Below are positions 1-64,000 of a stretch of 64,000 nucleotides of DNA, piece by piece (the first letter of the stretch is position 1; every line of letters begins with the position of its first letter). This DNA is from Promethearchaeota archaeon (GTDB lineage: Archaea; Asgardarchaeota; Lokiarchaeia; Sigyniarchaeales; SOKP01). Location of the stretch: the NCBI GenBank assembly GCA_008080735.1, contig SHMW01000014.1, positions 1 through 64,000 of the forward strand, written 5' to 3'. Under the pieces are notes generated by a model, which was given only the letters and a program-made list of their open reading frames with translations, was not told where the DNA came from and ran no database searches. The translations under genes and the position numbers were made by a program.

Positions 1-1029
1 AGTTATATCGCGATGGGAACAAGTCTCGTTGGTTTAGGATTAGCCCTTCTTATACGTAGTGTCAATCTGAACATCACCGATGTCAATGGTCTACAAGACT
101 TTTTTAAGCCTCTGATTCATGGTATCTTTTTAGATAATTATTTTGCCGAGGTCTTCAGCAATCATCTGGACCCTGTGTCATACTTAAAATGGGATGAATA
201 TATCCTCGCTATTAAAGATATTTTGACGGATAAATTTAAAAACAAAATTTCCAAGGAAGAAAAAGGAGAATTACCAATAACCTTCGCAATTGAAAAGATT
301 TTGTTTCTTTATTATCTCAAATACCAAAAAGTCCTCTCAGATGGTCAATTTCTCCAGGAAGTCAAGGAGGTAGTAAATTTAGAGTCTAAAGAATTCGATG
401 TAGAAAAGGGGTGTAATATCGAGGGGAAATGGGCATTCGCGGAAAAAGATATCTATAAATTATTTCGTTTTATTAAAAAGCATAATCCCGGATTCTTCAC
501 CTTGATGGACAGATTACAACTCGAATTGGCAGACAATATTGAACGGATCGCTGCAGATCCCATTTACTTTGACTCATCTGCTCAAGAAGTCGTGAATTTA
601 AACACCGAACTCAATATTATGGTCTTTCTCTATAACAATAGTCCCGAGGCAAAAGATTACCGAATTCGGATCATTGCCCCCGGCTTTGAGCCTAAAAAAG
701 TTTCTCTCGATATCCAAGTGGAAGGAAGGGGCTCGTTTGAGATCCCCAGTACAGACATCCCATTAGTATCTGATGAAGGATTAGATATCACCCAGGTCCT
801 TTCTACAATCTTAGAAAACGGGGATACTGCATGGTTAACCTTGGAACCCATAAAAAAAGGAGAACAAACCATCCAAATTTTTTTGGAAACGACCAATGGA
901 CAGATCATCGAGGGAGAGACGAGGACTATTAAAGTCAAACGGAATATTAAAGATTATCTCAAGAAATTGGGCTCTCTTGGCTCCGTCGTGAGTGGTGTGG
1001 CAGTCGCAGTCTCCAGAGTTTTATTTTAA
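1..1029 (+). CDS. Hypothetical membrane protein, 5'-truncated by the window edge; beta-rich (Ig-like?) C-terminal region and hydrophobic tail
   Basis: Frame is open from position 1; hydrophobic segment at the start and a terminal GSLGSVVSGVAVAVSRVLF. Confidence 0.7.
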   Translation, partial: SYIAMGTSLVGLGLALLIRSVNLNITDVNGLQDFFKPLIHGIFLDNYFAEVFSNHLDPVSYLKWDEYILAIKDILTDKFKNKISKEEKGELPITFAIEKILFLYYLKYQKVLSDGQFLQEVKEVVNLESKEFDVEKGCNIEGKWAFAEKDIYKLFRFIKKHNPGFFTLMDRLQLELADNIERIAADPIYFDSSAQEVVNLNTELNIMVFLYNNSPEAKDYRIRIIAPGFEPKKVSLDIQVEGRGSFEIPSTDIPLVSDEGLDITQVLSTILENGDTAWLTLEPIKKGEQTIQIFLETTNGQIIEGETRTIKVKRNIKDYLKKLGSLGSVVSGVAVAVSRVLF

Positions 1030-1228
1030 ATTTATAAATCTAACATCTTTTTATTTTCTTCTTCTCTATTTCAGATATTTCAAACCTTGTTTTTTGTTAT
1101 GATAATGGATTTTCAATTTATTTTCTTCTTTTATACTAAGAAAAAATTGCGATAATTGTATTTATTAATAAAAATACTGAGATTTAATTTGGTAAACTTT
1201 CATTATATTAATGAGTTTGTGACTTGTC

Positions 1229-3217
1229 TTGACGGATTTGGGAAATAAATTAGAAGATAAGGCGGATGTATTGGATTCAATTGAGAATGAAAAAAGCAAT
1301 AGAAAAGAACAATTGAAAGAGATTAATAATTTTTTAGAAATTTTTGATGAATCTAATGAAGGAGAGAATGAAACCTTATCAAAGATTCCTCAGTCCTTTC
1401 CAAAGTTCTTTAGATTTCCCAAATCCATCTCACTTCGATTGGATTATGGAAATGAGGGTTATAAAACAAAAAATTTCGAGACTGGTTCTGATTCTGATGA
1501 AATTTCAAGGTATACAACAATTTTAGGAAAAAGACTTAGAATTAAAGTATATTATAATGGGGGAAAGATTTTTACTGAATATGAGACTTTATTATTTAAA
1601 CGGATCACTAAGATTATAAAACTATACTTGGAAAATACTCGCTTAAAGGAAAAAAAGAGATTGCTAACTACTTTTTATAGAGAAATATTAAACGCCATAA
1701 AGAATGGGGTATGGGTCTCTGATGAAAAAGAAATAATAACCTACTGCAATTCTGCAATGCAAACAATAGCGGGTGTGCCTGTAGAACAGATCATTGGGAA
1801 GAATGTGTTAACAGATTTTCATCACGAAACAGTAAAAATATTTAAAAACTATTATATTAAGGCAAGAAACAGCTTAAAGCCTGTTAAATACAAAAATATC
1901 CCCGTTGACACACCGAGTGGAAGGAAAAGCATCCAATCAGGCTGGTTAATACCTCGAATAAAGGATGGAAAATATAATGGAATGATTTGCACTATTGATG
2001 ATCTTACCGAAAAATACCAAATAAAAGAACAATTAGATGAGAAAAAATCTCTATATGAGGCAATCGTATTCAGTAATTCGATTGGTGTGGCAGTGGTTGA
2101 TATGAAGGGACATCCCTTGGAAATTAATGATTATCTTCTCGAGATGTTCGGTTATAGTGCTGAAGAACTCAGAAAGATGCATTTTAAAGAATTTACATTT
2201 CCTAAAGATAAAGGAAAGGATTTAGGTCTGTATAAAGAACTTATTGCCGGAAAACGTGATTTTTATCATATAGAGAAACGATATATCCACAAAGATGGTT
2301 CAATCGTGTGGGGATATCTGACTGCGACATTAATACGAGACTCTCAAGGGCAACCTAATTATGTGATCAGTCTGGTTCAAGATATCACCGAAAAAAAACA
2401 CACAGAACAAAAATTACGAAAATCAAAAGAAAATCTCAAGGAATTAAATCAAAAATTAGAACTAAAAGTCAAAGAGAGGACTCAAGAATTATCTCAGTCT
2501 CGGAAAAAATATAAACAAGCTTTCAAACGAGTAAATTTTTATAAAAATTTAATTACCCACGATATGAGTAATATTCTTCAAAATATCTACTCATCGGTCG
2601 AATTGGTTTTACTGTATCGAGAAAATCCCTCATATAGTGACGAACTAAATGATATAATTAATGTTTTAAAAGAACAAACCATCAGGGGAATAAATTTTAT
2701 TAAAAATGCTCGCAACCTCGCAAATCTCGAGAATAAACAACAAAAATTGCAAAAAATTGATCTATTAGATGAGATAGAGGACACAGTTCGTATATTTGAG
2801 ACAAGTTTTCTTTCTCGGGAATTAGATATAAAAATTAAATCTGAAATAAATCAAGTATTCATCAAAGCTAATGAGCTCATCAATGACGTAATTGAAAATC
2901 TTCTTTCTAATTCCATTAAATATAACGACTCAAAAAAAGTGGAAATTAGGATTAAGATCTCTACTCAAATTAAAGAGGACACTCACTATGTCCGGGTAGA
3001 AGTTATTGATAATGGCATTGGGATCCCCGATAACAGAAAAAAAGAAATTTTTAATCAAATAAGGAATAAGAAGTATTCGAGGAGTGGAATGGGATTGGGA
3101 TTATCGCTTGTCAAAACTATTGTTCACATTTTTGATGGAAAGATTTGGGTTGAAAATCGGATAAAGAATGATTATACTATGGGCTCGAAATTTATCCTTC
3201 TCCTCCCAGAGTATTAA
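1229..3217 (+). CDS. PAS/PAC sensor histidine kinase
   Basis: Two PAS domains; H-box HDMSNILQN; N-box NLLSNSIKY; DNGIGI; GMGLGL. Confidence 0.93.
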   Translation: MTDLGNKLEDKADVLDSIENEKSNRKEQLKEINNFLEIFDESNEGENETLSKIPQSFPKFFRFPKSISLRLDYGNEGYKTKNFETGSDSDEISRYTTILGKRLRIKVYYNGGKIFTEYETLLFKRITKIIKLYLENTRLKEKKRLLTTFYREILNAIKNGVWVSDEKEIITYCNSAMQTIAGVPVEQIIGKNVLTDFHHETVKIFKNYYIKARNSLKPVKYKNIPVDTPSGRKSIQSGWLIPRIKDGKYNGMICTIDDLTEKYQIKEQLDEKKSLYEAIVFSNSIGVAVVDMKGHPLEINDYLLEMFGYSAEELRKMHFKEFTFPKDKGKDLGLYKELIAGKRDFYHIEKRYIHKDGSIVWGYLTATLIRDSQGQPNYVISLVQDITEKKHTEQKLRKSKENLKELNQKLELKVKERTQELSQSRKKYKQAFKRVNFYKNLITHDMSNILQNIYSSVELVLLYRENPSYSDELNDIINVLKEQTIRGINFIKNARNLANLENKQQKLQKIDLLDEIEDTVRIFETSFLSRELDIKIKSEINQVFIKANELINDVIENLLSNSIKYNDSKKVEIRIKISTQIKEDTHYVRVEVIDNGIGIPDNRKKEIFNQIRNKKYSRSGMGLGLSLVKTIVHIFDGKIWVENRIKNDYTMGSKFILLLPEY

Positions 3218-3553
3218 ATTCAATGACAATTATCTCGAATTTTAAGCTTGTATGTGAGATTACTTTTTCTTGAGTCTACTTTTTCTTGTTTAGAATTGGA
3301 AAGATGAATATAGAGTTCTCATTTATTAATAGTATGCGTAATTTTTATGCTTTTTTCTGTGTTTCCTTGCTTCAAGTTCATGATTAATTTTCTTATCATT
3401 AAGAACACTTTGATTATTAAACTATCTTCCCTATCTAATGTAATGCTCAACCTTAATTTGAATTATTGATTTTTAATAAATATACTATTAAAATCGATCA
3501 CATTGATATAGAAAAATAATAAACAGAATTATAAAAAAAAAGTGATTTAAAAA

Positions 3554-4225
3554 ATGGTTGTAATTACAACTCAGAAACCCGAGGAAGAGGTTTTTGAAGC
3601 TCTTGAAAAGTGGGGTATCAAGAAAGCAGTTGTCGTTTCGTGTGGTACCTGCGCGGCATTGTGCCAAACAGGTGGGACCGAAGGACTAGAACGCTGGACT
3701 GAGAAACTAGAAGAGAAGGGAATCCAAGTAACCGCGGGAATTGTCAGTGAAGATGTATGTGATAATCGAGTCATGATGAAAGATCTGCGAAAAATCGACG
3801 ATGAGCTCAAGGAATCCGATGGTGTCATAACATTGAGCTGTGGGCTCGGAGAACAATCTCTTGTAAAAGTTCTGGGGAGAAAGTACCCAAAACTTCCCGT
3901 AATTATCGCAAATAATACGGAATTTATGGGGATGACAGAGAGAATTGGACGTTTTTATATGAGATGCCGAGGATGCGGAGATTGCCTTTTAAACGACACT
4001 GGGGGAATTTGTCCCATAACGACTTGTGCAAAATCCCTCATGAATGGCCCTTGCGGTGGGATGGTTGAGGGTATGTGCGAGGTTGATAATTATGAACGAG
4101 ATTGCGGGTGGGTCTTAATATATAACCGCTTGAAAGAGATGGGGCGATTAGATTTATACGAAAAATTACGAGATGCCTTTGACTGGTCCGAACGGGGCCA
4201 TCAAAGAGAGGTCGTGTTTAGATAG
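3554..4225 (+). CDS. metV: Methylenetetrahydrofolate reductase small Fe-S/Zn subunit (MetV; MTHFR C-terminal-like)
   Basis: CGTCAALCQTGG, CRGCGDC, GGICPITTCAKSLMNGPCGG, DCGW motifs; directly upstream of metF; SD AGTGAT 7 nt before ATG. Confidence 0.88.
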   Translation: MVVITTQKPEEEVFEALEKWGIKKAVVVSCGTCAALCQTGGTEGLERWTEKLEEKGIQVTAGIVSEDVCDNRVMMKDLRKIDDELKESDGVITLSCGLGEQSLVKVLGRKYPKLPVIIANNTEFMGMTERIGRFYMRCRGCGDCLLNDTGGICPITTCAKSLMNGPCGGMVEGMCEVDNYERDCGWVLIYNRLKEMGRLDLYEKLRDAFDWSERGHQREVVFR

Positions 4226-4240
4226 GAGGTGGTAAGAAAA

Positions 4241-5164
4241 ATGGCATATTCAAAATTAGGAGAAATGTTAGAGAAGGGCGAGTTTATCCTTACGGGAGAG
4301 CTTGAGCCTGAAAAGACGTGTGATCTTTCTCATACTATTCATGAAGCTGAGGAGATGGCGCCATATGTAGTTGCCGCGAATGTGACGGACAGTCCTTTAG
4401 GAATCGTCACAATTAATTCTATGGCAGCATCCCATATTATTCAAAGAGAAACAGGACTGGAAGTCATTTGGCAATTAACGGTTCGTGATGTAAACAAACT
4501 GGGGATTGCTGGAATGATTATGGGGGGACATGCATTAGGTATACGAAATGTTTTATCCCTTACGGGAGACCATCCCGCGATGGGTGATATTCCGGAAACG
4601 AAACCCGTGTTTGATTTAGACTCTGCGACCTTATGTAAGTTAGTTCGAGAGATGGTTGACGAGGGAAAAATCAACGGTGCTGAGATAGAATGTCCACCAA
4701 CCTTACACGTAGGCGCTGCGGCGAATCCGAACGCAGATCCGATGGGTGCTGAAGTATTGAAGATTGGTAGAAAAGCGAAAGCTGGGGCAGAATTTATCCA
4801 AACCCAAGTGGTGTACGATCTAGATCGAACGATTGAATTTCTTCGAGAAATTAAGAAATACAATGTTCCCGTATTGTTAGGAATCTTTCCGATGAAAAGC
4901 TACGGCATTGCAAAAGGTTTTGACGAGTTTGTTCCTGGTGTAAGTGTTCCAAAGGATATCCTCGCAAAATGGAAATCCATCAAGAAGGAGATTTCAGATA
5001 AAAAGGAACAGAAGAAAGCATACGATCAAGCTAACTACGAGTTTTTCAATCCATTCATTACCGAGCTACGCAAGAAAGACTTGCTTGAGGGCATCCATTG
5101 CATGGCAGTCCATTATCCACGAATATTTCCGAAACTGCAAAAGGTAATTGACGATACGAGCTAA
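4241..5164 (+). CDS. metF: 5,10-methylenetetrahydrofolate reductase
   Basis: ANVTDSP, QLTVRD.N, LTGDHP..GD, KAKAGAEFIQTQ; SD GGAGGTGG before ATG 4241 (track start 4229). Confidence 0.92.
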   Translation: MAYSKLGEMLEKGEFILTGELEPEKTCDLSHTIHEAEEMAPYVVAANVTDSPLGIVTINSMAASHIIQRETGLEVIWQLTVRDVNKLGIAGMIMGGHALGIRNVLSLTGDHPAMGDIPETKPVFDLDSATLCKLVREMVDEGKINGAEIECPPTLHVGAAANPNADPMGAEVLKIGRKAKAGAEFIQTQVVYDLDRTIEFLREIKKYNVPVLLGIFPMKSYGIAKGFDEFVPGVSVPKDILAKWKSIKKEISDKKEQKKAYDQANYEFFNPFITELRKKDLLEGIHCMAVHYPRIFPKLQKVIDDTS

Positions 5165-5175
5165 AACCCTACACT

Positions 5176-5207
5176 CTTTCCTTTTTTTATTTTTGCTTCT
5201 TTATTTT
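5176..5207 (+). terminator. Archaeal oligo-T terminator after metVF
   Basis: T-rich tract (ctttcctttttttattttt...) directly after the stop codon. Confidence 0.45.
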
Positions 5208-5434
5208 AACTCTTCAAATTTTTGAGAGAGATCCCTAGATTTAAGTAAATGGCATGTTAAAAATGAACATTCTTGTCCAGAGCAAAAATATTATAAAAAT
5301 AAATACGATTAGTTTTATATATAATTTAGATAAATTAAGGGTTGTGAAGCTCGGCTTCGATAGCTTGAAATTATAAAAAATTAAGTTGCATCTAAAGTTC
5401 GAATTCTAAAAAATCTGAAGAGATATTTGTTTCT

Positions 5435-7132
5435 GTGAATCATCCGAATAAATTACCATTGGAACGCTTTAAGTCGATATTTGATGAATTACCTATTCCA
5501 ATTCATATTTGGCAGCAAATAGGAAACGAATTTATTTTTCGCTATTTTAATGAAGCTAATAATGCTCTCGCGGGTGGAAAGCTCCAGGATATGATAGGAA
5601 TTGCAGCCTCCGAAGTCCATAAAAATAACCCGGACTTAATAGAAAACTTACACGAATGTGCTCGGGCGAAAACGGAATTTTCCCGAGACCTGACATATAA
5701 ATATAAAAGTTCTGGAGTAGAAAAACATCTCTTAGTTATTTATTCGTTTCTCCCACCTGATCTCGTTATCGCGGTGACTCAAGATAAAACCAAATTATGG
5801 AAGCAGGAACAAACAATTAAGCATAAATCGAAACTTCAGAATTTACTCTCGAAAATTTCCTCTCGGTTTGTTGACTTGAAGGATTTCAATAGCTCTATAA
5901 ATGAATCTCTGGAAGATATTGGAAAATTTAGCGGAGCGAGTAGAAGTTATCTGTTTCTCATTGATGATAGGAAAAAAATCACTTATAATTCACATGAGTG
6001 GTGTAAGCCAGGAGTGAATCCTCAACTTCAGAATAACCAAACTATTTCCTTAGAGGATATTGAATGGTTTTTAAAAACTCTTAAAAGAGAAAAAGGGGTT
6101 CATATTCCGGACGTGTCCCAATTACCTCCAAATACAGAAAAGATTCGGCATATCCTCCAAAAACAAGATATAAAATCGTTATTAAATTATCCCCTCTATA
6201 TTGGAGAGGAATTAATCGGATTTATCGGATTCGATGATACTGAAAAAACCACTGAATGGGATCAAGAAGATTTCGAATCCTTAAAAATCACCGCGGAAAT
6301 ATTGGGAAACGCTTTAGAAAGAAAACAAAATGAAATGATCCTCGAAAATCTCACCATCGAATTAGAGAAAAAAGTAGACTTACGAACCAAAGAATTGAAA
6401 CGATCTGAAGAACAATATCGCGATGCATATGAGATGGCAAACTTTTATAAGACTTTGATTGCTCACGATATGAACAATGTTCTTCAGAATATAAAATCCT
6501 CGATGCAGTTGGGAATGATCAATTTGGAGGAGGATGATTGTGATCTCCATAAAATTAAGGAATTATTCGAAATTATCAACGAGCAGACGATAAGAGGGGC
6601 AAAACTTGTACAGAATATACGTAAAATCTCAAATGTGGAGAATGAGGAGGAAACATTAACGAAGATTGATTTATGTCGGTATTTACAAAAAGCTCTTCAG
6701 TCTGTACGAGATAGCAACCAATCTAGAGATTTAGAAATCAAGATTCATTCAGATATTACAGAGGCATATGTAAATGCGAATAATTTTATTGAAGATTTAT
6801 TTGAAAACATTCTCATTAACGCCATCAAATATAATGATTCTTCTCCAGTGAAAGTTGATATTACTATTGAAAACAAAGTCCAAGACCAAAAGAATTATAT
6901 TAAATTGGTCTTTGAAGACAACGGTATCGGTATCGAAAATGGTCGTAAAGCAATGATTTTTGAACCTATGAGTAATCAAAGTAAGACTTCTAGCGGATTG
7001 GGAGTGGGTCTTTCTTTGGTGAAAAAAATAATTGAGACCTATAATGGAAAGATTTGGGTTGAAAATAAAATCCAAAATGATTATAGTAAGGGAAGTAAAT
7101 TCATAGTGATGCTTCCCAGAGCAGAGCTGTAA
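5435..7132 (+). CDS. PAS-GAF sensor histidine kinase
   Basis: GAF (ASRSYLF...HEWC...GFIGFD); H-box HDMNNVLQN; NAIKYN; DNGIGI; GLGVGL. Confidence 0.93.
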   Translation: MNHPNKLPLERFKSIFDELPIPIHIWQQIGNEFIFRYFNEANNALAGGKLQDMIGIAASEVHKNNPDLIENLHECARAKTEFSRDLTYKYKSSGVEKHLLVIYSFLPPDLVIAVTQDKTKLWKQEQTIKHKSKLQNLLSKISSRFVDLKDFNSSINESLEDIGKFSGASRSYLFLIDDRKKITYNSHEWCKPGVNPQLQNNQTISLEDIEWFLKTLKREKGVHIPDVSQLPPNTEKIRHILQKQDIKSLLNYPLYIGEELIGFIGFDDTEKTTEWDQEDFESLKITAEILGNALERKQNEMILENLTIELEKKVDLRTKELKRSEEQYRDAYEMANFYKTLIAHDMNNVLQNIKSSMQLGMINLEEDDCDLHKIKELFEIINEQTIRGAKLVQNIRKISNVENEEETLTKIDLCRYLQKALQSVRDSNQSRDLEIKIHSDITEAYVNANNFIEDLFENILINAIKYNDSSPVKVDITIENKVQDQKNYIKLVFEDNGIGIENGRKAMIFEPMSNQSKTSSGLGVGLSLVKKIIETYNGKIWVENKIQNDYSKGSKFIVMLPRAEL

Positions 7133-7244
7133 ATCTTTCGTTTTACGATGAATTCAGCCCATAATAAAGTGGGGATCTTATTTTAGAGTTTTTTTTTAAA
7201 TCATTAGTAATAACTTTAAAAATTAGTAAGAACCACAATAGTCT

Positions 7245-8759
7245 ATGAAGAACTATGATTTTGTTGTAATTGGTTCAGGTGTGGGATTGAGTGTGTTAAA
7301 TACCGCACTTAATCAAGATTTGAATTGCGCTCTCGTAGAAAACGATAAAATCGGTGGTACATGTCTCACGCGTGGCTGTATTCCTTCTAAAGTTTTAGTG
7401 TATCCCGCAGATGTGATAAGAGAAGCTCAGCACGCTGAAAATGTGGGGATAGATCTAAAATTAAAAGCTTTTGATTGGCCCCTAATCTCGGAAAGGATGT
7501 GGAGTCAAATCGAAGAAGGAAAGAAAATCAAACAGGGACTTTCCCAAGTTCCAAATCTTGATATGTACTTAGGACGTGGAGAATTTACGGACGAATATGA
7601 GATGGAAGTGTTTGATCAGAATGAGAAAAGTCTCGAAAAATTTACAGCAGACAAATTTTTGCTTGCCTCTGGAGCAAGATCTTTAATTCCGCCAATCGAA
7701 GGGCTTAAGGAGGCAGACTATGTTACCAGTGAGTCATTTTTTGGAGAAAAATTCCCTAAAAAACCGTGGAAAAGCTTAATCATTATTGGTGGCGGAATTA
7801 TTGCGGCCGAATTTGCTCATATATTTTCAGCACTGGGAACGGAAGTGACGATTATTGAGATGTTGCCCAGATTAGTTTCTACTGAGGAAGAGGAGATAAG
7901 TCGAATTTTAGAACAAAATTATCGAAGATTTATGGAAATTTTGCTAAAAAAACGAGCGACAAAAGTGAAAAAGGAGGGCGGGAAAAAAACCGTTATCTAT
8001 ATAGATACTGAAACAGAAGAAGAGGGTGAGGTAACGGGGCAAGAGATTTTAGTGGCGACAGGTCGAAAATCCAACGCTGACCTTTTGAGAGTATCGAATA
8101 CGGGTGTGAAAGTTGATGAGAAAAACTGGATTCAAACCAATGAATTTCTAGAAACATCAAAACAGAATATATGGTGTATCGGAGATGCGAATGGGAAATA
8201 TTTATTTCGGCATAAAGGTAATTATGAGTCTGAAATTGTCACCTTCAATATATTTGGTCCAGAGGATCAAAAACGGAGGGCTGATTATTCTGCAGTTCCG
8301 TGGGCGATTTATAGCTACCCACAAATCGGACATGTGGGGATGACTGAACAAGAAGCAATAGAAAGTGGACATAAAATTTTTGTTGCGAAAAAGAAATATA
8401 ATTCGATAGCAAAAGGATTTGCGATGGGTTTAACAGAAGAAGATCCCGAAAATGGCCTTGCAAAATTAGTTGTTGACCAATCATATAAAATTTTAGGGGC
8501 GAATGTTATTGGACCATCGGCACCAGTGTTAGTACAACAAATTACCTATTTGATGAATTCTGGTTATCGTTGTGAGGTACCTGAAGAAGCCCCTGTAGAT
8601 GTCATACCTAAACAAGAAAGAGCGTGTCCCGAAGCGGGCTCATTTATGCCAATATATAATTCGATGGTAATACATCCTTCATTGAATGAAATTGTAGGGT
8701 GGATTATTGGAAATTTACAACCTGTAAATATTGAACACACACATCATCATCACGGCTAA
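7245..8759 (+). CDS. Class I pyridine nucleotide-disulfide oxidoreductase (dihydrolipoamide dehydrogenase/mycothione reductase-like)
   Basis: GSGVG FAD motif; GGTCLTRGCIPSK redox disulfide; GGGIIAAE; IHPSLNE. Confidence 0.9.
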   Translation: MKNYDFVVIGSGVGLSVLNTALNQDLNCALVENDKIGGTCLTRGCIPSKVLVYPADVIREAQHAENVGIDLKLKAFDWPLISERMWSQIEEGKKIKQGLSQVPNLDMYLGRGEFTDEYEMEVFDQNEKSLEKFTADKFLLASGARSLIPPIEGLKEADYVTSESFFGEKFPKKPWKSLIIIGGGIIAAEFAHIFSALGTEVTIIEMLPRLVSTEEEEISRILEQNYRRFMEILLKKRATKVKKEGGKKTVIYIDTETEEEGEVTGQEILVATGRKSNADLLRVSNTGVKVDEKNWIQTNEFLETSKQNIWCIGDANGKYLFRHKGNYESEIVTFNIFGPEDQKRRADYSAVPWAIYSYPQIGHVGMTEQEAIESGHKIFVAKKKYNSIAKGFAMGLTEEDPENGLAKLVVDQSYKILGANVIGPSAPVLVQQITYLMNSGYRCEVPEEAPVDVIPKQERACPEAGSFMPIYNSMVIHPSLNEIVGWIIGNLQPVNIEHTHHHHG

Positions 8760-8975
8760 TTTGATTGGTTAAGGCCATTGGAACTCAGCTCTTTTTTAGA
8801 GTTTCCCTAAAATTCTTTATATTTATAAATTCTTAACTTTTTTCTTAATTTTACCATTATTGCCAATTTTTACACATTTTTTAGAGAAATCAGAACATAA
8901 ACATATAAATAAAATTTCTCAAATTATTGATATAGATTCAAAAAAAACCAAACTTGAACTCCGAAATTAGGCTTT

Positions 8976-10451
8976 ATGATTGAGTTAAAAAAGTTTCTTA
9001 ATTCGTGCCCGCTTCCTGGATTTCTATTTCAAATAAATGATCGGGAGGGAAGATGTGTTTATTCTAACTCAAATCACTCATCACTTTTTAATAACGACAA
9101 AAGTAATTACACTGGAAAATCCCTCAAAGAAATTGGAAGAAAATTTCCATCAATTCAGAAAAACGTTATCAGTTGTTGTAAAAATTCTCAATTCATATCG
9201 AATGAATTATCCTCTGATATGGGAGATCATAAGAAATGTTATAGAACAGCCTATTCTTTTTTTGAACCGAATTTCGTCATATTATTCATCCAAGAGTTTA
9301 AAGAGAAATCCAGTTTTGAGAATCTTAAAGAAGAAATCAGAGAGAAATCTAAAAAATTAGAGCGATCTGAGAAAGAGAAGGCGATTATATTGAAAAGTAT
9401 TTCGCAATTAATTGCCTTTCAAGACAAAGAACATAAGATCATTTGGGCGAATAAAGCTTCTGGAGATTCTGTTGGTAAAAACTCGAAAGACTTAGTGGGA
9501 AAAAAATGCCATTTTATATGGAATAATAGCGAAGATCCATGCCAATATTGCCCCGTGGAAAAATGTATCTCAACGGGAGAAGTGATCTCAAAAATACAAG
9601 AAACCTATGACGGGAGAGTATGGGAACTCAAGGGCTATCCCGTTAAAGATGAAGGGGGAAATATCATAGGCGCAGTGGAAGTTGGAGATGACATTACCGA
9701 ATTTACCCAGATACAGTTAGATCTTAAAAAAGCCTATGATACTGCTTCTTTGTATAAGGATATTTTGGCTCATGATATAAATAACATTCTCCAAAATTTA
9801 CAAGGTTCTTTAGAATTAAGCGAAATGACCATCCAAACGTTAAAAAACAAACAAAAAATAATAGAATTCTTTAATATCATGAAGGAGCAAATTTTAAGAG
9901 GTAAAAATTTAGTCTCAAATGTTCACAAACTCTCACTTATCGAAGACTCTAAGGATTCTGATATCGATTTTGGCAAAGTGGATCTCATAAAGTACCTACG
10001 AGACGCCATTGTTTTTATTAGACATTCTTTTAAAAATGGAAAAGTAATAATAACTACAAATTTGGATGATCTGGAACAGAACAGAATCATTGTCCATGGC
10101 AATGAGCTCTTTAGCAATATTTTTGAAAACCTTTTGCTTAACTCCATTCAACATAATACAAATAAGACGAAATTAATCAATATAATATTATCCATATTTG
10201 AGAAAGACGGAAAAGATTACATCAAGCTTCAAATTGTTGATAATGGTGTCGGAATTAATGATAAAATGAAGAAAAATATTTTTACTGGTAATTTAAAACT
10301 GAAAAAAGAGTCAGGCCTAGGTTTAGGACTTTCCTTAGTCAGAAAAATTGTGTTAATGTTTGGAGGGGAAATTTGGGTGGAAAATCGGATTGAGGATGAT
10401 TACACCAAAGGGAGTAAGTTCAATATTAATCTTCCCCTCTCTGAGAGCTAG
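8976..10451 (+). CDS. PAS sensor histidine kinase (Cys-containing PAS)
   Basis: PAS with C-x10-C-x2-CP; HDINNILQN; DNGVGI; GLGLGL. Confidence 0.92.
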   Translation: MIELKKFLNSCPLPGFLFQINDREGRCVYSNSNHSSLFNNDKSNYTGKSLKEIGRKFPSIQKNVISCCKNSQFISNELSSDMGDHKKCYRTAYSFFEPNFVILFIQEFKEKSSFENLKEEIREKSKKLERSEKEKAIILKSISQLIAFQDKEHKIIWANKASGDSVGKNSKDLVGKKCHFIWNNSEDPCQYCPVEKCISTGEVISKIQETYDGRVWELKGYPVKDEGGNIIGAVEVGDDITEFTQIQLDLKKAYDTASLYKDILAHDINNILQNLQGSLELSEMTIQTLKNKQKIIEFFNIMKEQILRGKNLVSNVHKLSLIEDSKDSDIDFGKVDLIKYLRDAIVFIRHSFKNGKVIITTNLDDLEQNRIIVHGNELFSNIFENLLLNSIQHNTNKTKLINIILSIFEKDGKDYIKLQIVDNGVGINDKMKKNIFTGNLKLKKESGLGLGLSLVRKIVLMFGGEIWVENRIEDDYTKGSKFNINLPLSES

Positions 10452-10610
10452 AGAATTAAAATTTGGCCTAGTTTATATAATATTAGAAAAAATTTTTAAA
10501 ATATCTGAGCGCTTTCTTTTTTGTCAAATAACGATGAATGTATACTATTCATAAATTTAATTATAGTTTGAACGTAATTTAGAAAAATCCAAAGGGTTAG
10601 TGGTTAAACC

Positions 10611-12530
10611 TTGCAAAATAATGGAAAGAAAAGAAAATTGGAGATATTAGAAAGAAGACTTGGAAATCTAGACGATTTTAGTAAAGAAATCCTCACACTT
10701 ACTTTTAATTCTGTTTCTATTGGATTATTTTTACTAGATAAAAAGAGAAATATATTGTTTTCTAATAAAAAAGGATTAGAATTATTTAATTTTTCCTTGG
10801 GATTAATAGTTGGTAAATCTATTAGTGAATTTTTAAATCTGGTTAATGCTTCAACATATAATTCAGATTTTGAGAGATGTATAAATTATGTTTTTCAGAC
10901 TGGAAAAACTAAGAAAATAGAATTTGAAATTTGCATGAATGATCGCAAATTAAAATGGTTAGATGTGTCCTTTTCTCCGTTTAAAATTAATGAGTCTCAT
11001 TTTCTCTCTCTTAATTTTAAAGATATCACTCATGGTAAAGAATTTGAATTAAAATTACATGAGTCAGAAGAAAAATTTCATATAATCGCTGAGCAGCTTT
11101 TTATGGCTATAGTTATCTTTCAAGACTTTCAAATCAAATATCATAATAAAAAACTCACAGATTTGACGGGATACACTAAAGATGAGATTAATAGCTGGAA
11201 GCCAGGTGAATTTATTAATCTTATCCATCCAGATGATAGAAAGGGTGCAATGTCGAAAATTAAAAACAGATATATAGGTAAGATAAATACACTCATTAAT
11301 TATCAATTCAGATTGGTTTCCAAAAAAGGAGAGATTAAATGGGTAGAAGTGTTTTCTAAAGCAATTCCCTATAAAAATGGAGAAGCAGACTTAACAACGA
11401 TTATAGACCTAAGTGATAAAAAGAAAATTGAACAAGATTTACTATTTACCCAATTTTCCCTAGACCATAGCGCTGAAGCCGCGTTTTGGGCTGTTTCCAA
11501 TGCAGATCTTATTTATGTAAATGAAGCAGCATGTCATTCACTTGGATATTCTCGAGAAGAACTGCTCAATATGAAAGTGTATGATATTGATCCTAATATG
11601 CAAGAAAATGTTTGGAAAGATCATTGGAATAGGTTGAAAAAGCGAGGAACTTTCACTATAGAATCACATCATCTCTGTAAAAATGGAAAAACATTTCCCG
11701 TGGAAATTACCGTAAATTATTTGCGCTATGAATCTAATGAATTTAATTGTGTTATAGCTCGTGATATAAGCGAAAGGAAAGTAGCTGAAGAACGACTAAA
11801 AAAATCAGAACAAAAATATAGAGAAGCATATAAACGAGCATCTCTCTATAAAGATATATTCACTCATGATATGGGCAATCTACTTCAAAATATACAATCC
11901 TCAAGCGAACTTGCCTCTCTATACCAAAATAATGAAGATGAATTAAGCACATTTATGGAATTAAATGAAATTATTAGGGATCAAGTTAAACGAGGGTCAA
12001 AATTATTATCAAATGTAAGAAAATTAACAGAGATAGAAAATAGTGAAGAGAACTTGACCTCTACATATATCATTCCAATATTAGAGGAGACAATTGAATA
12101 TGTTAAAAAATCAGTTGTAGATAAAATATTAAACATCCATTTAGATATTCCGGATCCAGAACTGCGAGCTTGCAGGATATATGCCAATGAACTTCTCATG
12201 GATGTGTTTGAGAACATTCTTTTCAATTCCACAAAACATAATGAAAATTTCCAAGTAGATATAATCATAAAAATTTCCAAACATAAAACTAATGATACTA
12301 ATGATATAACTATTCGATTTATTGATAATGCTATGGGTATAGCAGATTCAATTAAAAAACAAATATTTCAAAGAGCTGCTAATCAATCCGTTAAAGGAAT
12401 GGGTCTCGGCTTAACATTAGTTAAGAAAATCGTTGATTCTTATGAAGGGAATATCTGGGTGGAAGATCGTGTAAAAGGAGATCATACAAAAGGAAGTATT
12501 TTTCATCTTTGCCTTCCTTTAATCAGTTAA
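10611..12530 (+). CDS. Multi-PAS sensor histidine kinase
   Basis: Three PAS domains (IHPDD; PVEI..N); HDMGNLLQN; DNAMGI; GMGLGL. Confidence 0.92.
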   Translation: MQNNGKKRKLEILERRLGNLDDFSKEILTLTFNSVSIGLFLLDKKRNILFSNKKGLELFNFSLGLIVGKSISEFLNLVNASTYNSDFERCINYVFQTGKTKKIEFEICMNDRKLKWLDVSFSPFKINESHFLSLNFKDITHGKEFELKLHESEEKFHIIAEQLFMAIVIFQDFQIKYHNKKLTDLTGYTKDEINSWKPGEFINLIHPDDRKGAMSKIKNRYIGKINTLINYQFRLVSKKGEIKWVEVFSKAIPYKNGEADLTTIIDLSDKKKIEQDLLFTQFSLDHSAEAAFWAVSNADLIYVNEAACHSLGYSREELLNMKVYDIDPNMQENVWKDHWNRLKKRGTFTIESHHLCKNGKTFPVEITVNYLRYESNEFNCVIARDISERKVAEERLKKSEQKYREAYKRASLYKDIFTHDMGNLLQNIQSSSELASLYQNNEDELSTFMELNEIIRDQVKRGSKLLSNVRKLTEIENSEENLTSTYIIPILEETIEYVKKSVVDKILNIHLDIPDPELRACRIYANELLMDVFENILFNSTKHNENFQVDIIIKISKHKTNDTNDITIRFIDNAMGIADSIKKQIFQRAANQSVKGMGLGLTLVKKIVDSYEGNIWVEDRVKGDHTKGSIFHLCLPLIS

Positions 12531-12602
12531 TGAATAAGATTTTTAAAGGCTCTCATCACTTTTTCTAATTAACTGGCCTTCTATTTCGTAAATTTGATCA
12601 TT

Positions 12603-14549
12603 ATGGGAACTTCAGCAATAGGACAAATATTTACCCCGGATTTCGTAGCTAAATTTATGGTATCAAATATCCTCACTCATTTAAAGCAAAGCACCGATAT
12701 CTCCACATATTTTAAAGAGATTGAAACTATATCCGTTTTAGAACCTTCTGTAGGAAAAGGAGTTTTTCTGAAATCTTTATTAGAATATGGTTTTACTGAT
12801 ATTACAGCATACGAGTTAGATTATTCTTTTGAAAAGGCCCTACGAAAAAATTTCCCTGATCTCACAATACATTATAAAAATATTTTAACTTCTACTCCAA
12901 AAGAAAAATTTGAAATTATAATAGGAAATCCTCCCTATTTAGGTCATAACTATAATTCAGAACTTTTTCAAGATTATATTTCCAAATCAGAACTCTGTAA
13001 AAGATATTTTGTTGGGAATATGGATTTATTCTATTACTTCATCCATCTTGGGATTGAATTGCTTAAACCGGGAGGTTATTTATCCTTTATAACGACTAAC
13101 TATTGGTTAAGTAAATCAAAAAAAACGGGTATTAAACATCTTAAACCTCACATTTTAGATGAATGCTATTTGCTACAATATATTGATCTTTCGAAATTAA
13201 AACTTTTCCCCCAAGCTCTAGGACAAGAAAACTGTATTTTTGTATTACAAAAAAAGAATGAGAGGGATAAGAGACTCAAGCTTAATAAAAAAATAAAAAT
13301 TATTCAAGTAAATCCTAATAGAAATCCACAAGAGCTATGTGATACAGAGTATAATAGGCTGGTTTTTAACCTCCTTAGTAATGGTTCTAATTCGGGACAC
13401 TTTAAACGTTATTTATCGGCAACTACTCATAATGACTTGGAAGGAAATAGATCATGGAATCTTTTGTATCCAATGGAAGTGAAAGATTTAACAGATAAAA
13501 TTGAACAATTTTGCATTAAAAACTGTAGGATCTCTTATTTAAAAGACTACTTTTTAATTCGGAATGGCTTAATTTTCATCAAAGATGATATATTCATTTT
13601 ACAAGAAAAGGAAACCATTATTCACGAAAATGGGGGTTTTTCTATAAAGATTGATGATGATTTTATTCAGCTTAATAAAAAAGAACAAATGAGATTGAAA
13701 AAGTTATATAAAAGCTCATCAATTCAAAAATATGGATACATTAAGGATGCCTATAAAGGATACGCTTTATATTTCAATAGAAATTCATTTATTATTGATA
13801 AGGCAACTTCGTATGGGTCAGAGATTAAAAATGAATACCCCAATCTCTATGAGTATTTACAGCAATATCAAAAAGAATTACAAGCTACATTAAAAAACGC
13901 CAAGGAGGATCAAAGCCATTATTTTTTCCCGCGTCGTGGAGATAGAATAAGAAAAATGGCGAAGAAAGGCTCATTAGTCTATTTACAAGAGCATTACGAG
14001 AAAGCTAAAAAGATTTTCTTCCCGTATATTACCGATAGGAATATATTCGGATATTCTGATGAGCCTTTTTTCGCCACTTCTGATGTATATTTTCTCTGGC
14101 CAAAAATTCCCGAAGAAAAAATTGATTATAATTTTTTGCTTGCGTATCTCAATTCTGAGATAGTGCATTTTCTCTTTCATACAAAAAATATTAAAATTAA
14201 ACGGAGTAAAACAAAATTGGAAAATTCTTTACCAATCCCTAATTTAGATCACCCTAGTTTTTATGATAAAAAAGAATTAATCACTCTAATTCGAAATTTA
14301 AGTGGACTCCTCATTCGTCTTAACACTGATACCCTCAAAACTAGCATTGATGAACAAATTACTCGATTAAAACAGCTCGAATATTTTTCACCACCAGAAA
14401 AGAATGGTGAATTCCAAACCTTATCGAGTTTAATAGAAGAAGGAAAGAAAGTAAAGATTGAAAATTATGTGAACCACCTTTTTTATGATCTATTTGATAT
14501 TCAGGAAGATACAATGAAAGAATTAATGCGGAAATATTATAATTCTTGA
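12603..14549 (+). CDS. N6-adenine DNA methyltransferase (Eco57I/TaqI-like, gamma class), apparently orphan
   Basis: GQIFTP; motif I LEPSVGKG; motif IV GNPPY; LKPGGYLSFI; C-terminal FLLAYLNS specificity-type region. Confidence 0.88.
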   Translation: MGTSAIGQIFTPDFVAKFMVSNILTHLKQSTDISTYFKEIETISVLEPSVGKGVFLKSLLEYGFTDITAYELDYSFEKALRKNFPDLTIHYKNILTSTPKEKFEIIIGNPPYLGHNYNSELFQDYISKSELCKRYFVGNMDLFYYFIHLGIELLKPGGYLSFITTNYWLSKSKKTGIKHLKPHILDECYLLQYIDLSKLKLFPQALGQENCIFVLQKKNERDKRLKLNKKIKIIQVNPNRNPQELCDTEYNRLVFNLLSNGSNSGHFKRYLSATTHNDLEGNRSWNLLYPMEVKDLTDKIEQFCIKNCRISYLKDYFLIRNGLIFIKDDIFILQEKETIIHENGGFSIKIDDDFIQLNKKEQMRLKKLYKSSSIQKYGYIKDAYKGYALYFNRNSFIIDKATSYGSEIKNEYPNLYEYLQQYQKELQATLKNAKEDQSHYFFPRRGDRIRKMAKKGSLVYLQEHYEKAKKIFFPYITDRNIFGYSDEPFFATSDVYFLWPKIPEEKIDYNFLLAYLNSEIVHFLFHTKNIKIKRSKTKLENSLPIPNLDHPSFYDKKELITLIRNLSGLLIRLNTDTLKTSIDEQITRLKQLEYFSPPEKNGEFQTLSSLIEEGKKVKIENYVNHLFYDLFDIQEDTMKELMRKYYNS

Positions 14550-14637
14550 TTTTTTTGGCAGCTATTTTCTTATTCTCAACTTTTTTATGTTCCAAAACTA
14601 CAAATTTTAAATAAGCGCGAAACAATTTCTATTTGGT

Positions 14638-15270
14638 ATGCTCGATGAAATTGCGTTTTGTATATTTTGCTTCAGTGTAATTTTATACACCTCATTATTA
14701 TTTATTAGGTTTCGAAGCGATAAACCGTTCAAACTTACCTTATATAATGAGATTTATGAAGATTGGGTTAAAAATCGCTTGGAGATGTCTTCTGAAATCT
14801 CTACTGTCCAAATACTAAGGAATGTGCAAGTAGCCAATTCCACTCTGATTTCTGCTTTATTTATCCTTTTAGGGATTTTAATAGGATTTTATAACTCCGC
14901 TTTTCTTGATACCTCTCCTTTTTTCTGGATCGAAGGTTTAGAGCGTGGTTTTATTAAAATATCTGTAAATATTTTTGTTATTATGTTTTGCATTATCAAT
15001 TTTATCTTGTCTATCCGTTCAATTACGCGATGCTCCCTTTTAATCAGTGGAAAACCCCAAAATTATGCTATCGGGAATATGAATGGAGTAGACGCCGCAA
15101 AAAAGGCCTTTCTCTCGGGTAAAAATCATTGGATGTACGGTATCAGAGGGCTATTCTTTCTCATAGCTACGTTAACATGGTTTCTTGATTCCATCCTCTT
15201 TATAGTATTAACTTGTCTTATATCTGGATATTTAATTCTCTTTAGAGACGCAAGACGGATAGAAGAGTGA
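14638..15270 (+). CDS. DUF599-family membrane protein
   Basis: Four TM segments; W..........VQILRN and GIRGLFF motifs. Confidence 0.7.
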   Translation: MLDEIAFCIFCFSVILYTSLLFIRFRSDKPFKLTLYNEIYEDWVKNRLEMSSEISTVQILRNVQVANSTLISALFILLGILIGFYNSAFLDTSPFFWIEGLERGFIKISVNIFVIMFCIINFILSIRSITRCSLLISGKPQNYAIGNMNGVDAAKKAFLSGKNHWMYGIRGLFFLIATLTWFLDSILFIVLTCLISGYLILFRDARRIEE

Positions 15271-15326
15271 AAATTCCTGATAAAAGAAAAAAAAGATTGT
15301 TAATAATAAAGAAAACTACTGCTAGA

Positions 15327-16577
15327 TTATGATAGTTCAGAACCGCAACTTTCACATACTTTTGCATCTTTTGCAACGATCTTTCCACAATACGTACAAA
15401 CTCTTTCTGTTGCTGTTGGTTGTGCTCCTTTTTTTGTTGTCAATTCTATTTCTTGAGCAAGCTCTTTTGAATCGATATCGTACTGAATTAACGGTTTTCG
15501 GACTAAAAGATTGAACTGGTCTTCCCCGGCTTTTTTATACGTTCTTAAATTTAAGAAAGGCATCAATCCACCTAAAACTAAAGCTATACCTAATATCATA
15601 AATATTGGTATTAAAGTCCAGATATCTTCGAAAAGATCGAAAACAAAGAATATCACACCCATCATAATTCCCATAGAAAGAAAGATCATTGGTGAAATGA
15701 ATGCATTTCTGAACATCTTTCCAGGATTCAGTTCCATCTTGATAAGGGTCTTTCCATCTCCTTCCAAGAAATTGATAATAGAATTGTATCTTATCGTGTA
15801 GGTATATGGTCGGGTAGTGGAATATGAACCGCGGTATCCTGAACTTGATGATGAATATGTTGAGTGTGTAGTAGTATAATACCCTACGCCTGTCTGTTTA
15901 AGCTCTGTTTCTATCATTTTATTCTCTTCGTAATTAAGAATGCTGAGATTGTTAATATGAGTACAATATTTCAAAATTTTACTATATATTTTGCTTCTCT
16001 GCTTGTCTGTTTCTATCTCAAATTTTATTTCGCGGGTTTTACTTTTTGCCCGTTTTATCGATAAAAAGGTGACCCCCACAGTTAAAGCAGCTAATAGGAT
16101 AATCAGACCAATTTTAACATACTCCATCAGAAAAAGAAATCCATTCGAAACTAGAACAGCTACATCCCCAATACCAGAATTATGTTCAATGATAATATAT
16201 ATCGTGGTTGGATTTTCAAAAGATAGTTTTTTATTAACATCGCCAACTTGATTGCTCACATTATAAATAATGTCAGTGTAACTTACATTTCGAGCAATAG
16301 TTAGATTATAATTAAGACCGACCGAAGCGGGCAAGGTTACTTTTATATCAATATCACCAGCAGTAACTACGAGATAATATTCAAGAGCACTATGAGATGA
16401 TGACAAAGTTTCTTTATATTCTTGATTCAAACCAATTTCCTTGGCGGCATTTAATTCAATTTCTGAGTCCCTATCTATAACTGATGGGAATAGGACAAGA
16501 GTACTAAAAACGCAAAAAAATATACAAAAACCAATTATACTTAATATTGATATTTTTTTTGATTTTTTCATTTTCAT
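15327..16577 (-). CDS. Membrane protein with extracellular beta domain and C-terminal zinc ribbon
   Basis: N-terminal signal/TM, three further TMs, terminal CTYCG-x8-CESCG. Confidence 0.75.
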   Translation of the reverse strand: MKMKKSKKISILSIIGFCIFFCVFSTLVLFPSVIDRDSEIELNAAKEIGLNQEYKETLSSSHSALEYYLVVTAGDIDIKVTLPASVGLNYNLTIARNVSYTDIIYNVSNQVGDVNKKLSFENPTTIYIIIEHNSGIGDVAVLVSNGFLFLMEYVKIGLIILLAALTVGVTFLSIKRAKSKTREIKFEIETDKQRSKIYSKILKYCTHINNLSILNYEENKMIETELKQTGVGYYTTTHSTYSSSSSGYRGSYSTTRPYTYTIRYNSIINFLEGDGKTLIKMELNPGKMFRNAFISPMIFLSMGIMMGVIFFVFDLFEDIWTLIPIFMILGIALVLGGLMPFLNLRTYKKAGEDQFNLLVRKPLIQYDIDSKELAQEIELTTKKGAQPTATERVCTYCGKIVAKDAKVCESCGSELS

Positions 16578-16868
16578 CGGTTTTTTTTGTAGATGATTAA
16601 TTAGAGAAAAATATAAATTCGTGAGTTAGTGAAATTATAGTAAAATTTATATTTTGTTAAACTCGTTTACTTTTTTGTATAATAACACTTGCTTATTGGA
16701 AATAAAAATAAATGAATTTCCTAGCATCTTAACATATTTTCTTTTTTTTAATACTAGTAATATTTTAGCTGGCTTACTTTAGGAGTATTATGTTATTGAA
16801 TTTTTTATCTATCTTCAAATACAGCATAGTAAATTGCCGCCTTTCTTTTATTAACCAAAACCGAGACA

Positions 16869-16926
16869 TTTAAATACTCTCGAAAACTTCATAAAAATAA
16901 GTGTTTTGTAAAGACTAAGTTTACAA
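16869..16926 (+). promoter_or_regulatory. TATA box plus palindromic operator upstream of hsp20-cdc48
   Basis: TTTAAATA at 16869-16876; perfect inverted repeat TTGTAAA-N7-TTTACAA at 16906-16926. Confidence 0.6.
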
Positions 16927-16983
16927 GATGGTCTTTAACTTCACAAAAAACTAAAAAATTTATAAATAAAAAGGGTGTTTATT

Positions 16984-17652
16984 TTGTTCGACGATGATAA
17001 AGACGACTATAAGAGCTTTATTGAGAGACTAAAGGAATATTTGAATGTAGATTCAGATATTTTCGATGCGGAATTCTATATTTTTCCAAGTACAGATTTA
17101 GGCAAGAAATTCGGCTTAGATCCGAATGAGGATAAAGGATTTAAGATCTCCTATCATTATGAGAAAGGGATGGATCAGCCAGATATTAAAATTCACGGTA
17201 ATGTTGATGAAGAGAAAGTGAAAGATTATATAAAAAAAATGAATTACATGAAGAATAATCCTAAATTCAGGGAATATGTGAAGAAAGCACAGGCACGGCA
17301 AAAGCAAACTCAACAGAAAACCAAAAAAGCGTTCGATGCAAAAGACTTATCATTACGCTCACCTGAAACCGAAATTGAAGCTTCTGAATCGGACTTACTA
17401 AAAATGAGAGAGCCGATCGCGGAAATCCACAATTTTGAGAATACATTTCAATTGATACTCGAAGTGCCCGGAATTAAGGAGAATGATGTATTTATTAGCC
17501 TAAATGATGAGCAAAAGACATTGACATTTAGTGCGGAAAATAAGAACAGAAGATATCATAAAAAGATTCATTTACCATGTAAAGCGTCCTTATTAAATGA
17601 TTCTCTGAGTCTGTCTAATGGAATTTTAACATTTGAATGTGAAAAGAAATAA
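16984..17652 (+). CDS. hsp20: Archaeal small heat shock protein (Hsp20/alpha-crystallin)
   Basis: REPIAEI...LEVPGI...YHKKIHLP...NGIL; KGFKISY...P.I..HGN N-terminal motif; next to cdc48; TTG start after GGGTG. Confidence 0.85.
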   Translation: MFDDDKDDYKSFIERLKEYLNVDSDIFDAEFYIFPSTDLGKKFGLDPNEDKGFKISYHYEKGMDQPDIKIHGNVDEEKVKDYIKKMNYMKNNPKFREYVKKAQARQKQTQQKTKKAFDAKDLSLRSPETEIEASESDLLKMREPIAEIHNFENTFQLILEVPGIKENDVFISLNDEQKTLTFSAENKNRRYHKKIHLPCKASLLNDSLSLSNGILTFECEKK

Positions 17653-17728
17653 ATTCATATTTTTATTTACAATTTATAGATTTTAAGAATTAATTACATA
17701 CAAAAAAATAGAGAGGAAAGATACTAAT

Positions 17729-19954
17729 ATGTCAGAAATGAGTGAAGCTGGTGGGAGACAGGGAAGAAAGGTAAGAGTAAAGGATGCGTTTAAACAGGAT
17801 GCTGGCAGAGGCATCGTCAGAGTAGATCCAGAATTAGTGAATTTACAAGGCTGGAAAACTGGTGATGTGTTGGCTATTCGGCACCCAAAAACGCTTGAAA
17901 AGACCGCCGCTTTATTATATCCTGGGAGATCTGAAGATAAAGGTACGAATGTAATTAGAATGGATGCTTCCTTGAGAAGAAACCTCGGGGCGTCTATAGA
18001 TGATATTGTATTTATTCGGAAAGTAGATGCTGCCTTAGCGGAAAAGGTAACTTTTGCAGGATTAGAAGAGGCAGTTATTTTAAGAAATTCTCAACAACTT
18101 GCGAGTAAATTGGAAAATAGAGTAATTACGAAGAACGATATTTTATCCTTTTATGCGTATGGACGCCGAGTGGATCTGATTGTTGTGAATTTTAGTCCAA
18201 AAGCAGCAGCAGTTCGAATTCACTTGGATACTCAGATTGTTTTAAGTGAAAAAAGTCATAAAGAACTCGTACAATTAGAAAAGTCCCGAGTCACTTATGA
18301 GGATATTGGTGGCTTAGAGGAGGAAATCCAGAAAATCCGCGAAATGATTGAGCTCCCTATTCGACATCCCGAATTATTTAAGAGGATTGGAATCGATCCA
18401 CCTAAAGGTGTTCTATTGCATGGACCTCCTGGCACGGGAAAGACATTACTAGCAAGAGCTGTGGCTTATGAGACCGATGCTAATTTTACAACCATAAGCG
18501 GTCCCGAAATTATGAGCAAGTTTTACGGACAGAGTGAGGAAAACTTACGTAAAATATTTGATGAGGCAAAAGAGAATTCTCCCGCAATAATCTTTATAGA
18601 TGAGTTAGATTCCATCGCCCCGAAGCGAGCGGAAGTGACGGGAGAAGTAGAAAGAAGAGTAGTCGCTCAACTCCTATCCTTGATGGATGGTCTCGAGGGA
18701 AGAGGAGAAGTTATCGTGATTGGTGCTACAAACCGTGTGAACGATGTGGACAGCGCATTACGGCGTCCTGGTAGATTTGACAGAGAGATTGAAATCGGAG
18801 TTCCGGATACTGAAGGACGACATGAGATTCTAATGATCCATACTCGTGGAATGCCGCTTGATAAAAAAGTGGAACTGAGAGAGATTGCGGAAAGAACCCA
18901 CGGATTCGTAGGTGCAGATATTGAGGCATTAGCTAAAGAAGCTGCGATGTTGGCCATTCGGGAGATATTACCGAATTTAGATCTGGAAAAAGAAATTCCT
19001 CCTGAAATATTGGCGGAGATTCGCATTAAAAATAAAAATTTCCAAGATGCATTAACGAGTATAGAACCATCCGCTCTGAGAGAAGTTCTCATCACGAGAC
19101 CTCAAGAGACTTGGGATGATGTGGGCGGATTGGAAGATGCGATATTTCAATTAAAAGAAGTCGTTGAATGGCCTCTTAAATATCCTGAACTATACGATCA
19201 TTTAAAATCGAGACCTCCGAGTGGAATTCTATTACATGGACCTCCAGGTACAGGAAAAACATTAATCGCAAAAGCATTAGCCCATGAAAGTGAGGTAAAC
19301 TTTATATCTGTCAAGGGTCCCGAATTCTTATCTAAATGGGTTGGAGAGAGTGAAAAAACCGTACGAGAGACCTTTAGAAAAGCACGATCGGCAGCTCCGT
19401 GTATAATCTTCTTTGACGAAATCGACGCAATCGCGGGAATGAGAGGGAGAAGTGCTGGTTCTACGGTGACTGAACAAGTTGTTTCACAATTATTAACAGA
19501 GATGGATGGCCTTGAAGGATTAGAAGATGTAATCTTATTAGCCGCCACTAACAGACCGGACATGCTCGACCCTGCATTATTACGGGCGGGAAGATTTGGA
19601 AAACATATAGAAATTCCTATGCCCGATGAAAATTCACGCCAAGAAATATTTAAAATACACCTAGAAGGTAAACCAATATCTTCAGATGTATCCATAAAAG
19701 AATTTGCTAAACGAATGGAGGGATATACAGGTGCTGACATTGCTGCGGTATGTGAAGAAGCCACTTTACTTACAATAAGAAGGGCGATATCAGATACTTC
19801 AATTGATACGAAAGATAAAGAATCAGTTAAGAAAGTAAAAGTTGACCGTGAAGCATTCAATCAAGCTTTAGAAAAAGTTCTAAAAAGTGCAGAAATGGCC
19901 CAAAAAGCGCATCAAAGATTATCTAAAGAACCATCAGAGGAATTGTATAGATAA
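17729..19954 (+). CDS. cdc48: Cdc48/VCP family AAA+ ATPase
   Basis: N-domain (DAGRGIVR); two AAA modules with GPPGTGKT and Walker B motifs; RPGRFDREI; C-terminal LYR (HbYX). Confidence 0.97.
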
Positions 19955-20002
19955 TTTTTTTTACTATCTTTATTTCAATTATGAAATTGAGGAAAATACA
20001 TA

Positions 20003-20782
20003 ATGACATTAGAAAAATCTCGAGGTAGTCAGATAAGTTTAGATGAAATTTTAGAGATTCTTGGAAATCCTACGAGAAGAGTTATTTTGTCTAAATTAGC
20101 TAAAGTACCGCACTCTACATCAGAATTACACAAAGCCTTAGGGATAAGTCGCCAAGCTGTACATAGCCAGTTAAAAATCTTAGAGCAATATAACATAATA
20201 GAGAATTTGGATCCAGACACGCGTGGAAGTAAATATAAAATCAAAAGTAATTTGTTTGTCACAATTGATATTTCTCCTGATTATTATAGTATTAAATATA
20301 ATATGACGGAAATCGGAGAAGATTCTGAATCTATTCTCCTAAAAGATACCAAAGATTCTAATGTGTATGAAACGATTAAAGAATCAAGCCAAAAAATAAA
20401 ATTCTTAGGAGAAAAAATAAGAAATATAGAGGAGGAACTCCTTGAGATTGAAAAGGAGAGAAGGGAACTTCTACAAAAGAAGGAATGTTTTATTATTGAA
20501 TTAAAGGACTTAATGGAAAAGAAATATAGAGACAAATTAAGAAAAGAAAAAGCTCTACATGATAATCTGGAGATGGAAATTTTTTATACATTATTTTTTA
20601 ACACGGGAAAATTTCACAGAAAAATAAATATTGACAAACTATTGGATGAGTTATTTTTTACTGATCTTGATAGCATATCTCGCGAAAGCAATAGAGGTCA
20701 CATTGAACTTTTACTAAAAGATCTTGCGAAAACTATGGATATTTTCCGAAAAATCGAAGATGAATGGTTCCTTGATATCTAA
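20003..20782 (+). CDS. ArsR-type HTH heat-shock regulator (Phr/HSR1-like) with coiled coil
   Basis: LEILGNPTRRVIL..L...P....EL...LGISRQAV...L.ILE; context with hsp20/cdc48. Confidence 0.82.
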   Translation: MTLEKSRGSQISLDEILEILGNPTRRVILSKLAKVPHSTSELHKALGISRQAVHSQLKILEQYNIIENLDPDTRGSKYKIKSNLFVTIDISPDYYSIKYNMTEIGEDSESILLKDTKDSNVYETIKESSQKIKFLGEKIRNIEEELLEIEKERRELLQKKECFIIELKDLMEKKYRDKLRKEKALHDNLEMEIFYTLFFNTGKFHRKINIDKLLDELFFTDLDSISRESNRGHIELLLKDLAKTMDIFRKIEDEWFLDI

Positions 20783-20896
20783 TCTAATAAAAGGTTTTAT
20801 TTGAAAATTATCACTTCAAAGGTTCTAAAGGTTTTTAGTTTTTGTTTTGTTTTGTTTTTAATTATTATTAAATAATATTCCAATTTAGGTGAAGAA

Positions 20897-21397
20897 ATGA
20901 ATTTAGGAGACTTAAAAAAGGAATTACCGGATATTTTTGAGAAAGTGAAAAAAGATGTGAAGAAAATCTTTGGACGCCAAAGAGCAGGTTTAAGTCTCGG
21001 ACTTGCCGATTTAGGGATGTTTAGAGGGGGATTCATTGGTGGGATGCATTTCTATCCCGGTACGTCCATCGTGATGAATACAACGCCATTAAAACTGATC
21101 TTAGAACAACAAACCACTGATATCGTTTGGGCGTATACCTATCATATTCTCTTACATGAATACATTCATTCATTAGGAATTATTGATGAAAAAATGTGTC
21201 GAGCGGCTACACTTAAGGTAAGTGAACAAATTTTTGAGAATGACGAGCATCCTGCTCTAATTTTCGCTAAAAATGGAATAGGCGCATATTTTCCAGATTT
21301 GAATGTTGTTTACGTGCCTCCCCAGAGAAAACCCGATGGGATCTCCATAGAATATGTGAAAGGATTTGATAAAAATAGTTATTCCTATTATTCCTAA
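20897..21397 (+). CDS. Small zincin-like metalloprotein (HEXXH)
   Basis: ILLHEYIHSLG..DE; SD GGTGA; C-terminus SYYS. Confidence 0.75.
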   Translation: MNLGDLKKELPDIFEKVKKDVKKIFGRQRAGLSLGLADLGMFRGGFIGGMHFYPGTSIVMNTTPLKLILEQQTTDIVWAYTYHILLHEYIHSLGIIDEKMCRAATLKVSEQIFENDEHPALIFAKNGIGAYFPDLNVVYVPPQRKPDGISIEYVKGFDKNSYSYYS

Positions 21398-21430
21398 TGA
21401 AATAGGATTAAATCGGAAGTGTCTATTTGA

Positions 21431-22933
21431 TTAAATTTTCACTACTATTCCTTTTTTTTCTAATGAGAATAATAATTTTGATTTAGTTCTTATTTTATTA
21501 AAACTAATATCAATTTCTTTCAGACTTTTAAGGTTTTTAATTGACTTAGAAATGGTCTTGATCTTATTTCCAGATAAATTAATGGTTTCTATTGAGCTTA
21601 TGTCAAATATTTCTCTGGGAATGATTTCTAAATTATTCCAACTGATATCTAAATGTTTTAAAAATCTTAGCTGAGAAAAACTGTCGGGAAGATCTTGCAA
21701 TTGATTATTATGGATGGATAAATCTCTTACTTGAGTTAATTCTCCAATCGAATTAGGTAAGGTTTTAATATTGTTATCATATAACTCAATCTGTTTCAAA
21801 CTTTCCAGCTCGTTAAGCAAATGAAGAGTATCTACATCCACTTTATTTCCTCCTAATCCTAACCTTTCAAGCGATTTCATTTTCAATAAATTCTGTTCAA
21901 TAGAGTTAATTGCATTCAATCCGATTTCCAAATAACTTAATCTATTCAACCCAGCTAATTCATTTGGTATCTCATCAAAATTATTACCGTACAGTTTTAA
22001 ATTTTCTAAATTTTTTAGATTTTTAAAACTCATAGGAAGAGAGATTAGCTTATTATGACTTAAGTCTAAGGATCTAAGGGTTCTTAAATCTCCGAAGGAG
22101 TCTGGCAGAGAAGTTAGACTATTATGTCTTAAATTAAGGTGCTGCAAGGATTCCATTTGGGAGAATGAATCTGGAATAATTTGTATTTGATTGTTGCTCA
22201 AATCCATCTGCTCAAGAGATACAAGATTCGCTATATTAGTCGGGATTTTCCTTACTTTGTTCACCTTTAAATCGAGCTTTTGTAATTTACTTAAAAAGCC
22301 TATATAGTGGGGTATTTTCGTAATAGTATTCCAATTAAAAATATTATGTCCGATACAAGAGAAATCCAAGTCTCTGATGTGGCCGTTTTTAATTTTATAG
22401 CGGAGTCGGTCAAATTTGTCCACAAGAAATTTGATGATATAATAATTTATTAACATTAATGCTAATTCTTGATTAGAATAATTTACTAGTTTGTTCTCTT
22501 CGATTAATGAAGTGATGTCTTTTTGAAACTTAATCATTTTTACATTAATCAGTTCATTTATTAGATATTCTCTTACTATATGATTATCTATTTTTCCCAA
22601 AATCTTAATGATTGTTAAAATGCATTCCATCGAAGATTCATGCTTGTATGCCCAACACATCGGCTCAAATGCTTTTCCTAAATAATATTTACCTATTGTT
22701 TTTATCGCTAAAGCCCGGATTATCTCATTGGAATCGGAAATCATCAGATTTTCAAAAAAATCAAATAAAAAATTCCCCGCAATCCCAATAGATTCTAAAA
22801 AATAGACACTATCAATTCTTCTTTCAATATCTGAAGAGTTTTGAATAATGCTGATCAATCGAAGTACTGCAGAATACTTGTCTAATCTTTTTTCTTCATA
22901 ATGCTGCCAGATTATATTGGGATCCAATACCAT
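21431..22933 (-). CDS. HEAT-like + leucine-rich repeat protein
   Basis: More than ten LxxLxLxxNxL/I repeats of about 23 aa; N-terminal helical ISDSNEIIRALA segment. Confidence 0.9.
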   Translation of the reverse strand: MVLDPNIIWQHYEEKRLDKYSAVLRLISIIQNSSDIERRIDSVYFLESIGIAGNFLFDFFENLMISDSNEIIRALAIKTIGKYYLGKAFEPMCWAYKHESSMECILTIIKILGKIDNHIVREYLINELINVKMIKFQKDITSLIEENKLVNYSNQELALMLINYYIIKFLVDKFDRLRYKIKNGHIRDLDFSCIGHNIFNWNTITKIPHYIGFLSKLQKLDLKVNKVRKIPTNIANLVSLEQMDLSNNQIQIIPDSFSQMESLQHLNLRHNSLTSLPDSFGDLRTLRSLDLSHNKLISLPMSFKNLKNLENLKLYGNNFDEIPNELAGLNRLSYLEIGLNAINSIEQNLLKMKSLERLGLGGNKVDVDTLHLLNELESLKQIELYDNNIKTLPNSIGELTQVRDLSIHNNQLQDLPDSFSQLRFLKHLDISWNNLEIIPREIFDISSIETINLSGNKIKTISKSIKNLKSLKEIDISFNKIRTKSKLLFSLEKKGIVVKI

Positions 22934-22981
22934 TTTTCAAAAAACATATATTTCTAGAATTTAAATTTTTATTGTTTAGAT

Positions 22982-24058
22982 TTAATCAGATAGATTTGCC
23001 AATCTCATAATCTCTCCGGCAATCTCCCTATACTTATGTTCCTCAATAAAATGTCCAATATTTTTAAAATATTGCACATTTCCCTTCAATTGAGGAATAT
23101 TTTCAGTCCATTGACTGATAACTCCCGTCTTTCCTAAGGGATCCCATCCACCAATTATCGCGCTCACTCCAATATTATGTCCATCTGGCCCCCAAGAAGA
23201 ACGAATTTTATCTTGGATCATTTTATAAAATGGTTCTGTGTCTCTTTTTCCTAATTTAGGATCTTTATAGAGATTTCCATACCCCCACATCTTTGTCTGC
23301 ATTACCAATCGTTTTGAGCTCCTTACATTCATCTTAGAATAGAATTGTTCTTTGAACACTCTCTGGGCAATTGTATGGGTTTTTTGATATAACTCCAATT
23401 CCATTAATGCGATATTTTTAACCATATTGGTTAAAAGCGGCAATGGTTTATTTGGATTTGTAAAGATAGCATAAGCCGCAAAATCCCCCCAAAACTTATC
23501 CGGAATGATGTATGGTGTATAACACCAACCCAACCACGAAATTGGATAATTCTGAAAAGTCAGTCCTGTTTTTGGGATTGGAAAGACCGTAGTATTAAGC
23601 AAAATTAAGTTGGAAACTCTTTCTGGTTCCCTTAAAAACGTACCAATTCCAATTGGACCACCCCAATCGTGGACAATTAGAGTTACCTTTTGAAGATTAA
23701 GGTGCTTGATGAGTTGAAATAAGTTTTCCGCGTGATCCATGCACACCATCTCATATGAGGCTTGGTCAGACAGCCCAAATCCAATATGATCCATTGAAAT
23801 TATCTGACATGCTTTTTTAGTATTATTTATTATATTTTTAATAATATTTCGATAGGTATAGGAACATTCAGGATTTCCGTGCACGAAAACAATACATTCG
23901 TCTGGATTGCTCCCTAAAATATGTGATTTACGATAAAACATCTTCTTTCCTTTATCAAGGCCTTTTTTAAGGGTAAACCAAAAATAATCGCCTTCTGGAC
24001 AATAATCATCTGGAATATGTTGAATCGGACTATTGCTTTTTATGTCTTGGATTTTCAT
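22982..24058 (-). CDS. Alpha/beta hydrolase, haloalkane dehalogenase/OleB-like
   Basis: HGNP, DHIGFGLSD, nucleophile VHDWGG, GHFIEE. Confidence 0.88.
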   Translation of the reverse strand: MKIQDIKSNSPIQHIPDDYCPEGDYFWFTLKKGLDKGKKMFYRKSHILGSNPDECIVFVHGNPECSYTYRNIIKNIINNTKKACQIISMDHIGFGLSDQASYEMVCMDHAENLFQLIKHLNLQKVTLIVHDWGGPIGIGTFLREPERVSNLILLNTTVFPIPKTGLTFQNYPISWLGWCYTPYIIPDKFWGDFAAYAIFTNPNKPLPLLTNMVKNIALMELELYQKTHTIAQRVFKEQFYSKMNVRSSKRLVMQTKMWGYGNLYKDPKLGKRDTEPFYKMIQDKIRSSWGPDGHNIGVSAIIGGWDPLGKTGVISQWTENIPQLKGNVQYFKNIGHFIEEHKYREIAGEIMRLANLSD

Positions 24059-24106
24059 ACTTAGAAATATTAAAAAGGATTAATTAATAGAGTGGATACT
24101 AGGATA

Positions 24107-25954
24107 TTAAAATGCTATAAAATTCCTCCTTTTCACACTTTCGATGAGATAGTTATCTATGTCAGAATCGCTCGTTTTTCTCTTTATCCCTTTAAGTAAT
24201 TTGCAGTAATTACCCAATAAACGGAATTTAAAATTATTCCAACTCATTGAGAGTTTCGTCTTTACTGGAGTATGACCAGGAAATTCAGTTTTATAGGGAA
24301 CAGCGCCATCTTGTAATTTTCCGTTTTTCTCATATTTATATCGCTTAAACGGTTCTTCTTTTGGATGTCTGTTGAATGGATCAATGTCATTTTTAATTTT
24401 AAACTTCTTCGCTAATTTGTCAACCACCTTTCCTAAAAATTCCATGACAGCGGTCGGCTCTCCAATAAAATTTCTATATTTCTCGTCTATTTTTCTTACT
24501 CTTCGTCTCACGACTCCGTTTGGAGCAAATCTATCCATTGCAGGAATTAAATTCCATAATACTGCCGCTTGTCGTTTGAAAAATTTCGACTTATGTTCTT
24601 GCATTATTGGATTATCGGAATTTAAACAATATTCATATCCATTTAAACTAACATCAAGTTTTCTAAGTACAGATGGACCCCATGTTTTATATAATAGATC
24701 ATAACCATATTCTGTTAGATTTAAAGTCTCATGGGTTTCTAATGAGATATTTTCTTGAGAACCACTCCAAAAATGGACATCTTCCCACGGGACGTTCTTC
24801 ACTCTACCATCTTCTTTCAATTTATCATAAAGAACAGTCCCCGGAAATGGGCTTAATCGAGTTATCTGCTGAAAAGTCGGATAACATGCCACAAAGTAGT
24901 TCAAATCCTCATACATATTTGAATGATCGTGCCAATCCCAACCACAGATCCAAGCACCAAGAGTTCTAATGCCCATTGAATGCAATTTGTGGAATAATTC
25001 ACGAGCGTCAATTTCAGCTCTTTTATCATATCCATGCTCTCCCGCAAACTTGGATTCAACTCCGATAAAAATGGCACCAATCCCTATCTCCGCCACCGCA
25101 TCCCAACCATATTTATCGGCAAATTTCCAGATATTATCAACTGAGCCAAAGGCTAACCAATCCATTGATTCTACGACTTCTGGATTTTTCCCCCAATAAT
25201 CGCGTGTTTTAATTAAATATTCGGGATGTCTGAAATGATCCTCCTCAATAGTAAATATCTGCCGAACATTAGGAAAATGCTTATGATATAATTCAATATG
25301 CTTCACAAATTCTTCAGGAGACAGCAATTGAAGCCGCTTAAACCCAAACATCTCTGTAGATGAACAAAAATCGCATCCTCCGGGGCATCCTAATCCTGAT
25401 ACTAAAAAGCCTACATTACCAATCGGATATTTATCAATAAACCACGGAACCCCGCCGCATTTAGGCATCAATTTCTGGTCGATTGGTCGTCCTGTTTCTT
25501 CTCCGAGAAATTCCCTCAAAAATCGGACACCCTCACCTTTAACTACATGATCGACATATTCTTTCTGAGTTTGTTCATCATATTTTCCTTTAAACGCTTG
25601 AGCTCCGTAAGATCCTAACAAAATTGTCGTTTCCGGGGAATTTTCTCGAATATATTTACACATTTTCATTACCATCTTAAGATGGACGGGAAACGCACTA
25701 ATACCTATGGTTGCGTAGTGTTTATTTACTTCTCTCGTAAAATCTTTCCATCGAGGGTATTCCAAGAGAGTAGCAGGAATATCAATATTTTGAGCAAGGA
25801 TATGGTTGGCATAACAATGGGTGTGAGAGATTAATGTAAAAATCTCATCTCCCTTTGTAAATCTCTGACCCGTAGCATCCGTCAATGAATCATTTGCAGG
25901 AAGAGTTGGGTAAGGATAAGCGGGAGTTGTTAATAGGATTCGATCTTCAATCAT
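24107..25954 (-). CDS. B12-binding radical SAM protein
   Basis: CPGGCDFC (Cx3Cx2C); cobalamin-binding-like IGISA...ILLGSYGA; IGVES; SPFPGT.LY. Confidence 0.85.
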   Translation of the reverse strand: MIEDRILLTTPAYPYPTLPANDSLTDATGQRFTKGDEIFTLISHTHCYANHILAQNIDIPATLLEYPRWKDFTREVNKHYATIGISAFPVHLKMVMKMCKYIRENSPETTILLGSYGAQAFKGKYDEQTQKEYVDHVVKGEGVRFLREFLGEETGRPIDQKLMPKCGGVPWFIDKYPIGNVGFLVSGLGCPGGCDFCSSTEMFGFKRLQLLSPEEFVKHIELYHKHFPNVRQIFTIEEDHFRHPEYLIKTRDYWGKNPEVVESMDWLAFGSVDNIWKFADKYGWDAVAEIGIGAIFIGVESKFAGEHGYDKRAEIDARELFHKLHSMGIRTLGAWICGWDWHDHSNMYEDLNYFVACYPTFQQITRLSPFPGTVLYDKLKEDGRVKNVPWEDVHFWSGSQENISLETHETLNLTEYGYDLLYKTWGPSVLRKLDVSLNGYEYCLNSDNPIMQEHKSKFFKRQAAVLWNLIPAMDRFAPNGVVRRRVRKIDEKYRNFIGEPTAVMEFLGKVVDKLAKKFKIKNDIDPFNRHPKEEPFKRYKYEKNGKLQDGAVPYKTEFPGHTPVKTKLSMSWNNFKFRLLGNYCKLLKGIKRKTSDSDIDNYLIESVKRRNFIAF

Positions 25955-26073
25955 ATTATCACTTTTTTTATTATTCAATACAAGAAATGAGTATTATTGA
26001 TCATCAAATCTCGCATCATTGTTGTAATTTATAAATTTATTACATAATTATATCGAAGAGTTACTATTTAAGT

Positions 26074-26098
26074 ATTGTGCACATATAACCAACACAAT
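26074..26098. promoter_or_regulatory. Candidate operator between the radical SAM operon and the HTH-V4R regulator
   Basis: Inverted repeat ATTGTG-N13-CACAAT containing the palindrome TGTGCACA. Confidence 0.4.
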
Positions 26099-26162
26099 TA
26101 AACATATCTTTTTTAATTCAGATGAGCTATTATATAACATAATTGGAACTTCTCAAACTATT

Positions 26163-26858
26163 TTGGTTCTCGATGAGATGAAAAATCAACAAGAAGAGAA
26201 TAAGAGAAAAATTTTGGAAACATTGGAGGATTATCCGTTTGGATTAACAATCAAAGAACTCTCGGAAAAAACTAGATTTCACAGAAACACGATTTCGAAG
26301 TATATGAGTATTTGTGAAGCTGAAGATCTAGTGGATAAAAAAGAAATTGCCGCCGCGAGTGTATATTTTACAAAAAAGCGAAAATATCTTAGAAAAGAGC
26401 TAGTAGTTTCCTTTATTAAGGCACTTCTTTTTGGATTGAAACAAAAAAAGCCAAATCAAGAAGAAAAATATAAGGAGATTGGTCATATAATCAGTAAAGA
26501 ATTCCAATTTCCCATAGGAAACACCCATGCTGAAGTATTTAAGAAAGCAAAAAAAAGTAAGGATATTATTCCAAAACTTAAATTATTCCAGCATTTTTAT
26601 AATTCCTTTGATTTTTTTCAAGACACCTTAGAAATAACCATTGTTGAGTTAAATAATCATAAAATTACCTTCAGGTTAGAAAATTCTGAATTTTTAGAAC
26701 CATCGGAAAAATATCTCTATTTTTTCTATATAGCATGTGGGATTACTGAAGGAATTTATTTACAAAATTTAAATATGAAAGTCGAATGTTCTATTCAACA
26801 TATTTCTAATTCAGATGAAAGTATTAGATATATAGACGTTCGTATAGAAGCGAAATAG
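26163..26858 (+). CDS. Winged-HTH transcriptional regulator with V4R/HNOX-like ligand domain
   Basis: GLTIKELSEKT.FHRNTISKY; C-terminal ACGITEG...VEC. Confidence 0.75.
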   Translation: MVLDEMKNQQEENKRKILETLEDYPFGLTIKELSEKTRFHRNTISKYMSICEAEDLVDKKEIAAASVYFTKKRKYLRKELVVSFIKALLFGLKQKKPNQEEKYKEIGHIISKEFQFPIGNTHAEVFKKAKKSKDIIPKLKLFQHFYNSFDFFQDTLEITIVELNNHKITFRLENSEFLEPSEKYLYFFYIACGITEGIYLQNLNMKVECSIQHISNSDESIRYIDVRIEAK

Positions 26859-26867
26859 AACTTAGGA

Positions 26868-27246
26868 TTAGTGGATAAAGAATGAATGTTTTTCCTTGAA
26901 AAATTTTTCCACCAATAATTCTGCGTCCTTGAATACGCTAATATTCGCCCCTAAATCGATAATATGTTTTCTAAACTGATCCTCGAATTTTTTTGAGAAG
27001 GCATCTAATTTTTTCAATAGCACGGGTAAATCCATAGAGGATATTAAGGATACCACATGATTTTTTCCATTACTAAAATACAGATATTTCCCCTCTTTAG
27101 CAATTTTCCGTAATTGTTTTTTGCTCTTATTTAATACATTTTGAAATATACTGTGTATATGATGCTTTTTAATGCGCTCAATTTTGTGTTTAAATTTTTT
27201 TGCATAATCTTTAGGCGCTGAGGCGTTTATATTCCGTTTGGCTAAT
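26868..27246 (-). pseudogene. Remnant of a longin-like domain gene
   Basis: Frame stays open upstream of track ORF 27056 (LRKIAKEGKYLYFSNGKNHVVSLIS...FSKKFEDQF...GANISVFKDAELLVEKFF) but has no proper start. Confidence 0.5.
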
Positions 27247-27433
27247 CAATCCTTTGATTGCAGAAATGGACTGGTTTTTTCGTGCTATCATTTGCTATTA
27301 ACTGAGATTTTCAGCTAAATTAAGTATAAATTATAAAAGTGAGTTTAAATAGATTTCTAAAAATAGTAAGCCTTATTTAATTCAAGGGAATATGTAGTAA
27401 TAATCTAAATTACATTTTTAGGAGCAATAGTTT

Positions 27434-27943
27434 ATGCTTATAGATAACCTCAATAAAGAAGAACTCAAGAATCTCTTGGTGAAAAATTGGATGAGTCATG
27501 ATGGTGCGTGGTTTTTAAATACTTTTATGCGAGTGGGCATAAAAGAAGCTAACAAAATTAATAAAGGAGCCATAAGGACGTTAGCCTCATTGGAAATTGC
27601 CAGAATAAAAAGATTGTCCGAATTCAGTGATAAGCAAATTTCTAATTACCAAGAATTAAAAGAATTCATGAAGACCACGTACAGCGTCCTGAAAGGGGAT
27701 TTTATGGACTTTACCATCTCTTTCCCGGGTGAAAATCGGTTTCATTGGGAAATGCGCAAATGTTTCGCATTCGAAGGAATGAAACGGCTTGGAATTGAAA
27801 ATAAATATGAATGTGGAGTGATTTACCGAGTAAGCTGTTGGTTAAAAGAACTGGGAATTAAACATAAAATTGTTCCAAAGTTTAAACACTGCCTTTTAAA
27901 TTCCCAGAACCAGTGTAGTGGGGATATAATTATAGAATTTTAA
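27434..27943 (+). CDS. DUF6125-like protein (V4R/ATC-hydrolase-like fold)
   Basis: KNWMSHDGAWF; KCFAF.GMKRLG...YECG; C-x7-C. Confidence 0.7.
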   Translation: MLIDNLNKEELKNLLVKNWMSHDGAWFLNTFMRVGIKEANKINKGAIRTLASLEIARIKRLSEFSDKQISNYQELKEFMKTTYSVLKGDFMDFTISFPGENRFHWEMRKCFAFEGMKRLGIENKYECGVIYRVSCWLKELGIKHKIVPKFKHCLLNSQNQCSGDIIIEF

Positions 27944-28136
27944 AGTGTTAACTCATTTTATTATGATTTTCCTCTACTCGTTTTTTAATAGGATGCAATA
28001 TCAGTTTCTTTTATCTCGATGAATTCTGGGTTTAATAATTTTAGATAAGAAAAAGGCTTTTTCAAGCTAATTTATTCAATCGTTAAAAATAAGTAAAAGT
28101 ATATCATTAACTACTTAGCATTAAAAATTATTCGAA

Positions 28137-29225
28137 GTGATTAAGATCAGTCAAGCTACTTCTGATAAAGAATCTCCAGAAGAGGAAGAGGAGATTAAAA
28201 AACAACTTGGGATGGAACCCAACAAGCTTATTTTATCATGGAAATATAAAGATGTCGATAAAAAATTAACATATGACATAGAAAAATGCATTGGATGCAG
28301 TTTATGCAAGGAAGTGTGTCCCGTTGATGCGATTGAACTCGGGCCAGTTCCCGAAATCGCTCAAGGGCTTTTAGATGAGTCTAATCCAAAAATTATGATT
28401 GACCACGAGAAATGCTGTTATTGCATGCTTTGTGCGATCGTATGCCCAAACGATGCGTTCCACGAGCATTTCCAACCAGAAGGTAGGATCGACATGAATC
28501 AGTTCCCGCGTCTCGGGAAATTCTATAAAATCGATGAAGATAAATGTATTGAAGACGAGTCCAATGAAATATGTCAACTCTGTATCAATTCGCGTGAGAG
28601 AAATAATGTTAAGGCGTATCACAAGATTCAGCAAGAATGCCCCACCCAATGTTTTCAAATAGAATCCCCCATTTCCGGAGAAGTTGTCCTAAAGGAGCAT
28701 ATGCTATATAAATGCGACCCTTCCGGATGTAAAGCTTGTGTAAATATTTGCCCCGTAGAATCGTTCTTTATCCCTCAAAGTGCGGAGGATGTGAAAAAAT
28801 ATGGAAAAATTGCGTGCAACGAGGATGAATGTTTTTATTGTGGTGCCTGTGTAAATTCCTGTCCCGATGATTTAATTATTGTTGACCGCAAGAGCGTCGA
28901 AATTTTAGATCCAAAAACACCGGGTAATTATCCCTGGGTTGAAGCATGGATTAAACATATAAAAGAGATAATCAGAGAGCGGATTACGAAAGGAAAACCT
29001 CCAATTCACATTCCCTTAATAGAGGAAAAGATCGAAAAAGAAGCAAAAAAAGTCGAAGAAACGATTCCGCAAATCTCAGAAGAAGAAAAACAACAACTCA
29101 GAGAAATTAATGACAAAATACAAGAGCTCTTAAAAAATAAAAAGGTACGATATTGGATTAAAGACGGAAAAGCTGACAAAGTTGCCGCCGAATTAGATAA
29201 GCTTCTTAATAAAATGACTACCTAA
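28137..29225 (+). CDS. fwdF: Polyferredoxin, FwdF-like (true start may be ATC 28146)
   Basis: Several CxxCxxCxxxCP motifs; CPVDAIELGPVPEIAQG segment typical of FwdF. Confidence 0.75.
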   Translation: MIKISQATSDKESPEEEEEIKKQLGMEPNKLILSWKYKDVDKKLTYDIEKCIGCSLCKEVCPVDAIELGPVPEIAQGLLDESNPKIMIDHEKCCYCMLCAIVCPNDAFHEHFQPEGRIDMNQFPRLGKFYKIDEDKCIEDESNEICQLCINSRERNNVKAYHKIQQECPTQCFQIESPISGEVVLKEHMLYKCDPSGCKACVNICPVESFFIPQSAEDVKKYGKIACNEDECFYCGACVNSCPDDLIIVDRKSVEILDPKTPGNYPWVEAWIKHIKEIIRERITKGKPPIHIPLIEEKIEKEAKKVEETIPQISEEEKQQLREINDKIQELLKNKKVRYWIKDGKADKVAAELDKLLNKMTT

Positions 29226-29303
29226 ATAATATCAGTTCAATTTTTTAACAAATAATCGTTTTCATAAGATTTAAAACAAAAAAATAAAAAAATACCTATA
29301 AAA

Positions 29304-30056
29304 TTAGGTTTTGCCATATTTTTTAAAGATTAGAATTCCAGCAATCACTATTATGATGCTGAAAATTGAGACTATGGCAAGATTTGACCATATCGAGATG
29401 TCAGTTAGTACTGTTCCGCTCAGTATCTTAGTAATAGATTCGGTAACATAATAACTTGGCAATACCATTGCTATTATCTGGGTGGTGCTAGTTATTGGAA
29501 TAAAGGTTCCAAAAAACATCTGAGGTAAGATAAAAATGAACGCCAGTCCTGTTGCGGTTCCAGAATTTTTTGAAATGGTGGCGGTTATGAGTCCTAAACC
29601 TACTGAACAGATCGAAAGAATAGCAATAAACACAAAAGATAAGCTTATTCCAATAAGATGTGCTTCTGAACGGTATCCTATTAAGAAAGATGTGAGTGCC
29701 ACTATCGCTACTTGAAGCATCGAAAGAATTGTATTAGAGACAAGATGACTTCCCATGAATTCTGAAGAAGTGGTAGGCGTAAGATTAATTCTCTTCAAAA
29801 GTCCCGTTTCTCTATCGTCAGTAAAAGTCTGAGCAACCGTCATTATTATAAATATACACGCATATGCGTATAATCCTGGAACCATAAGCTCGAATTGATT
29901 TTTACCTGGTATTGCGGATTCTATCTCTGAAAAACCTAATCCAAATGTCAAAGTTAATGCCGCAGGGAATAATAGCATCAAAAAAAGATAGGCAGGTTCT
30001 CTAATCATCTTTTTTAATTCCATTAATGTGAGGGCAAATAGTTTTCGCATTTTCAT
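29304..30056 (-). CDS. ABC-2 type transporter permease
   Basis: Six TMs; DRETGLLKRINLTP; adjacent ATPase. Confidence 0.9.
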   Translation of the reverse strand: MKMRKLFALTLMELKKMIREPAYLFLMLLFPAALTLTFGLGFSEIESAIPGKNQFELMVPGLYAYACIFIIMTVAQTFTDDRETGLLKRINLTPTTSSEFMGSHLVSNTILSMLQVAIVALTSFLIGYRSEAHLIGISLSFVFIAILSICSVGLGLITATISKNSGTATGLAFIFILPQMFFGTFIPITSTTQIIAMVLPSYYVTESITKILSGTVLTDISIWSNLAIVSIFSIIIVIAGILIFKKYGKT

Positions 30057-30057
30057 T

Positions 30058-30837
30058 TTAGATCCCCTCCAATATTCTTCTACCAGTTATCTCTAAAAAG
30101 ACCTCCTCAAGATTTTTCGCATTATATCTTTCTAACAAAATTTGGGGTGGTCCTAAAGCTATTAATTCGCCATAATCGATAATTGCGATGGTATCACTCA
30201 AAGCTTCCGCCTCCTCAATATAATGGGTCGTTAAAATAACCGTCTTATTGCGTTCTTTAAGAGAGGATATAAACTTCCACACATTTCTGCGCGCTCGAGG
30301 ATCCATTCCAACAGTGGGCTCATCAAGGAAAACTATCTCTGGATTCCCGATCAAAGCCATGAGCATATTTAATATTCTTAACATTCCTCCACTGTATGTT
30401 TTTGCCTTTCTTTTGCTTTCTTCAACGAAATTAATTGATTTTAGAAGGAAATCGGTTCTTTCTCTTATCTCTTGTTTCTTTAAATCATATAGAACTCCAA
30501 ATAACTCGATATTTTCTCTACCTGTAAGGAATTTATAAACGGCTTCATGTTGGGGACATACTCCAATTAGATTTTTAATTCTTCTCAGATCTTTTTTTAT
30601 ATTGTAGCCATTTACAAAAATTTCACCTTCAGTTGGTTTTAGTAAACCATTTAGCATATTGATAGTAGTCGTCTTGCCAGCACCATTTGGACCTAATAGA
30701 CCGAATACCTCCCCCCTTCTAATTTTTAAAGAAAGGTTATTCACAGCTTCCAAATCTCCATATTTTTTGGTCAAATTACTAATCTCAATTGCCATTTCTG
30801 GCATAGATTTTTCTTGTTTACTTTTCGTTTGAGACAT
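30058..30837 (-). CDS. ABC transporter ATP-binding protein (DrrA-like)
   Basis: GPNGAGKTT; YSGGM; LDEPT; TTHY. Confidence 0.95.
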   Translation of the reverse strand: MSQTKSKQEKSMPEMAIEISNLTKKYGDLEAVNNLSLKIRRGEVFGLLGPNGAGKTTTINMLNGLLKPTEGEIFVNGYNIKKDLRRIKNLIGVCPQHEAVYKFLTGRENIELFGVLYDLKKQEIRERTDFLLKSINFVEESKRKAKTYSGGMLRILNMLMALIGNPEIVFLDEPTVGMDPRARRNVWKFISSLKERNKTVILTTHYIEEAEALSDTIAIIDYGELIALGPPQILLERYNAKNLEEVFLEITGRRILEGI

Positions 30838-31016
30838 TTCTAATTATTATTAAGTTTTTTATACTATTGATAAAATAGTATTGAATATACTTAAGAGATT
30901 TTGAGTCCAATTTTTATTCATTGGCATTTAAGATTATAAAATTCAAAAATAAAATTTGTACTTAATTCCCTATGAAAATATAAATATTTAATTAGTTGTT
31001 GAAATAAAAGTTTACT

Positions 31017-31550
31017 ATGTACTTTCCTAAATTATCGGAATGGCCATCGGCTAAGATTTTAAAGCGAATTATTATCGGTGCGGTAATTCTTCTCATCATT
31101 GTATATCCTTTTATGAGCTGGTATTTTATGGTATCTGCATTTCCAGTTGGGTTCTTTGAAAGTCAATTGTCGTTTAATGGAGAGATTCTGAAGATATATT
31201 ATAGTACAACTAATATAGACCTATATAGAATTGGACAACTACTAGATTATGGATTTATGGTAAGTTATGGACTACTATTTTTTTCTGTTTCACTAATTAT
31301 CGCACGGAAATTTGAAAATGAATCGAAAGGAAGACAAGTGGGATCTATCATTGCATTGATCGGTGTATTCGCCGCAATATGTGACGGAATTGAGAATTTA
31401 TTTATTCTTATTATGCTCGTTGACCCTCTCGGATTTCCGAATATTATCGCAATTATCCACTCGGTATTCGCCCTCATTAAATATGTCTGTTTTATTCCTG
31501 CCTTGGGATATATAATAATTGCTGGTCTGGTGCAATTGATTAAAAAATAA
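31017..31550 (+). CDS. Hypothetical four-TM membrane protein
   Basis: Hydrophobic helices; LDYGFM and CDGIEN motifs. Confidence 0.7.
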   Translation: MYFPKLSEWPSAKILKRIIIGAVILLIIVYPFMSWYFMVSAFPVGFFESQLSFNGEILKIYYSTTNIDLYRIGQLLDYGFMVSYGLLFFSVSLIIARKFENESKGRQVGSIIALIGVFAAICDGIENLFILIMLVDPLGFPNIIAIIHSVFALIKYVCFIPALGYIIIAGLVQLIKK

Positions 31551-31615
31551 TTTTCACTACTTTTTTCTTTTTTTGAAAGGTCTAATAGAGTGAGGAGAAC
31601 TAAGAAAAGCCTTAT

Positions 31616-32184
31616 TTATTTAAATGATTCAATGGCAATCTGACCATGATATTCATCAGCATGGACTATAGTATATGCCCATCCCGCCGCGCAATGTTCC
31701 GCCGGCATTAATCCGTCATATCCAGGATTGCCTCCTTGAGTCTGAAATTCCTCTGCCGTCATTCCGAATTTAGGGGCTAATGACATAGTTGCCTCTTGGA
31801 GACCTGGAGTATCCACCATTCAAGGCCCAAACGTAAGCAAAAATCCTTTGTTTCGTCTAATACCCCGGCTAATGATTCGCCAATCGAAGTTAAGACCGCT
31901 CTACTAGCAAAATAGGGTGTCATAAAGGGAGTACCCCCGCCAGAAGTTGTATTCACAATAACTCCTTGATTTTGTTGCAGTATATAGGGTAGGAATGTTT
32001 TAATCGCAAAAATGGCGCCTCTGATATTTACGCTATAGGTTTTGTCCCAGATATCCATCGGTAATACTCTGATTTCCCCTGCTGTATAAATAATGGCGTT
32101 GCTTCTGCTGGAATTTCAACGAGATTTTTCTCTTAGTATTGACCAACCAAATACATACTTCTCGCCTTTTACTAATTGTTGCAT
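31616..32184 (-). pseudogene. Fragmented short-chain dehydrogenase/reductase
   Basis: NAIIYTAG..., WDKTYSVNIRGA, degenerate YFASR, then a frameshift to ..VDTPG..; Rossmann N-terminus missing and an in-frame stop present. Confidence 0.75.
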
Positions 32185-32358
32185 ACGATCCTCTTCTATT
32201 TTATATTAATCTTAATGAGAAAATTTTTTCCTTAATAAAATTGAACTCAAGTTGTCATAATTCTTTGACATGATAAAGAAAGGAAAAAATCTTTGAGTTT
32301 AAGAATGTAGATCAATATAAATACTTAAAACATCTTATTTTCAAGAATGTGAATTATT

Positions 32359-32631
32359 GTGATTCTAAAATTAAAATGTGGATTCGCTCAAGGTATTAAA
32401 GAGAGTTCAAATCATCATATCTTGTTGATCGAACGAGATTCTACGATTGAGGATGATTTGAAGGCTCTTTTTAAATTTTTTAAAGACAGCATTGAGATCT
32501 CCAAAATTAGGCGTTTGCATAAATATTACAAGATAAAATCATCTAATCTAGCCATAATTATCTCCCTTCTCTCAACCATCTTGGAACTTATCCCAGAAGC
32601 AGTTGTTGTCAATGAACCTAGTATAGTGTAA
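32359..32631 (+). CDS. Small hypothetical protein
   Basis: 90-aa ORF with GTGAA SD 5 nt upstream and T-tract downstream. Confidence 0.6.
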   Translation: MILKLKCGFAQGIKESSNHHILLIERDSTIEDDLKALFKFFKDSIEISKIRRLHKYYKIKSSNLAIIISLLSTILELIPEAVVVNEPSIV

Positions 32632-32720
32632 TTAATTTTTTTCCTTACGTATACAAAACTCTTTCAAAATTTTTAATTATTAACGAAATTTACTAAGTTT
32701 AAAACTTTAGAAGAGTAATT

Positions 32721-33602
32721 ATGAAATTCGCAACAGTTAAACAGAAAAATCAAGAAATTGCCGCTCTAGTGGTGGGAGATCATTTCTTTCCAATCCCACA
32801 AATAAATACAACCTTATCTACAGATTGGTATAATACATTAGGAGAGATTTTGGAGCACAATCAACTTGATAAATTGATTTCTTGGTTTAATAGGACTGGA
32901 AGAGAATATTTAGAAAATACCAATGATTTAGGACAGCCGTTATCAGATATTAACTTTTCTCCGCTATATCGACACCCACATAAGATATGGGGTATTGGAC
33001 TCAATTATCGAGACCATGCTGAAGATTTATTGGAAAAAACTCCTTCCTTGATTCCCGCAAGTTTTATGAAATCTGATACCACCATCATCGGCCCAAATGA
33101 TACTATATTCATCCCAACACAATCCAGTAAAACTACGGGTGAGGCTGAGTTGGGCGTAATTATTAAAAAAAAATGTAAAAATATTCCGCGTGAAGATTGG
33201 TTGGAGGTAGTAGCAGGCTTTACCACGATTATCGATATGACCGCCGAGGATATACTCAGAAAAAATCCAAGATACCTCACGTTATCCAAAAATTTTGATA
33301 CCTTCTTTAGTTTTGGACCACTTTTAATAACGCCAGACGAGTTTGCAGATATTATGGATTTATCGATAGCGACAGTTATTAATGGGGAGGTTCACGCGAA
33401 AAATACGCTTTCAAATATGACCTTTCCCCCCGATTTTTTAGTGTCATTTCATTCCGAGATTATGACATTATTACCAGGAGACATTATTTCTACTGGCACT
33501 CCGAGAGCGGTTCAATTGCGTGATGGGGATATCATTGAATGCCAGATTGACGGATTTATGTCTCTGAAAAATCCTGTAAAAGATTTAAAAAATTTCCAAT
33601 GA
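32721..33602 (+). CDS. Fumarylacetoacetate hydrolase family protein
   Basis: GIGLNYRDHA; EAELGVII; DMTAED; PGDIISTGTP. Confidence 0.92.
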   Translation: MKFATVKQKNQEIAALVVGDHFFPIPQINTTLSTDWYNTLGEILEHNQLDKLISWFNRTGREYLENTNDLGQPLSDINFSPLYRHPHKIWGIGLNYRDHAEDLLEKTPSLIPASFMKSDTTIIGPNDTIFIPTQSSKTTGEAELGVIIKKKCKNIPREDWLEVVAGFTTIIDMTAEDILRKNPRYLTLSKNFDTFFSFGPLLITPDEFADIMDLSIATVINGEVHAKNTLSNMTFPPDFLVSFHSEIMTLLPGDIISTGTPRAVQLRDGDIIECQIDGFMSLKNPVKDLKNFQ

Positions 33603-33652
33603 TTCTCATTAATGGTCATTCTTTAAATTGACCAAACTCGATAACACAAGAA

Positions 33653-33726
33653 TGGGAGGGACGGGATTCGAACCCGCGGCCTCCTGGTCCCAAACCAGGA
33701 ATCATACCAAGCTAGACTACCCTCCC
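33653..33726 (-). tRNA. tRNA-Pro(TGG), intronless, CCA not encoded
   Basis: Minus strand GGGAGGG...CCTGG TT TGG GA CCAGG...GCGGGTTCGAATCCCGT CCCTCCC A forms a full cloverleaf. Confidence 0.96.
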
Positions 33727-33925
33727 ATTTAATAGAAAGAGTATAAATAGAACCATTCTTAAATTTGTATAGAATATTTAATATTTTGTAGGTTTTTAAT
33801 TTTGTTATTCATATTCCTTAACAAGCAGAATCTTGAAAAAGAGAATAGATAATTTGAAAATTCGAAGAAAAAATCATACTAAAAATTTTTTTATTATCAA
33901 TTATTTATAATAAAGCCGAGTAGAT

Positions 33926-34573
33926 ATGAGAAAACGAAATAAGGAAAATAGAGATTATATTATCCCCACATTTGATATAAACTCAGAAGGCTTTATACTC
34001 TGCAAAGATCATTCACAATATGAAAATCTTAAAACTTCTGCTTATGATTTTTTTCTGAATTTTTTAACTTTCAAACATCTAACTTGTAAATCATGTCAAA
34101 ACTTTAAAAATGACAAGTGTTATTTTCCGCAATCTGACCTCATTAAAATATCGGATGATTTAACCGTTTTTCAAAATCCCTTTATTTGTCAATTCTGTGG
34201 GCGAAAAGTTAGAAATCTATTCACTATTCTTAATAAGTTTAAAAAGGAGCGAGTTTCGAATCAAGTTTCGTCATTAATTTGTTATCGATGCCAAAAGATA
34301 CTTTTGATGGATAATCCTAAAAAAGGATTTATAGATTCTGCGAAACTTACTGCTATGTATTCAATAATAAATTTTTTTGGTATTTTAGGTGTTTTTTTCT
34401 TTTTTCCCCTTTTCCTACGTCTTCCTATGCTGATAGATTCATTTCTTATAAGTCTCATCATCGTGTCTATTATGTTCTACTTTTTTATTCATTATGGAAG
34501 CTTATCATTGAAATACTTAAAAATTGTAAACAATTATGAGATTAATTTCTCAGAATTCAAATCTTTAAAATAA
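33926..34573 (+). CDS. Zinc-finger membrane protein
   Basis: CKDH, CKSC-x6-C, CQFC, CYRC followed by two TM helices. Confidence 0.7.
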   Translation: MRKRNKENRDYIIPTFDINSEGFILCKDHSQYENLKTSAYDFFLNFLTFKHLTCKSCQNFKNDKCYFPQSDLIKISDDLTVFQNPFICQFCGRKVRNLFTILNKFKKERVSNQVSSLICYRCQKILLMDNPKKGFIDSAKLTAMYSIINFFGILGVFFFFPLFLRLPMLIDSFLISLIIVSIMFYFFIHYGSLSLKYLKIVNNYEINFSEFKSLK

Positions 34574-34642
34574 TTTTAGACTTGCACTTCTAGTCAGCTT
34601 TAATATAACAATCTAAAGGTTGAAAATATGTAGAATAAATTT

Positions 34643-35647
34643 TCAAAGATATCGTTTCTGGAATCCTTCGTAAAGTCTTTCTGCCACATCAATAATATAA
34701 TTCCTATTTTTAATAAAAGAAAGTAGCTCATCGGGAATATTACTATATCCATAATAAGTACCAAGAAGGGCTCCTCCAATGGCGCCCACCGTATCTGTAT
34801 CTCCTCCTGCAGTCACAAGTTCAAACACACACTCCTCCAGAGATGTATATTTTTTTAAAAACATAAAAAGAGAACAAATCATCGTGCTAAGGGCATATGG
34901 ATGCACAAATGCCTTACCCAAATATTGTTCAATAAAATAAGGAGATTTTACACCTAACTGAGAGAATTTTATAAGTCCAGACTCTATAGTGAGGTCCAGA
35001 TTATTTCTTAAAAGATCCACTCCTTCAGAAAATTCTCTCCACTCAGCCTTTTGAGAATTTAGGGTGGTCACGATTATACTGTCCAAAAAATCATCAACAT
35101 CTAAGCCACTTTCAATTGATTGATATGTTAAGTATGAGACTGCTTTTGCCATCATTCGTGCTCCTGCTGTCGCGGCGGGATGAGAATGTGTTAGTAAACT
35201 TTGTGCGTCAGCGGATTCCAAGAGTTTTTCTAAATCATTGCAATAGAACAAACCTATGGGAGAAACTCTCATTAAAGTCCCATTTCCTCCACTTTTTGAT
35301 GCCGCCTTTTGCCATGATATTCCATACTTCAATTTTTTAATCGATGTCAAACATCCGTATCCAGGACCTATCGGAGGATCTTCTAGCCATTTAACAAATT
35401 CTTTAATGAGATATTCCATATTAAACCCCCCTCCTTTTATTAACGCTTCGGCTAAATGAAGTGTTAACTGTGTATCGTCTGTATAGGATGAGAACTTCTT
35501 TTTATTTTTCCAGAGAAAATCTTCAAAAAATTCAAATTTTGAACGGATCTTTTCCCTCAACTTCCCCTCAAAAGGACGCCCCAACGTATCTCCTATCGCA
35601 ACTCCTATTAAACATCCTTTAAACTTATCTAAAAAATTTTTTTCCAT
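34643..35647 (-). CDS. ADP-ribosylglycohydrolase family protein
   Basis: GDTLG, YTDDTQ, GNGTLMR, THSHP, GGDTDT. Confidence 0.93.
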   Translation of the reverse strand: MEKNFLDKFKGCLIGVAIGDTLGRPFEGKLREKIRSKFEFFEDFLWKNKKKFSSYTDDTQLTLHLAEALIKGGGFNMEYLIKEFVKWLEDPPIGPGYGCLTSIKKLKYGISWQKAASKSGGNGTLMRVSPIGLFYCNDLEKLLESADAQSLLTHSHPAATAGARMMAKAVSYLTYQSIESGLDVDDFLDSIIVTTLNSQKAEWREFSEGVDLLRNNLDLTIESGLIKFSQLGVKSPYFIEQYLGKAFVHPYALSTMICSLFMFLKKYTSLEECVFELVTAGGDTDTVGAIGGALLGTYYGYSNIPDELLSFIKNRNYIIDVAERLYEGFQKRYL

Positions 35648-35684
35648 ATCGAAGAAGATTAGTGTTGACTATATTTCATAAGAA

Positions 35685-36062
35685 TTAAATGTGTTTGTGA
35701 GTTGCCATATTTTTAATATACTCAATAAGCACTTCTAAACTAAAAGGTTTCTCAAGAAATCCTAGAATGCCAAGCTTTAAGGCTTCTTGCTTTACGGTTT
35801 TATCTGCGCTAGCAAAAATAATATTTGCGTTTTGTTCTATTGACAAAATCTCTTTAGTGGCTTTCAATCCATCTTTCACGGGCATTCTATGATCCATTAA
35901 TATAATGTCTGGTTTTCGTTCGAACGCTTTAAATTTTTGAACTGCTTCTTCTCCATTACTTGCCGTACCTGCAACCTCGAATCCATATAAATCCAAAAAT
36001 TTCTTATAAAGGGTTTGAATGGATTTGTCGTCTTCGACGATAAATACGCTAACCAGAATCAC
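35685..36062 (-). CDS. Stand-alone response regulator receiver (CheY-like); start possibly CTG 36056
   Basis: VEDD; PDIILMDHRMPVKDG; FASA; KPF. Confidence 0.93.
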   Translation of the reverse strand: MILVSVFIVEDDKSIQTLYKKFLDLYGFEVAGTASNGEEAVQKFKAFERKPDIILMDHRMPVKDGLKATKEILSIEQNANIIFASADKTVKQEALKLGILGFLEKPFSLEVLIEYIKNMATHKHI

Positions 36063-36396
36063 ATCACCCGAGACATTTTTTAACGTGTTTGTTATATTCT
36101 TTAAGATGAATATTATGCTTGATATTTATTTTAGAACCCCCAACAAATACAAAGCCTTACCTCTTCTAAATATTCTATATTGGACCAAATGCTATTAAAC
36201 AATATAAAAGATATTCCTTTTAAATTTAGTTTAATTAAAAAATCACGCATTGAAATCATTCCCACCTCATAAACAAAAAATAAACACTTTCATCTCTAAT
36301 AATCATTAATCTTAGGTACTATAAAAATATAAAATAGGAGATATTTAATTTTAATCATATTGAAAAAATCAAAGAAAAAAAAGATTCGTTTCAAAA

Positions 36397-37950
36397 CTAA
36401 AGAAAGGGCTCCATTTCTGGAAAACGAAGCAAAAATCGAGTTCCTTGGGTGGGATCTTGCTCAAATCTGTTTTTAATTATGATTTTCCCACTAAATTTTT
36501 CTACAATTGCTTTGATTAGCATAAAACCTAATCCAATCCCCTCATATCGATTGTAATTAATGCTTTTTTGTGAAATATCATCTATCAATTTTTGGGGAAT
36601 TCCAACTCCATTATCTACAAATTCGATGTTTATGAATTTACCATCATTATTGATAACTTTCGATATATTAATTTGAATTTCTATTAGATCATTTTTGTTA
36701 TGTAATACAGAGTTTAGAAGAAGATTATAGAACAAATGTTCTATTAAATTATTACCTTTTATAAAATAGTTTTTTTCCCCTTGATCCATAATTATTGCAA
36801 CATTTTGATTATACTTTATATTATTTCTGAGTTTTTTAATTGATTTTTTTAAATAATCAAAAAGATTGATGGGAATAAATCTATCTGACTTTTCTTCTAA
36901 TTTTGATAGAATATCCACGTTTGTACTTAAATTTCCCCCTCTGACGACTTGTTTCTCAATAATCTTAAGAATCTCTGTGAAATGTTCCGATTTATAAGTG
37001 TCGTTCGAATAAAAATCCAATAATTCCATTGATGTGCAAATATTTTGGAGGATATTATTGATATCATGAGAAAAGATATCGCGATACAAATCTATTTGGG
37101 TATATGCCTCTCTATAGCTTCTCTGGGATTTTTCTAACCGCTTCTTAGTACGGATCTCTTCTGTAATATCATCAATCGTACTGATGATATTCACCAATTC
37201 ATTACTATCATCAAATAATGGCACGGAATTAATTGAGAGATATTTTAATTCTCCAGATGAATTTTTAATACAATGTTGAATGTTAAGGGCTGGTTTTTTT
37301 GTTGTCAAAACTCGGTTATACGGTAATTTCTCTTCTGGAAATGGATTGCCATTAAAATCGGTAATAAACCAATCTTCAGAATTATATTGTCGTTTTAAAA
37401 CTTCGTTTTTATTAATACCGAAAATTTCTCCTGCACGCTTGTTAGAAAATACAATATTTCCCTCAATATCTAAAACCGTAATAGCTATAGGGCTTGTGTC
37501 AGTGATTTTATGCATTAATTTTGTTCTATTTAACAGCTCTTTTTCTAAATCTGTCCATTCAGTGATGTTTATTGTATATTCTATCGCCCCAATTATATTT
37601 CCATCCTTACCTTTAACGGGATAACCTTTAATTAACCAGCCTCTTCCATCATAGGTGGTTTGTTGCCCTATTTCTGACTTGCCAGATTCTAACGCGGCTT
37701 CTACGGGGCAATTCTCGCAAGAAGTCTTACTCTTTGCCCACACTTTATAACATTTCTTGCCTATTATATCGCTTAGGTTGACATGTATCGAGTCGGTAGC
37801 GACTTTATTTGCCCATAGAATCCTGTGGGCTTTATCTTGAAAAACTGTATGCTCAATAAGGTTGTGAAGTATCTGTTCATCTTTTAGATTAAAAAAATTC
37901 CTATCTTCTGAATGGTTTCCTTTTTGGTCAGTTGGTTTAATATACTTCAC
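36397..37950 (-). CDS. PAS sensor histidine kinase (Cys-containing PAS)
   Basis: GKKCY..W.....CENCP PAS plus a second PAS; HDINNILQN; DNGVGI; GIGLG. Confidence 0.92.
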   Translation of the reverse strand: MKYIKPTDQKGNHSEDRNFFNLKDEQILHNLIEHTVFQDKAHRILWANKVATDSIHVNLSDIIGKKCYKVWAKSKTSCENCPVEAALESGKSEIGQQTTYDGRGWLIKGYPVKGKDGNIIGAIEYTINITEWTDLEKELLNRTKLMHKITDTSPIAITVLDIEGNIVFSNKRAGEIFGINKNEVLKRQYNSEDWFITDFNGNPFPEEKLPYNRVLTTKKPALNIQHCIKNSSGELKYLSINSVPLFDDSNELVNIISTIDDITEEIRTKKRLEKSQRSYREAYTQIDLYRDIFSHDINNILQNICTSMELLDFYSNDTYKSEHFTEILKIIEKQVVRGGNLSTNVDILSKLEEKSDRFIPINLFDYLKKSIKKLRNNIKYNQNVAIIMDQGEKNYFIKGNNLIEHLFYNLLLNSVLHNKNDLIEIQINISKVINNDGKFINIEFVDNGVGIPQKLIDDISQKSINYNRYEGIGLGFMLIKAIVEKFSGKIIIKNRFEQDPTQGTRFLLRFPEMEPFL

Positions 37951-38100
37951 CCAAGAATCACTTTTTAGTCAAGCTTCACAGCCCAATATAAATAAATGTA
38001 CATACTAAATATTAAAAGTTAATTCTTACAAATTAATAATCGAAATCAAGAAAAATTATTTCCTACTATTAATTATAATATTAAAATTAAGTGAGAAACG

Positions 38101-39351
38101 ATGAATGATTTAGGTCCGAAAAAAAAGACATACAAAAACATTCTGCTTATGTACTCCGGCGGATTGGATACCAGCACGATTCTAAAGTGGCTCCAAGAAA
38201 ACTATAATGCTGATGTATATACATTTACCGCAGATTTGGGCCAAGAATTTGCCGATCCCACGAGGTTTAAGGAAATTGAAGAAAAGGCGAAAAAGTTAGG
38301 TGCTAAAAAACATTTCACTGTTGATTTAAAAGATATATTTTTCAAAGAGTATATTGTGCCTACAATTAAAGCTAATGGGTTATATCAAGGAATATATCCC
38401 TTAAGTACAGCAGTTGGCAGACCATTAATCGCAATTGAAGCTGTAAAAATTGCGAAGAATGAAAATATTGAAGCATTAGCTCATGGCTGTACGGGAAAGG
38501 GGAACGATCAAATCAGAATTAATACGACGGCTAATGCCTATGCACCTGAAATTGAAGTGCTGCAACCACTTATTGAATGGAATATGGGTCGCGACGAGGA
38601 GATAAAATATGCTGAGCAACACGGTATTCAAATTCAAAATCAAAATAAAAAGTATAGTACAGATGAAAATCTATTCGGTAGGAGCGCAGAGTGTGATATT
38701 TTAGAGCATCCAGAAATAGAACCTCCTGAGGATTCGAAAGCATGGACAGTTGCTCCAGAAAAGGCACCCAATACCGCCGAATACATTACTATAAATTTTG
38801 AAGAGGGTATTCCAGTAGGTTTAAACGGTGAAATGATGAATGGAGTTGAATTGATAAGACAATTGCATGAAATAGGATGTAAACATGGAATCGGACGGAT
38901 TGAACATATGGAAGATAGAGCCATTGGATTAAAATCCCGAGAAACATATGAGGTTCCAGCTGCACTAATTCTAATAAAAGCTCATAAGGATTTAGAGAAA
39001 TATGTTTGCACCAAACATGAAAACTCCTTTAAACAATTGGTAGATCAGAGATGGACAGAATTAGCATATGAAGGATTATGGGTTGACCCCCTAAGAGAAG
39101 CACTTGAGGCTTTTATTAATGAGATCAATATGAAAGTGACGGGAAGCGTCAAGGTTAAATTATTCAAGGGATCAGCAAACGTGGTCGCACGAGAGTCACC
39201 CTATGGCATTTATGATCTAAACTTAGCTACATACGACACTGACAGTTCATTCAACCAGAAATTAAGCTATGGGTTTATTCCTTTATGGGGGTTGCAAAGC
39301 CGGATGGGATTCATTACCAAACGAAAATTAAAACAAGAAAAAAAGAAATAA
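38101..39351 (+). CDS. argG: Argininosuccinate synthase
   Basis: YSGGLDTS; HGCTGKGNDQ; GLKSRETYE. Confidence 0.97.
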   Translation: MNDLGPKKKTYKNILLMYSGGLDTSTILKWLQENYNADVYTFTADLGQEFADPTRFKEIEEKAKKLGAKKHFTVDLKDIFFKEYIVPTIKANGLYQGIYPLSTAVGRPLIAIEAVKIAKNENIEALAHGCTGKGNDQIRINTTANAYAPEIEVLQPLIEWNMGRDEEIKYAEQHGIQIQNQNKKYSTDENLFGRSAECDILEHPEIEPPEDSKAWTVAPEKAPNTAEYITINFEEGIPVGLNGEMMNGVELIRQLHEIGCKHGIGRIEHMEDRAIGLKSRETYEVPAALILIKAHKDLEKYVCTKHENSFKQLVDQRWTELAYEGLWVDPLREALEAFINEINMKVTGSVKVKLFKGSANVVARESPYGIYDLNLATYDTDSSFNQKLSYGFIPLWGLQSRMGFITKRKLKQEKKK

Positions 39352-39516
39352 CTCCATTTCTATTATTATTATTTTCTCTTTTTATCTTCGATCTATAGTT
39401 CCAACCGAATAATTTTGCTAATTTTTATTCAAAAAAATGAATAACAATTTAAATTATCTCAAATATTTATATAAGAACAAAGAAAAGGAAACTATAATAC
39501 GAGAGGAAATATAGTT

Positions 39517-40425
39517 ATGAACCTAAAAAAATTATCAGAGTCATTGGGTATAACTTTCACCGCGATGATTACTCCGTTTAAAGAAGATATGGAAATAGAC
39601 GAGGAAAAGTATCGGGAATTCATTCGTTTCCAGATTGATAATGGATGCAACCCATTAACAATGGGGACTACTGGAGAGAGCGCAACCCTCTCACACGATG
39701 AACATCATAAAGCGATTGACATAACAATTGACGAAGCGAGAAAAAGCGCAAAAGATCCCTTCGTTTTAGCAGGTACTGGAAGTAACTCAACCAAAGAAGC
39801 AATTTCTTTAAGTCAATATGCTGAGAAAGCAGGCGCAGACGGATTATTAATAGTCGTCCCATATTATAACAAACCAGTACAACACTCACTTTATGACCAT
39901 TATGCTACCATCGCGGATGCGGTATCAACCCCAATTATTCTTTATAATGTTCCAAGTAGGACAGGTCGAAATTTAGAACCAGAAACAGTATCTAAATTGG
40001 CATATGCAAAAGAAAATATAGTAGGGATTAAATGTGCGAGTGGAGATATTCATCAGATTACCAGAATAATCAAATCTACTCCCGACGAATTTCTAGTTTT
40101 AAGTGGTGATGATCCCTTGACCTATCATTTGATGGCATTAGGCGGCAGAGGTGTCGTTAGTGTCGCATCAAACATCATTCCAAAACGGATATCGGAGTTT
40201 ATAAACTCAATGGGAGAAAATAATTGGATTAAAGCAAGACGAGAGCAATTGGAATTATATGATCTGTTTAAAATTCTATTTATAGAAACTAATCCTGGTC
40301 CAGTTAAATATGCGGCTGAATTAATAGGTATCATGGACGGTAGTATGAGATTACCTCTTACCCCTCCTTTAGACGAAAATAAAGAAAAAATAAAAGCAGT
40401 TTTAGACCAACTTAATTTAATTTAA
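39517..40425 (+). CDS. dapA: 4-hydroxy-tetrahydrodipicolinate synthase
   Basis: GTTGES; PYYNKP; YNVPSRTG; catalytic GIK; ETNPGPVK. Confidence 0.96.
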   Translation: MNLKKLSESLGITFTAMITPFKEDMEIDEEKYREFIRFQIDNGCNPLTMGTTGESATLSHDEHHKAIDITIDEARKSAKDPFVLAGTGSNSTKEAISLSQYAEKAGADGLLIVVPYYNKPVQHSLYDHYATIADAVSTPIILYNVPSRTGRNLEPETVSKLAYAKENIVGIKCASGDIHQITRIIKSTPDEFLVLSGDDPLTYHLMALGGRGVVSVASNIIPKRISEFINSMGENNWIKARREQLELYDLFKILFIETNPGPVKYAAELIGIMDGSMRLPLTPPLDENKEKIKAVLDQLNLI

Positions 40426-40443
40426 ATTTCTATTTTTTTAGAG

Positions 40444-41277
40444 ATGGTTTTAATGTTAAAATTATTAGTATTTGGACCTTCTGGGTCTATGGGAACACTT
40501 ATATCTCGATTAGCTTTACAAGATGAAGAGATAAAAATAGTTGCGGCTTGTGATGTAAAAAATATAGGTGAGAAATTAGCTGACGTCATTGGGAGTTCAG
40601 ATCCCAATAATATTATCATAACTGATAGTACGGATCTTGATAAAATCATTAAAGAAACCCAACCTGATGTTGCGGTTGACTTTACAGTGGCAGAAGCAAC
40701 AGAAGCAAATTCAATAATATGTGTTGAGAATGGTATCTCATGTATAATAGGTACGACGGGATTATCCGAGGAATTCCTAATTAAATTCAAAACCAAGGTC
40801 GAGGAAAATAATGTTCCCGCGGTTTTATCCTCCAATATGGCTACTGGGGTCAATGTGTACTTTAAAATGATTTCAATTATTTCAAAATACCTTCAAGATT
40901 GGGATATAGAGATTATCGAAGCGCATCATCATCGGAAAGTTGATTCACCTAGTGGGACGGCTCTGACTCTCGGGGAAATCATTTCTGAGGCCATTAATTG
41001 TGATTTTGACGAAGTGGCAAAATTTGGTAGAGATAAAGGCCCAAATAAGCGTGAAATCGGAGCGAAAAATGAGATCGGCGTTCATTCAATAAGGGCGGGA
41101 GATATTGTGGGAGATCATATCGTACTCTATGCTGGCTCGGGCGAGAGGATCGAGTTCAAACATCAAGCTCATAGTAGAGATTGCTTTGCCACCGGAGCAA
41201 TAAAGGCTATAAAATTTATTGTAAACCAAACAGAGCCGAAAATTTTTGAAATGAGGGATGTCTTGTCTTTAAGATAA
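40444..41277 (+). CDS. dapB: 4-hydroxy-tetrahydrodipicolinate reductase
   Basis: GTTG; IEAHHHRKVDSPSGTA; RAGDIVGDH. Confidence 0.96.
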   Translation: MVLMLKLLVFGPSGSMGTLISRLALQDEEIKIVAACDVKNIGEKLADVIGSSDPNNIIITDSTDLDKIIKETQPDVAVDFTVAEATEANSIICVENGISCIIGTTGLSEEFLIKFKTKVEENNVPAVLSSNMATGVNVYFKMISIISKYLQDWDIEIIEAHHHRKVDSPSGTALTLGEIISEAINCDFDEVAKFGRDKGPNKREIGAKNEIGVHSIRAGDIVGDHIVLYAGSGERIEFKHQAHSRDCFATGAIKAIKFIVNQTEPKIFEMRDVLSLR

Positions 41278-41429
41278 ATTTTTTTTTTAAAATCTTTTTT
41301 TCATTTATTCTAATGCTGATATCCACTATCTAATTTTAATTAGATAGTAATGAATCAAAGAATTTTTTTGGAAATGCTCATTACAATAATTATTGAATTT
41401 TTTGTCTTTTTATTGATGTGAATTTTTTC

Positions 41430-42926
41430 ATGGAAAATCATGGGATTAAAGATTTTATCGAGACTTATTATAGCCTTATTTTAATTATAGCTATTATAAT
41501 ATTGGTTTCACTAACAAATCTTGTTAATTTTTTGTTATTCCATACTATTACAGAGCTTTTTAGTATTGTTATTGCGATAAGTATTTTTATTCTTGGGTGG
41601 CATACTCAACAATATACAAACTCACAGTTCTTTATTCGGTTCGGAATCGGTGCGGTTTTTGTTGCGATAATAGATTTACTGCATACTCTTTCTTATGAAG
41701 GTTTGGGTATTTTTAGACAATATGATGCCAACCTTCCTACTCAATTATGGATCTTAGGGCGTTATATACAATCGAGTTCATTTATTATTGCTTTAATCCC
41801 TTTCTCCATTAAAAAAGATCATTATTACTTAATTCTTCTTTATGGTATTGCTAGCATAATGCTCATAACTAGCATTTTCACTGGAATTTTTCCCGACTGT
41901 TATATTTCGGGTATAGGGCTGACACCTTTCAAAATCATTAGTGAATATATAATAATTTTGCTTCTCGCGATTGCTATACTCATACTCTATTTGGAAAAGA
42001 GGAACTACTCAAAGGATCTCTCTATATTAATCAGTTTATCTCTCCTCTCAACTATTGTATCAGAATTCGCATTTACTTTATACATTAATGTCTATGGTTT
42101 TTCTAATTTCATTGGACATATTTTTAAGATTTTATCCTTCTTTTTTATCTATGTTGGGGTTATCCAGATAGGATTAAAAGATCCAATGCGAGTTTTATTT
42201 AGACAGCTAAAAGAGAGAGAAGAATCGCTAAATCAAGCCTATAATCGTACTAATTTTTATAAAAATTTATTTGCACACGATATAAATAATATTTTCCAAA
42301 ATATTCTCTCCTCCTTGGAACTTTACGATTTGGAGGGAAAAAATATTGAGAAATATCATGATAGTATAAAAAATCAATTAATTCGAGGAAATAAATTAGT
42401 TAAAAATGTGATAAAACTTACCGAGCTTGATGAATATAAAGAAGAATTAAAAAAGATGAGTCTTCACCAAGCACTCGAACATGCGATCTCATTTTTAAAG
42501 GAAAGCTATTCTAACAAAAGTATTAAAATAGATTTAAATCTTCCTGAAGAACCAATAAAGATACAAGCTAATGAACTCATAAACGATATTTTTGAGAACA
42601 TTTTAATCAATGCGGTCAAATATAATCAAAATAATCTTATAAAAATTAAGATAAAGACTTCGATAATAACTAAGAAAAACCAGCAGTATTCTAAAATACA
42701 GTTCATTGATAATGGAATTGGAATACATCCTTCAAGGAGAGAAGAAATTTTTAAAACGGACATCCAAAAGACTTCAAAAACAAAAGGATTGGGTTTGGGA
42801 CTTTCCCTCGTAAAGAAAGTAATCGAGCTCTATAATGGAGATCTTTGGGTAGAGTCTCGAGTGGAAGGTGAGTATGAAAAAGGAAGTAATTTTGTCCTTA
42901 TCATACCGCTAGCTGAAGAGAAATAA
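41430..42926 (+). CDS. MASE3-domain membrane sensor histidine kinase
   Basis: FLLFHTITELFSI, DLLHTLSYEG, GLTPFKIISEY, GHIFK (MASE3); HDINNIFQN; DNGIGI. Confidence 0.9.
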   Translation: MENHGIKDFIETYYSLILIIAIIILVSLTNLVNFLLFHTITELFSIVIAISIFILGWHTQQYTNSQFFIRFGIGAVFVAIIDLLHTLSYEGLGIFRQYDANLPTQLWILGRYIQSSSFIIALIPFSIKKDHYYLILLYGIASIMLITSIFTGIFPDCYISGIGLTPFKIISEYIIILLLAIAILILYLEKRNYSKDLSILISLSLLSTIVSEFAFTLYINVYGFSNFIGHIFKILSFFFIYVGVIQIGLKDPMRVLFRQLKEREESLNQAYNRTNFYKNLFAHDINNIFQNILSSLELYDLEGKNIEKYHDSIKNQLIRGNKLVKNVIKLTELDEYKEELKKMSLHQALEHAISFLKESYSNKSIKIDLNLPEEPIKIQANELINDIFENILINAVKYNQNNLIKIKIKTSIITKKNQQYSKIQFIDNGIGIHPSRREEIFKTDIQKTSKTKGLGLGLSLVKKVIELYNGDLWVESRVEGEYEKGSNFVLIIPLAEEK

Positions 42927-42947
42927 GAGCAAATTCTGTTAATATCT

Positions 42948-44261
42948 TTAATTAAGATGTTTTGGAACTTTTTGTTTCTTGATAAGATCCTTAAATTCCT
43001 CAGCTTCACGAATAATATAGGATTTTTTACCCTTTATCAATACTTCAGGTGCTCTTGGTCTGGAATTATATACACTTGACATAACAAAACCATAGGCTCC
43101 TGAATCAAGGATTGCCAAATAGTCTTCTTCAATCGGCTCTGGAAATTTTCTGTTCTTCCCCAATATATCTCCAGATTCACATATTGGTCCCGCAATGTCA
43201 TATTCTTTTACATCCGAATTTTCATGTATCTGACAAGGAATAATATGATGATAAGAACCATACATAGTTGGTCTGATTAAAGTATTAAAACCTGCATCTA
43301 CCCCGAGGAATTTTTTATACCCATTATCCTTTTTTGTATTGATTTGAGTGAGAATAATTCCAGCTTCAGCAACAATGAATCGACCAGGTTCAATTTTTAT
43401 TACAGGTTTGCCTATCTTATGCTGCTCAAGCAAATCTACCATTGGCTTAATAACGATTTCTTTATATTTATCTAAATCCAGTGGTTCTTGTTCGGGATTA
43501 TATGGAATTCCTAATCCCCCTCCAAAATCTATGAACTCGAACTTAATATCAAGTGTGTCTGCTAAATTCATTACAATATCAATATATTTCCCAATTGCTT
43601 TTTCATAATCGGTTGCATCAATAATCCCAGATCCTATATGAATATGTGTACCAAATCGAGTAAATCCATAATCTTTCGCTTTTTTATATGCTTCAATAAC
43701 TTGATTATTTAATATTCCGAACTTAATTTCTCTTCCCGCGGTAATTGTATGTGCGTGATGTCCCGCCCCAAATTCAGGATTGATCCTAAATGAAATCGCA
43801 CCTTTCTCTTTCCCCAAATCTTCATAAATTCTCGTCAATCTGTCTAACTGGCTAATGCTATCTAAGTTAATACCAACACCATTCTCAATAGCGTATCGAA
43901 AATCTTCATTAGTAAACATATTTCCAGTATATAATATCTTATCCGACGGAAATCCCGCTTTCAAAGAAAGAAAAACCTCCCCAGCAGAACTACAATCTAC
44001 ACTGGCACCTTCAGAATTAAGGATCTTAAGCACAGAGAGGTTTGAGTTTGCTTTAACTGCATAATGAATCTCATTATTCGTATATACGGAATCCAAGAGC
44101 TCTTTCAGAACGTTATATCTCTCTCTGATTATAATTTCATTTATAACATATACAGGAGTTCCATATTGCTCAGCTAAATCATTACATCGGATATTACCGT
44201 AAAAAAGCTCATTGTTTTTGTACTCAAGATCTTTTCTTTTTAACCAATCTTTTTTATTCAT
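42948..44261 (-). CDS. lysA: Diaminopimelate decarboxylase
   Basis: YAVKANSN; HIHIGS; EPGR; GPICESGD; YNSRPR. Confidence 0.96.
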   Translation of the reverse strand: MNKKDWLKRKDLEYKNNELFYGNIRCNDLAEQYGTPVYVINEIIIRERYNVLKELLDSVYTNNEIHYAVKANSNLSVLKILNSEGASVDCSSAGEVFLSLKAGFPSDKILYTGNMFTNEDFRYAIENGVGINLDSISQLDRLTRIYEDLGKEKGAISFRINPEFGAGHHAHTITAGREIKFGILNNQVIEAYKKAKDYGFTRFGTHIHIGSGIIDATDYEKAIGKYIDIVMNLADTLDIKFEFIDFGGGLGIPYNPEQEPLDLDKYKEIVIKPMVDLLEQHKIGKPVIKIEPGRFIVAEAGIILTQINTKKDNGYKKFLGVDAGFNTLIRPTMYGSYHHIIPCQIHENSDVKEYDIAGPICESGDILGKNRKFPEPIEEDYLAILDSGAYGFVMSSVYNSRPRAPEVLIKGKKSYIIREAEEFKDLIKKQKVPKHLN

Positions 44262-44319
44262 TTTAAAATTTTTTAATTATACTTATTTTTGATTAAACCA
44301 ATATAAGGTACAAAATATT

Positions 44320-45207
44320 CTAGAATTCAAGTTGTTTTATTTGGCCTATAAAAACCCTTTCTACGGGTCCTTCCATAAGAACATTTTCTCCATCGAAACT
44401 AATAATAAGATCCCCTCCATCATTATGGACAACCACTGATTCACCTCTTTTAAATTTCCCAAGGATCACTCCCGCCACAATGGAGGCACAACTACCCGTT
44501 CCGCAAGAATTGGTAATACCAACCCCTCGCTCAAAGACCCTTACTGTACATTCATGTGGTGAGATGACTTTCACAAATTCAACGTTAGTCTTATTTGGAA
44601 AGCGTTTATGAGTTTCTATCGCAGAACCATATTTATTCAAGTCATTATCATCTAATTGCTCGTCTACAAAAATCACCGCATGTGGATTTCCCATTGAAAC
44701 TGCTGAAATATTAAAAATCTTATCCAAGACGGGGAGAGCTTCGTTAATACATTCGAAGGAATCATTCTTATCAGGAATAATTGGAATTTCTTCACATTGT
44801 AATATAGGTTCTCCCATATTTATTTCCACGCTTGTCACCTCCTCAACTTCTGCTAGCTTTAATCTAGCATGGATAATACCCTTTAAAGTTTCAACATCAA
44901 ATTCTTGTGATTTTATGATATTATGTTCATAGATGTATTTAGAGAAACATCGAATCCCGTTACCGCACATCTCCGCCTCGGTTCCGTCATTATTAAAAAT
45001 TCTCATCTTAATTTCTGCTATTTGGGAATCACATACATATATTAGCCCGTCAGCACCGATAGAAAAATGCCATTCACAGAGTTTCTCCGCTAGTTTCGCC
45101 TTTTTATTTTCCGGAATTTGGAGTTCGAGATCATTCACAATAATATAATCATTCCCTAATCCGTGAAATTTTTCAAACTCAAAATTTTGTAGAATAAACC
45201 TTTCCAT
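44320..45207 (-). CDS. dapF: Diaminopimelate epimerase
   Basis: HGLGNDY; EMCGNGIRC; GNPH; ERGVG.TNSCGTG. Confidence 0.96.
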   Translation of the reverse strand: MERFILQNFEFEKFHGLGNDYIIVNDLELQIPENKKAKLAEKLCEWHFSIGADGLIYVCDSQIAEIKMRIFNNDGTEAEMCGNGIRCFSKYIYEHNIIKSQEFDVETLKGIIHARLKLAEVEEVTSVEINMGEPILQCEEIPIIPDKNDSFECINEALPVLDKIFNISAVSMGNPHAVIFVDEQLDDNDLNKYGSAIETHKRFPNKTNVEFVKVISPHECTVRVFERGVGITNSCGTGSCASIVAGVILGKFKRGESVVVHNDGGDLIISFDGENVLMEGPVERVFIGQIKQLEF

Positions 45208-45375
45208 ATTTTCAATTTTATAGTAGTAGTATAATTTATTAAAAATAGTTCCAAAAAAATTTCTATTATGGATTGAAACCTATTCTTGAATGTATGGTAA
45301 ATAAAAATTTAAGCAATTGATTATTTTCTAAATCAAAGATTTATCATTTAGAGACTTTCTTGTTGATTTAGAAAA

Positions 45376-46659
45376 ATGGGACTTACCATAACTGAAAAGA
45401 TATTACGAGATCACGCCCAAAATGACAAAGTGGTGGCTGGAGATTTCATCTTTGCCGATATTGACAAATGTTTGGCAAATGATATAACAGCACCTATTGC
45501 AATTGATGTATTCGAAGAAGTGGTAAAAGGAACTGATAAGACTGTTTTTGACAATGAAAAAATCATCCTCACGCCAGATCATTTTACTCCTAATAAAGAT
45601 GTTGAATCTGCTCAGCAATGTCAAATTATGAGGGATTTCGCTCATAAATACCATATCACAAATTATTTTGAGATGGGGAGAGTTGGTATTGAACATTGTC
45701 TTATCCCCGAACAAGGATTAGTCGTACCTGGTGATCTATTTATCGGAGCCGACTCACATACTTGCACATATGGTGCTTTAGGCGCTTTCTCCACAGGTGT
45801 GGGTTCCACAGACTTGGGAGTAGCTATGGCATTAGGGAAATGTTGGTTGAAAATACCCGAAACTATAAAATTCATCTATTCTGGGGATTTAAATAAATGG
45901 GTTTCAGGAAAAGATTTGATCTTGTATACAATTGGGCAAATCGGAGTCGATGGTGCGACATATAAGGCAATGGAATTTGCAGGAGAAGTTATAGAGAATC
46001 TTTCAATGGCAAATCGGTTTACTATATGCAATATGGCAATTGAGGCGGGAGGAAAAAATGGTATCATTGTCCCAGATAATATTACTAAAAAATATGTGGA
46101 CCAATTAGAATTAAATCAACTTAAATTTTATAAAAATGATAATGATGCGGAATATGAGGAAGTTTACGAATTTGATTGCGCTAAAATCGAACCGCAGGTG
46201 GCATATCCACACCTTCCGGAGAATACAAAACCCATATCTGAAGCCCATAATGATAGAATTAAACTCAATCAAGTGGTAATAGGATCATGCACTAATGGGA
46301 GATTGGAAGATTTAGAAATTGCCGCTTCTCTACTCAAGAATCGAAAAATTCATCCAGACATAAGATGTATTATAATCCCTGGGACGCAACAAATCTATTT
46401 GGAAGCAGTAAAACAAGGGTTGGTGGAGATTTTTCTTACGAGTGGAGCAATTGTTTCAACTCCTACTTGCGGACCTTGTCTTGGAGGACATATGGGTATT
46501 CTTGCTGCAGGAGAAAAAGCTCTATCCACCACAAACAGAAATTTTCTAGGACGTATGGGGCATATAGAAAGTGAAATTTATCTTTCCAGTCCAGCTATTG
46601 CCACTGCTTCTGCAATAACGGGATATATTACATCTCCCAAATATCTTGACAATCCTTAG
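45376..46659 (+). CDS. leuC: 3-isopropylmalate dehydratase large subunit
   Basis: DHF; GADSHTCT; GSCTNGR; CGPCLG; STTNRNF. Confidence 0.92.
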
Positions 46660-46695
46660 ACTATACAATCAAAAAACAAAACTATTGATAAAAAA

Positions 46696-47193
46696 ATGAA
46701 TGGAATTGTATTAAAATACGAAGAAAAGAATATTAATACAGATCTGATAATTCCAGCACGATTCCTAAACAAATCGGATTTTGATCATCTCGCAGAGCAT
46801 TGTATGGAAGATTTAGACCCCAATTTCCATAAAAGAAAACAAGACTTAAATGCATCTATATTAGTTGGGGGTGCTAACTTTGGAAGCGGTTCAAGTAGAG
46901 AACAAGCACCTATTTCTCTCAAAGCGGCGGGAATAAAATGCATAATAGCACCATATTTTGCAAGGATCTTTTTTCGCAATTCGATTAATATTGGATTACC
47001 TATAATTGAATTTGTGGATATCTCTCAATTCTCAACGGGAGATCAGATAGAAATCTCCCTAGTGAAAGGTTTCATTAGAAATATCACTACTGATAAGGAG
47101 TTTTCTATTAAAAAAATGCCGCCATTCCTCAGAGAGATCATTTCTGCGGATGGACTTATCAATTATGCTAGAAGTAAGATAATCGAAATATAA
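46696..47193 (+). CDS. leuD: 3-isopropylmalate dehydratase small subunit
   Basis: NINTDLIIP; NFGSGSSREQA; FARIFFRNSINIG. Confidence 0.92.
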   Translation: MNGIVLKYEEKNINTDLIIPARFLNKSDFDHLAEHCMEDLDPNFHKRKQDLNASILVGGANFGSGSSREQAPISLKAAGIKCIIAPYFARIFFRNSINIGLPIIEFVDISQFSTGDQIEISLVKGFIRNITTDKEFSIKKMPPFLREIISADGLINYARSKIIEI

Positions 47194-47247
47194 ATATATA
47201 TAAAGATTATTTACTATAAACAAAGCGGTTATTAATTTTTTGGAAAA

Positions 47248-47775
47248 ATGAAACAGCGAATATTGATATTTGTCCTATTTATCTTACTCTTATTTATTCC
47301 CTTTGGTCATGTGAAAGCTTTCGAAGATGCCGTAGAGATAGAAGAAAATACTCCCGTTTTTTATTTGTTTAGCTTAGAGAAAGATGCGCCTCTCAATAAT
47401 ATCAAAATAGATATTTCAAGGGAAAAAAAAGGGAATATCTCTGTTTTCCTTTTTGATAGGAGACCGATGACTAGCTATATCACTCCAAATCAAACCTTAG
47501 ATGATGCGATCTTTTCGGATTCAATCAATTTCACTGAATCGGAGACCCCATCGCTGAATGTAACCGCGTCTGAGGCAAAAATCTACTACCTCGAGATTCT
47601 TATTTTTGCAAACGGGTCCGATATTTTATATGTCCAATCGAATAGAGAATTATCTCGCTATTATCTTCCCAGTATTCCTGGATTTCCCCTCGCAATTATG
47701 TTAGGTACGATTATTATCTCAGTATCAGTTCTATTCATCACCCAAAAAAGAAAGCTTAAAACTTCCACGATCTAG
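47248..47775 (+). CDS. Secreted protein with Loki-CTERM/PGF-CTERM-like sorting tail
   Basis: N-terminal signal peptide; C-terminal SIPGFP + TM + KRKLK. Confidence 0.75.
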   Translation: MKQRILIFVLFILLLFIPFGHVKAFEDAVEIEENTPVFYLFSLEKDAPLNNIKIDISREKKGNISVFLFDRRPMTSYITPNQTLDDAIFSDSINFTESETPSLNVTASEAKIYYLEILIFANGSDILYVQSNRELSRYYLPSIPGFPLAIMLGTIIISVSVLFITQKRKLKTSTI

Positions 47776-47859
47776 ATTTTTTAAATATTATACTATACCT
47801 TTTAAACTATTTTTTATTACTTTTCCGTAGTTCAATTTTGTAAAAAAAGTGATCTTAAG

Positions 47860-48642
47860 ATGGCGAAATTAAGTAAAAAACAGTATCTTCAAATTGGTAA
47901 TATATTAGCGGTAATTGGAACTATCGTGGTTAATCTTTTGGCAAATGTGATTCCTATTGGTGGCAATACAACAGGGGATTTAGCTGAGGATTATCCGAAT
48001 TTATTCGTTCCTGCGGGATATGTCTTTTCCATATGGTTCATTATATACGTACTAATTGTGATTTTTGCTGTCTATCAAGCAAAAGACCTGTTTAAATCGG
48101 AAAAGGAAGATCTTCCTTTTATTGAAAAAATCAGTGTATTTTTCATTATCGGAAGTCTTGGAAACATTACATGGATCTTTTTCTGGCATTATAAAGTGTT
48201 AATTGGAGCCTTGATTGCGATATTAATTCTGTTCCTCTCGCTGCTTATTATATACTGGAATTTGGAGATTGGTATTTCAGATGCTCCGCGAAATGAGAAA
48301 TTATATGTTCATTTACCTATAAGTGTGTATTTTGGATGGCTCACTGTAGCGACAGTAGCCCAGATCGTCGCTCTTTTGGTTGATTTAGGTGTACCTAGCT
48401 TTGGTATTCTTGCGGATTTTTTAACAGTTGTAGTGATAATTGTTGTTCTACTGCTCGCTCTTATAAACCTTTATACTAGAGAGGATATAGCATATAATTT
48501 AGTCATTGTCTGGGCTTCTATTGGTATATTTGTAAAACAGTTGCCCTCAAATCTATTAATTTCTATTACTGCACTAATCGCAGCTCTCATTGTCGGTATT
48601 TTTATCATATATTTAGTCTACAAGAAGTATATTAAAAAATAG
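47860..48642 (+). CDS. Tryptophan-rich sensory (TspO/MBR-related) membrane protein
   Basis: YPNLFVPAGYVFSIW; PISVYFGWLTVA; about eight TMs. Confidence 0.75.
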   Translation: MAKLSKKQYLQIGNILAVIGTIVVNLLANVIPIGGNTTGDLAEDYPNLFVPAGYVFSIWFIIYVLIVIFAVYQAKDLFKSEKEDLPFIEKISVFFIIGSLGNITWIFFWHYKVLIGALIAILILFLSLLIIYWNLEIGISDAPRNEKLYVHLPISVYFGWLTVATVAQIVALLVDLGVPSFGILADFLTVVVIIVVLLLALINLYTREDIAYNLVIVWASIGIFVKQLPSNLLISITALIAALIVGIFIIYLVYKKYIKK

Positions 48643-48863
48643 ACACATGGCAAAATCAAAATTTACCCCAATTCTTTTTCTTTTTTTCCTTTTTAAGACT
48701 AATTGTCAATTTAATGTTTTTTTCCCAGATAATTGGAGTCAGAATTGATGAAACCTAAAAATCTAACACCTATCTCTATAGGAGAAATAGAATAACTCAA
48801 AAGCTCACTTTCTTTTTATTATTATCTTAACTACTTTCCTATTGGTTAAGTTTTGTTTTTTTA

Positions 48864-49028
48864 TCAATATTCAATCTCAGCAATAATTTCAGGGTCTCCA
48901 CTCTCGGGATCATCTTCTACAATAATATCGAGCTTATATCCCTGTTCATTGAATTCTCTCTTCACATTGCTTAGATTGATATAAGTACAGTTCCCCTTAT
49001 TAAACACTATTTTATCTTTTATACTAAT
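48864..49028 (-). CDS. Unannotated 54-aa acidic protein, predicted ATT start
   Basis: GGTGAT (49039-49034), 5 nt, ATT AGT ATA AAA...; MSIKDKIVFNKGNCTYINLSNVKREFNEQGYKLDIIVEDDPESGDPEIIAEIEY, ending TGA TAA. Confidence 0.55.
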   Translation of the reverse strand: MSIKDKIVFNKGNCTYINLSNVKREFNEQGYKLDIIVEDDPESGDPEIIAEIEY

Positions 49029-49450
49029 ATCATATCACCATTTATTTTCATAATGACCTACTCTTATGAAATGATGTCCTGCAAATCATCAACTCATTTC
49101 TTAAGCTTAGGTGAGTCCTAATTTCCTTAATTCCTAAAAAAAAGGGTAACCTTTTAAACATTTCAAAATCCTACAAAGATCTCTACCTTATAGGGGACAG
49201 TGTAAAATATGCAAAATTTTATAAAGGAAGGTTTAGTCATTCAAAAGACTTCATAATATTCTGATCATGTGGATTTATAAGGAAATTAATGAATTTCGTA
49301 AATTTTAAAAACTTCAATTTTCCAAAAGCACTAAAAATTCCCAATTCCTTAAAGTCGTGATCTTACTACAACGATCAATTTTATATTTCATTCTTCAATT
49401 TCTTAACTATACCTATTACTATAACAAATAACAATAAAAAGTGATGAGAA

Positions 49451-50656
49451 ATTTCTTTCGAAGAGTTATCTAAAGAATTAGCAAAGCTCATGGAAGATAC
49501 GAAAGAGCTCGAACTTAAGGATGTAGATTTGTTCGCTGAATATTTAGAGTTTCAGATGCTTCCTACTATCGTCGCATCGGCAGCGCAAGCCGCAGGCTTA
49601 CCCGCACCTGGTAAACTTGGAAAAGCAGAGTGGACATCAAAACAGTTTAAATTAGAGGTGCAATATCCTGGAGAAATCGAGACAATTCAATTCATCCGAT
49701 CGAATGGGAAAACGTGTACTATCGGTGGAGAAAAAGTCCCTCCATTTTATAGCTTTTTGGGAGTGGGTAAACAGAATCCTCATCCTCCCTTGATTACTTA
49801 CGATGTATTTGATATGGGGGATAAGATGATGCTTCCAAAACCCATCAAGAACGAGTATAAAGATGTATTGGGTAATCCCGCAGAATGGGCTAAGTTTGCA
49901 GTTGATAAGTTTGGTGCGGAATGTATCACTTTTCACTCATTAGGAATTGACCCGGGAACACTTGATTGGCCAGTCTCAAAATCTAAAGAATTATTTGAGG
50001 ACGTGCTTCAAGCAGTCGACGTACCTGTTATTATTGGTTGTTCTGGAAACAAGGAAAAGGATGTAGAGATGTTTAAAGAGCTCGCAGCTATGTCTGAAGA
50101 TGATGTTTTAATGCTTTCGGCAGCTGATAAGGCTACCTGGGAGGAAGTTATCCCACTCGCAGTGAAATACGATCATAACTGCCTATTATGGACATCCCTC
50201 GACTTAAACAATCAGATTAAAATGAATAAAGATGCAATCGAATTAGGTCTTCCGCGCAATCGCATCGTTATGGATCCCACCTGTGCTACTTTGGGGTATG
50301 GTATGGAATATAGTTTCAGCATCTATCAGAGAATGAGGATGGCTGGACTCTTGGGTGAAGAAGATTTAGCCTATCCGATTAGTGGTGGTACTACTAACGC
50401 ATGGGGTGCTCGTGAAGCATGGATGAGTGAGAAAAAGACTCCAAGCGATTGGGGAGCGAGAGAATACCGAGGACCAATTTGGGAAATCTTGAATGCGTTG
50501 AGCTTATCGCTTGTTGGGCTTGATCTCGCAATGATGTTCCATCCAATATCAGCGAAGCATATGAAGGATATCACTACACAGTTCTTCGCAGAGATGCCAG
50601 AGACATTAGAAGATATGGGCTACTATAACTGGGTATCCGGTCAGATGAAGCGTTAA
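49451..50656 (+). CDS. cdhD: CO dehydrogenase/acetyl-CoA synthase delta subunit (corrinoid Fe-S protein small subunit); track ATG at 49490, predicted ATT start at 49451
   Basis: YPGEIETI...IGGEKVPPFYSF; PAEWAK; VMDPTCATLGYG.EYS; NAWGAREAW; RGPIWE; MFHP. Confidence 0.93.
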   Translation: MSFEELSKELAKLMEDTKELELKDVDLFAEYLEFQMLPTIVASAAQAAGLPAPGKLGKAEWTSKQFKLEVQYPGEIETIQFIRSNGKTCTIGGEKVPPFYSFLGVGKQNPHPPLITYDVFDMGDKMMLPKPIKNEYKDVLGNPAEWAKFAVDKFGAECITFHSLGIDPGTLDWPVSKSKELFEDVLQAVDVPVIIGCSGNKEKDVEMFKELAAMSEDDVLMLSAADKATWEEVIPLAVKYDHNCLLWTSLDLNNQIKMNKDAIELGLPRNRIVMDPTCATLGYGMEYSFSIYQRMRMAGLLGEEDLAYPISGGTTNAWGAREAWMSEKKTPSDWGAREYRGPIWEILNALSLSLVGLDLAMMFHPISAKHMKDITTQFFAEMPETLEDMGYYNWVSGQMKR

Positions 50657-50683
50657 ATTTTATTTTCCTTTTTTTACTTTTTT
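50657..50683 (+). terminator. Oligo-T terminator after cdhD
   Basis: atttattttcctttttttactttttt-like T tract directly after the stop. Confidence 0.45.
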
Positions 50684-50883
50684 CCACATACATTATCATC
50701 GTATTCTGATTATTTTATAAGAGGTTTAAATGATCTATTGAATACAGAACGTATAATTTCCATGAAAACTTCAGAGAAATAGCTTGGTTTTTTTTGTGGA
50801 ATGAAAAGAAATGAAGTTAAGGTTAAAACGTGCTTAAAAATGCATAGAGCTACAAATGAAATGCCTGCATTTTATCAGTGAAT

Positions 50884-51108
50884 TTATGATTTTTGAATTT
50901 TCAGAAAATAGGTTTCGCCATTGATTTTATGCTCCACTACATCATGTCCCTCTTTTTCTGCGAAGCGTTTTATGTTTTCGGAAGCTTCCGCAAAGTCCCC
51001 AGTTATTTCGAGGATATCTCCCGAATTTAATTCTTTTAATTTCCTTTTCGTTTGTGCCACAGGCATCGGGCATACCATCCCTTCACATTTCAATTCATAA
51101 TTAGTCAT
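50884..51108 (-). CDS. tusA: TusA/SirA-family sulfur carrier
   Basis: CEGMVCPMP; GDILEI; SD GGAGGG before ATG 51108. Confidence 0.88.
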   Translation of the reverse strand: MTNYELKCEGMVCPMPVAQTKRKLKELNSGDILEITGDFAEASENIKRFAEKEGHDVVEHKINGETYFLKIQKS

Positions 51109-51135
51109 TATTTTTCCCTCCAATTAGAAGTATTA

Positions 51136-51495
51136 TTAACTAAACAATATTTTATCTGCTTCTATAGACATCTCTAAAAAGCCGTGCATCGTAGTTTTTT
51201 CAATCCCATCCATTAATTCGTCCTCCTTCATACCTCTTGCTTTCATACATACCCCGCATGCTTTCACGTTCGCCCCTTCATCTAATACGTCCCGCAACCA
51301 CTTTCCCACATTATCATAGTTTGATGGATCTTGTCCTCTTTTTCCTACAAAAATTCCATCTTCTACTAAAAAAATGTTCACCTTATGACCATCTAATAAA
51401 GCGGTGTAAGCAAAACGTAACATAGTATAAGGTCTTTCTTTCGTGTAGGCGCCATCTCCAATAGCGATGGTGAAAATTTGGTGATCTTCCGTCAT
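51136..51495 (-). CDS. DsrE/TusD-like sulfur relay protein
   Basis: VNIFLVEDG; ACGVCMKARG; ADKILFS. Confidence 0.88.
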   Translation of the reverse strand: MTEDHQIFTIAIGDGAYTKERPYTMLRFAYTALLDGHKVNIFLVEDGIFVGKRGQDPSNYDNVGKWLRDVLDEGANVKACGVCMKARGMKEDELMDGIEKTTMHGFLEMSIEADKILFS

Positions 51496-51585
51496 TTTTT
51501 AAATTTTCTATTTTAATTATAATAGTATAATAAATCAAACATTCGAAAATTTATTAATATTTTCGTAATGATTTATTTATAGTTT

Positions 51586-51604
51586 CGATAAACTAATTAA
51601 ATCG
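51586..51604. promoter_or_regulatory. LysR-type T-N11-A box
   Basis: CGAT-N11-ATCG dyad in the divergent DsrE/LysR intergenic region. Confidence 0.55.
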
Positions 51605-51647
51605 CAAAATATTTTTTCTATCAGAGAAACCTTATAAGTGATTAGTT

Positions 51648-52547
51648 GTGAATATTGAATATATTAGAAATTTTATTGCACTTACTAAATACAGAAGCTT
51701 CTCAGAATTAGCGAATACTTTATCCATCTCCCAGAGTACCTTGTCTCACAGGATATCACAATTGGAAGAAGAATTAGGAAATGTACGATTAATCCATAGA
51801 ACAACAAAATCATTTGAATTAACGCAGCAAGGGAAGATTTTTTTGGAATATGGGCAAAAAATTATTTCCTTGTATGATAAAGTTATCCAAGAGTTGAACG
51901 CATTTGGGGAGAGTATTATTGAAGAGATCACCATAACTACCTCCAAATTACCAGGATCTCAGATCCTTCCAAAATATATTGCTCAATTTAAGACTCAAAA
52001 TCCCCGTGTTAGTTTCAAAACCCTTATTAATAATTCTAAGAAATCAATCAATTTATTGAAAAAAGGGAGCGCGGATTTTGGGGGGGTTGGCAGTTTTATG
52101 GAGAATGAGAAAGACCAATTCGATTTTATAGAGATAGGTGAGGATGAGATGTTTTTTATTTGTTCCCCAAACCATGAACTTATCCAGCAGGGGGGTAAAG
52201 AAGTGAGTTTCGATCAACTCAAAAAATATCCATTTATTTCACGCGAGCTTGGATCAGGTACCAGGCATACGTTCGAGAAGAAGTTTCCGAGGAATAATGA
52301 ACTTAAGGTGAAATTAGAAATAAACGATAATGATTCTATTATCTCTGCCGTAAGCGGGAGTGATTATATTTCGGTCTTGAGCAAGAAGATTGCTCAAAAA
52401 GCTGAAGATGCTGGATTAATTTCCACCTTACACTTGAAAAACTATCCCATAGTTGCCAGACGAGAGATTTTTTTTTTAAAAGTAAAAAATAAAGAATATA
52501 GTAATTTGAAAAATAAATTTTGGAATTATTTGAAGAATTCTCTGTAA
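51648..52547 (+). CDS. LysR-family transcriptional regulator (CysL/selenium-metabolism-associated type)
   Basis: SFSELANTLSISQSTLS.RISQLEEELG..LIHRTT; PFISRELGSGTR. Confidence 0.92.
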   Translation: MNIEYIRNFIALTKYRSFSELANTLSISQSTLSHRISQLEEELGNVRLIHRTTKSFELTQQGKIFLEYGQKIISLYDKVIQELNAFGESIIEEITITTSKLPGSQILPKYIAQFKTQNPRVSFKTLINNSKKSINLLKKGSADFGGVGSFMENEKDQFDFIEIGEDEMFFICSPNHELIQQGGKEVSFDQLKKYPFISRELGSGTRHTFEKKFPRNNELKVKLEINDNDSIISAVSGSDYISVLSKKIAQKAEDAGLISTLHLKNYPIVARREIFFLKVKNKEYSNLKNKFWNYLKNSL

Positions 52548-52551
52548 TTAT

Positions 52552-53808
52552 TTATTTAATCAACGGGGTTATTTTATCAAAGTTTAATAAATTATTCCAC
52601 TTCTGCTTGAGTGGGTGAAATCCTCTGATAAGTGTGATAATATAAAATCCAAAAAATATCACGGATGCTAATCCTGGAATAAACCCACCTAAGAACTCTG
52701 TGAACCCTGGTCCCGAACCATAGGTAATTATGGTATAGATAAATGAAGCACTCGCAATGAGCACAGAGAATAACGAAATAATAAAGGCTGATCTTTTACT
52801 TAAATACAATTGAATGGGTCCTAAATCTAAGCGGAAATACTTGGGTTGTACAATTATTCCGAGAATTGTTTTACTGATGACATTTTCTTCATATTCCACC
52901 ATAACATTAAGAAATCGTCTCTGAGGATCTTTTTGCTTCTTTCCCTTCTCCATTTTTAGGGGCATTACAGAAAAAATCATCACTGGGGGATTTACAGCAT
53001 CTTTGTGCACAACCACACGACCATTTAGGGGGTGGGTTTCAAATCCCTCTCCTTGTATTATGATATTTAACACTGGCGGTTCCTTCTTTGTTGTTTCGAT
53101 ATGGACGGTCGTGGTATATATCACCTTACCTTCTTCATCCATTATTTTAAGTTCTTCGTGGGAGAGAAATACATAAAATAGATAGCTTTTCTTCTCCATC
53201 ATTACTGAATAGTATTGGAAACCCATATTTACATCATAGACAATTTTTTCCTCATCAAAATCATCACTCAATCGTTCCTCATCTCTGCGTAAAGTTTTTG
53301 CTAGATCCTGAGAAAGGCTTCCAGATCCTCCTGCAAGACTGTCCCCTTTTGGTGGAGCACCAGGGGCACTTGGCAAAGCTTCCTCTCTATTTCTGATTTT
53401 AACTTCTTCTTTTAGCTCTTCGGCGTCGTAAAAAATGGCAGAATCCTTTTTAGTATCAGATCGGATCTTCTTTTTCGAGGGGGGTGCTTGTGGTTTTTCT
53501 GTCTTAGGTATAATCGGGACCTCTGGGATAATTTCTTTTTTAAATTCCATTAATTCCTTTATCTTTTTATTTTCAGAAATACTTTTATTACCAAATGCTA
53601 CTACACTGATTTTTTCCCTATTTAATCCCGTATCTTTTAAGCATTCAGCAATATCGTTCAAAATGGTTTTGAGTTTAGTAGATTTTTTATAAAGTCCAAC
53701 ATATGAAAAATTCAAGATTTCGATGGTCAAAGTTTTAGAATTTGTATTATAATGAATTTTATCTATTGTAATCTTAAGCGAAGATAACTTTTGAGTCATT
53801 GTTTGCAT
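52552..53808 (-). CDS. Hypothetical protein: low-complexity linker, beta-rich domain, two C-terminal TMs
   Basis: 418-aa ORF with SD GGTGAG; hydrophobic C-terminal helices. Confidence 0.7.
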   Translation of the reverse strand: MQTMTQKLSSLKITIDKIHYNTNSKTLTIEILNFSYVGLYKKSTKLKTILNDIAECLKDTGLNREKISVVAFGNKSISENKKIKELMEFKKEIIPEVPIIPKTEKPQAPPSKKKIRSDTKKDSAIFYDAEELKEEVKIRNREEALPSAPGAPPKGDSLAGGSGSLSQDLAKTLRRDEERLSDDFDEEKIVYDVNMGFQYYSVMMEKKSYLFYVFLSHEELKIMDEEGKVIYTTTVHIETTKKEPPVLNIIIQGEGFETHPLNGRVVVHKDAVNPPVMIFSVMPLKMEKGKKQKDPQRRFLNVMVEYEENVISKTILGIIVQPKYFRLDLGPIQLYLSKRSAFIISLFSVLIASASFIYTIITYGSGPGFTEFLGGFIPGLASVIFFGFYIITLIRGFHPLKQKWNNLLNFDKITPLIK

Positions 53809-53979
53809 TAATATCTCACCTTTACAAATAACTATTGATTAATAACTATGAGATGGGCTAGTAATATAAACTTTATTCGAAATTGACATTTTTATGATAA
53901 GCTGAAAAAAATTTTCCATCTTATATCTTTAAATAATATGAATGCTGAATATTTATTTAATACACTTTAGGGGATATTT

Positions 53980-55554
53980 TTGAGTAATAAATATATTATT
54001 ACATATGATCTTGGAACAACGGGAAATAAGGCTGCTCTGTTTGATTTTAACCTTAATCTGATTTCTCAATATAAGGAAGATTATCCCATTTATTACCCTC
54101 AAAAAGGTTGGGCGGAACAAGAGGCAGAAGATTATTGGAAATCGATGATTCAGACTACAAGATCTCTGCTAACTGATTCGAATATAGATCCTGAACAGGT
54201 AAAAGCAATTATTTGCGATTGTCAAATGAATTGTACCGTTCCCATCAATAAAAACGGCGAAGATTTGATGCGATGTATAAATTGGCTAGATACACGAGCG
54301 GCCAATATTACCAAAAAGTTTAGAAAGGGACTGATAAGAATTTCTGGGTTTGGTATTCTTAAATTGTTACGATTCATAAAAATAACGGGCGGAGCTCCAG
54401 GAGTAAATGGAAAAGACCCAATATCGCATATATTATGGATTAAAGAGAAGAGACCAGAAATTTATCAAGCCACATATAAATTTCTTAGCGTAAAAGATTT
54501 CGTGCTATATAAATGCACCAATAATGCGGTCACTTCTCGAGATTTGGGAAATACTTCTTGGTTAATGGATACCAATCTGGATGTGTTGGATTGGTCAGAT
54601 AAGCTCTTAAACAAATTAAAGATCGATAGGAATAAGCTTCCAAAAATAAAAAAATCAACAGAAATTGCGGGGAAATTAACTGAGGAGGCTGCTACTTCTT
54701 TGGGACTCAATTCTGGCATACCCGTATTTGTAGGTTCGGGAGACATTACATCCGCTGCGATTGGGTCAGGAGCGATTAAAGAAGATGAGATCCATATTTG
54801 TTTAGGTACAGCCGATTGGGTGGCAGCACATACGTCCGAGCGAAAAAAAGATCTTGTGCATTATACTGGATCCATCTGCTCGGCTAAGGATGATTATTTG
54901 TGTCTCTCAAAACAAGAAACTGGAGCGGCATGCTTAGATTGGGCGCGAGACCAGATCTTCACAGGCGAGATCGCTCAATTTGGGGATAACAAGCAAGAAT
55001 TATATGATTATTTAGATGAAATAGTAGAGAAAGCGAGACCAGGATCTAAAAATCTAATTTTTACTCCTTGGCTTTTTGGAGAAAGAAGTCCATTGAATGA
55101 CCCCGATGTGAGAGGAGGATTTTATAATCTTAGTCTTGAACATACTCGATCGCATTTACTTCGGGCTATTTATGAAGGAGTCGCTTATAATATCAAATGG
55201 GCTTTAGAATATATCGAAAAGTTGGTGGGACAATCGAAAACGATAAATATTATTGGGGGTGGTGCTTTATCGGATATTTGGTGTCAAATCTTAGCTGATG
55301 TATTGGACAGAGAAATAAAACAAATGAAGGAACCAAATTTGGGAAGTACGCGAGGTTCTGCCGTAATTGCCCTAGTGGGATTAGGAGAATTCAAGGATTT
55401 TAATGAGGCAACTCATCTAATCGAGATTGAAAAACGATTTACTCCTCGATCTGAGACTAAACCTATTTATACTAAATTATATAAGGAATTTTTGAAAGTA
55501 TATAAGAGAAATAAAAAGATGTTTAAGAATTTAAATCTTGAAAATACACCTTAA
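53980..55554 (+). CDS. FGGY-family carbohydrate kinase (xylulokinase-like)
   Basis: YDLGTTGNKA; GWAEQ; WLDTRA; GSGD; PWLFGERSP; RAIYEGVA; GGGA. Confidence 0.92.
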   Translation: MSNKYIITYDLGTTGNKAALFDFNLNLISQYKEDYPIYYPQKGWAEQEAEDYWKSMIQTTRSLLTDSNIDPEQVKAIICDCQMNCTVPINKNGEDLMRCINWLDTRAANITKKFRKGLIRISGFGILKLLRFIKITGGAPGVNGKDPISHILWIKEKRPEIYQATYKFLSVKDFVLYKCTNNAVTSRDLGNTSWLMDTNLDVLDWSDKLLNKLKIDRNKLPKIKKSTEIAGKLTEEAATSLGLNSGIPVFVGSGDITSAAIGSGAIKEDEIHICLGTADWVAAHTSERKKDLVHYTGSICSAKDDYLCLSKQETGAACLDWARDQIFTGEIAQFGDNKQELYDYLDEIVEKARPGSKNLIFTPWLFGERSPLNDPDVRGGFYNLSLEHTRSHLLRAIYEGVAYNIKWALEYIEKLVGQSKTINIIGGGALSDIWCQILADVLDREIKQMKEPNLGSTRGSAVIALVGLGEFKDFNEATHLIEIEKRFTPRSETKPIYTKLYKEFLKVYKRNKKMFKNLNLENTP

Positions 55555-56530
55555 ATTCGAGTAAATATTCTTTCAAATCTTTATACTCTTCTAAGTTAAT
55601 TTCTTCTCCCAGAATACTTTTAATTGCCTCATCCACAATCTTTAAATCCCTATAGAGCTTTGGATCTTGATAGCTTTGATTTGAAATAGGTTTATTCCAA
55701 GGTTTTAATTTAGGGAATGAATTTATTGCCCTCTTCTTCCAGTTGAGACGCTTTTTATATTCGGGTGTGAGCGCTTTAATGGAATTCGCATCCCATTTTT
55801 GAATAATCCACGGCGCATATAAATTTAATTTGTCAAAATCTAAAGCCAAATCATATCTCCATTCGTATTGGTGATACCAATTGGCAGTAGAAATATAATT
55901 TTCATTAAGCACTTTTTCATAGGGAAAAAATTGCCAGGGACTATCTTTAAGATCTTTTGTTCGGAATAATGTTCCCTCTCCATATTGAAAGAAAAATCCT
56001 TCCTTTTCAAACTTTTTAGGATTCTTATCCTCGAATTTAAGATAGAGTTCAATCTGGGTAATATCTATTGTACTTCCCAATACTTCGTCCTCATAAAGCT
56101 TAAGGATTAGATTTTTTGCTTCCTCTGGATGTACTTTACCAGAAAACACGGGATAAAATATAAAACAATAATAAGATTGATTGGCCTCAGTATTTCCTCT
56201 AAAGATCTCAATCCAACACTCAATTGGTTTTATGTGCACGTTAGATCGCCAATAATTAAATAATAATGCGATAGCAAAGAGCGAGCTTATAATGATTACA
56301 GCAATAAAAAGTGGAATACTAAAAAATATGGAGGAGATCAATACAGATATCGCAATATAGATTAATAGCCCCCCAATGATAAAAAAGAATCCAATTAATG
56401 AGTTATAAGATTCGGGTTCTTTATCTTCTTTAGAAAATAGAATTTTAGGAGCATTATCAGTAATAATTTTAATTCCAAATTGACTTACAAATTGCTTGAA
56501 ATTGACTCTCGTCCATTCAGATTCTGACAT
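55523..56530 (-). CDS. Hypothetical membrane protein
   Basis: Two N-terminal TMs followed by an aromatic-rich soluble domain; 32-bp tail-to-tail overlap with the kinase. Confidence 0.7.
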   Translation of the reverse strand: MSESEWTRVNFKQFVSQFGIKIITDNAPKILFSKEDKEPESYNSLIGFFFIIGGLLIYIAISVLISSIFFSIPLFIAVIIISSLFAIALLFNYWRSNVHIKPIECWIEIFRGNTEANQSYYCFIFYPVFSGKVHPEEAKNLILKLYEDEVLGSTIDITQIELYLKFEDKNPKKFEKEGFFFQYGEGTLFRTKDLKDSPWQFFPYEKVLNENYISTANWYHQYEWRYDLALDFDKLNLYAPWIIQKWDANSIKALTPEYKKRLNWKKRAINSFPKLKPWNKPISNQSYQDPKLYRDLKIVDEAIKSILGEEINLEEYKDLKEYLLEFKVYFQDLNS

Positions 56531-56585
56531 AATAATCTATCGATTCTTTTTCATATAAATAATTTGTCTATTTCAATAAGAATTG

Positions 56586-56612
56586 AAAAACAAAAACAAA
56601 AACAAAAACAAA
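56586..56612 (+). repeat. (AAAAAC)n microsatellite, about four units
   Basis: aaaaacaaaaacaaaaacaaaaacaaa in the intergenic region. Confidence 0.6.
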
Positions 56613-56677
56613 TAAAAAAATCGGCGCTCCTTGATATTTTTAATTGGAATTATTAATTATATAACTTGAAGAGATAA

Positions 56678-58987
56678 ATGGTTGACTTCGACGAATTTGT
56701 TAAAACTATAAAGTCTGAAAATTATTACGACGAGCAGATCGCCTATGTACAGCATATCCCCAAAAAAGAACCAAAATTCGGAAATCTTGATAAACCATTA
56801 AAATCAAGACTCCAAAAATGGTTAGTTCATAATAATATAGACATCTGGGCTCATCAAGCGAAAGCGATTAATGCTATACGGGAAGGAAAAAATACTGTAA
56901 TCTCCACCTCGACTGCCTCTGGAAAATCGTTATGCTATAATTTATCAGTTCTCCAATCAATAATAGAAAACCCCAAAACTACCGCCATTTATGTTTTTCC
57001 CACGAAAGCCCTATCTCGAGATCAATACCATACCCTTCAAAATTTACTCTCTCAAACGAAAATTAAAGAATCACGAGTAGGGTTGTACGATGGAGATATC
57101 GAATCAAATGAGAAGCGAAAAGTATTAGCAAATGCGAATATTATAATTACCAATCCATACGGACTTCATTTCTATTTACCATGGTTTAAACGTAAATGGG
57201 GAAGAATTTGTCAAAATCTCAAATATATTATCTTGGATGAGATACATATATACCGCGGGATATTTGGCTCAAATTTTGCCCTTCTTATGCGGAGATTGAA
57301 ACGTATATTAGAAAATTATGGAGTTAAGCCCACGTGGATATTATCGAGCGCCACAATTAATAACCCTCAACAATTCGCGGAAAAGCTAGTGGGAGAGAAG
57401 TTCACCGTTATTGATGAGGATGATTCTCCCTCAGGAGCGAAAAAAGTCATTTTATGGGATTTACCTTACGATGAATATTCCGAAAAATACCGCTCAGCCC
57501 ATCAAGAAACTAAAAACTTATTTATTACTCATTTAAAGCACAATATTCAGACACTCACCTTCACATTATCCCGAAAAATGGCTGAACTCCAGGCAATATG
57601 GACTAGAGAGGCGCTCCCTACCATTCGAGAACAAATTCATAGTTATCGAGCGGGGATCAGTAAACAAAAAAGAAGGTTAATAGAACGGAATTTTAAAAAT
57701 AAAAATATATTAGGTATTAGCTCGACAAATGCCTTAGAATTAGGAATCGATATCGGAACTCTTGAAGCCACGATATGTTCCGGCTTTCCAGGAACCTTAT
57801 CCAGTTTTTGGCAGCAGATCGGAAGATCTGGGCGGGGTGAGGAATTATCCCTCTCAACTTTTATTCCTATGGAAAATCCGTTGGATCTTTTTTACATTCA
57901 TAATCCAGATATTCTTTTCGGTCCCATCCAAGAAGAGATACTCATCTCTCTTAAAAACAAATATATTCTAAAAAATCATCTTTCATGCGCAGCAAAAGAA
58001 CGACCTTTAGAAATGGATGAATATAGCAAGTTTGGAATTACTGAGAAGGAATTATATACTGATTGTTTAAAGGAACTTCTGGAAGAGGATTTAATGATGA
58101 AACGCGGAGGGAAATTCTACTGGAAAGGGACCTTCTATCCTAATCAGAAGTACAGCTTAACCGATCTCTCCAATAGAAGCTATAAAGTGATTTTAAAAAC
58201 CCCATTAAAAGAATATTTGCTCACCAGTGAGGATGAGAGCTATGTGTTTCGGGATTTACATCCTGGAGCGGTTTATTTATATGAGGCTGAAACATTTGTT
58301 GTAGAAGAGCTTGATTTAGAGGAGCGAAAAGTATACATATCTAAACAGAAAGTGGATTACTACACCCAATCACTAAAGCATACCGATATAATGGTTCTTG
58401 AAGAGACCTTCCAAAATAAAATGGGTCCAAGAGGGGATATTGAAGTGCATTTTGGAGATGTTCGCGTAGAACATGAATATTATTCCTATAAAGTTATTGA
58501 TACATTATCTCAAGAAATTAGATCTCGTCATCCACTTGAAAATATTCCTATCATCGAATATGAGACGCAAGCTTTTTGGTTTTATATCCCTTTTGAAATT
58601 CAAAAGAAATTGGAAACTGAGGGTTTTGATTTGGGGGGCTCCATCCATGCGATCGAACATGCGATGATAGCAATGGCGCCAGCGCTTGCCCAAATCTCGC
58701 GTTGGGATCTTGGGGGCGTTTCGATTGATTTCGATTCAGTCAAACAAATGCCTGTAATATACATATATGATGCATATCGGGGCGGGATAGGTATTTCAGA
58801 ACTTCTTTATTTCCATTTTAATGAATTGTTAGATCTTACTTATAAATTAATTGATTCTTGTAGCTGCAAGGCTTCGGATGGCTGTCCAGCCTGTCTAATG
58901 AGTCCAAAATGTGGGAACAATAATGAGCCGCTGGATAAAATGGGATCTCTATTTCTTTTAAGGAGATTAAATAATAATAACCATTAG
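56678..58987 (+). CDS. SF2 DEAH helicase with DUF1998 Zn domain (Hrq1/MrfA/SftH family)
   Basis: TASGKS; PTKALSRDQ; DEIH; SAT; ALELGIDIG; QQIGRSGR; CSC...GCPAC...KCGNNNEPLDK. Confidence 0.93.
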   Translation: MVDFDEFVKTIKSENYYDEQIAYVQHIPKKEPKFGNLDKPLKSRLQKWLVHNNIDIWAHQAKAINAIREGKNTVISTSTASGKSLCYNLSVLQSIIENPKTTAIYVFPTKALSRDQYHTLQNLLSQTKIKESRVGLYDGDIESNEKRKVLANANIIITNPYGLHFYLPWFKRKWGRICQNLKYIILDEIHIYRGIFGSNFALLMRRLKRILENYGVKPTWILSSATINNPQQFAEKLVGEKFTVIDEDDSPSGAKKVILWDLPYDEYSEKYRSAHQETKNLFITHLKHNIQTLTFTLSRKMAELQAIWTREALPTIREQIHSYRAGISKQKRRLIERNFKNKNILGISSTNALELGIDIGTLEATICSGFPGTLSSFWQQIGRSGRGEELSLSTFIPMENPLDLFYIHNPDILFGPIQEEILISLKNKYILKNHLSCAAKERPLEMDEYSKFGITEKELYTDCLKELLEEDLMMKRGGKFYWKGTFYPNQKYSLTDLSNRSYKVILKTPLKEYLLTSEDESYVFRDLHPGAVYLYEAETFVVEELDLEERKVYISKQKVDYYTQSLKHTDIMVLEETFQNKMGPRGDIEVHFGDVRVEHEYYSYKVIDTLSQEIRSRHPLENIPIIEYETQAFWFYIPFEIQKKLETEGFDLGGSIHAIEHAMIAMAPALAQISRWDLGGVSIDFDSVKQMPVIYIYDAYRGGIGISELLYFHFNELLDLTYKLIDSCSCKASDGCPACLMSPKCGNNNEPLDKMGSLFLLRRLNNNNH

Positions 58988-59135
58988 GTAAAATCAAGTT
59001 TATGATTCTGCTTTTCCTATATTTTTTTATCTACCATTTTATAATTTATATTTTAGAAAAATGAAACATATTAATGGATAATACCTATGATTGTTAGAAT
59101 TATAATTCTATTAGATTTAAGAAGGTGTGAAAAAG

Positions 59136-59636
59136 GTGGCTCTTAGTTGGAACGATATCGAGTCTTCCACAATGAATCTAGAAGACTATTTGGACTATAT
59201 CCAGAAACATCCAAAACTAAAAGAAAATTACAAACAATATTCTCCGAATAAAGAAATTTTAGATAAAATCTCCAATATTATTACCAAGAAAAATGAAAGA
59301 GTACAACTTTTGGCGATAGGGGCAGAATGGTGCAAGGATTGTTCCGAGCAAGTACCCGCTATGCTCAAAATCGCAATTTTAATTGAAAATAATATATTTC
59401 ATTTTGAAATTTTATACGGCGTGAAAACTAATCCTTTTCATAAAGAAGATGAACCCCTCTGGCATGAAAAACATTCTCCTCTGGAAGCTACCAATCCGAA
59501 ATTTGCCTTAGAGGCAATACCTACATTCTACTTTTTTACCAAAGAAGGTACACATCTGGGAAGAATTGTTGAGGGTCCACAAGATAAAAAGACTCTGGAA
59601 GAAGAGATATTGGAAATTCTCGAAGAAAATTTATAA
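59136..59636 (+). CDS. Thioredoxin-family protein
   Basis: AEWCKDC; IPTF; GRIVEGP. Confidence 0.88.
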   Translation: MALSWNDIESSTMNLEDYLDYIQKHPKLKENYKQYSPNKEILDKISNIITKKNERVQLLAIGAEWCKDCSEQVPAMLKIAILIENNIFHFEILYGVKTNPFHKEDEPLWHEKHSPLEATNPKFALEAIPTFYFFTKEGTHLGRIVEGPQDKKTLEEEILEILEENL

Positions 59637-59675
59637 TTTCTTTCCGTCAATAAAGTTAAATGTGGGACTTGCTAT

Positions 59676-61721
59676 ATGTTTTTTATGAATAAATTAAAAG
59701 TTCAAAGAGTAATCATCTTCAAACACGGAGTCAGTTATTTCATACTTACCGGAAAAATCAAAGGCAACGGGACTTTTGAACTTGAATTCAAAATAGATGA
59801 GATGAATGATGTATTAAAGTCATTATTTGTCTTAGATACGAGCGAAAAAGGATTCGTTTCCAGTATATCGTATGATGCGGCTCTGGAAACCTCACAATTA
59901 CTTAAATCAATTATTATCGAAGTTCCAGATAAAGACTCACTCACTTCTCTTCTCACGCAAATTAAAGGTGCCAGAGTTAAACTCATCCTTGGAAATGATG
60001 TCAAGGAAGTGAAAGGCACAATCATGGGTATTGAATTCAATGAAAAACTACAAAACGAGATGAAACTCATAGAAAAATTGCTGGTACTCCTAAAAGATGA
60101 CGATGTGATTGTAAAAATCCCCTTTACTGAAATCTCCTCATTCGACATTCTAAATGACGAGATAAAAAACGACCTTAAGTTCTACCTTGAGACGATAATC
60201 GCTGGCAAAAAGAAGGATAGCAAAAATATTATCATTAATTGTGAATCGGGAGGAGATAATAATGTGGAAAGAGAGATTGTAGCAAGTTATATTCGAGAGT
60301 CTCCAATATGGAAAACTTCTTATCGGCTTATCATGAGCAAACAACAAGATGCGCGTGAAGTAGCATTGCTTTCTGGATGGTGTATGGTCGAAAATACTAC
60401 AAACCAAGATTGGGAGGACATTGACCTTACTTTAGTAGCGGGTATGCCGGTTTCTTTTGTGTATGATTTTTATCGCCCAATATTTATCGATCGCCCGAGA
60501 GTCGAACCACCAAAAGTCTTAAGCGCAAAACCAACAGATATCGAGGAAGGTATTGCTAATGAACGCTTTAGGGAATATAAGATGGCGGAAGAAATGGAGG
60601 AAGCTGCACCCCCACCTGCAAAAGCCAGAAAAGCTGCCTTTGGGGGTGGGGCTATGAGAGCGATGGCACCCGAGCCTACGGCCCAAATGGATGATTCAGC
60701 CCTTATGGATAAGGTTAAGTCCTCTACGAGGGCGACCACCAAGGATTTAGGAGAATTATTCGAATATAATATTTCGAATCCCGTTTCTATCAAACGGAAA
60801 AAAAGTGCATTAGTTCCCATTCTTACTGAGGAAATTAAAGCGAAACGAATTTTATTATACAATAAACAAGAACACGTCAAAAACCCTAACGCTTGCCTTG
60901 AGATTACCAATAATACCAACTTAAAATTAGAACGAGGACCAGTAACCATTGTTTATGATAATAATCTCGCGGGAGAGGCCATTATTCCGTTTATGAATAA
61001 GGATGATACGCGCCTCTTGAATTACGCGATTGAGCAAGCGGTGCTTATCGATACGGAACAAAAAACAGAGAATAAAAATATTCACAAAATTTCTTTCGGA
61101 GGTGCCTATTGTTATGAATATTATTACACAAACTTGACTAGCATCTATAAGATTAAGAATAAAACCGATGAGACAAAAGAACTATATATCGATCATCCGA
61201 AGAAATCTGGTTATGATATTATTGAAAAGCCAATAGAGCCCGAGGAAACTGCGAATTATTGGCGATTCAAGCTTACCTTAAAGCCTAAAGATGCGATTAA
61301 TTTCACGATTGTCGAGCAGAGAGAAAATTATTCCAGCTATTACATCTGGAACTGGAATAAAGATGATATCCTTAAAAAAGTATCCTTCTATATTCGAAAA
61401 GAATTCATTGATAAGAAGCTGGAAACTCAATTAACTGATATCGCGGATCTCATAGGAAGGGTAAACCAATTAAACCAAGAAAAAGCTAAGTTAGAAACGG
61501 AGCGAAATACTCTAACCTCTGAGCAAGAACGCCTGCGAGAAAATATAGCCGTTCTGGGAAGCACCACACAAGAAGCATCCTTAAGAGAAAAATATGTTAA
61601 AAAGCTTACAAATCAAGAAAATCGATTTGAAGAGATTCGGACGAAAATTGACGAGTTAGATAAAGAAATTAAGCAACTTAATGCTCAAATCGAGAAGAAA
61701 ATTAACGATTTAAAAGCTTAG
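59676..61721 (+). CDS. DUF4139/DUF4140 family protein with C-terminal coiled coil
   Basis: FKHGVSYF; MNDVLKSL; PIWKTSYRL; GW..VENTT..DW; GELFEY; EQERLRENI. Confidence 0.8.
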   Translation: MFFMNKLKVQRVIIFKHGVSYFILTGKIKGNGTFELEFKIDEMNDVLKSLFVLDTSEKGFVSSISYDAALETSQLLKSIIIEVPDKDSLTSLLTQIKGARVKLILGNDVKEVKGTIMGIEFNEKLQNEMKLIEKLLVLLKDDDVIVKIPFTEISSFDILNDEIKNDLKFYLETIIAGKKKDSKNIIINCESGGDNNVEREIVASYIRESPIWKTSYRLIMSKQQDAREVALLSGWCMVENTTNQDWEDIDLTLVAGMPVSFVYDFYRPIFIDRPRVEPPKVLSAKPTDIEEGIANERFREYKMAEEMEEAAPPPAKARKAAFGGGAMRAMAPEPTAQMDDSALMDKVKSSTRATTKDLGELFEYNISNPVSIKRKKSALVPILTEEIKAKRILLYNKQEHVKNPNACLEITNNTNLKLERGPVTIVYDNNLAGEAIIPFMNKDDTRLLNYAIEQAVLIDTEQKTENKNIHKISFGGAYCYEYYYTNLTSIYKIKNKTDETKELYIDHPKKSGYDIIEKPIEPEETANYWRFKLTLKPKDAINFTIVEQRENYSSYYIWNWNKDDILKKVSFYIRKEFIDKKLETQLTDIADLIGRVNQLNQEKAKLETERNTLTSEQERLRENIAVLGSTTQEASLREKYVKKLTNQENRFEEIRTKIDELDKEIKQLNAQIEKKINDLKA

Positions 61722-61808
61722 GAATTTTTCTACTTAATTTTATTAAAAATTAAAACTGAGATTCACCAAATATCGATAAAGAAATTAAACACTTTTTTTT
61801 GTATTTTT

Positions 61809-62150
61809 CTATTTTAAGTATATAATTGGAATATGAAAATTATAAATGTGGAATTTAATGACAGAATTCAAAATTAACAAATATTTAAAATTAAATTCTT
61901 TACACCCAGTATATCGAGGGTGAGTTATTTTCTTTCTAAAATCTGTAAAAACATCATGATTCCATGCTTCATACAGATTGAATTTATGAAGATCTACACC
62001 ATGATCCGCTTGCATAAAAGAGCAGGATTTTGCTCTTAAGCTCCAATCCACGTAGCAAGAATAACGAGCTCCATTGCATCCATTGCATCCTCTCTGATTT
62101 TCTTTTTGGATTATATTGGTCTCTTTTAGCTCTTAGGTTATACAAGACTT
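61809..62150 (-). pseudogene. Radical SAM/SPASM C-terminal remnant
   Basis: SCIT*ELKET...GCNGCNGARYSCYVDWSLRAKSCSF...EAWN...FRKK....GCK; in-frame stop; no radical SAM core. Confidence 0.65.
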
Positions 62151-62251
62151 TAATTTCTTGATAAAGGAGAACCATTCCAGTTAAAAGGAAGATTGCAAAA
62201 AAGAATTAAATCATGCATAATTTGTATTTTCTAAATTTAATGGTGAATTTA

Positions 62252-62455
62252 GTGAGTATCGAAAAGCTTGAAAAACAAGTAGAAGACCTCATGGAGCAGC
62301 GAGATGAACTAGAAGAAAACTGTGATACTCTTCCTCAATGCAAAGACGAAAACGGCTGTTCTTCTTGTGATATTTATACAAAAATCGAGAAGATTGATAA
62401 CAAAATTGAGGAAATTGAAGAGCAGATTGAAAAAATAATGTCAGAAGATGAATAA
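62252..62455 (+). CDS. Small coiled-coil protein with central Cys4 motif
   Basis: SD GGTGAA 4 nt before GTG 62252; C-x5-C-x5-C-x2-C flanked by heptad helices. Confidence 0.75.
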   Translation: MSIEKLEKQVEDLMEQRDELEENCDTLPQCKDENGCSSCDIYTKIEKIDNKIEEIEEQIEKIMSEDE

Positions 62456-62626
62456 CCTCATCAAAGTGTATTTAATCATAACTTCCTATTAGAATTCAAC
62501 GATTTATTCCCTATTTTTTCTTAATCTTCTTTTTTGCCTTCTTTATTATATCTAATCTATTATCATCAAATTGATTGGATAAATATACCGATTTAAAAAA
62601 AGAAAAAAGGAAATTGTTATTTGATC

Positions 62627-63925
62627 TTATATCCCTGACATCTTATATAGCGTTCTAAGGGCTCTACTCATGATATATTGTTGAATCTGTCTACTACCTC
62701 CCACAATCTCCTGAATCCTAGAGATGTTTATATAATCATGCATCAAGGTGTTATCGCAGAGTCCCGCTCCGCCCATCAAATTCCCTGCTTCATAACAAAC
62801 ATCCTTAGACAGCTTTGCTGCTTGATATTTCAGTTGGGATGCTGATGCAACCATTGCCTGTTGGATATTTCCTGGAATCTCCATATCTCCTCCGAATTTT
62901 TCAACTTTCTCATCATATGCTTGACAGAATTTAAGCATTGCCAGACTTAGATTCGTGGTCTGTGCCCATAAGTCGCTCAGTAAAAAGCCTACCCCTTGAA
63001 ACTTAAGAATCTCTTGATTAAATTGCTCTCTCAAGTTAGCATAGATAGCAGCGTGCGCCACAGAGCCCCAACACTGTGCTAGACTCATAATTGCAATTGA
63101 AATTCTCTCGGGAACCAATCCTTCGAAAAGATATTCCCGACCTTTCCCTGGAGCGCCTAACACATATTCCCTCGGCACATGTAAATTATTTAATTCCTCT
63201 TTTCCAAGCCATAACTTCGGTACCCAAGGGATATTCACTCTTTCAACGTTAAAGCCATCCCAGCTTGTATCGATTAAAAACTGGGCCATCTGATTGGGAT
63301 TATTGGCTTCTGTGGTTGCATAACATACTACATACCCCGCTTTTGGAGCATTGGTATTGTAAATCTTGGTTCCGTTTAAGATAAAGCTTCCATCGTCTTG
63401 TTCATCGCATGTGGTTAATTGATGAACTGCATCGGACCCTCTGTCGGGCTCTGTTATTAAAATTGCTCCAGGTGTCTTTCCTGTTACCATCGCTTTTAAG
63501 GCTTCTAATCTAACGGGCACATCATCATGATGCCAGTATACAGGATTCACCGCTAATACTGTTGCGCCACTCCCCATTAAGAACTGGGGAGAAAACATAT
63601 CTATCGCGAGGGTTTTAATAAATTCTGCGGTTAATCCCCAATATTCATAATTGACATCTACCATATCAAAATTATGTGCGCGCGTAATATAACCTTCTTG
63701 TCCGAAGTCTTCAACCCACTCATATAAATCCTCCTCTGGTCCGTGTGTAATATTGTTCTTTTTTTCATATCTCTGGCAAAATCGCTCTACTTCTTTAAGA
63801 AAATTGAATTCATCCGGTGTAAGTATTGACATCAAATTGGTGTTTAAAAACGAATATCGATTCTTCAAACTGAGTTTTTCTAGAATCTCATCATTTATAG
63901 CTTGTGTCATGTATTCTTTTGTCAT
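62627..63925 (-). CDS. Acyl-CoA dehydrogenase family protein
   Basis: ITEPDRGSDA; LNGTKIYNTN; REQF...ILKFQGV; MGGAG; EIVGGSRQIQ. Confidence 0.92.
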   Translation of the reverse strand: MTKEYMTQAINDEILEKLSLKNRYSFLNTNLMSILTPDEFNFLKEVERFCQRYEKKNNITHGPEEDLYEWVEDFGQEGYITRAHNFDMVDVNYEYWGLTAEFIKTLAIDMFSPQFLMGSGATVLAVNPVYWHHDDVPVRLEALKAMVTGKTPGAILITEPDRGSDAVHQLTTCDEQDDGSFILNGTKIYNTNAPKAGYVVCYATTEANNPNQMAQFLIDTSWDGFNVERVNIPWVPKLWLGKEELNNLHVPREYVLGAPGKGREYLFEGLVPERISIAIMSLAQCWGSVAHAAIYANLREQFNQEILKFQGVGFLLSDLWAQTTNLSLAMLKFCQAYDEKVEKFGGDMEIPGNIQQAMVASASQLKYQAAKLSKDVCYEAGNLMGGAGLCDNTLMHDYINISRIQEIVGGSRQIQQYIMSRALRTLYKMSGI

Positions 63926-64000
63926 TTTTTTCTTCCTCAAAGTTAAGATTTCAATATAATTGTTACATTATATTTTGAATATTATAAATTATGACTATTA

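Follow-up and report, generated by a model that had tools for sequence, protein, structure and literature searches.

Shine-Dalgarno-led ATT, ATA, ATC, and CTG as very probable start codons in a family of Promethearchaeota

Introduction

Four open reading frames (ORFs) in a 64-kb window—the whole stretch of DNA analysed—from an uncultured Promethearchaeota archaeon (Loki-type Asgard) carry ATT, ATC, or CTG where a start codon is expected behind a Shine-Dalgarno sequence (SD), raising the question of whether this lineage initiates translation at near-cognate codons as a rule. Reviews of archaeal initiation list AUG, GUG, and UUG only, and aIF1 from Sulfolobus rejects AUU in vitro (PMC4705826). 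Furthermore, a cultured Loki strain has been described as having a genome in which SDs are not prevalent (PMC7531240). The literature precedent found is one anecdotal case, that is, a single "rare ATT start codon" in the Asgard tubulin AtubA (Sci Adv 2026, PMC13394414). Here, from comparison and statistics throughout, ATT, ATA, ATC, or CTG, located a few bases 3′ of the ribosome-binding site, is concluded very probably to be the start codon of dozens of genes in this archaeon and in its whole family. The affected genes are varied and ordinary, with those for CdhD, a polyferredoxin, and aIF1 among them.

Shine-Dalgarno Sequences in the Window

Every motif listed in the initial annotation was found in its place in the 64-kb window; the two gene labels in that annotation were seen to fall at opposite ends of its interval. 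The SD spacings that it quoted for seven canonical starts were all correct, namely 7 nt for the start at 3554, 6 nt for those at 47860, 37950 (GTG), and 53808, 5 nt for those at 51648 (GTG) and 38101, and 4 nt for that at 62252 (GTG). The complementarity that it noted between the SD and the archaeal 16S rRNA 3′ end was also borne out, with the SD consensus GGAGGTGAT pairing with GGAUCACCUCCU, a 3′ end taken from two relatives, the MAG itself being devoid of 16S. This anti-SD is identical within and outside the family.

The motif RGTGAD was observed 155 times in the window compared with 142 expected, showing no enrichment, and GGTGAT-N5-ATT was observed once compared with 0.94 expected, so that any single locus combining an SD with ATT is not significant. 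A 54-codon ORF with this configuration on the minus strand (48864..49039; GGTGAT at 49039-49034, 5 nt, ATT at 49028) was not supported as a gene. It showed no match to Pfam and one marginal match only in the 40 relatives searched, and its one database homolog, 33 aa in length and 85% identical, is called from an internal GTG.

Start Codons of Three Genes in the Window

The gene cdhD, encoding the acetyl-CoA decarbonylase/synthase delta subunit, has an SD (AGTGAT, 49440..49445, plus strand) located 5 nt before an in-frame ATT (49451..49453) that lies one codon past an upstream stop. The predicted CDS from this ATT (49451..50656) comprises 401 aa, and the ATT-started protein was matched by TIGR00381 with 350.1 bits (cut-off 252.9; residues 9-381, profile positions 3-376) and by PF03599 with 180.7 bits. 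Among 77 species-level relatives, the aligned start codon is ATT in 61, ATA in 5, and ATG in 9, with RGTGAT or CGTGAT 5 nt upstream in nearly all orthologs and the N-terminal peptide SFEELSKKLAKLM conserved.

The polyferredoxin gene contains AGTGAT (28136..28141, plus strand) 4 nt before an in-frame ATC (28146..28148), from which the predicted CDS (28146..29225) encodes 359 aa with several Fer4 domains. The name fwdF, given to it in the initial annotation, was not upheld, in that the best NCBIfam match, FwdF (NF042909), scored 133.9 bits, below the cut-off of 375, and the domains found were Fer4 only; the gene at 28146 is that of a polyferredoxin. In the 24 family orthologs with an N-terminus, the aligned codon is ATT in approximately 17, ATC in 3, ATA in 3, and ATG in 1, so that approximately 23 of the 24 full-length orthologs have ATT, ATC, or ATA behind an SD. 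The latter takes the form GGTGA, GTGAT, GGTTGA, or GGTCGA, 4-9 nt upstream of the aligned ATH codon, and the residue following this codon is Ser or Thr. An in-frame GTG that is absent from the initial annotation was also seen inside the SD, at 28137. It is not conserved, with several orthologs having a stop or a non-start codon there.

The third gene, on the minus strand, encodes a response-regulator receiver, with GGTGAT (36063..36068) located 6 nt before CTG (36054..36056) and a candidate CDS of 123 aa from this CTG (35685..36056). The receiver domain PF00072 was matched at residues 4-114 of the CTG-started protein (E = 1e-24; 87.3 bits, gathering threshold 30.2). Two further in-frame codons, GTG 36062 (spacing 0) and ATT 36059 (spacing 3), lie between the SD and CTG, giving three candidates within 9 nt of one another. 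Ortholog alignment points to CTG 36056 as the most likely start: the orthologs have an ATG or TTG start three codons ahead of [VI]FIVEDD, and CTG 36056 occupies the same position. The nearest ortholog carries ATT at the aligned start, with GGAGGG upstream, and a paralogue in a genus-mate shows GGTGA, 6 nt, and CTG. The SD spacing of 0 that GTG 36062 would require is rare (7 of approximately 390).

Of the four near-cognate loci originally proposed, those of cdhD, the polyferredoxin, and the receiver thus stand, whereas the 54-codon ORF does not; the true starts are very probably ATT 49451 for cdhD and ATC 28146 for the polyferredoxin, and probably CTG 36056 for the receiver. The suggested alignment of orthologs revealed ATG or TTG at exactly the aligned codon, together with a conserved N-terminal peptide. 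Gene callers choose other starts, as had been anticipated, with the NCBI nr entries beginning at GTG 28137 for the polyferredoxin, at GTG 36062 for the receiver, and at ATG 49490, the first ATG in the gene, for CdhD, whose database copy (388 aa) is 13 residues short. Two subsidiary proposals fared less well. An out-of-frame ATG in or abutting the SD was indeed seen at three loci, but is not kept in cdhD orthologs, and Met-Ser N-termini are no special trait of near-cognate starts, Ser likewise being the commonest second residue behind ATG.

Genome-Wide Enrichment and Domain Boundaries

Genes for the genome-wide scan came from an ORF filter of our own, which kept frames of 100 codons or more and discarded overlapping ones, rather than from a trained gene finder. 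With the originally noted motif, the codon that follows an orphan SD at a distance of 4-7 nt was ATT, ATA, ATC, or CTG in 29 of 71 in-frame cases (ATT 14, ATA 10, CTG 4, ATC 1) compared with 10 of 169 out-of-frame cases (p = 2e-10). When all 5-mers of GGAGGTGAT were used, ATT was found in frame in 43/276 and out of frame in 13/456 (OR 6.3, p = 7e-10); the frame-specific excess is highly significant. The SD spacing peaks at 5-6 nt for ATT and ATG alike. Among first canonical starts led by an SD, 303 are ATG, 57 TTG, and 19 GTG; the net near-cognate excess amounts to approximately 35 for ATT, 11 for ATA, and 5 for CTG. Among starts led by an SD, ATT is thereby roughly on a par with GTG and TTG. 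At least approximately 50 genes, or roughly 12% of SD-led starts, are affected, a number that, like the SD dependence itself, is only bounded because detection requires an SD.

In 9 of 20 candidates tested, a Pfam domain starts upstream of the first ATG, GTG, or TTG, the domains being FdhD, SCP2, wHTH, ThiD, DegT, PGM_I, Ras (P-loop), TetR_N, and HAD. Thus, the initial proposal of systematic, SD-guided near-cognate initiation in the lineage is supported by three independent lines of evidence—frame-specific enrichment, ortholog alignments, and Pfam domain boundaries—with the sequence configuration, the frame-specific excess, the conservation, and the exchange with ATG in orthologs all having been observed.

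These data bear on two other explanations. If the annotated canonical starts were correct (the downstream ATG in cdhD, and GTG in or next to the SD in the other two genes), then the SD followed by ATT, ATC, or CTG would be a coincidence in the 5′ leader. Some ATG, GTG, or TTG does occur inside every affected ORF, public gene calls use these codons, and RGTGAD is as common as stated above. However, the near-cognate excess is confined to one frame, conserved peptides and Pfam domains (e.g., the P-loop of Ras and the N-termini of ThiD and FdhD) are encoded 5′ of the canonical codons, orthologs carry ATG exactly where the near-cognate codon sits, GTG 28137 is not conserved, and a spacing of 0 is rare, making this explanation very unlikely. 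Alternatively, assembly or polishing errors, or the decay of pseudogenes, could have made ATT or ATA from ATG, a concern raised by the state of the MAG, which comprises 140 contigs, lacks 16S, and has an estimated contamination of 7%. This is scarcely credible given that the same ATT is present in closed chromosomes and in dozens of independently assembled MAGs from many studies, that the ORFs are intact and conserved at the protein level, and that random errors would neither prefer ATT over ATC or ACG nor keep to one frame.

Initiation Machinery and Taxonomic Range

The initiator tRNA is standard, with a CAU anticodon, A1:U72, and GGG/CCC in the anticodon stem. In the proposed mechanism, pairing of the SD with the 16S 3′ end AUCACCUCC would set the near-cognate codon in the P site, where the ordinary initiator Met-tRNA (CAU) would pair with one mismatch and escape rejection; near-cognate codons would accordingly be decoded as Met. 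Alternatively, AUU and AUA might be read directly by a dedicated route, such as an additional initiator-like tRNA or an initiator tRNA carrying a modification at C34, possibly with insertion of Ile. The preference for AUH codons, an intron-containing tRNA-Ile(UAU) predicted by ARAGORN (on C1), and the incomplete tRNA set of the MAG (26 found) are in keeping with such dedicated decoding; on the other hand, the sole initiator tRNA found has the standard features, including the three G:C pairs, no second initiator-like tRNA was seen among the 26, and the use of CTG does not fit an AUH-specific tRNA. We regard dedicated decoding as highly improbable and one-mismatch pairing by the ordinary initiator as the preferred mechanism.

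The excess was also observed in a second genus of the family (G013; 23/62 compared with 4/99, p = 7e-8). A closed genome from a sister family (G032) showed no significant difference (18/102 compared with 22/168). The GC content of the genomes is 29-34%. Overall, it is highly likely that a family of the Promethearchaeota (Lokiarchaeota) takes AUU, and less often AUA, AUC, or CUG, as start codons approximately 4-9 nt after the SD.

aIF1 and Possible Regulation

In bacteria, infC is under autocontrol through its AUU start (PMC4705826), and eIF1 has a role in start-codon control (PMC6237735). In the present genome, the gene for aIF1, which proofreads start codons and rejects those other than AUG (PF01253; on C103), has an ATT start behind GTTGTGA. 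The start codon is ATT, ATC, or ATA in 21 of the 22 family genomes and GTG in one, compared with GTG, TTG, ATA, or ATG in the sister families; the aIF1 protein shows one family-specific fixed change only. The "translational control layer" suggested in the initial annotation, itself inferential, is strengthened by this conserved ATT start.

The combination of a weak start and a strong SD would tune expression, and the AUU start of aIF1 would form a negative feedback like that of bacterial infC, setting the permissiveness of initiation. Hints of tuning are provided by cdhD, in which the SD core is kept in 59 of 61 ATT-type compared with 4 of 9 ATG-type genes (a comparison underlain by only 2-3 clades), and by ATT being far commoner than ATA although both are AT-rich. 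This regulatory reading would comprise an infC-like aIF1 feedback loop together with tuned weak starts. In its full form, which we put forward tentatively, start-codon stringency in this one Lokiarchaeia family would be lowered and self-adjusting: the level of aIF1, itself made from an AUU codon, would feed back on AUU recognition, and an AUU/AUA/CUG regulon would rise and fall with aIF1 activity, its members including Wood-Ljungdahl components (e.g., CdhD and an associated polyferredoxin) as well as cofactor enzymes, sugar enzymes, and small GTPases.

It is also quite possible, if short of probable, that near-cognate starts are used without regulatory meaning, mutation of the G of ATG to T or A in an AT-rich genome being tolerated under a strong, compensating SD, so that ATT and ATA starts come and go, with neither a control layer nor aIF1 feedback. 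Such near-neutral drift under AT mutation pressure predicts what is seen in ThiD, where one aligned codon is ATT, GTG, or ATG depending on the genome, even in close relatives; the several reversions of cdhD to ATG, the low GC content, and the unrelated functions of the affected genes are likewise compatible with it. Drift accounts less readily for the retention of ATT in 61 of 77 cdhD genes, and of ATT, ATC, or ATA in the aIF1 and polyferredoxin genes in the proportions given above, with ATG one mutation away. The scarcity of ATA relative to equally AT-rich ATT, the tendency of ATG-type cdhD genes toward SD loss, and the missing excess in an equally AT-rich sister-family genome also speak against it.

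Consequences for Annotation

Because standard gene finders allow ATG, GTG, and TTG only, at least a percent of the proteins from these widely used Asgard MAGs are expected to have truncated, extended, or missing N-termini in public databases. A Ras-like GTPase, for example, would be without its P-loop if called from the canonical start. Such errors would carry over into predicted structures, expression constructs, and the phylogenies built for eukaryotic signature proteins. In addition, the way in which eIF1-type proofreading is set has a natural experiment in a lineage with AUU rivalling GUG and UUG and with an AUU-started aIF1.

Comparison with Known Systems

AUU starts are known from only a handful of E. 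coli genes, and eukaryotic eIF1 autoregulates via a poor initiation site. The present case resembles E. coli infC (IF3) and pcnB in having a near-cognate AUU behind an SD, and infC in having the weak codon on the fidelity factor's own gene; unlike in E. coli, however, approximately 50 or more genes are involved, with ATT rivalling GTG and TTG, and the factor is aIF1/SUI1, an eIF1 homolog, rather than IF3, with autocontrol here only a proposal. With eukaryotic eIF1/eIF5 stringency it shares a homologous factor, eIF1/aIF1, that polices codon-anticodon pairing, but SD pairing takes the place of scanning and Kozak context, and AUU is favored over CUG. As in AtubA, an ATT behind a plausible ribosome-binding site restores a conserved N-terminus that is missing from the database entry; AtubA is one gene from another Asgard family, described in its paper without genome-wide or comparative analysis. 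Finally, the SD (GGAGGUGAU), its spacing, and the standard initiator tRNA are those of canonical archaeal initiation, for which reviews list AUG, GUG, and UUG alone, whereas AUU, AUA, AUC, and CUG would be used here as well.

Genome-wide frequency of probable SD-guided near-cognate starts

The window contains 155 copies of the motif RGTGAD, where 142 would be expected, and a lone locus combining such an SD with a near-cognate codon (ATT, ATA, ATC, or CTG) is not significant; the whole genome was therefore analysed (4.15 Mb, 140 contigs, 33.6% GC), the gene set being defined by our own ORF filter as 3,483 non-overlapping ORFs of ≥100 codons with a closed 5′ end. Ahead of first ATGs, fragments of GGAGGTGAT are overrepresented 5- to 14-fold, and the distance from SD to start after GTGAT peaks at ~5 nt. 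The SD consensus is complementary to the 16S rRNA 3′ end GGAUCACCUCCU, which was taken from two relatives, given that no 16S rRNA gene was found in this MAG. The same MAG yielded only 26 tRNAs with ARAGORN and has an estimated contamination of 7%.

An orphan SD was defined as one upstream of the first canonical codon (ATG, GTG, or TTG) of an ORF and with no canonical in-frame codon within reach, and the triplet at start distance was compared in frame and out of frame. The genome-wide scan proposed in the initial annotation revealed a frame-specific excess: behind RGTGAD, near-cognate codons were found at 29/71 in-frame sites (ATT 14, ATA 10, CTG 4, and ATC 1) and at 10/169 out-of-frame sites (p = 2e-10). 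For all consensus 5-mers, ATT was observed at 43/276 sites in frame and 13/456 out of frame (OR 6.3, p = 7e-10), with corresponding counts of 20 and 15 for ATA, and 6 and 2 for CTG; the spacing peak of ATT is identical to that of ATG. SD-led first canonical starts comprise 303 ATG, 57 TTG, and 19 GTG codons, against a net near-cognate excess of about 35 ATT, 11 ATA, and 5 CTG. Thus, the frequency of ATT as a start is close to that of GTG or TTG, and near-cognate codons account for some 12% of SD-led starts, and for at least that share given that SDs were scored by exact 5-mers only. The Met-Ser N-termini pointed out initially turned out not to be special, serine being the top second residue after ATG as well (17% vs 28%, p = 0.14).

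Probable near-cognate starts in the window

The cdhD ORF (49448..50656, plus strand) carries AGTGAT at 49440-49445, followed by five bases and an in-frame ATT at 49451, with its first ATG (49490) 13 codons downstream; its identity as CdhD is supported by TIGR00381 (350 bits, cut-off 253). The N-terminal peptide SFEELSKKLAKLM is kept among orthologs in 30 relatives, with RGTGAT 5 nt upstream of the aligned start; the codon aligned with ATT 49451 is ATT at 13 loci, ATA at two, ATG at eight, and TTG at one. In 77 species-level genomes, which as relatives are not mutually independent, it is ATT in 61, ATA in five, and ATG in nine, ATG at the same position being the check proposed initially. The SD core is kept in 59/61 ATT-type genes but in only 4/9 ATG-type genes, the latter being confined to 2-3 clades; this loss of the SD together with exchange for ATG hints at compensation, within those 2-3 clades only, that may keep the initiation rate constant. 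Across the cdhD loci of the 77 species (L253-L332), the SD of ATG orthologs often departs from GTGA, reading for example GTAA or GTGT, and it is nearly always intact in ATT orthologs. The out-of-frame ATG within the SD, considered as a possible functional element, is not conserved in cdhD orthologs, about a third of which carry GTGATG.

A similar arrangement is found in the polyferredoxin ORF (28125..29225, plus strand), in which AGTGAT (28136-28141) is followed by four bases and an in-frame ATC at 28146. The name fwdF given to this gene was not upheld: FwdF is its top NCBIfam match, but at 134 it falls far short of the cut-off of 375. In about 23/24 full-length family orthologs, the aligned codon is ATT, ATC, or ATA, with Ser or Thr as the next residue and an SD-like motif upstream; one family ortholog has ATG there, and the sister-family orthologs begin at ATG. 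The in-frame GTG at 28137, which sits within the SD motif, showed no conservation in the polyferredoxin orthologs.

Profile searches with Pfam and NCBIfam identified the third window gene (35685..36125, minus strand) as a receiver domain, with GGTGAT at 36068-36063 directly followed by in-frame GTG (36062), ATT (36059), and CTG (36056). Its orthologs begin with ATG or TTG three codons before [VI]FIVEDD, the position held by CTG in the window; in the nearest ortholog, an ATT follows GGAGGG, and further paralogues have ATA, ATT, or CTG starts. Starting at GTG 36062 would imply an SD spacing of 0, a spacing that is rare genome-wide, and the ATT at 36059, which precedes the CTG by one codon, is a possible alternative start. 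As had been predicted for gene callers, public databases carry canonical-start models for the cdhD, polyferredoxin, and receiver proteins.

The fourth proposed locus, a 54-codon ORF on the minus strand (GGTGAT 49039-49034, in-frame ATT 49028), was not supported as a gene, having no Pfam or NCBIfam match, a single marginal match among 40 relatives, and a single short homolog among database proteins. The seven canonical SD-start examples listed initially were all reproduced. Elsewhere in the window, a 615-aa ORF on the minus strand has, at 25951-25956, an ATG at spacing 3 from an upstream AGTGAT, immediately followed by an ATT at spacing 6, the SD target codon being ambiguous between the two. 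An Rfam scan of the window matched only a tRNA gene (33653-33726, minus strand, 64 bits).

Domain boundaries at candidate starts

For nine of 20 candidates with long extensions, a Pfam scan placed the start of the domain before the first canonical codon and only a few residues from the near-cognate codon. FdhD was matched over residues 25-267, with its first canonical codon at 104; the corresponding first matched residue and first canonical codon are 15 and 49 for SCP2, 10 and 47 for a winged helix, 13 and 35 for ThiD, 19 and 30 for DegT, 5 and 24 for PGM_PMM_I, 18 and 36 for TetR_N (ATA start), and 13 and 53 for a HAD phosphatase (CTG start). In the ninth, a Ras-family small GTPase (contig C9:39338-39898, minus strand), the match begins at residue 8 and the first ATG, GTG, or TTG is codon 23, past the P-loop GDGGVGKT; judged from the sequence, this GTPase is intact only if translated from the ATT behind GGAGG. 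In ThiD, one and the same aligned start codon reads ATT (four genomes), ATG (six), or GTG (one), and this free switching argues for tolerance.

Initiation machinery

The gene for aIF1/SUI1 itself (contig C103, about 1879-2199, plus strand; locus L085:1423-1743) begins with ATT AGC GAA behind GTTGTGA. Its first canonical codon is TTG at codon 13, and a start there would truncate the CxxC zinc knuckle. Within the family, 21/22 genomes have ATT, ATC, or ATA as the aligned start and one has GTG; the sister families have GTG, TTG, ATA, or ATG. Lineage-specific changes in the aIF1 protein found no support as the cause of relaxed stringency, with only one fixed difference (A25 vs Q) being detected.

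Searches of this genome did not support an unusual initiator tRNA. ARAGORN predicted no tRNA-Met in this genome; a pattern search instead gave a standard initiator tRNA, albeit with an odd intron, on the minus strand of contig C35 (near plus-strand 10.7 kb), with a CAU anticodon, A1:U72, three G:C pairs (anticodon stem GGG/CCC), and the acceptor stem AGCGGGG...CCCCGCT. The insertion or intron lies in the D-arm region of this gene, which ARAGORN missed. ARAGORN also predicted an intron-containing tRNA-Ile with anticodon UAU (contig C1:105532-105638).

Taxonomic range

In G013 (0.79 Mb), which represents a second genus of this family, near-cognate codons were found at 23/62 sites in frame and 4/99 out of frame (p = 7e-8), with ATT observed 12 times in frame and never out of frame. 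No signal was detected in the 1.2 Mb sampled from a closed sister-family genome (G032; 18/102 vs 22/168, p = 0.38; ATT 6 vs 9), whose SD usage is similar and whose anti-SD is identical; the proportion of ATT in the family is significantly different from that in G032 (p = 0.01). Thus, the trait is concentrated in this family, but single genes in G032 may have near-cognate starts; an FtsX-like permease gene there, with ATA 5 nt after GAGGTGAT, seems to be a genuine case. Database records of close relatives are MAGs labelled Promethearchaeota or "Candidatus Lokiarchaeota". In a comparison of open-frame length independent of the SD, ORFs with ≥25 codons before the first canonical start amount to 8.0% in G032 (first 1.2 Mb) and 5.7% in the genome containing the window, with the heavier tail in the genome lacking an SD-linked near-cognate signal.

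Proposed mechanism and comparison with known systems

The sequence comparisons establish the SD-codon configuration, together with its frame specificity, its conservation, and its replacement by ATG in orthologs. Mechanistically, the SD duplex would hold the near-cognate codon in the P site, where the standard initiator tRNA would pair with it with one mismatch. Selection is argued for by the long retention of weak codons in aIF1, cdhD, and polyferredoxin, by the preference for ATT over the equally AT-rich ATA, and by the tendency of SD loss to accompany ATG. A regulatory role, as raised in the initial annotation, is a plausible hypothesis.

In bacteria, IF3 autocontrol rests on the AUU start of infC, and AUU-programmed complexes are rejected by Sulfolobus aIF1 (PMC4705826; PMC6237735). 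Archaeal starts are described in the literature as AUG, GUG, and UUG (PMC4705826), and our search for archaeal near-cognate starts found nothing beyond one paper on an Asgard tubulin, in which a "rare ATT start codon" is mentioned anecdotally (PMC13394414). New here are the finding that the near-cognate starts of cdhD and polyferredoxin are deeply conserved, the replication in a second genus, the negative control in a sister family, and the association of ATG with SD loss.
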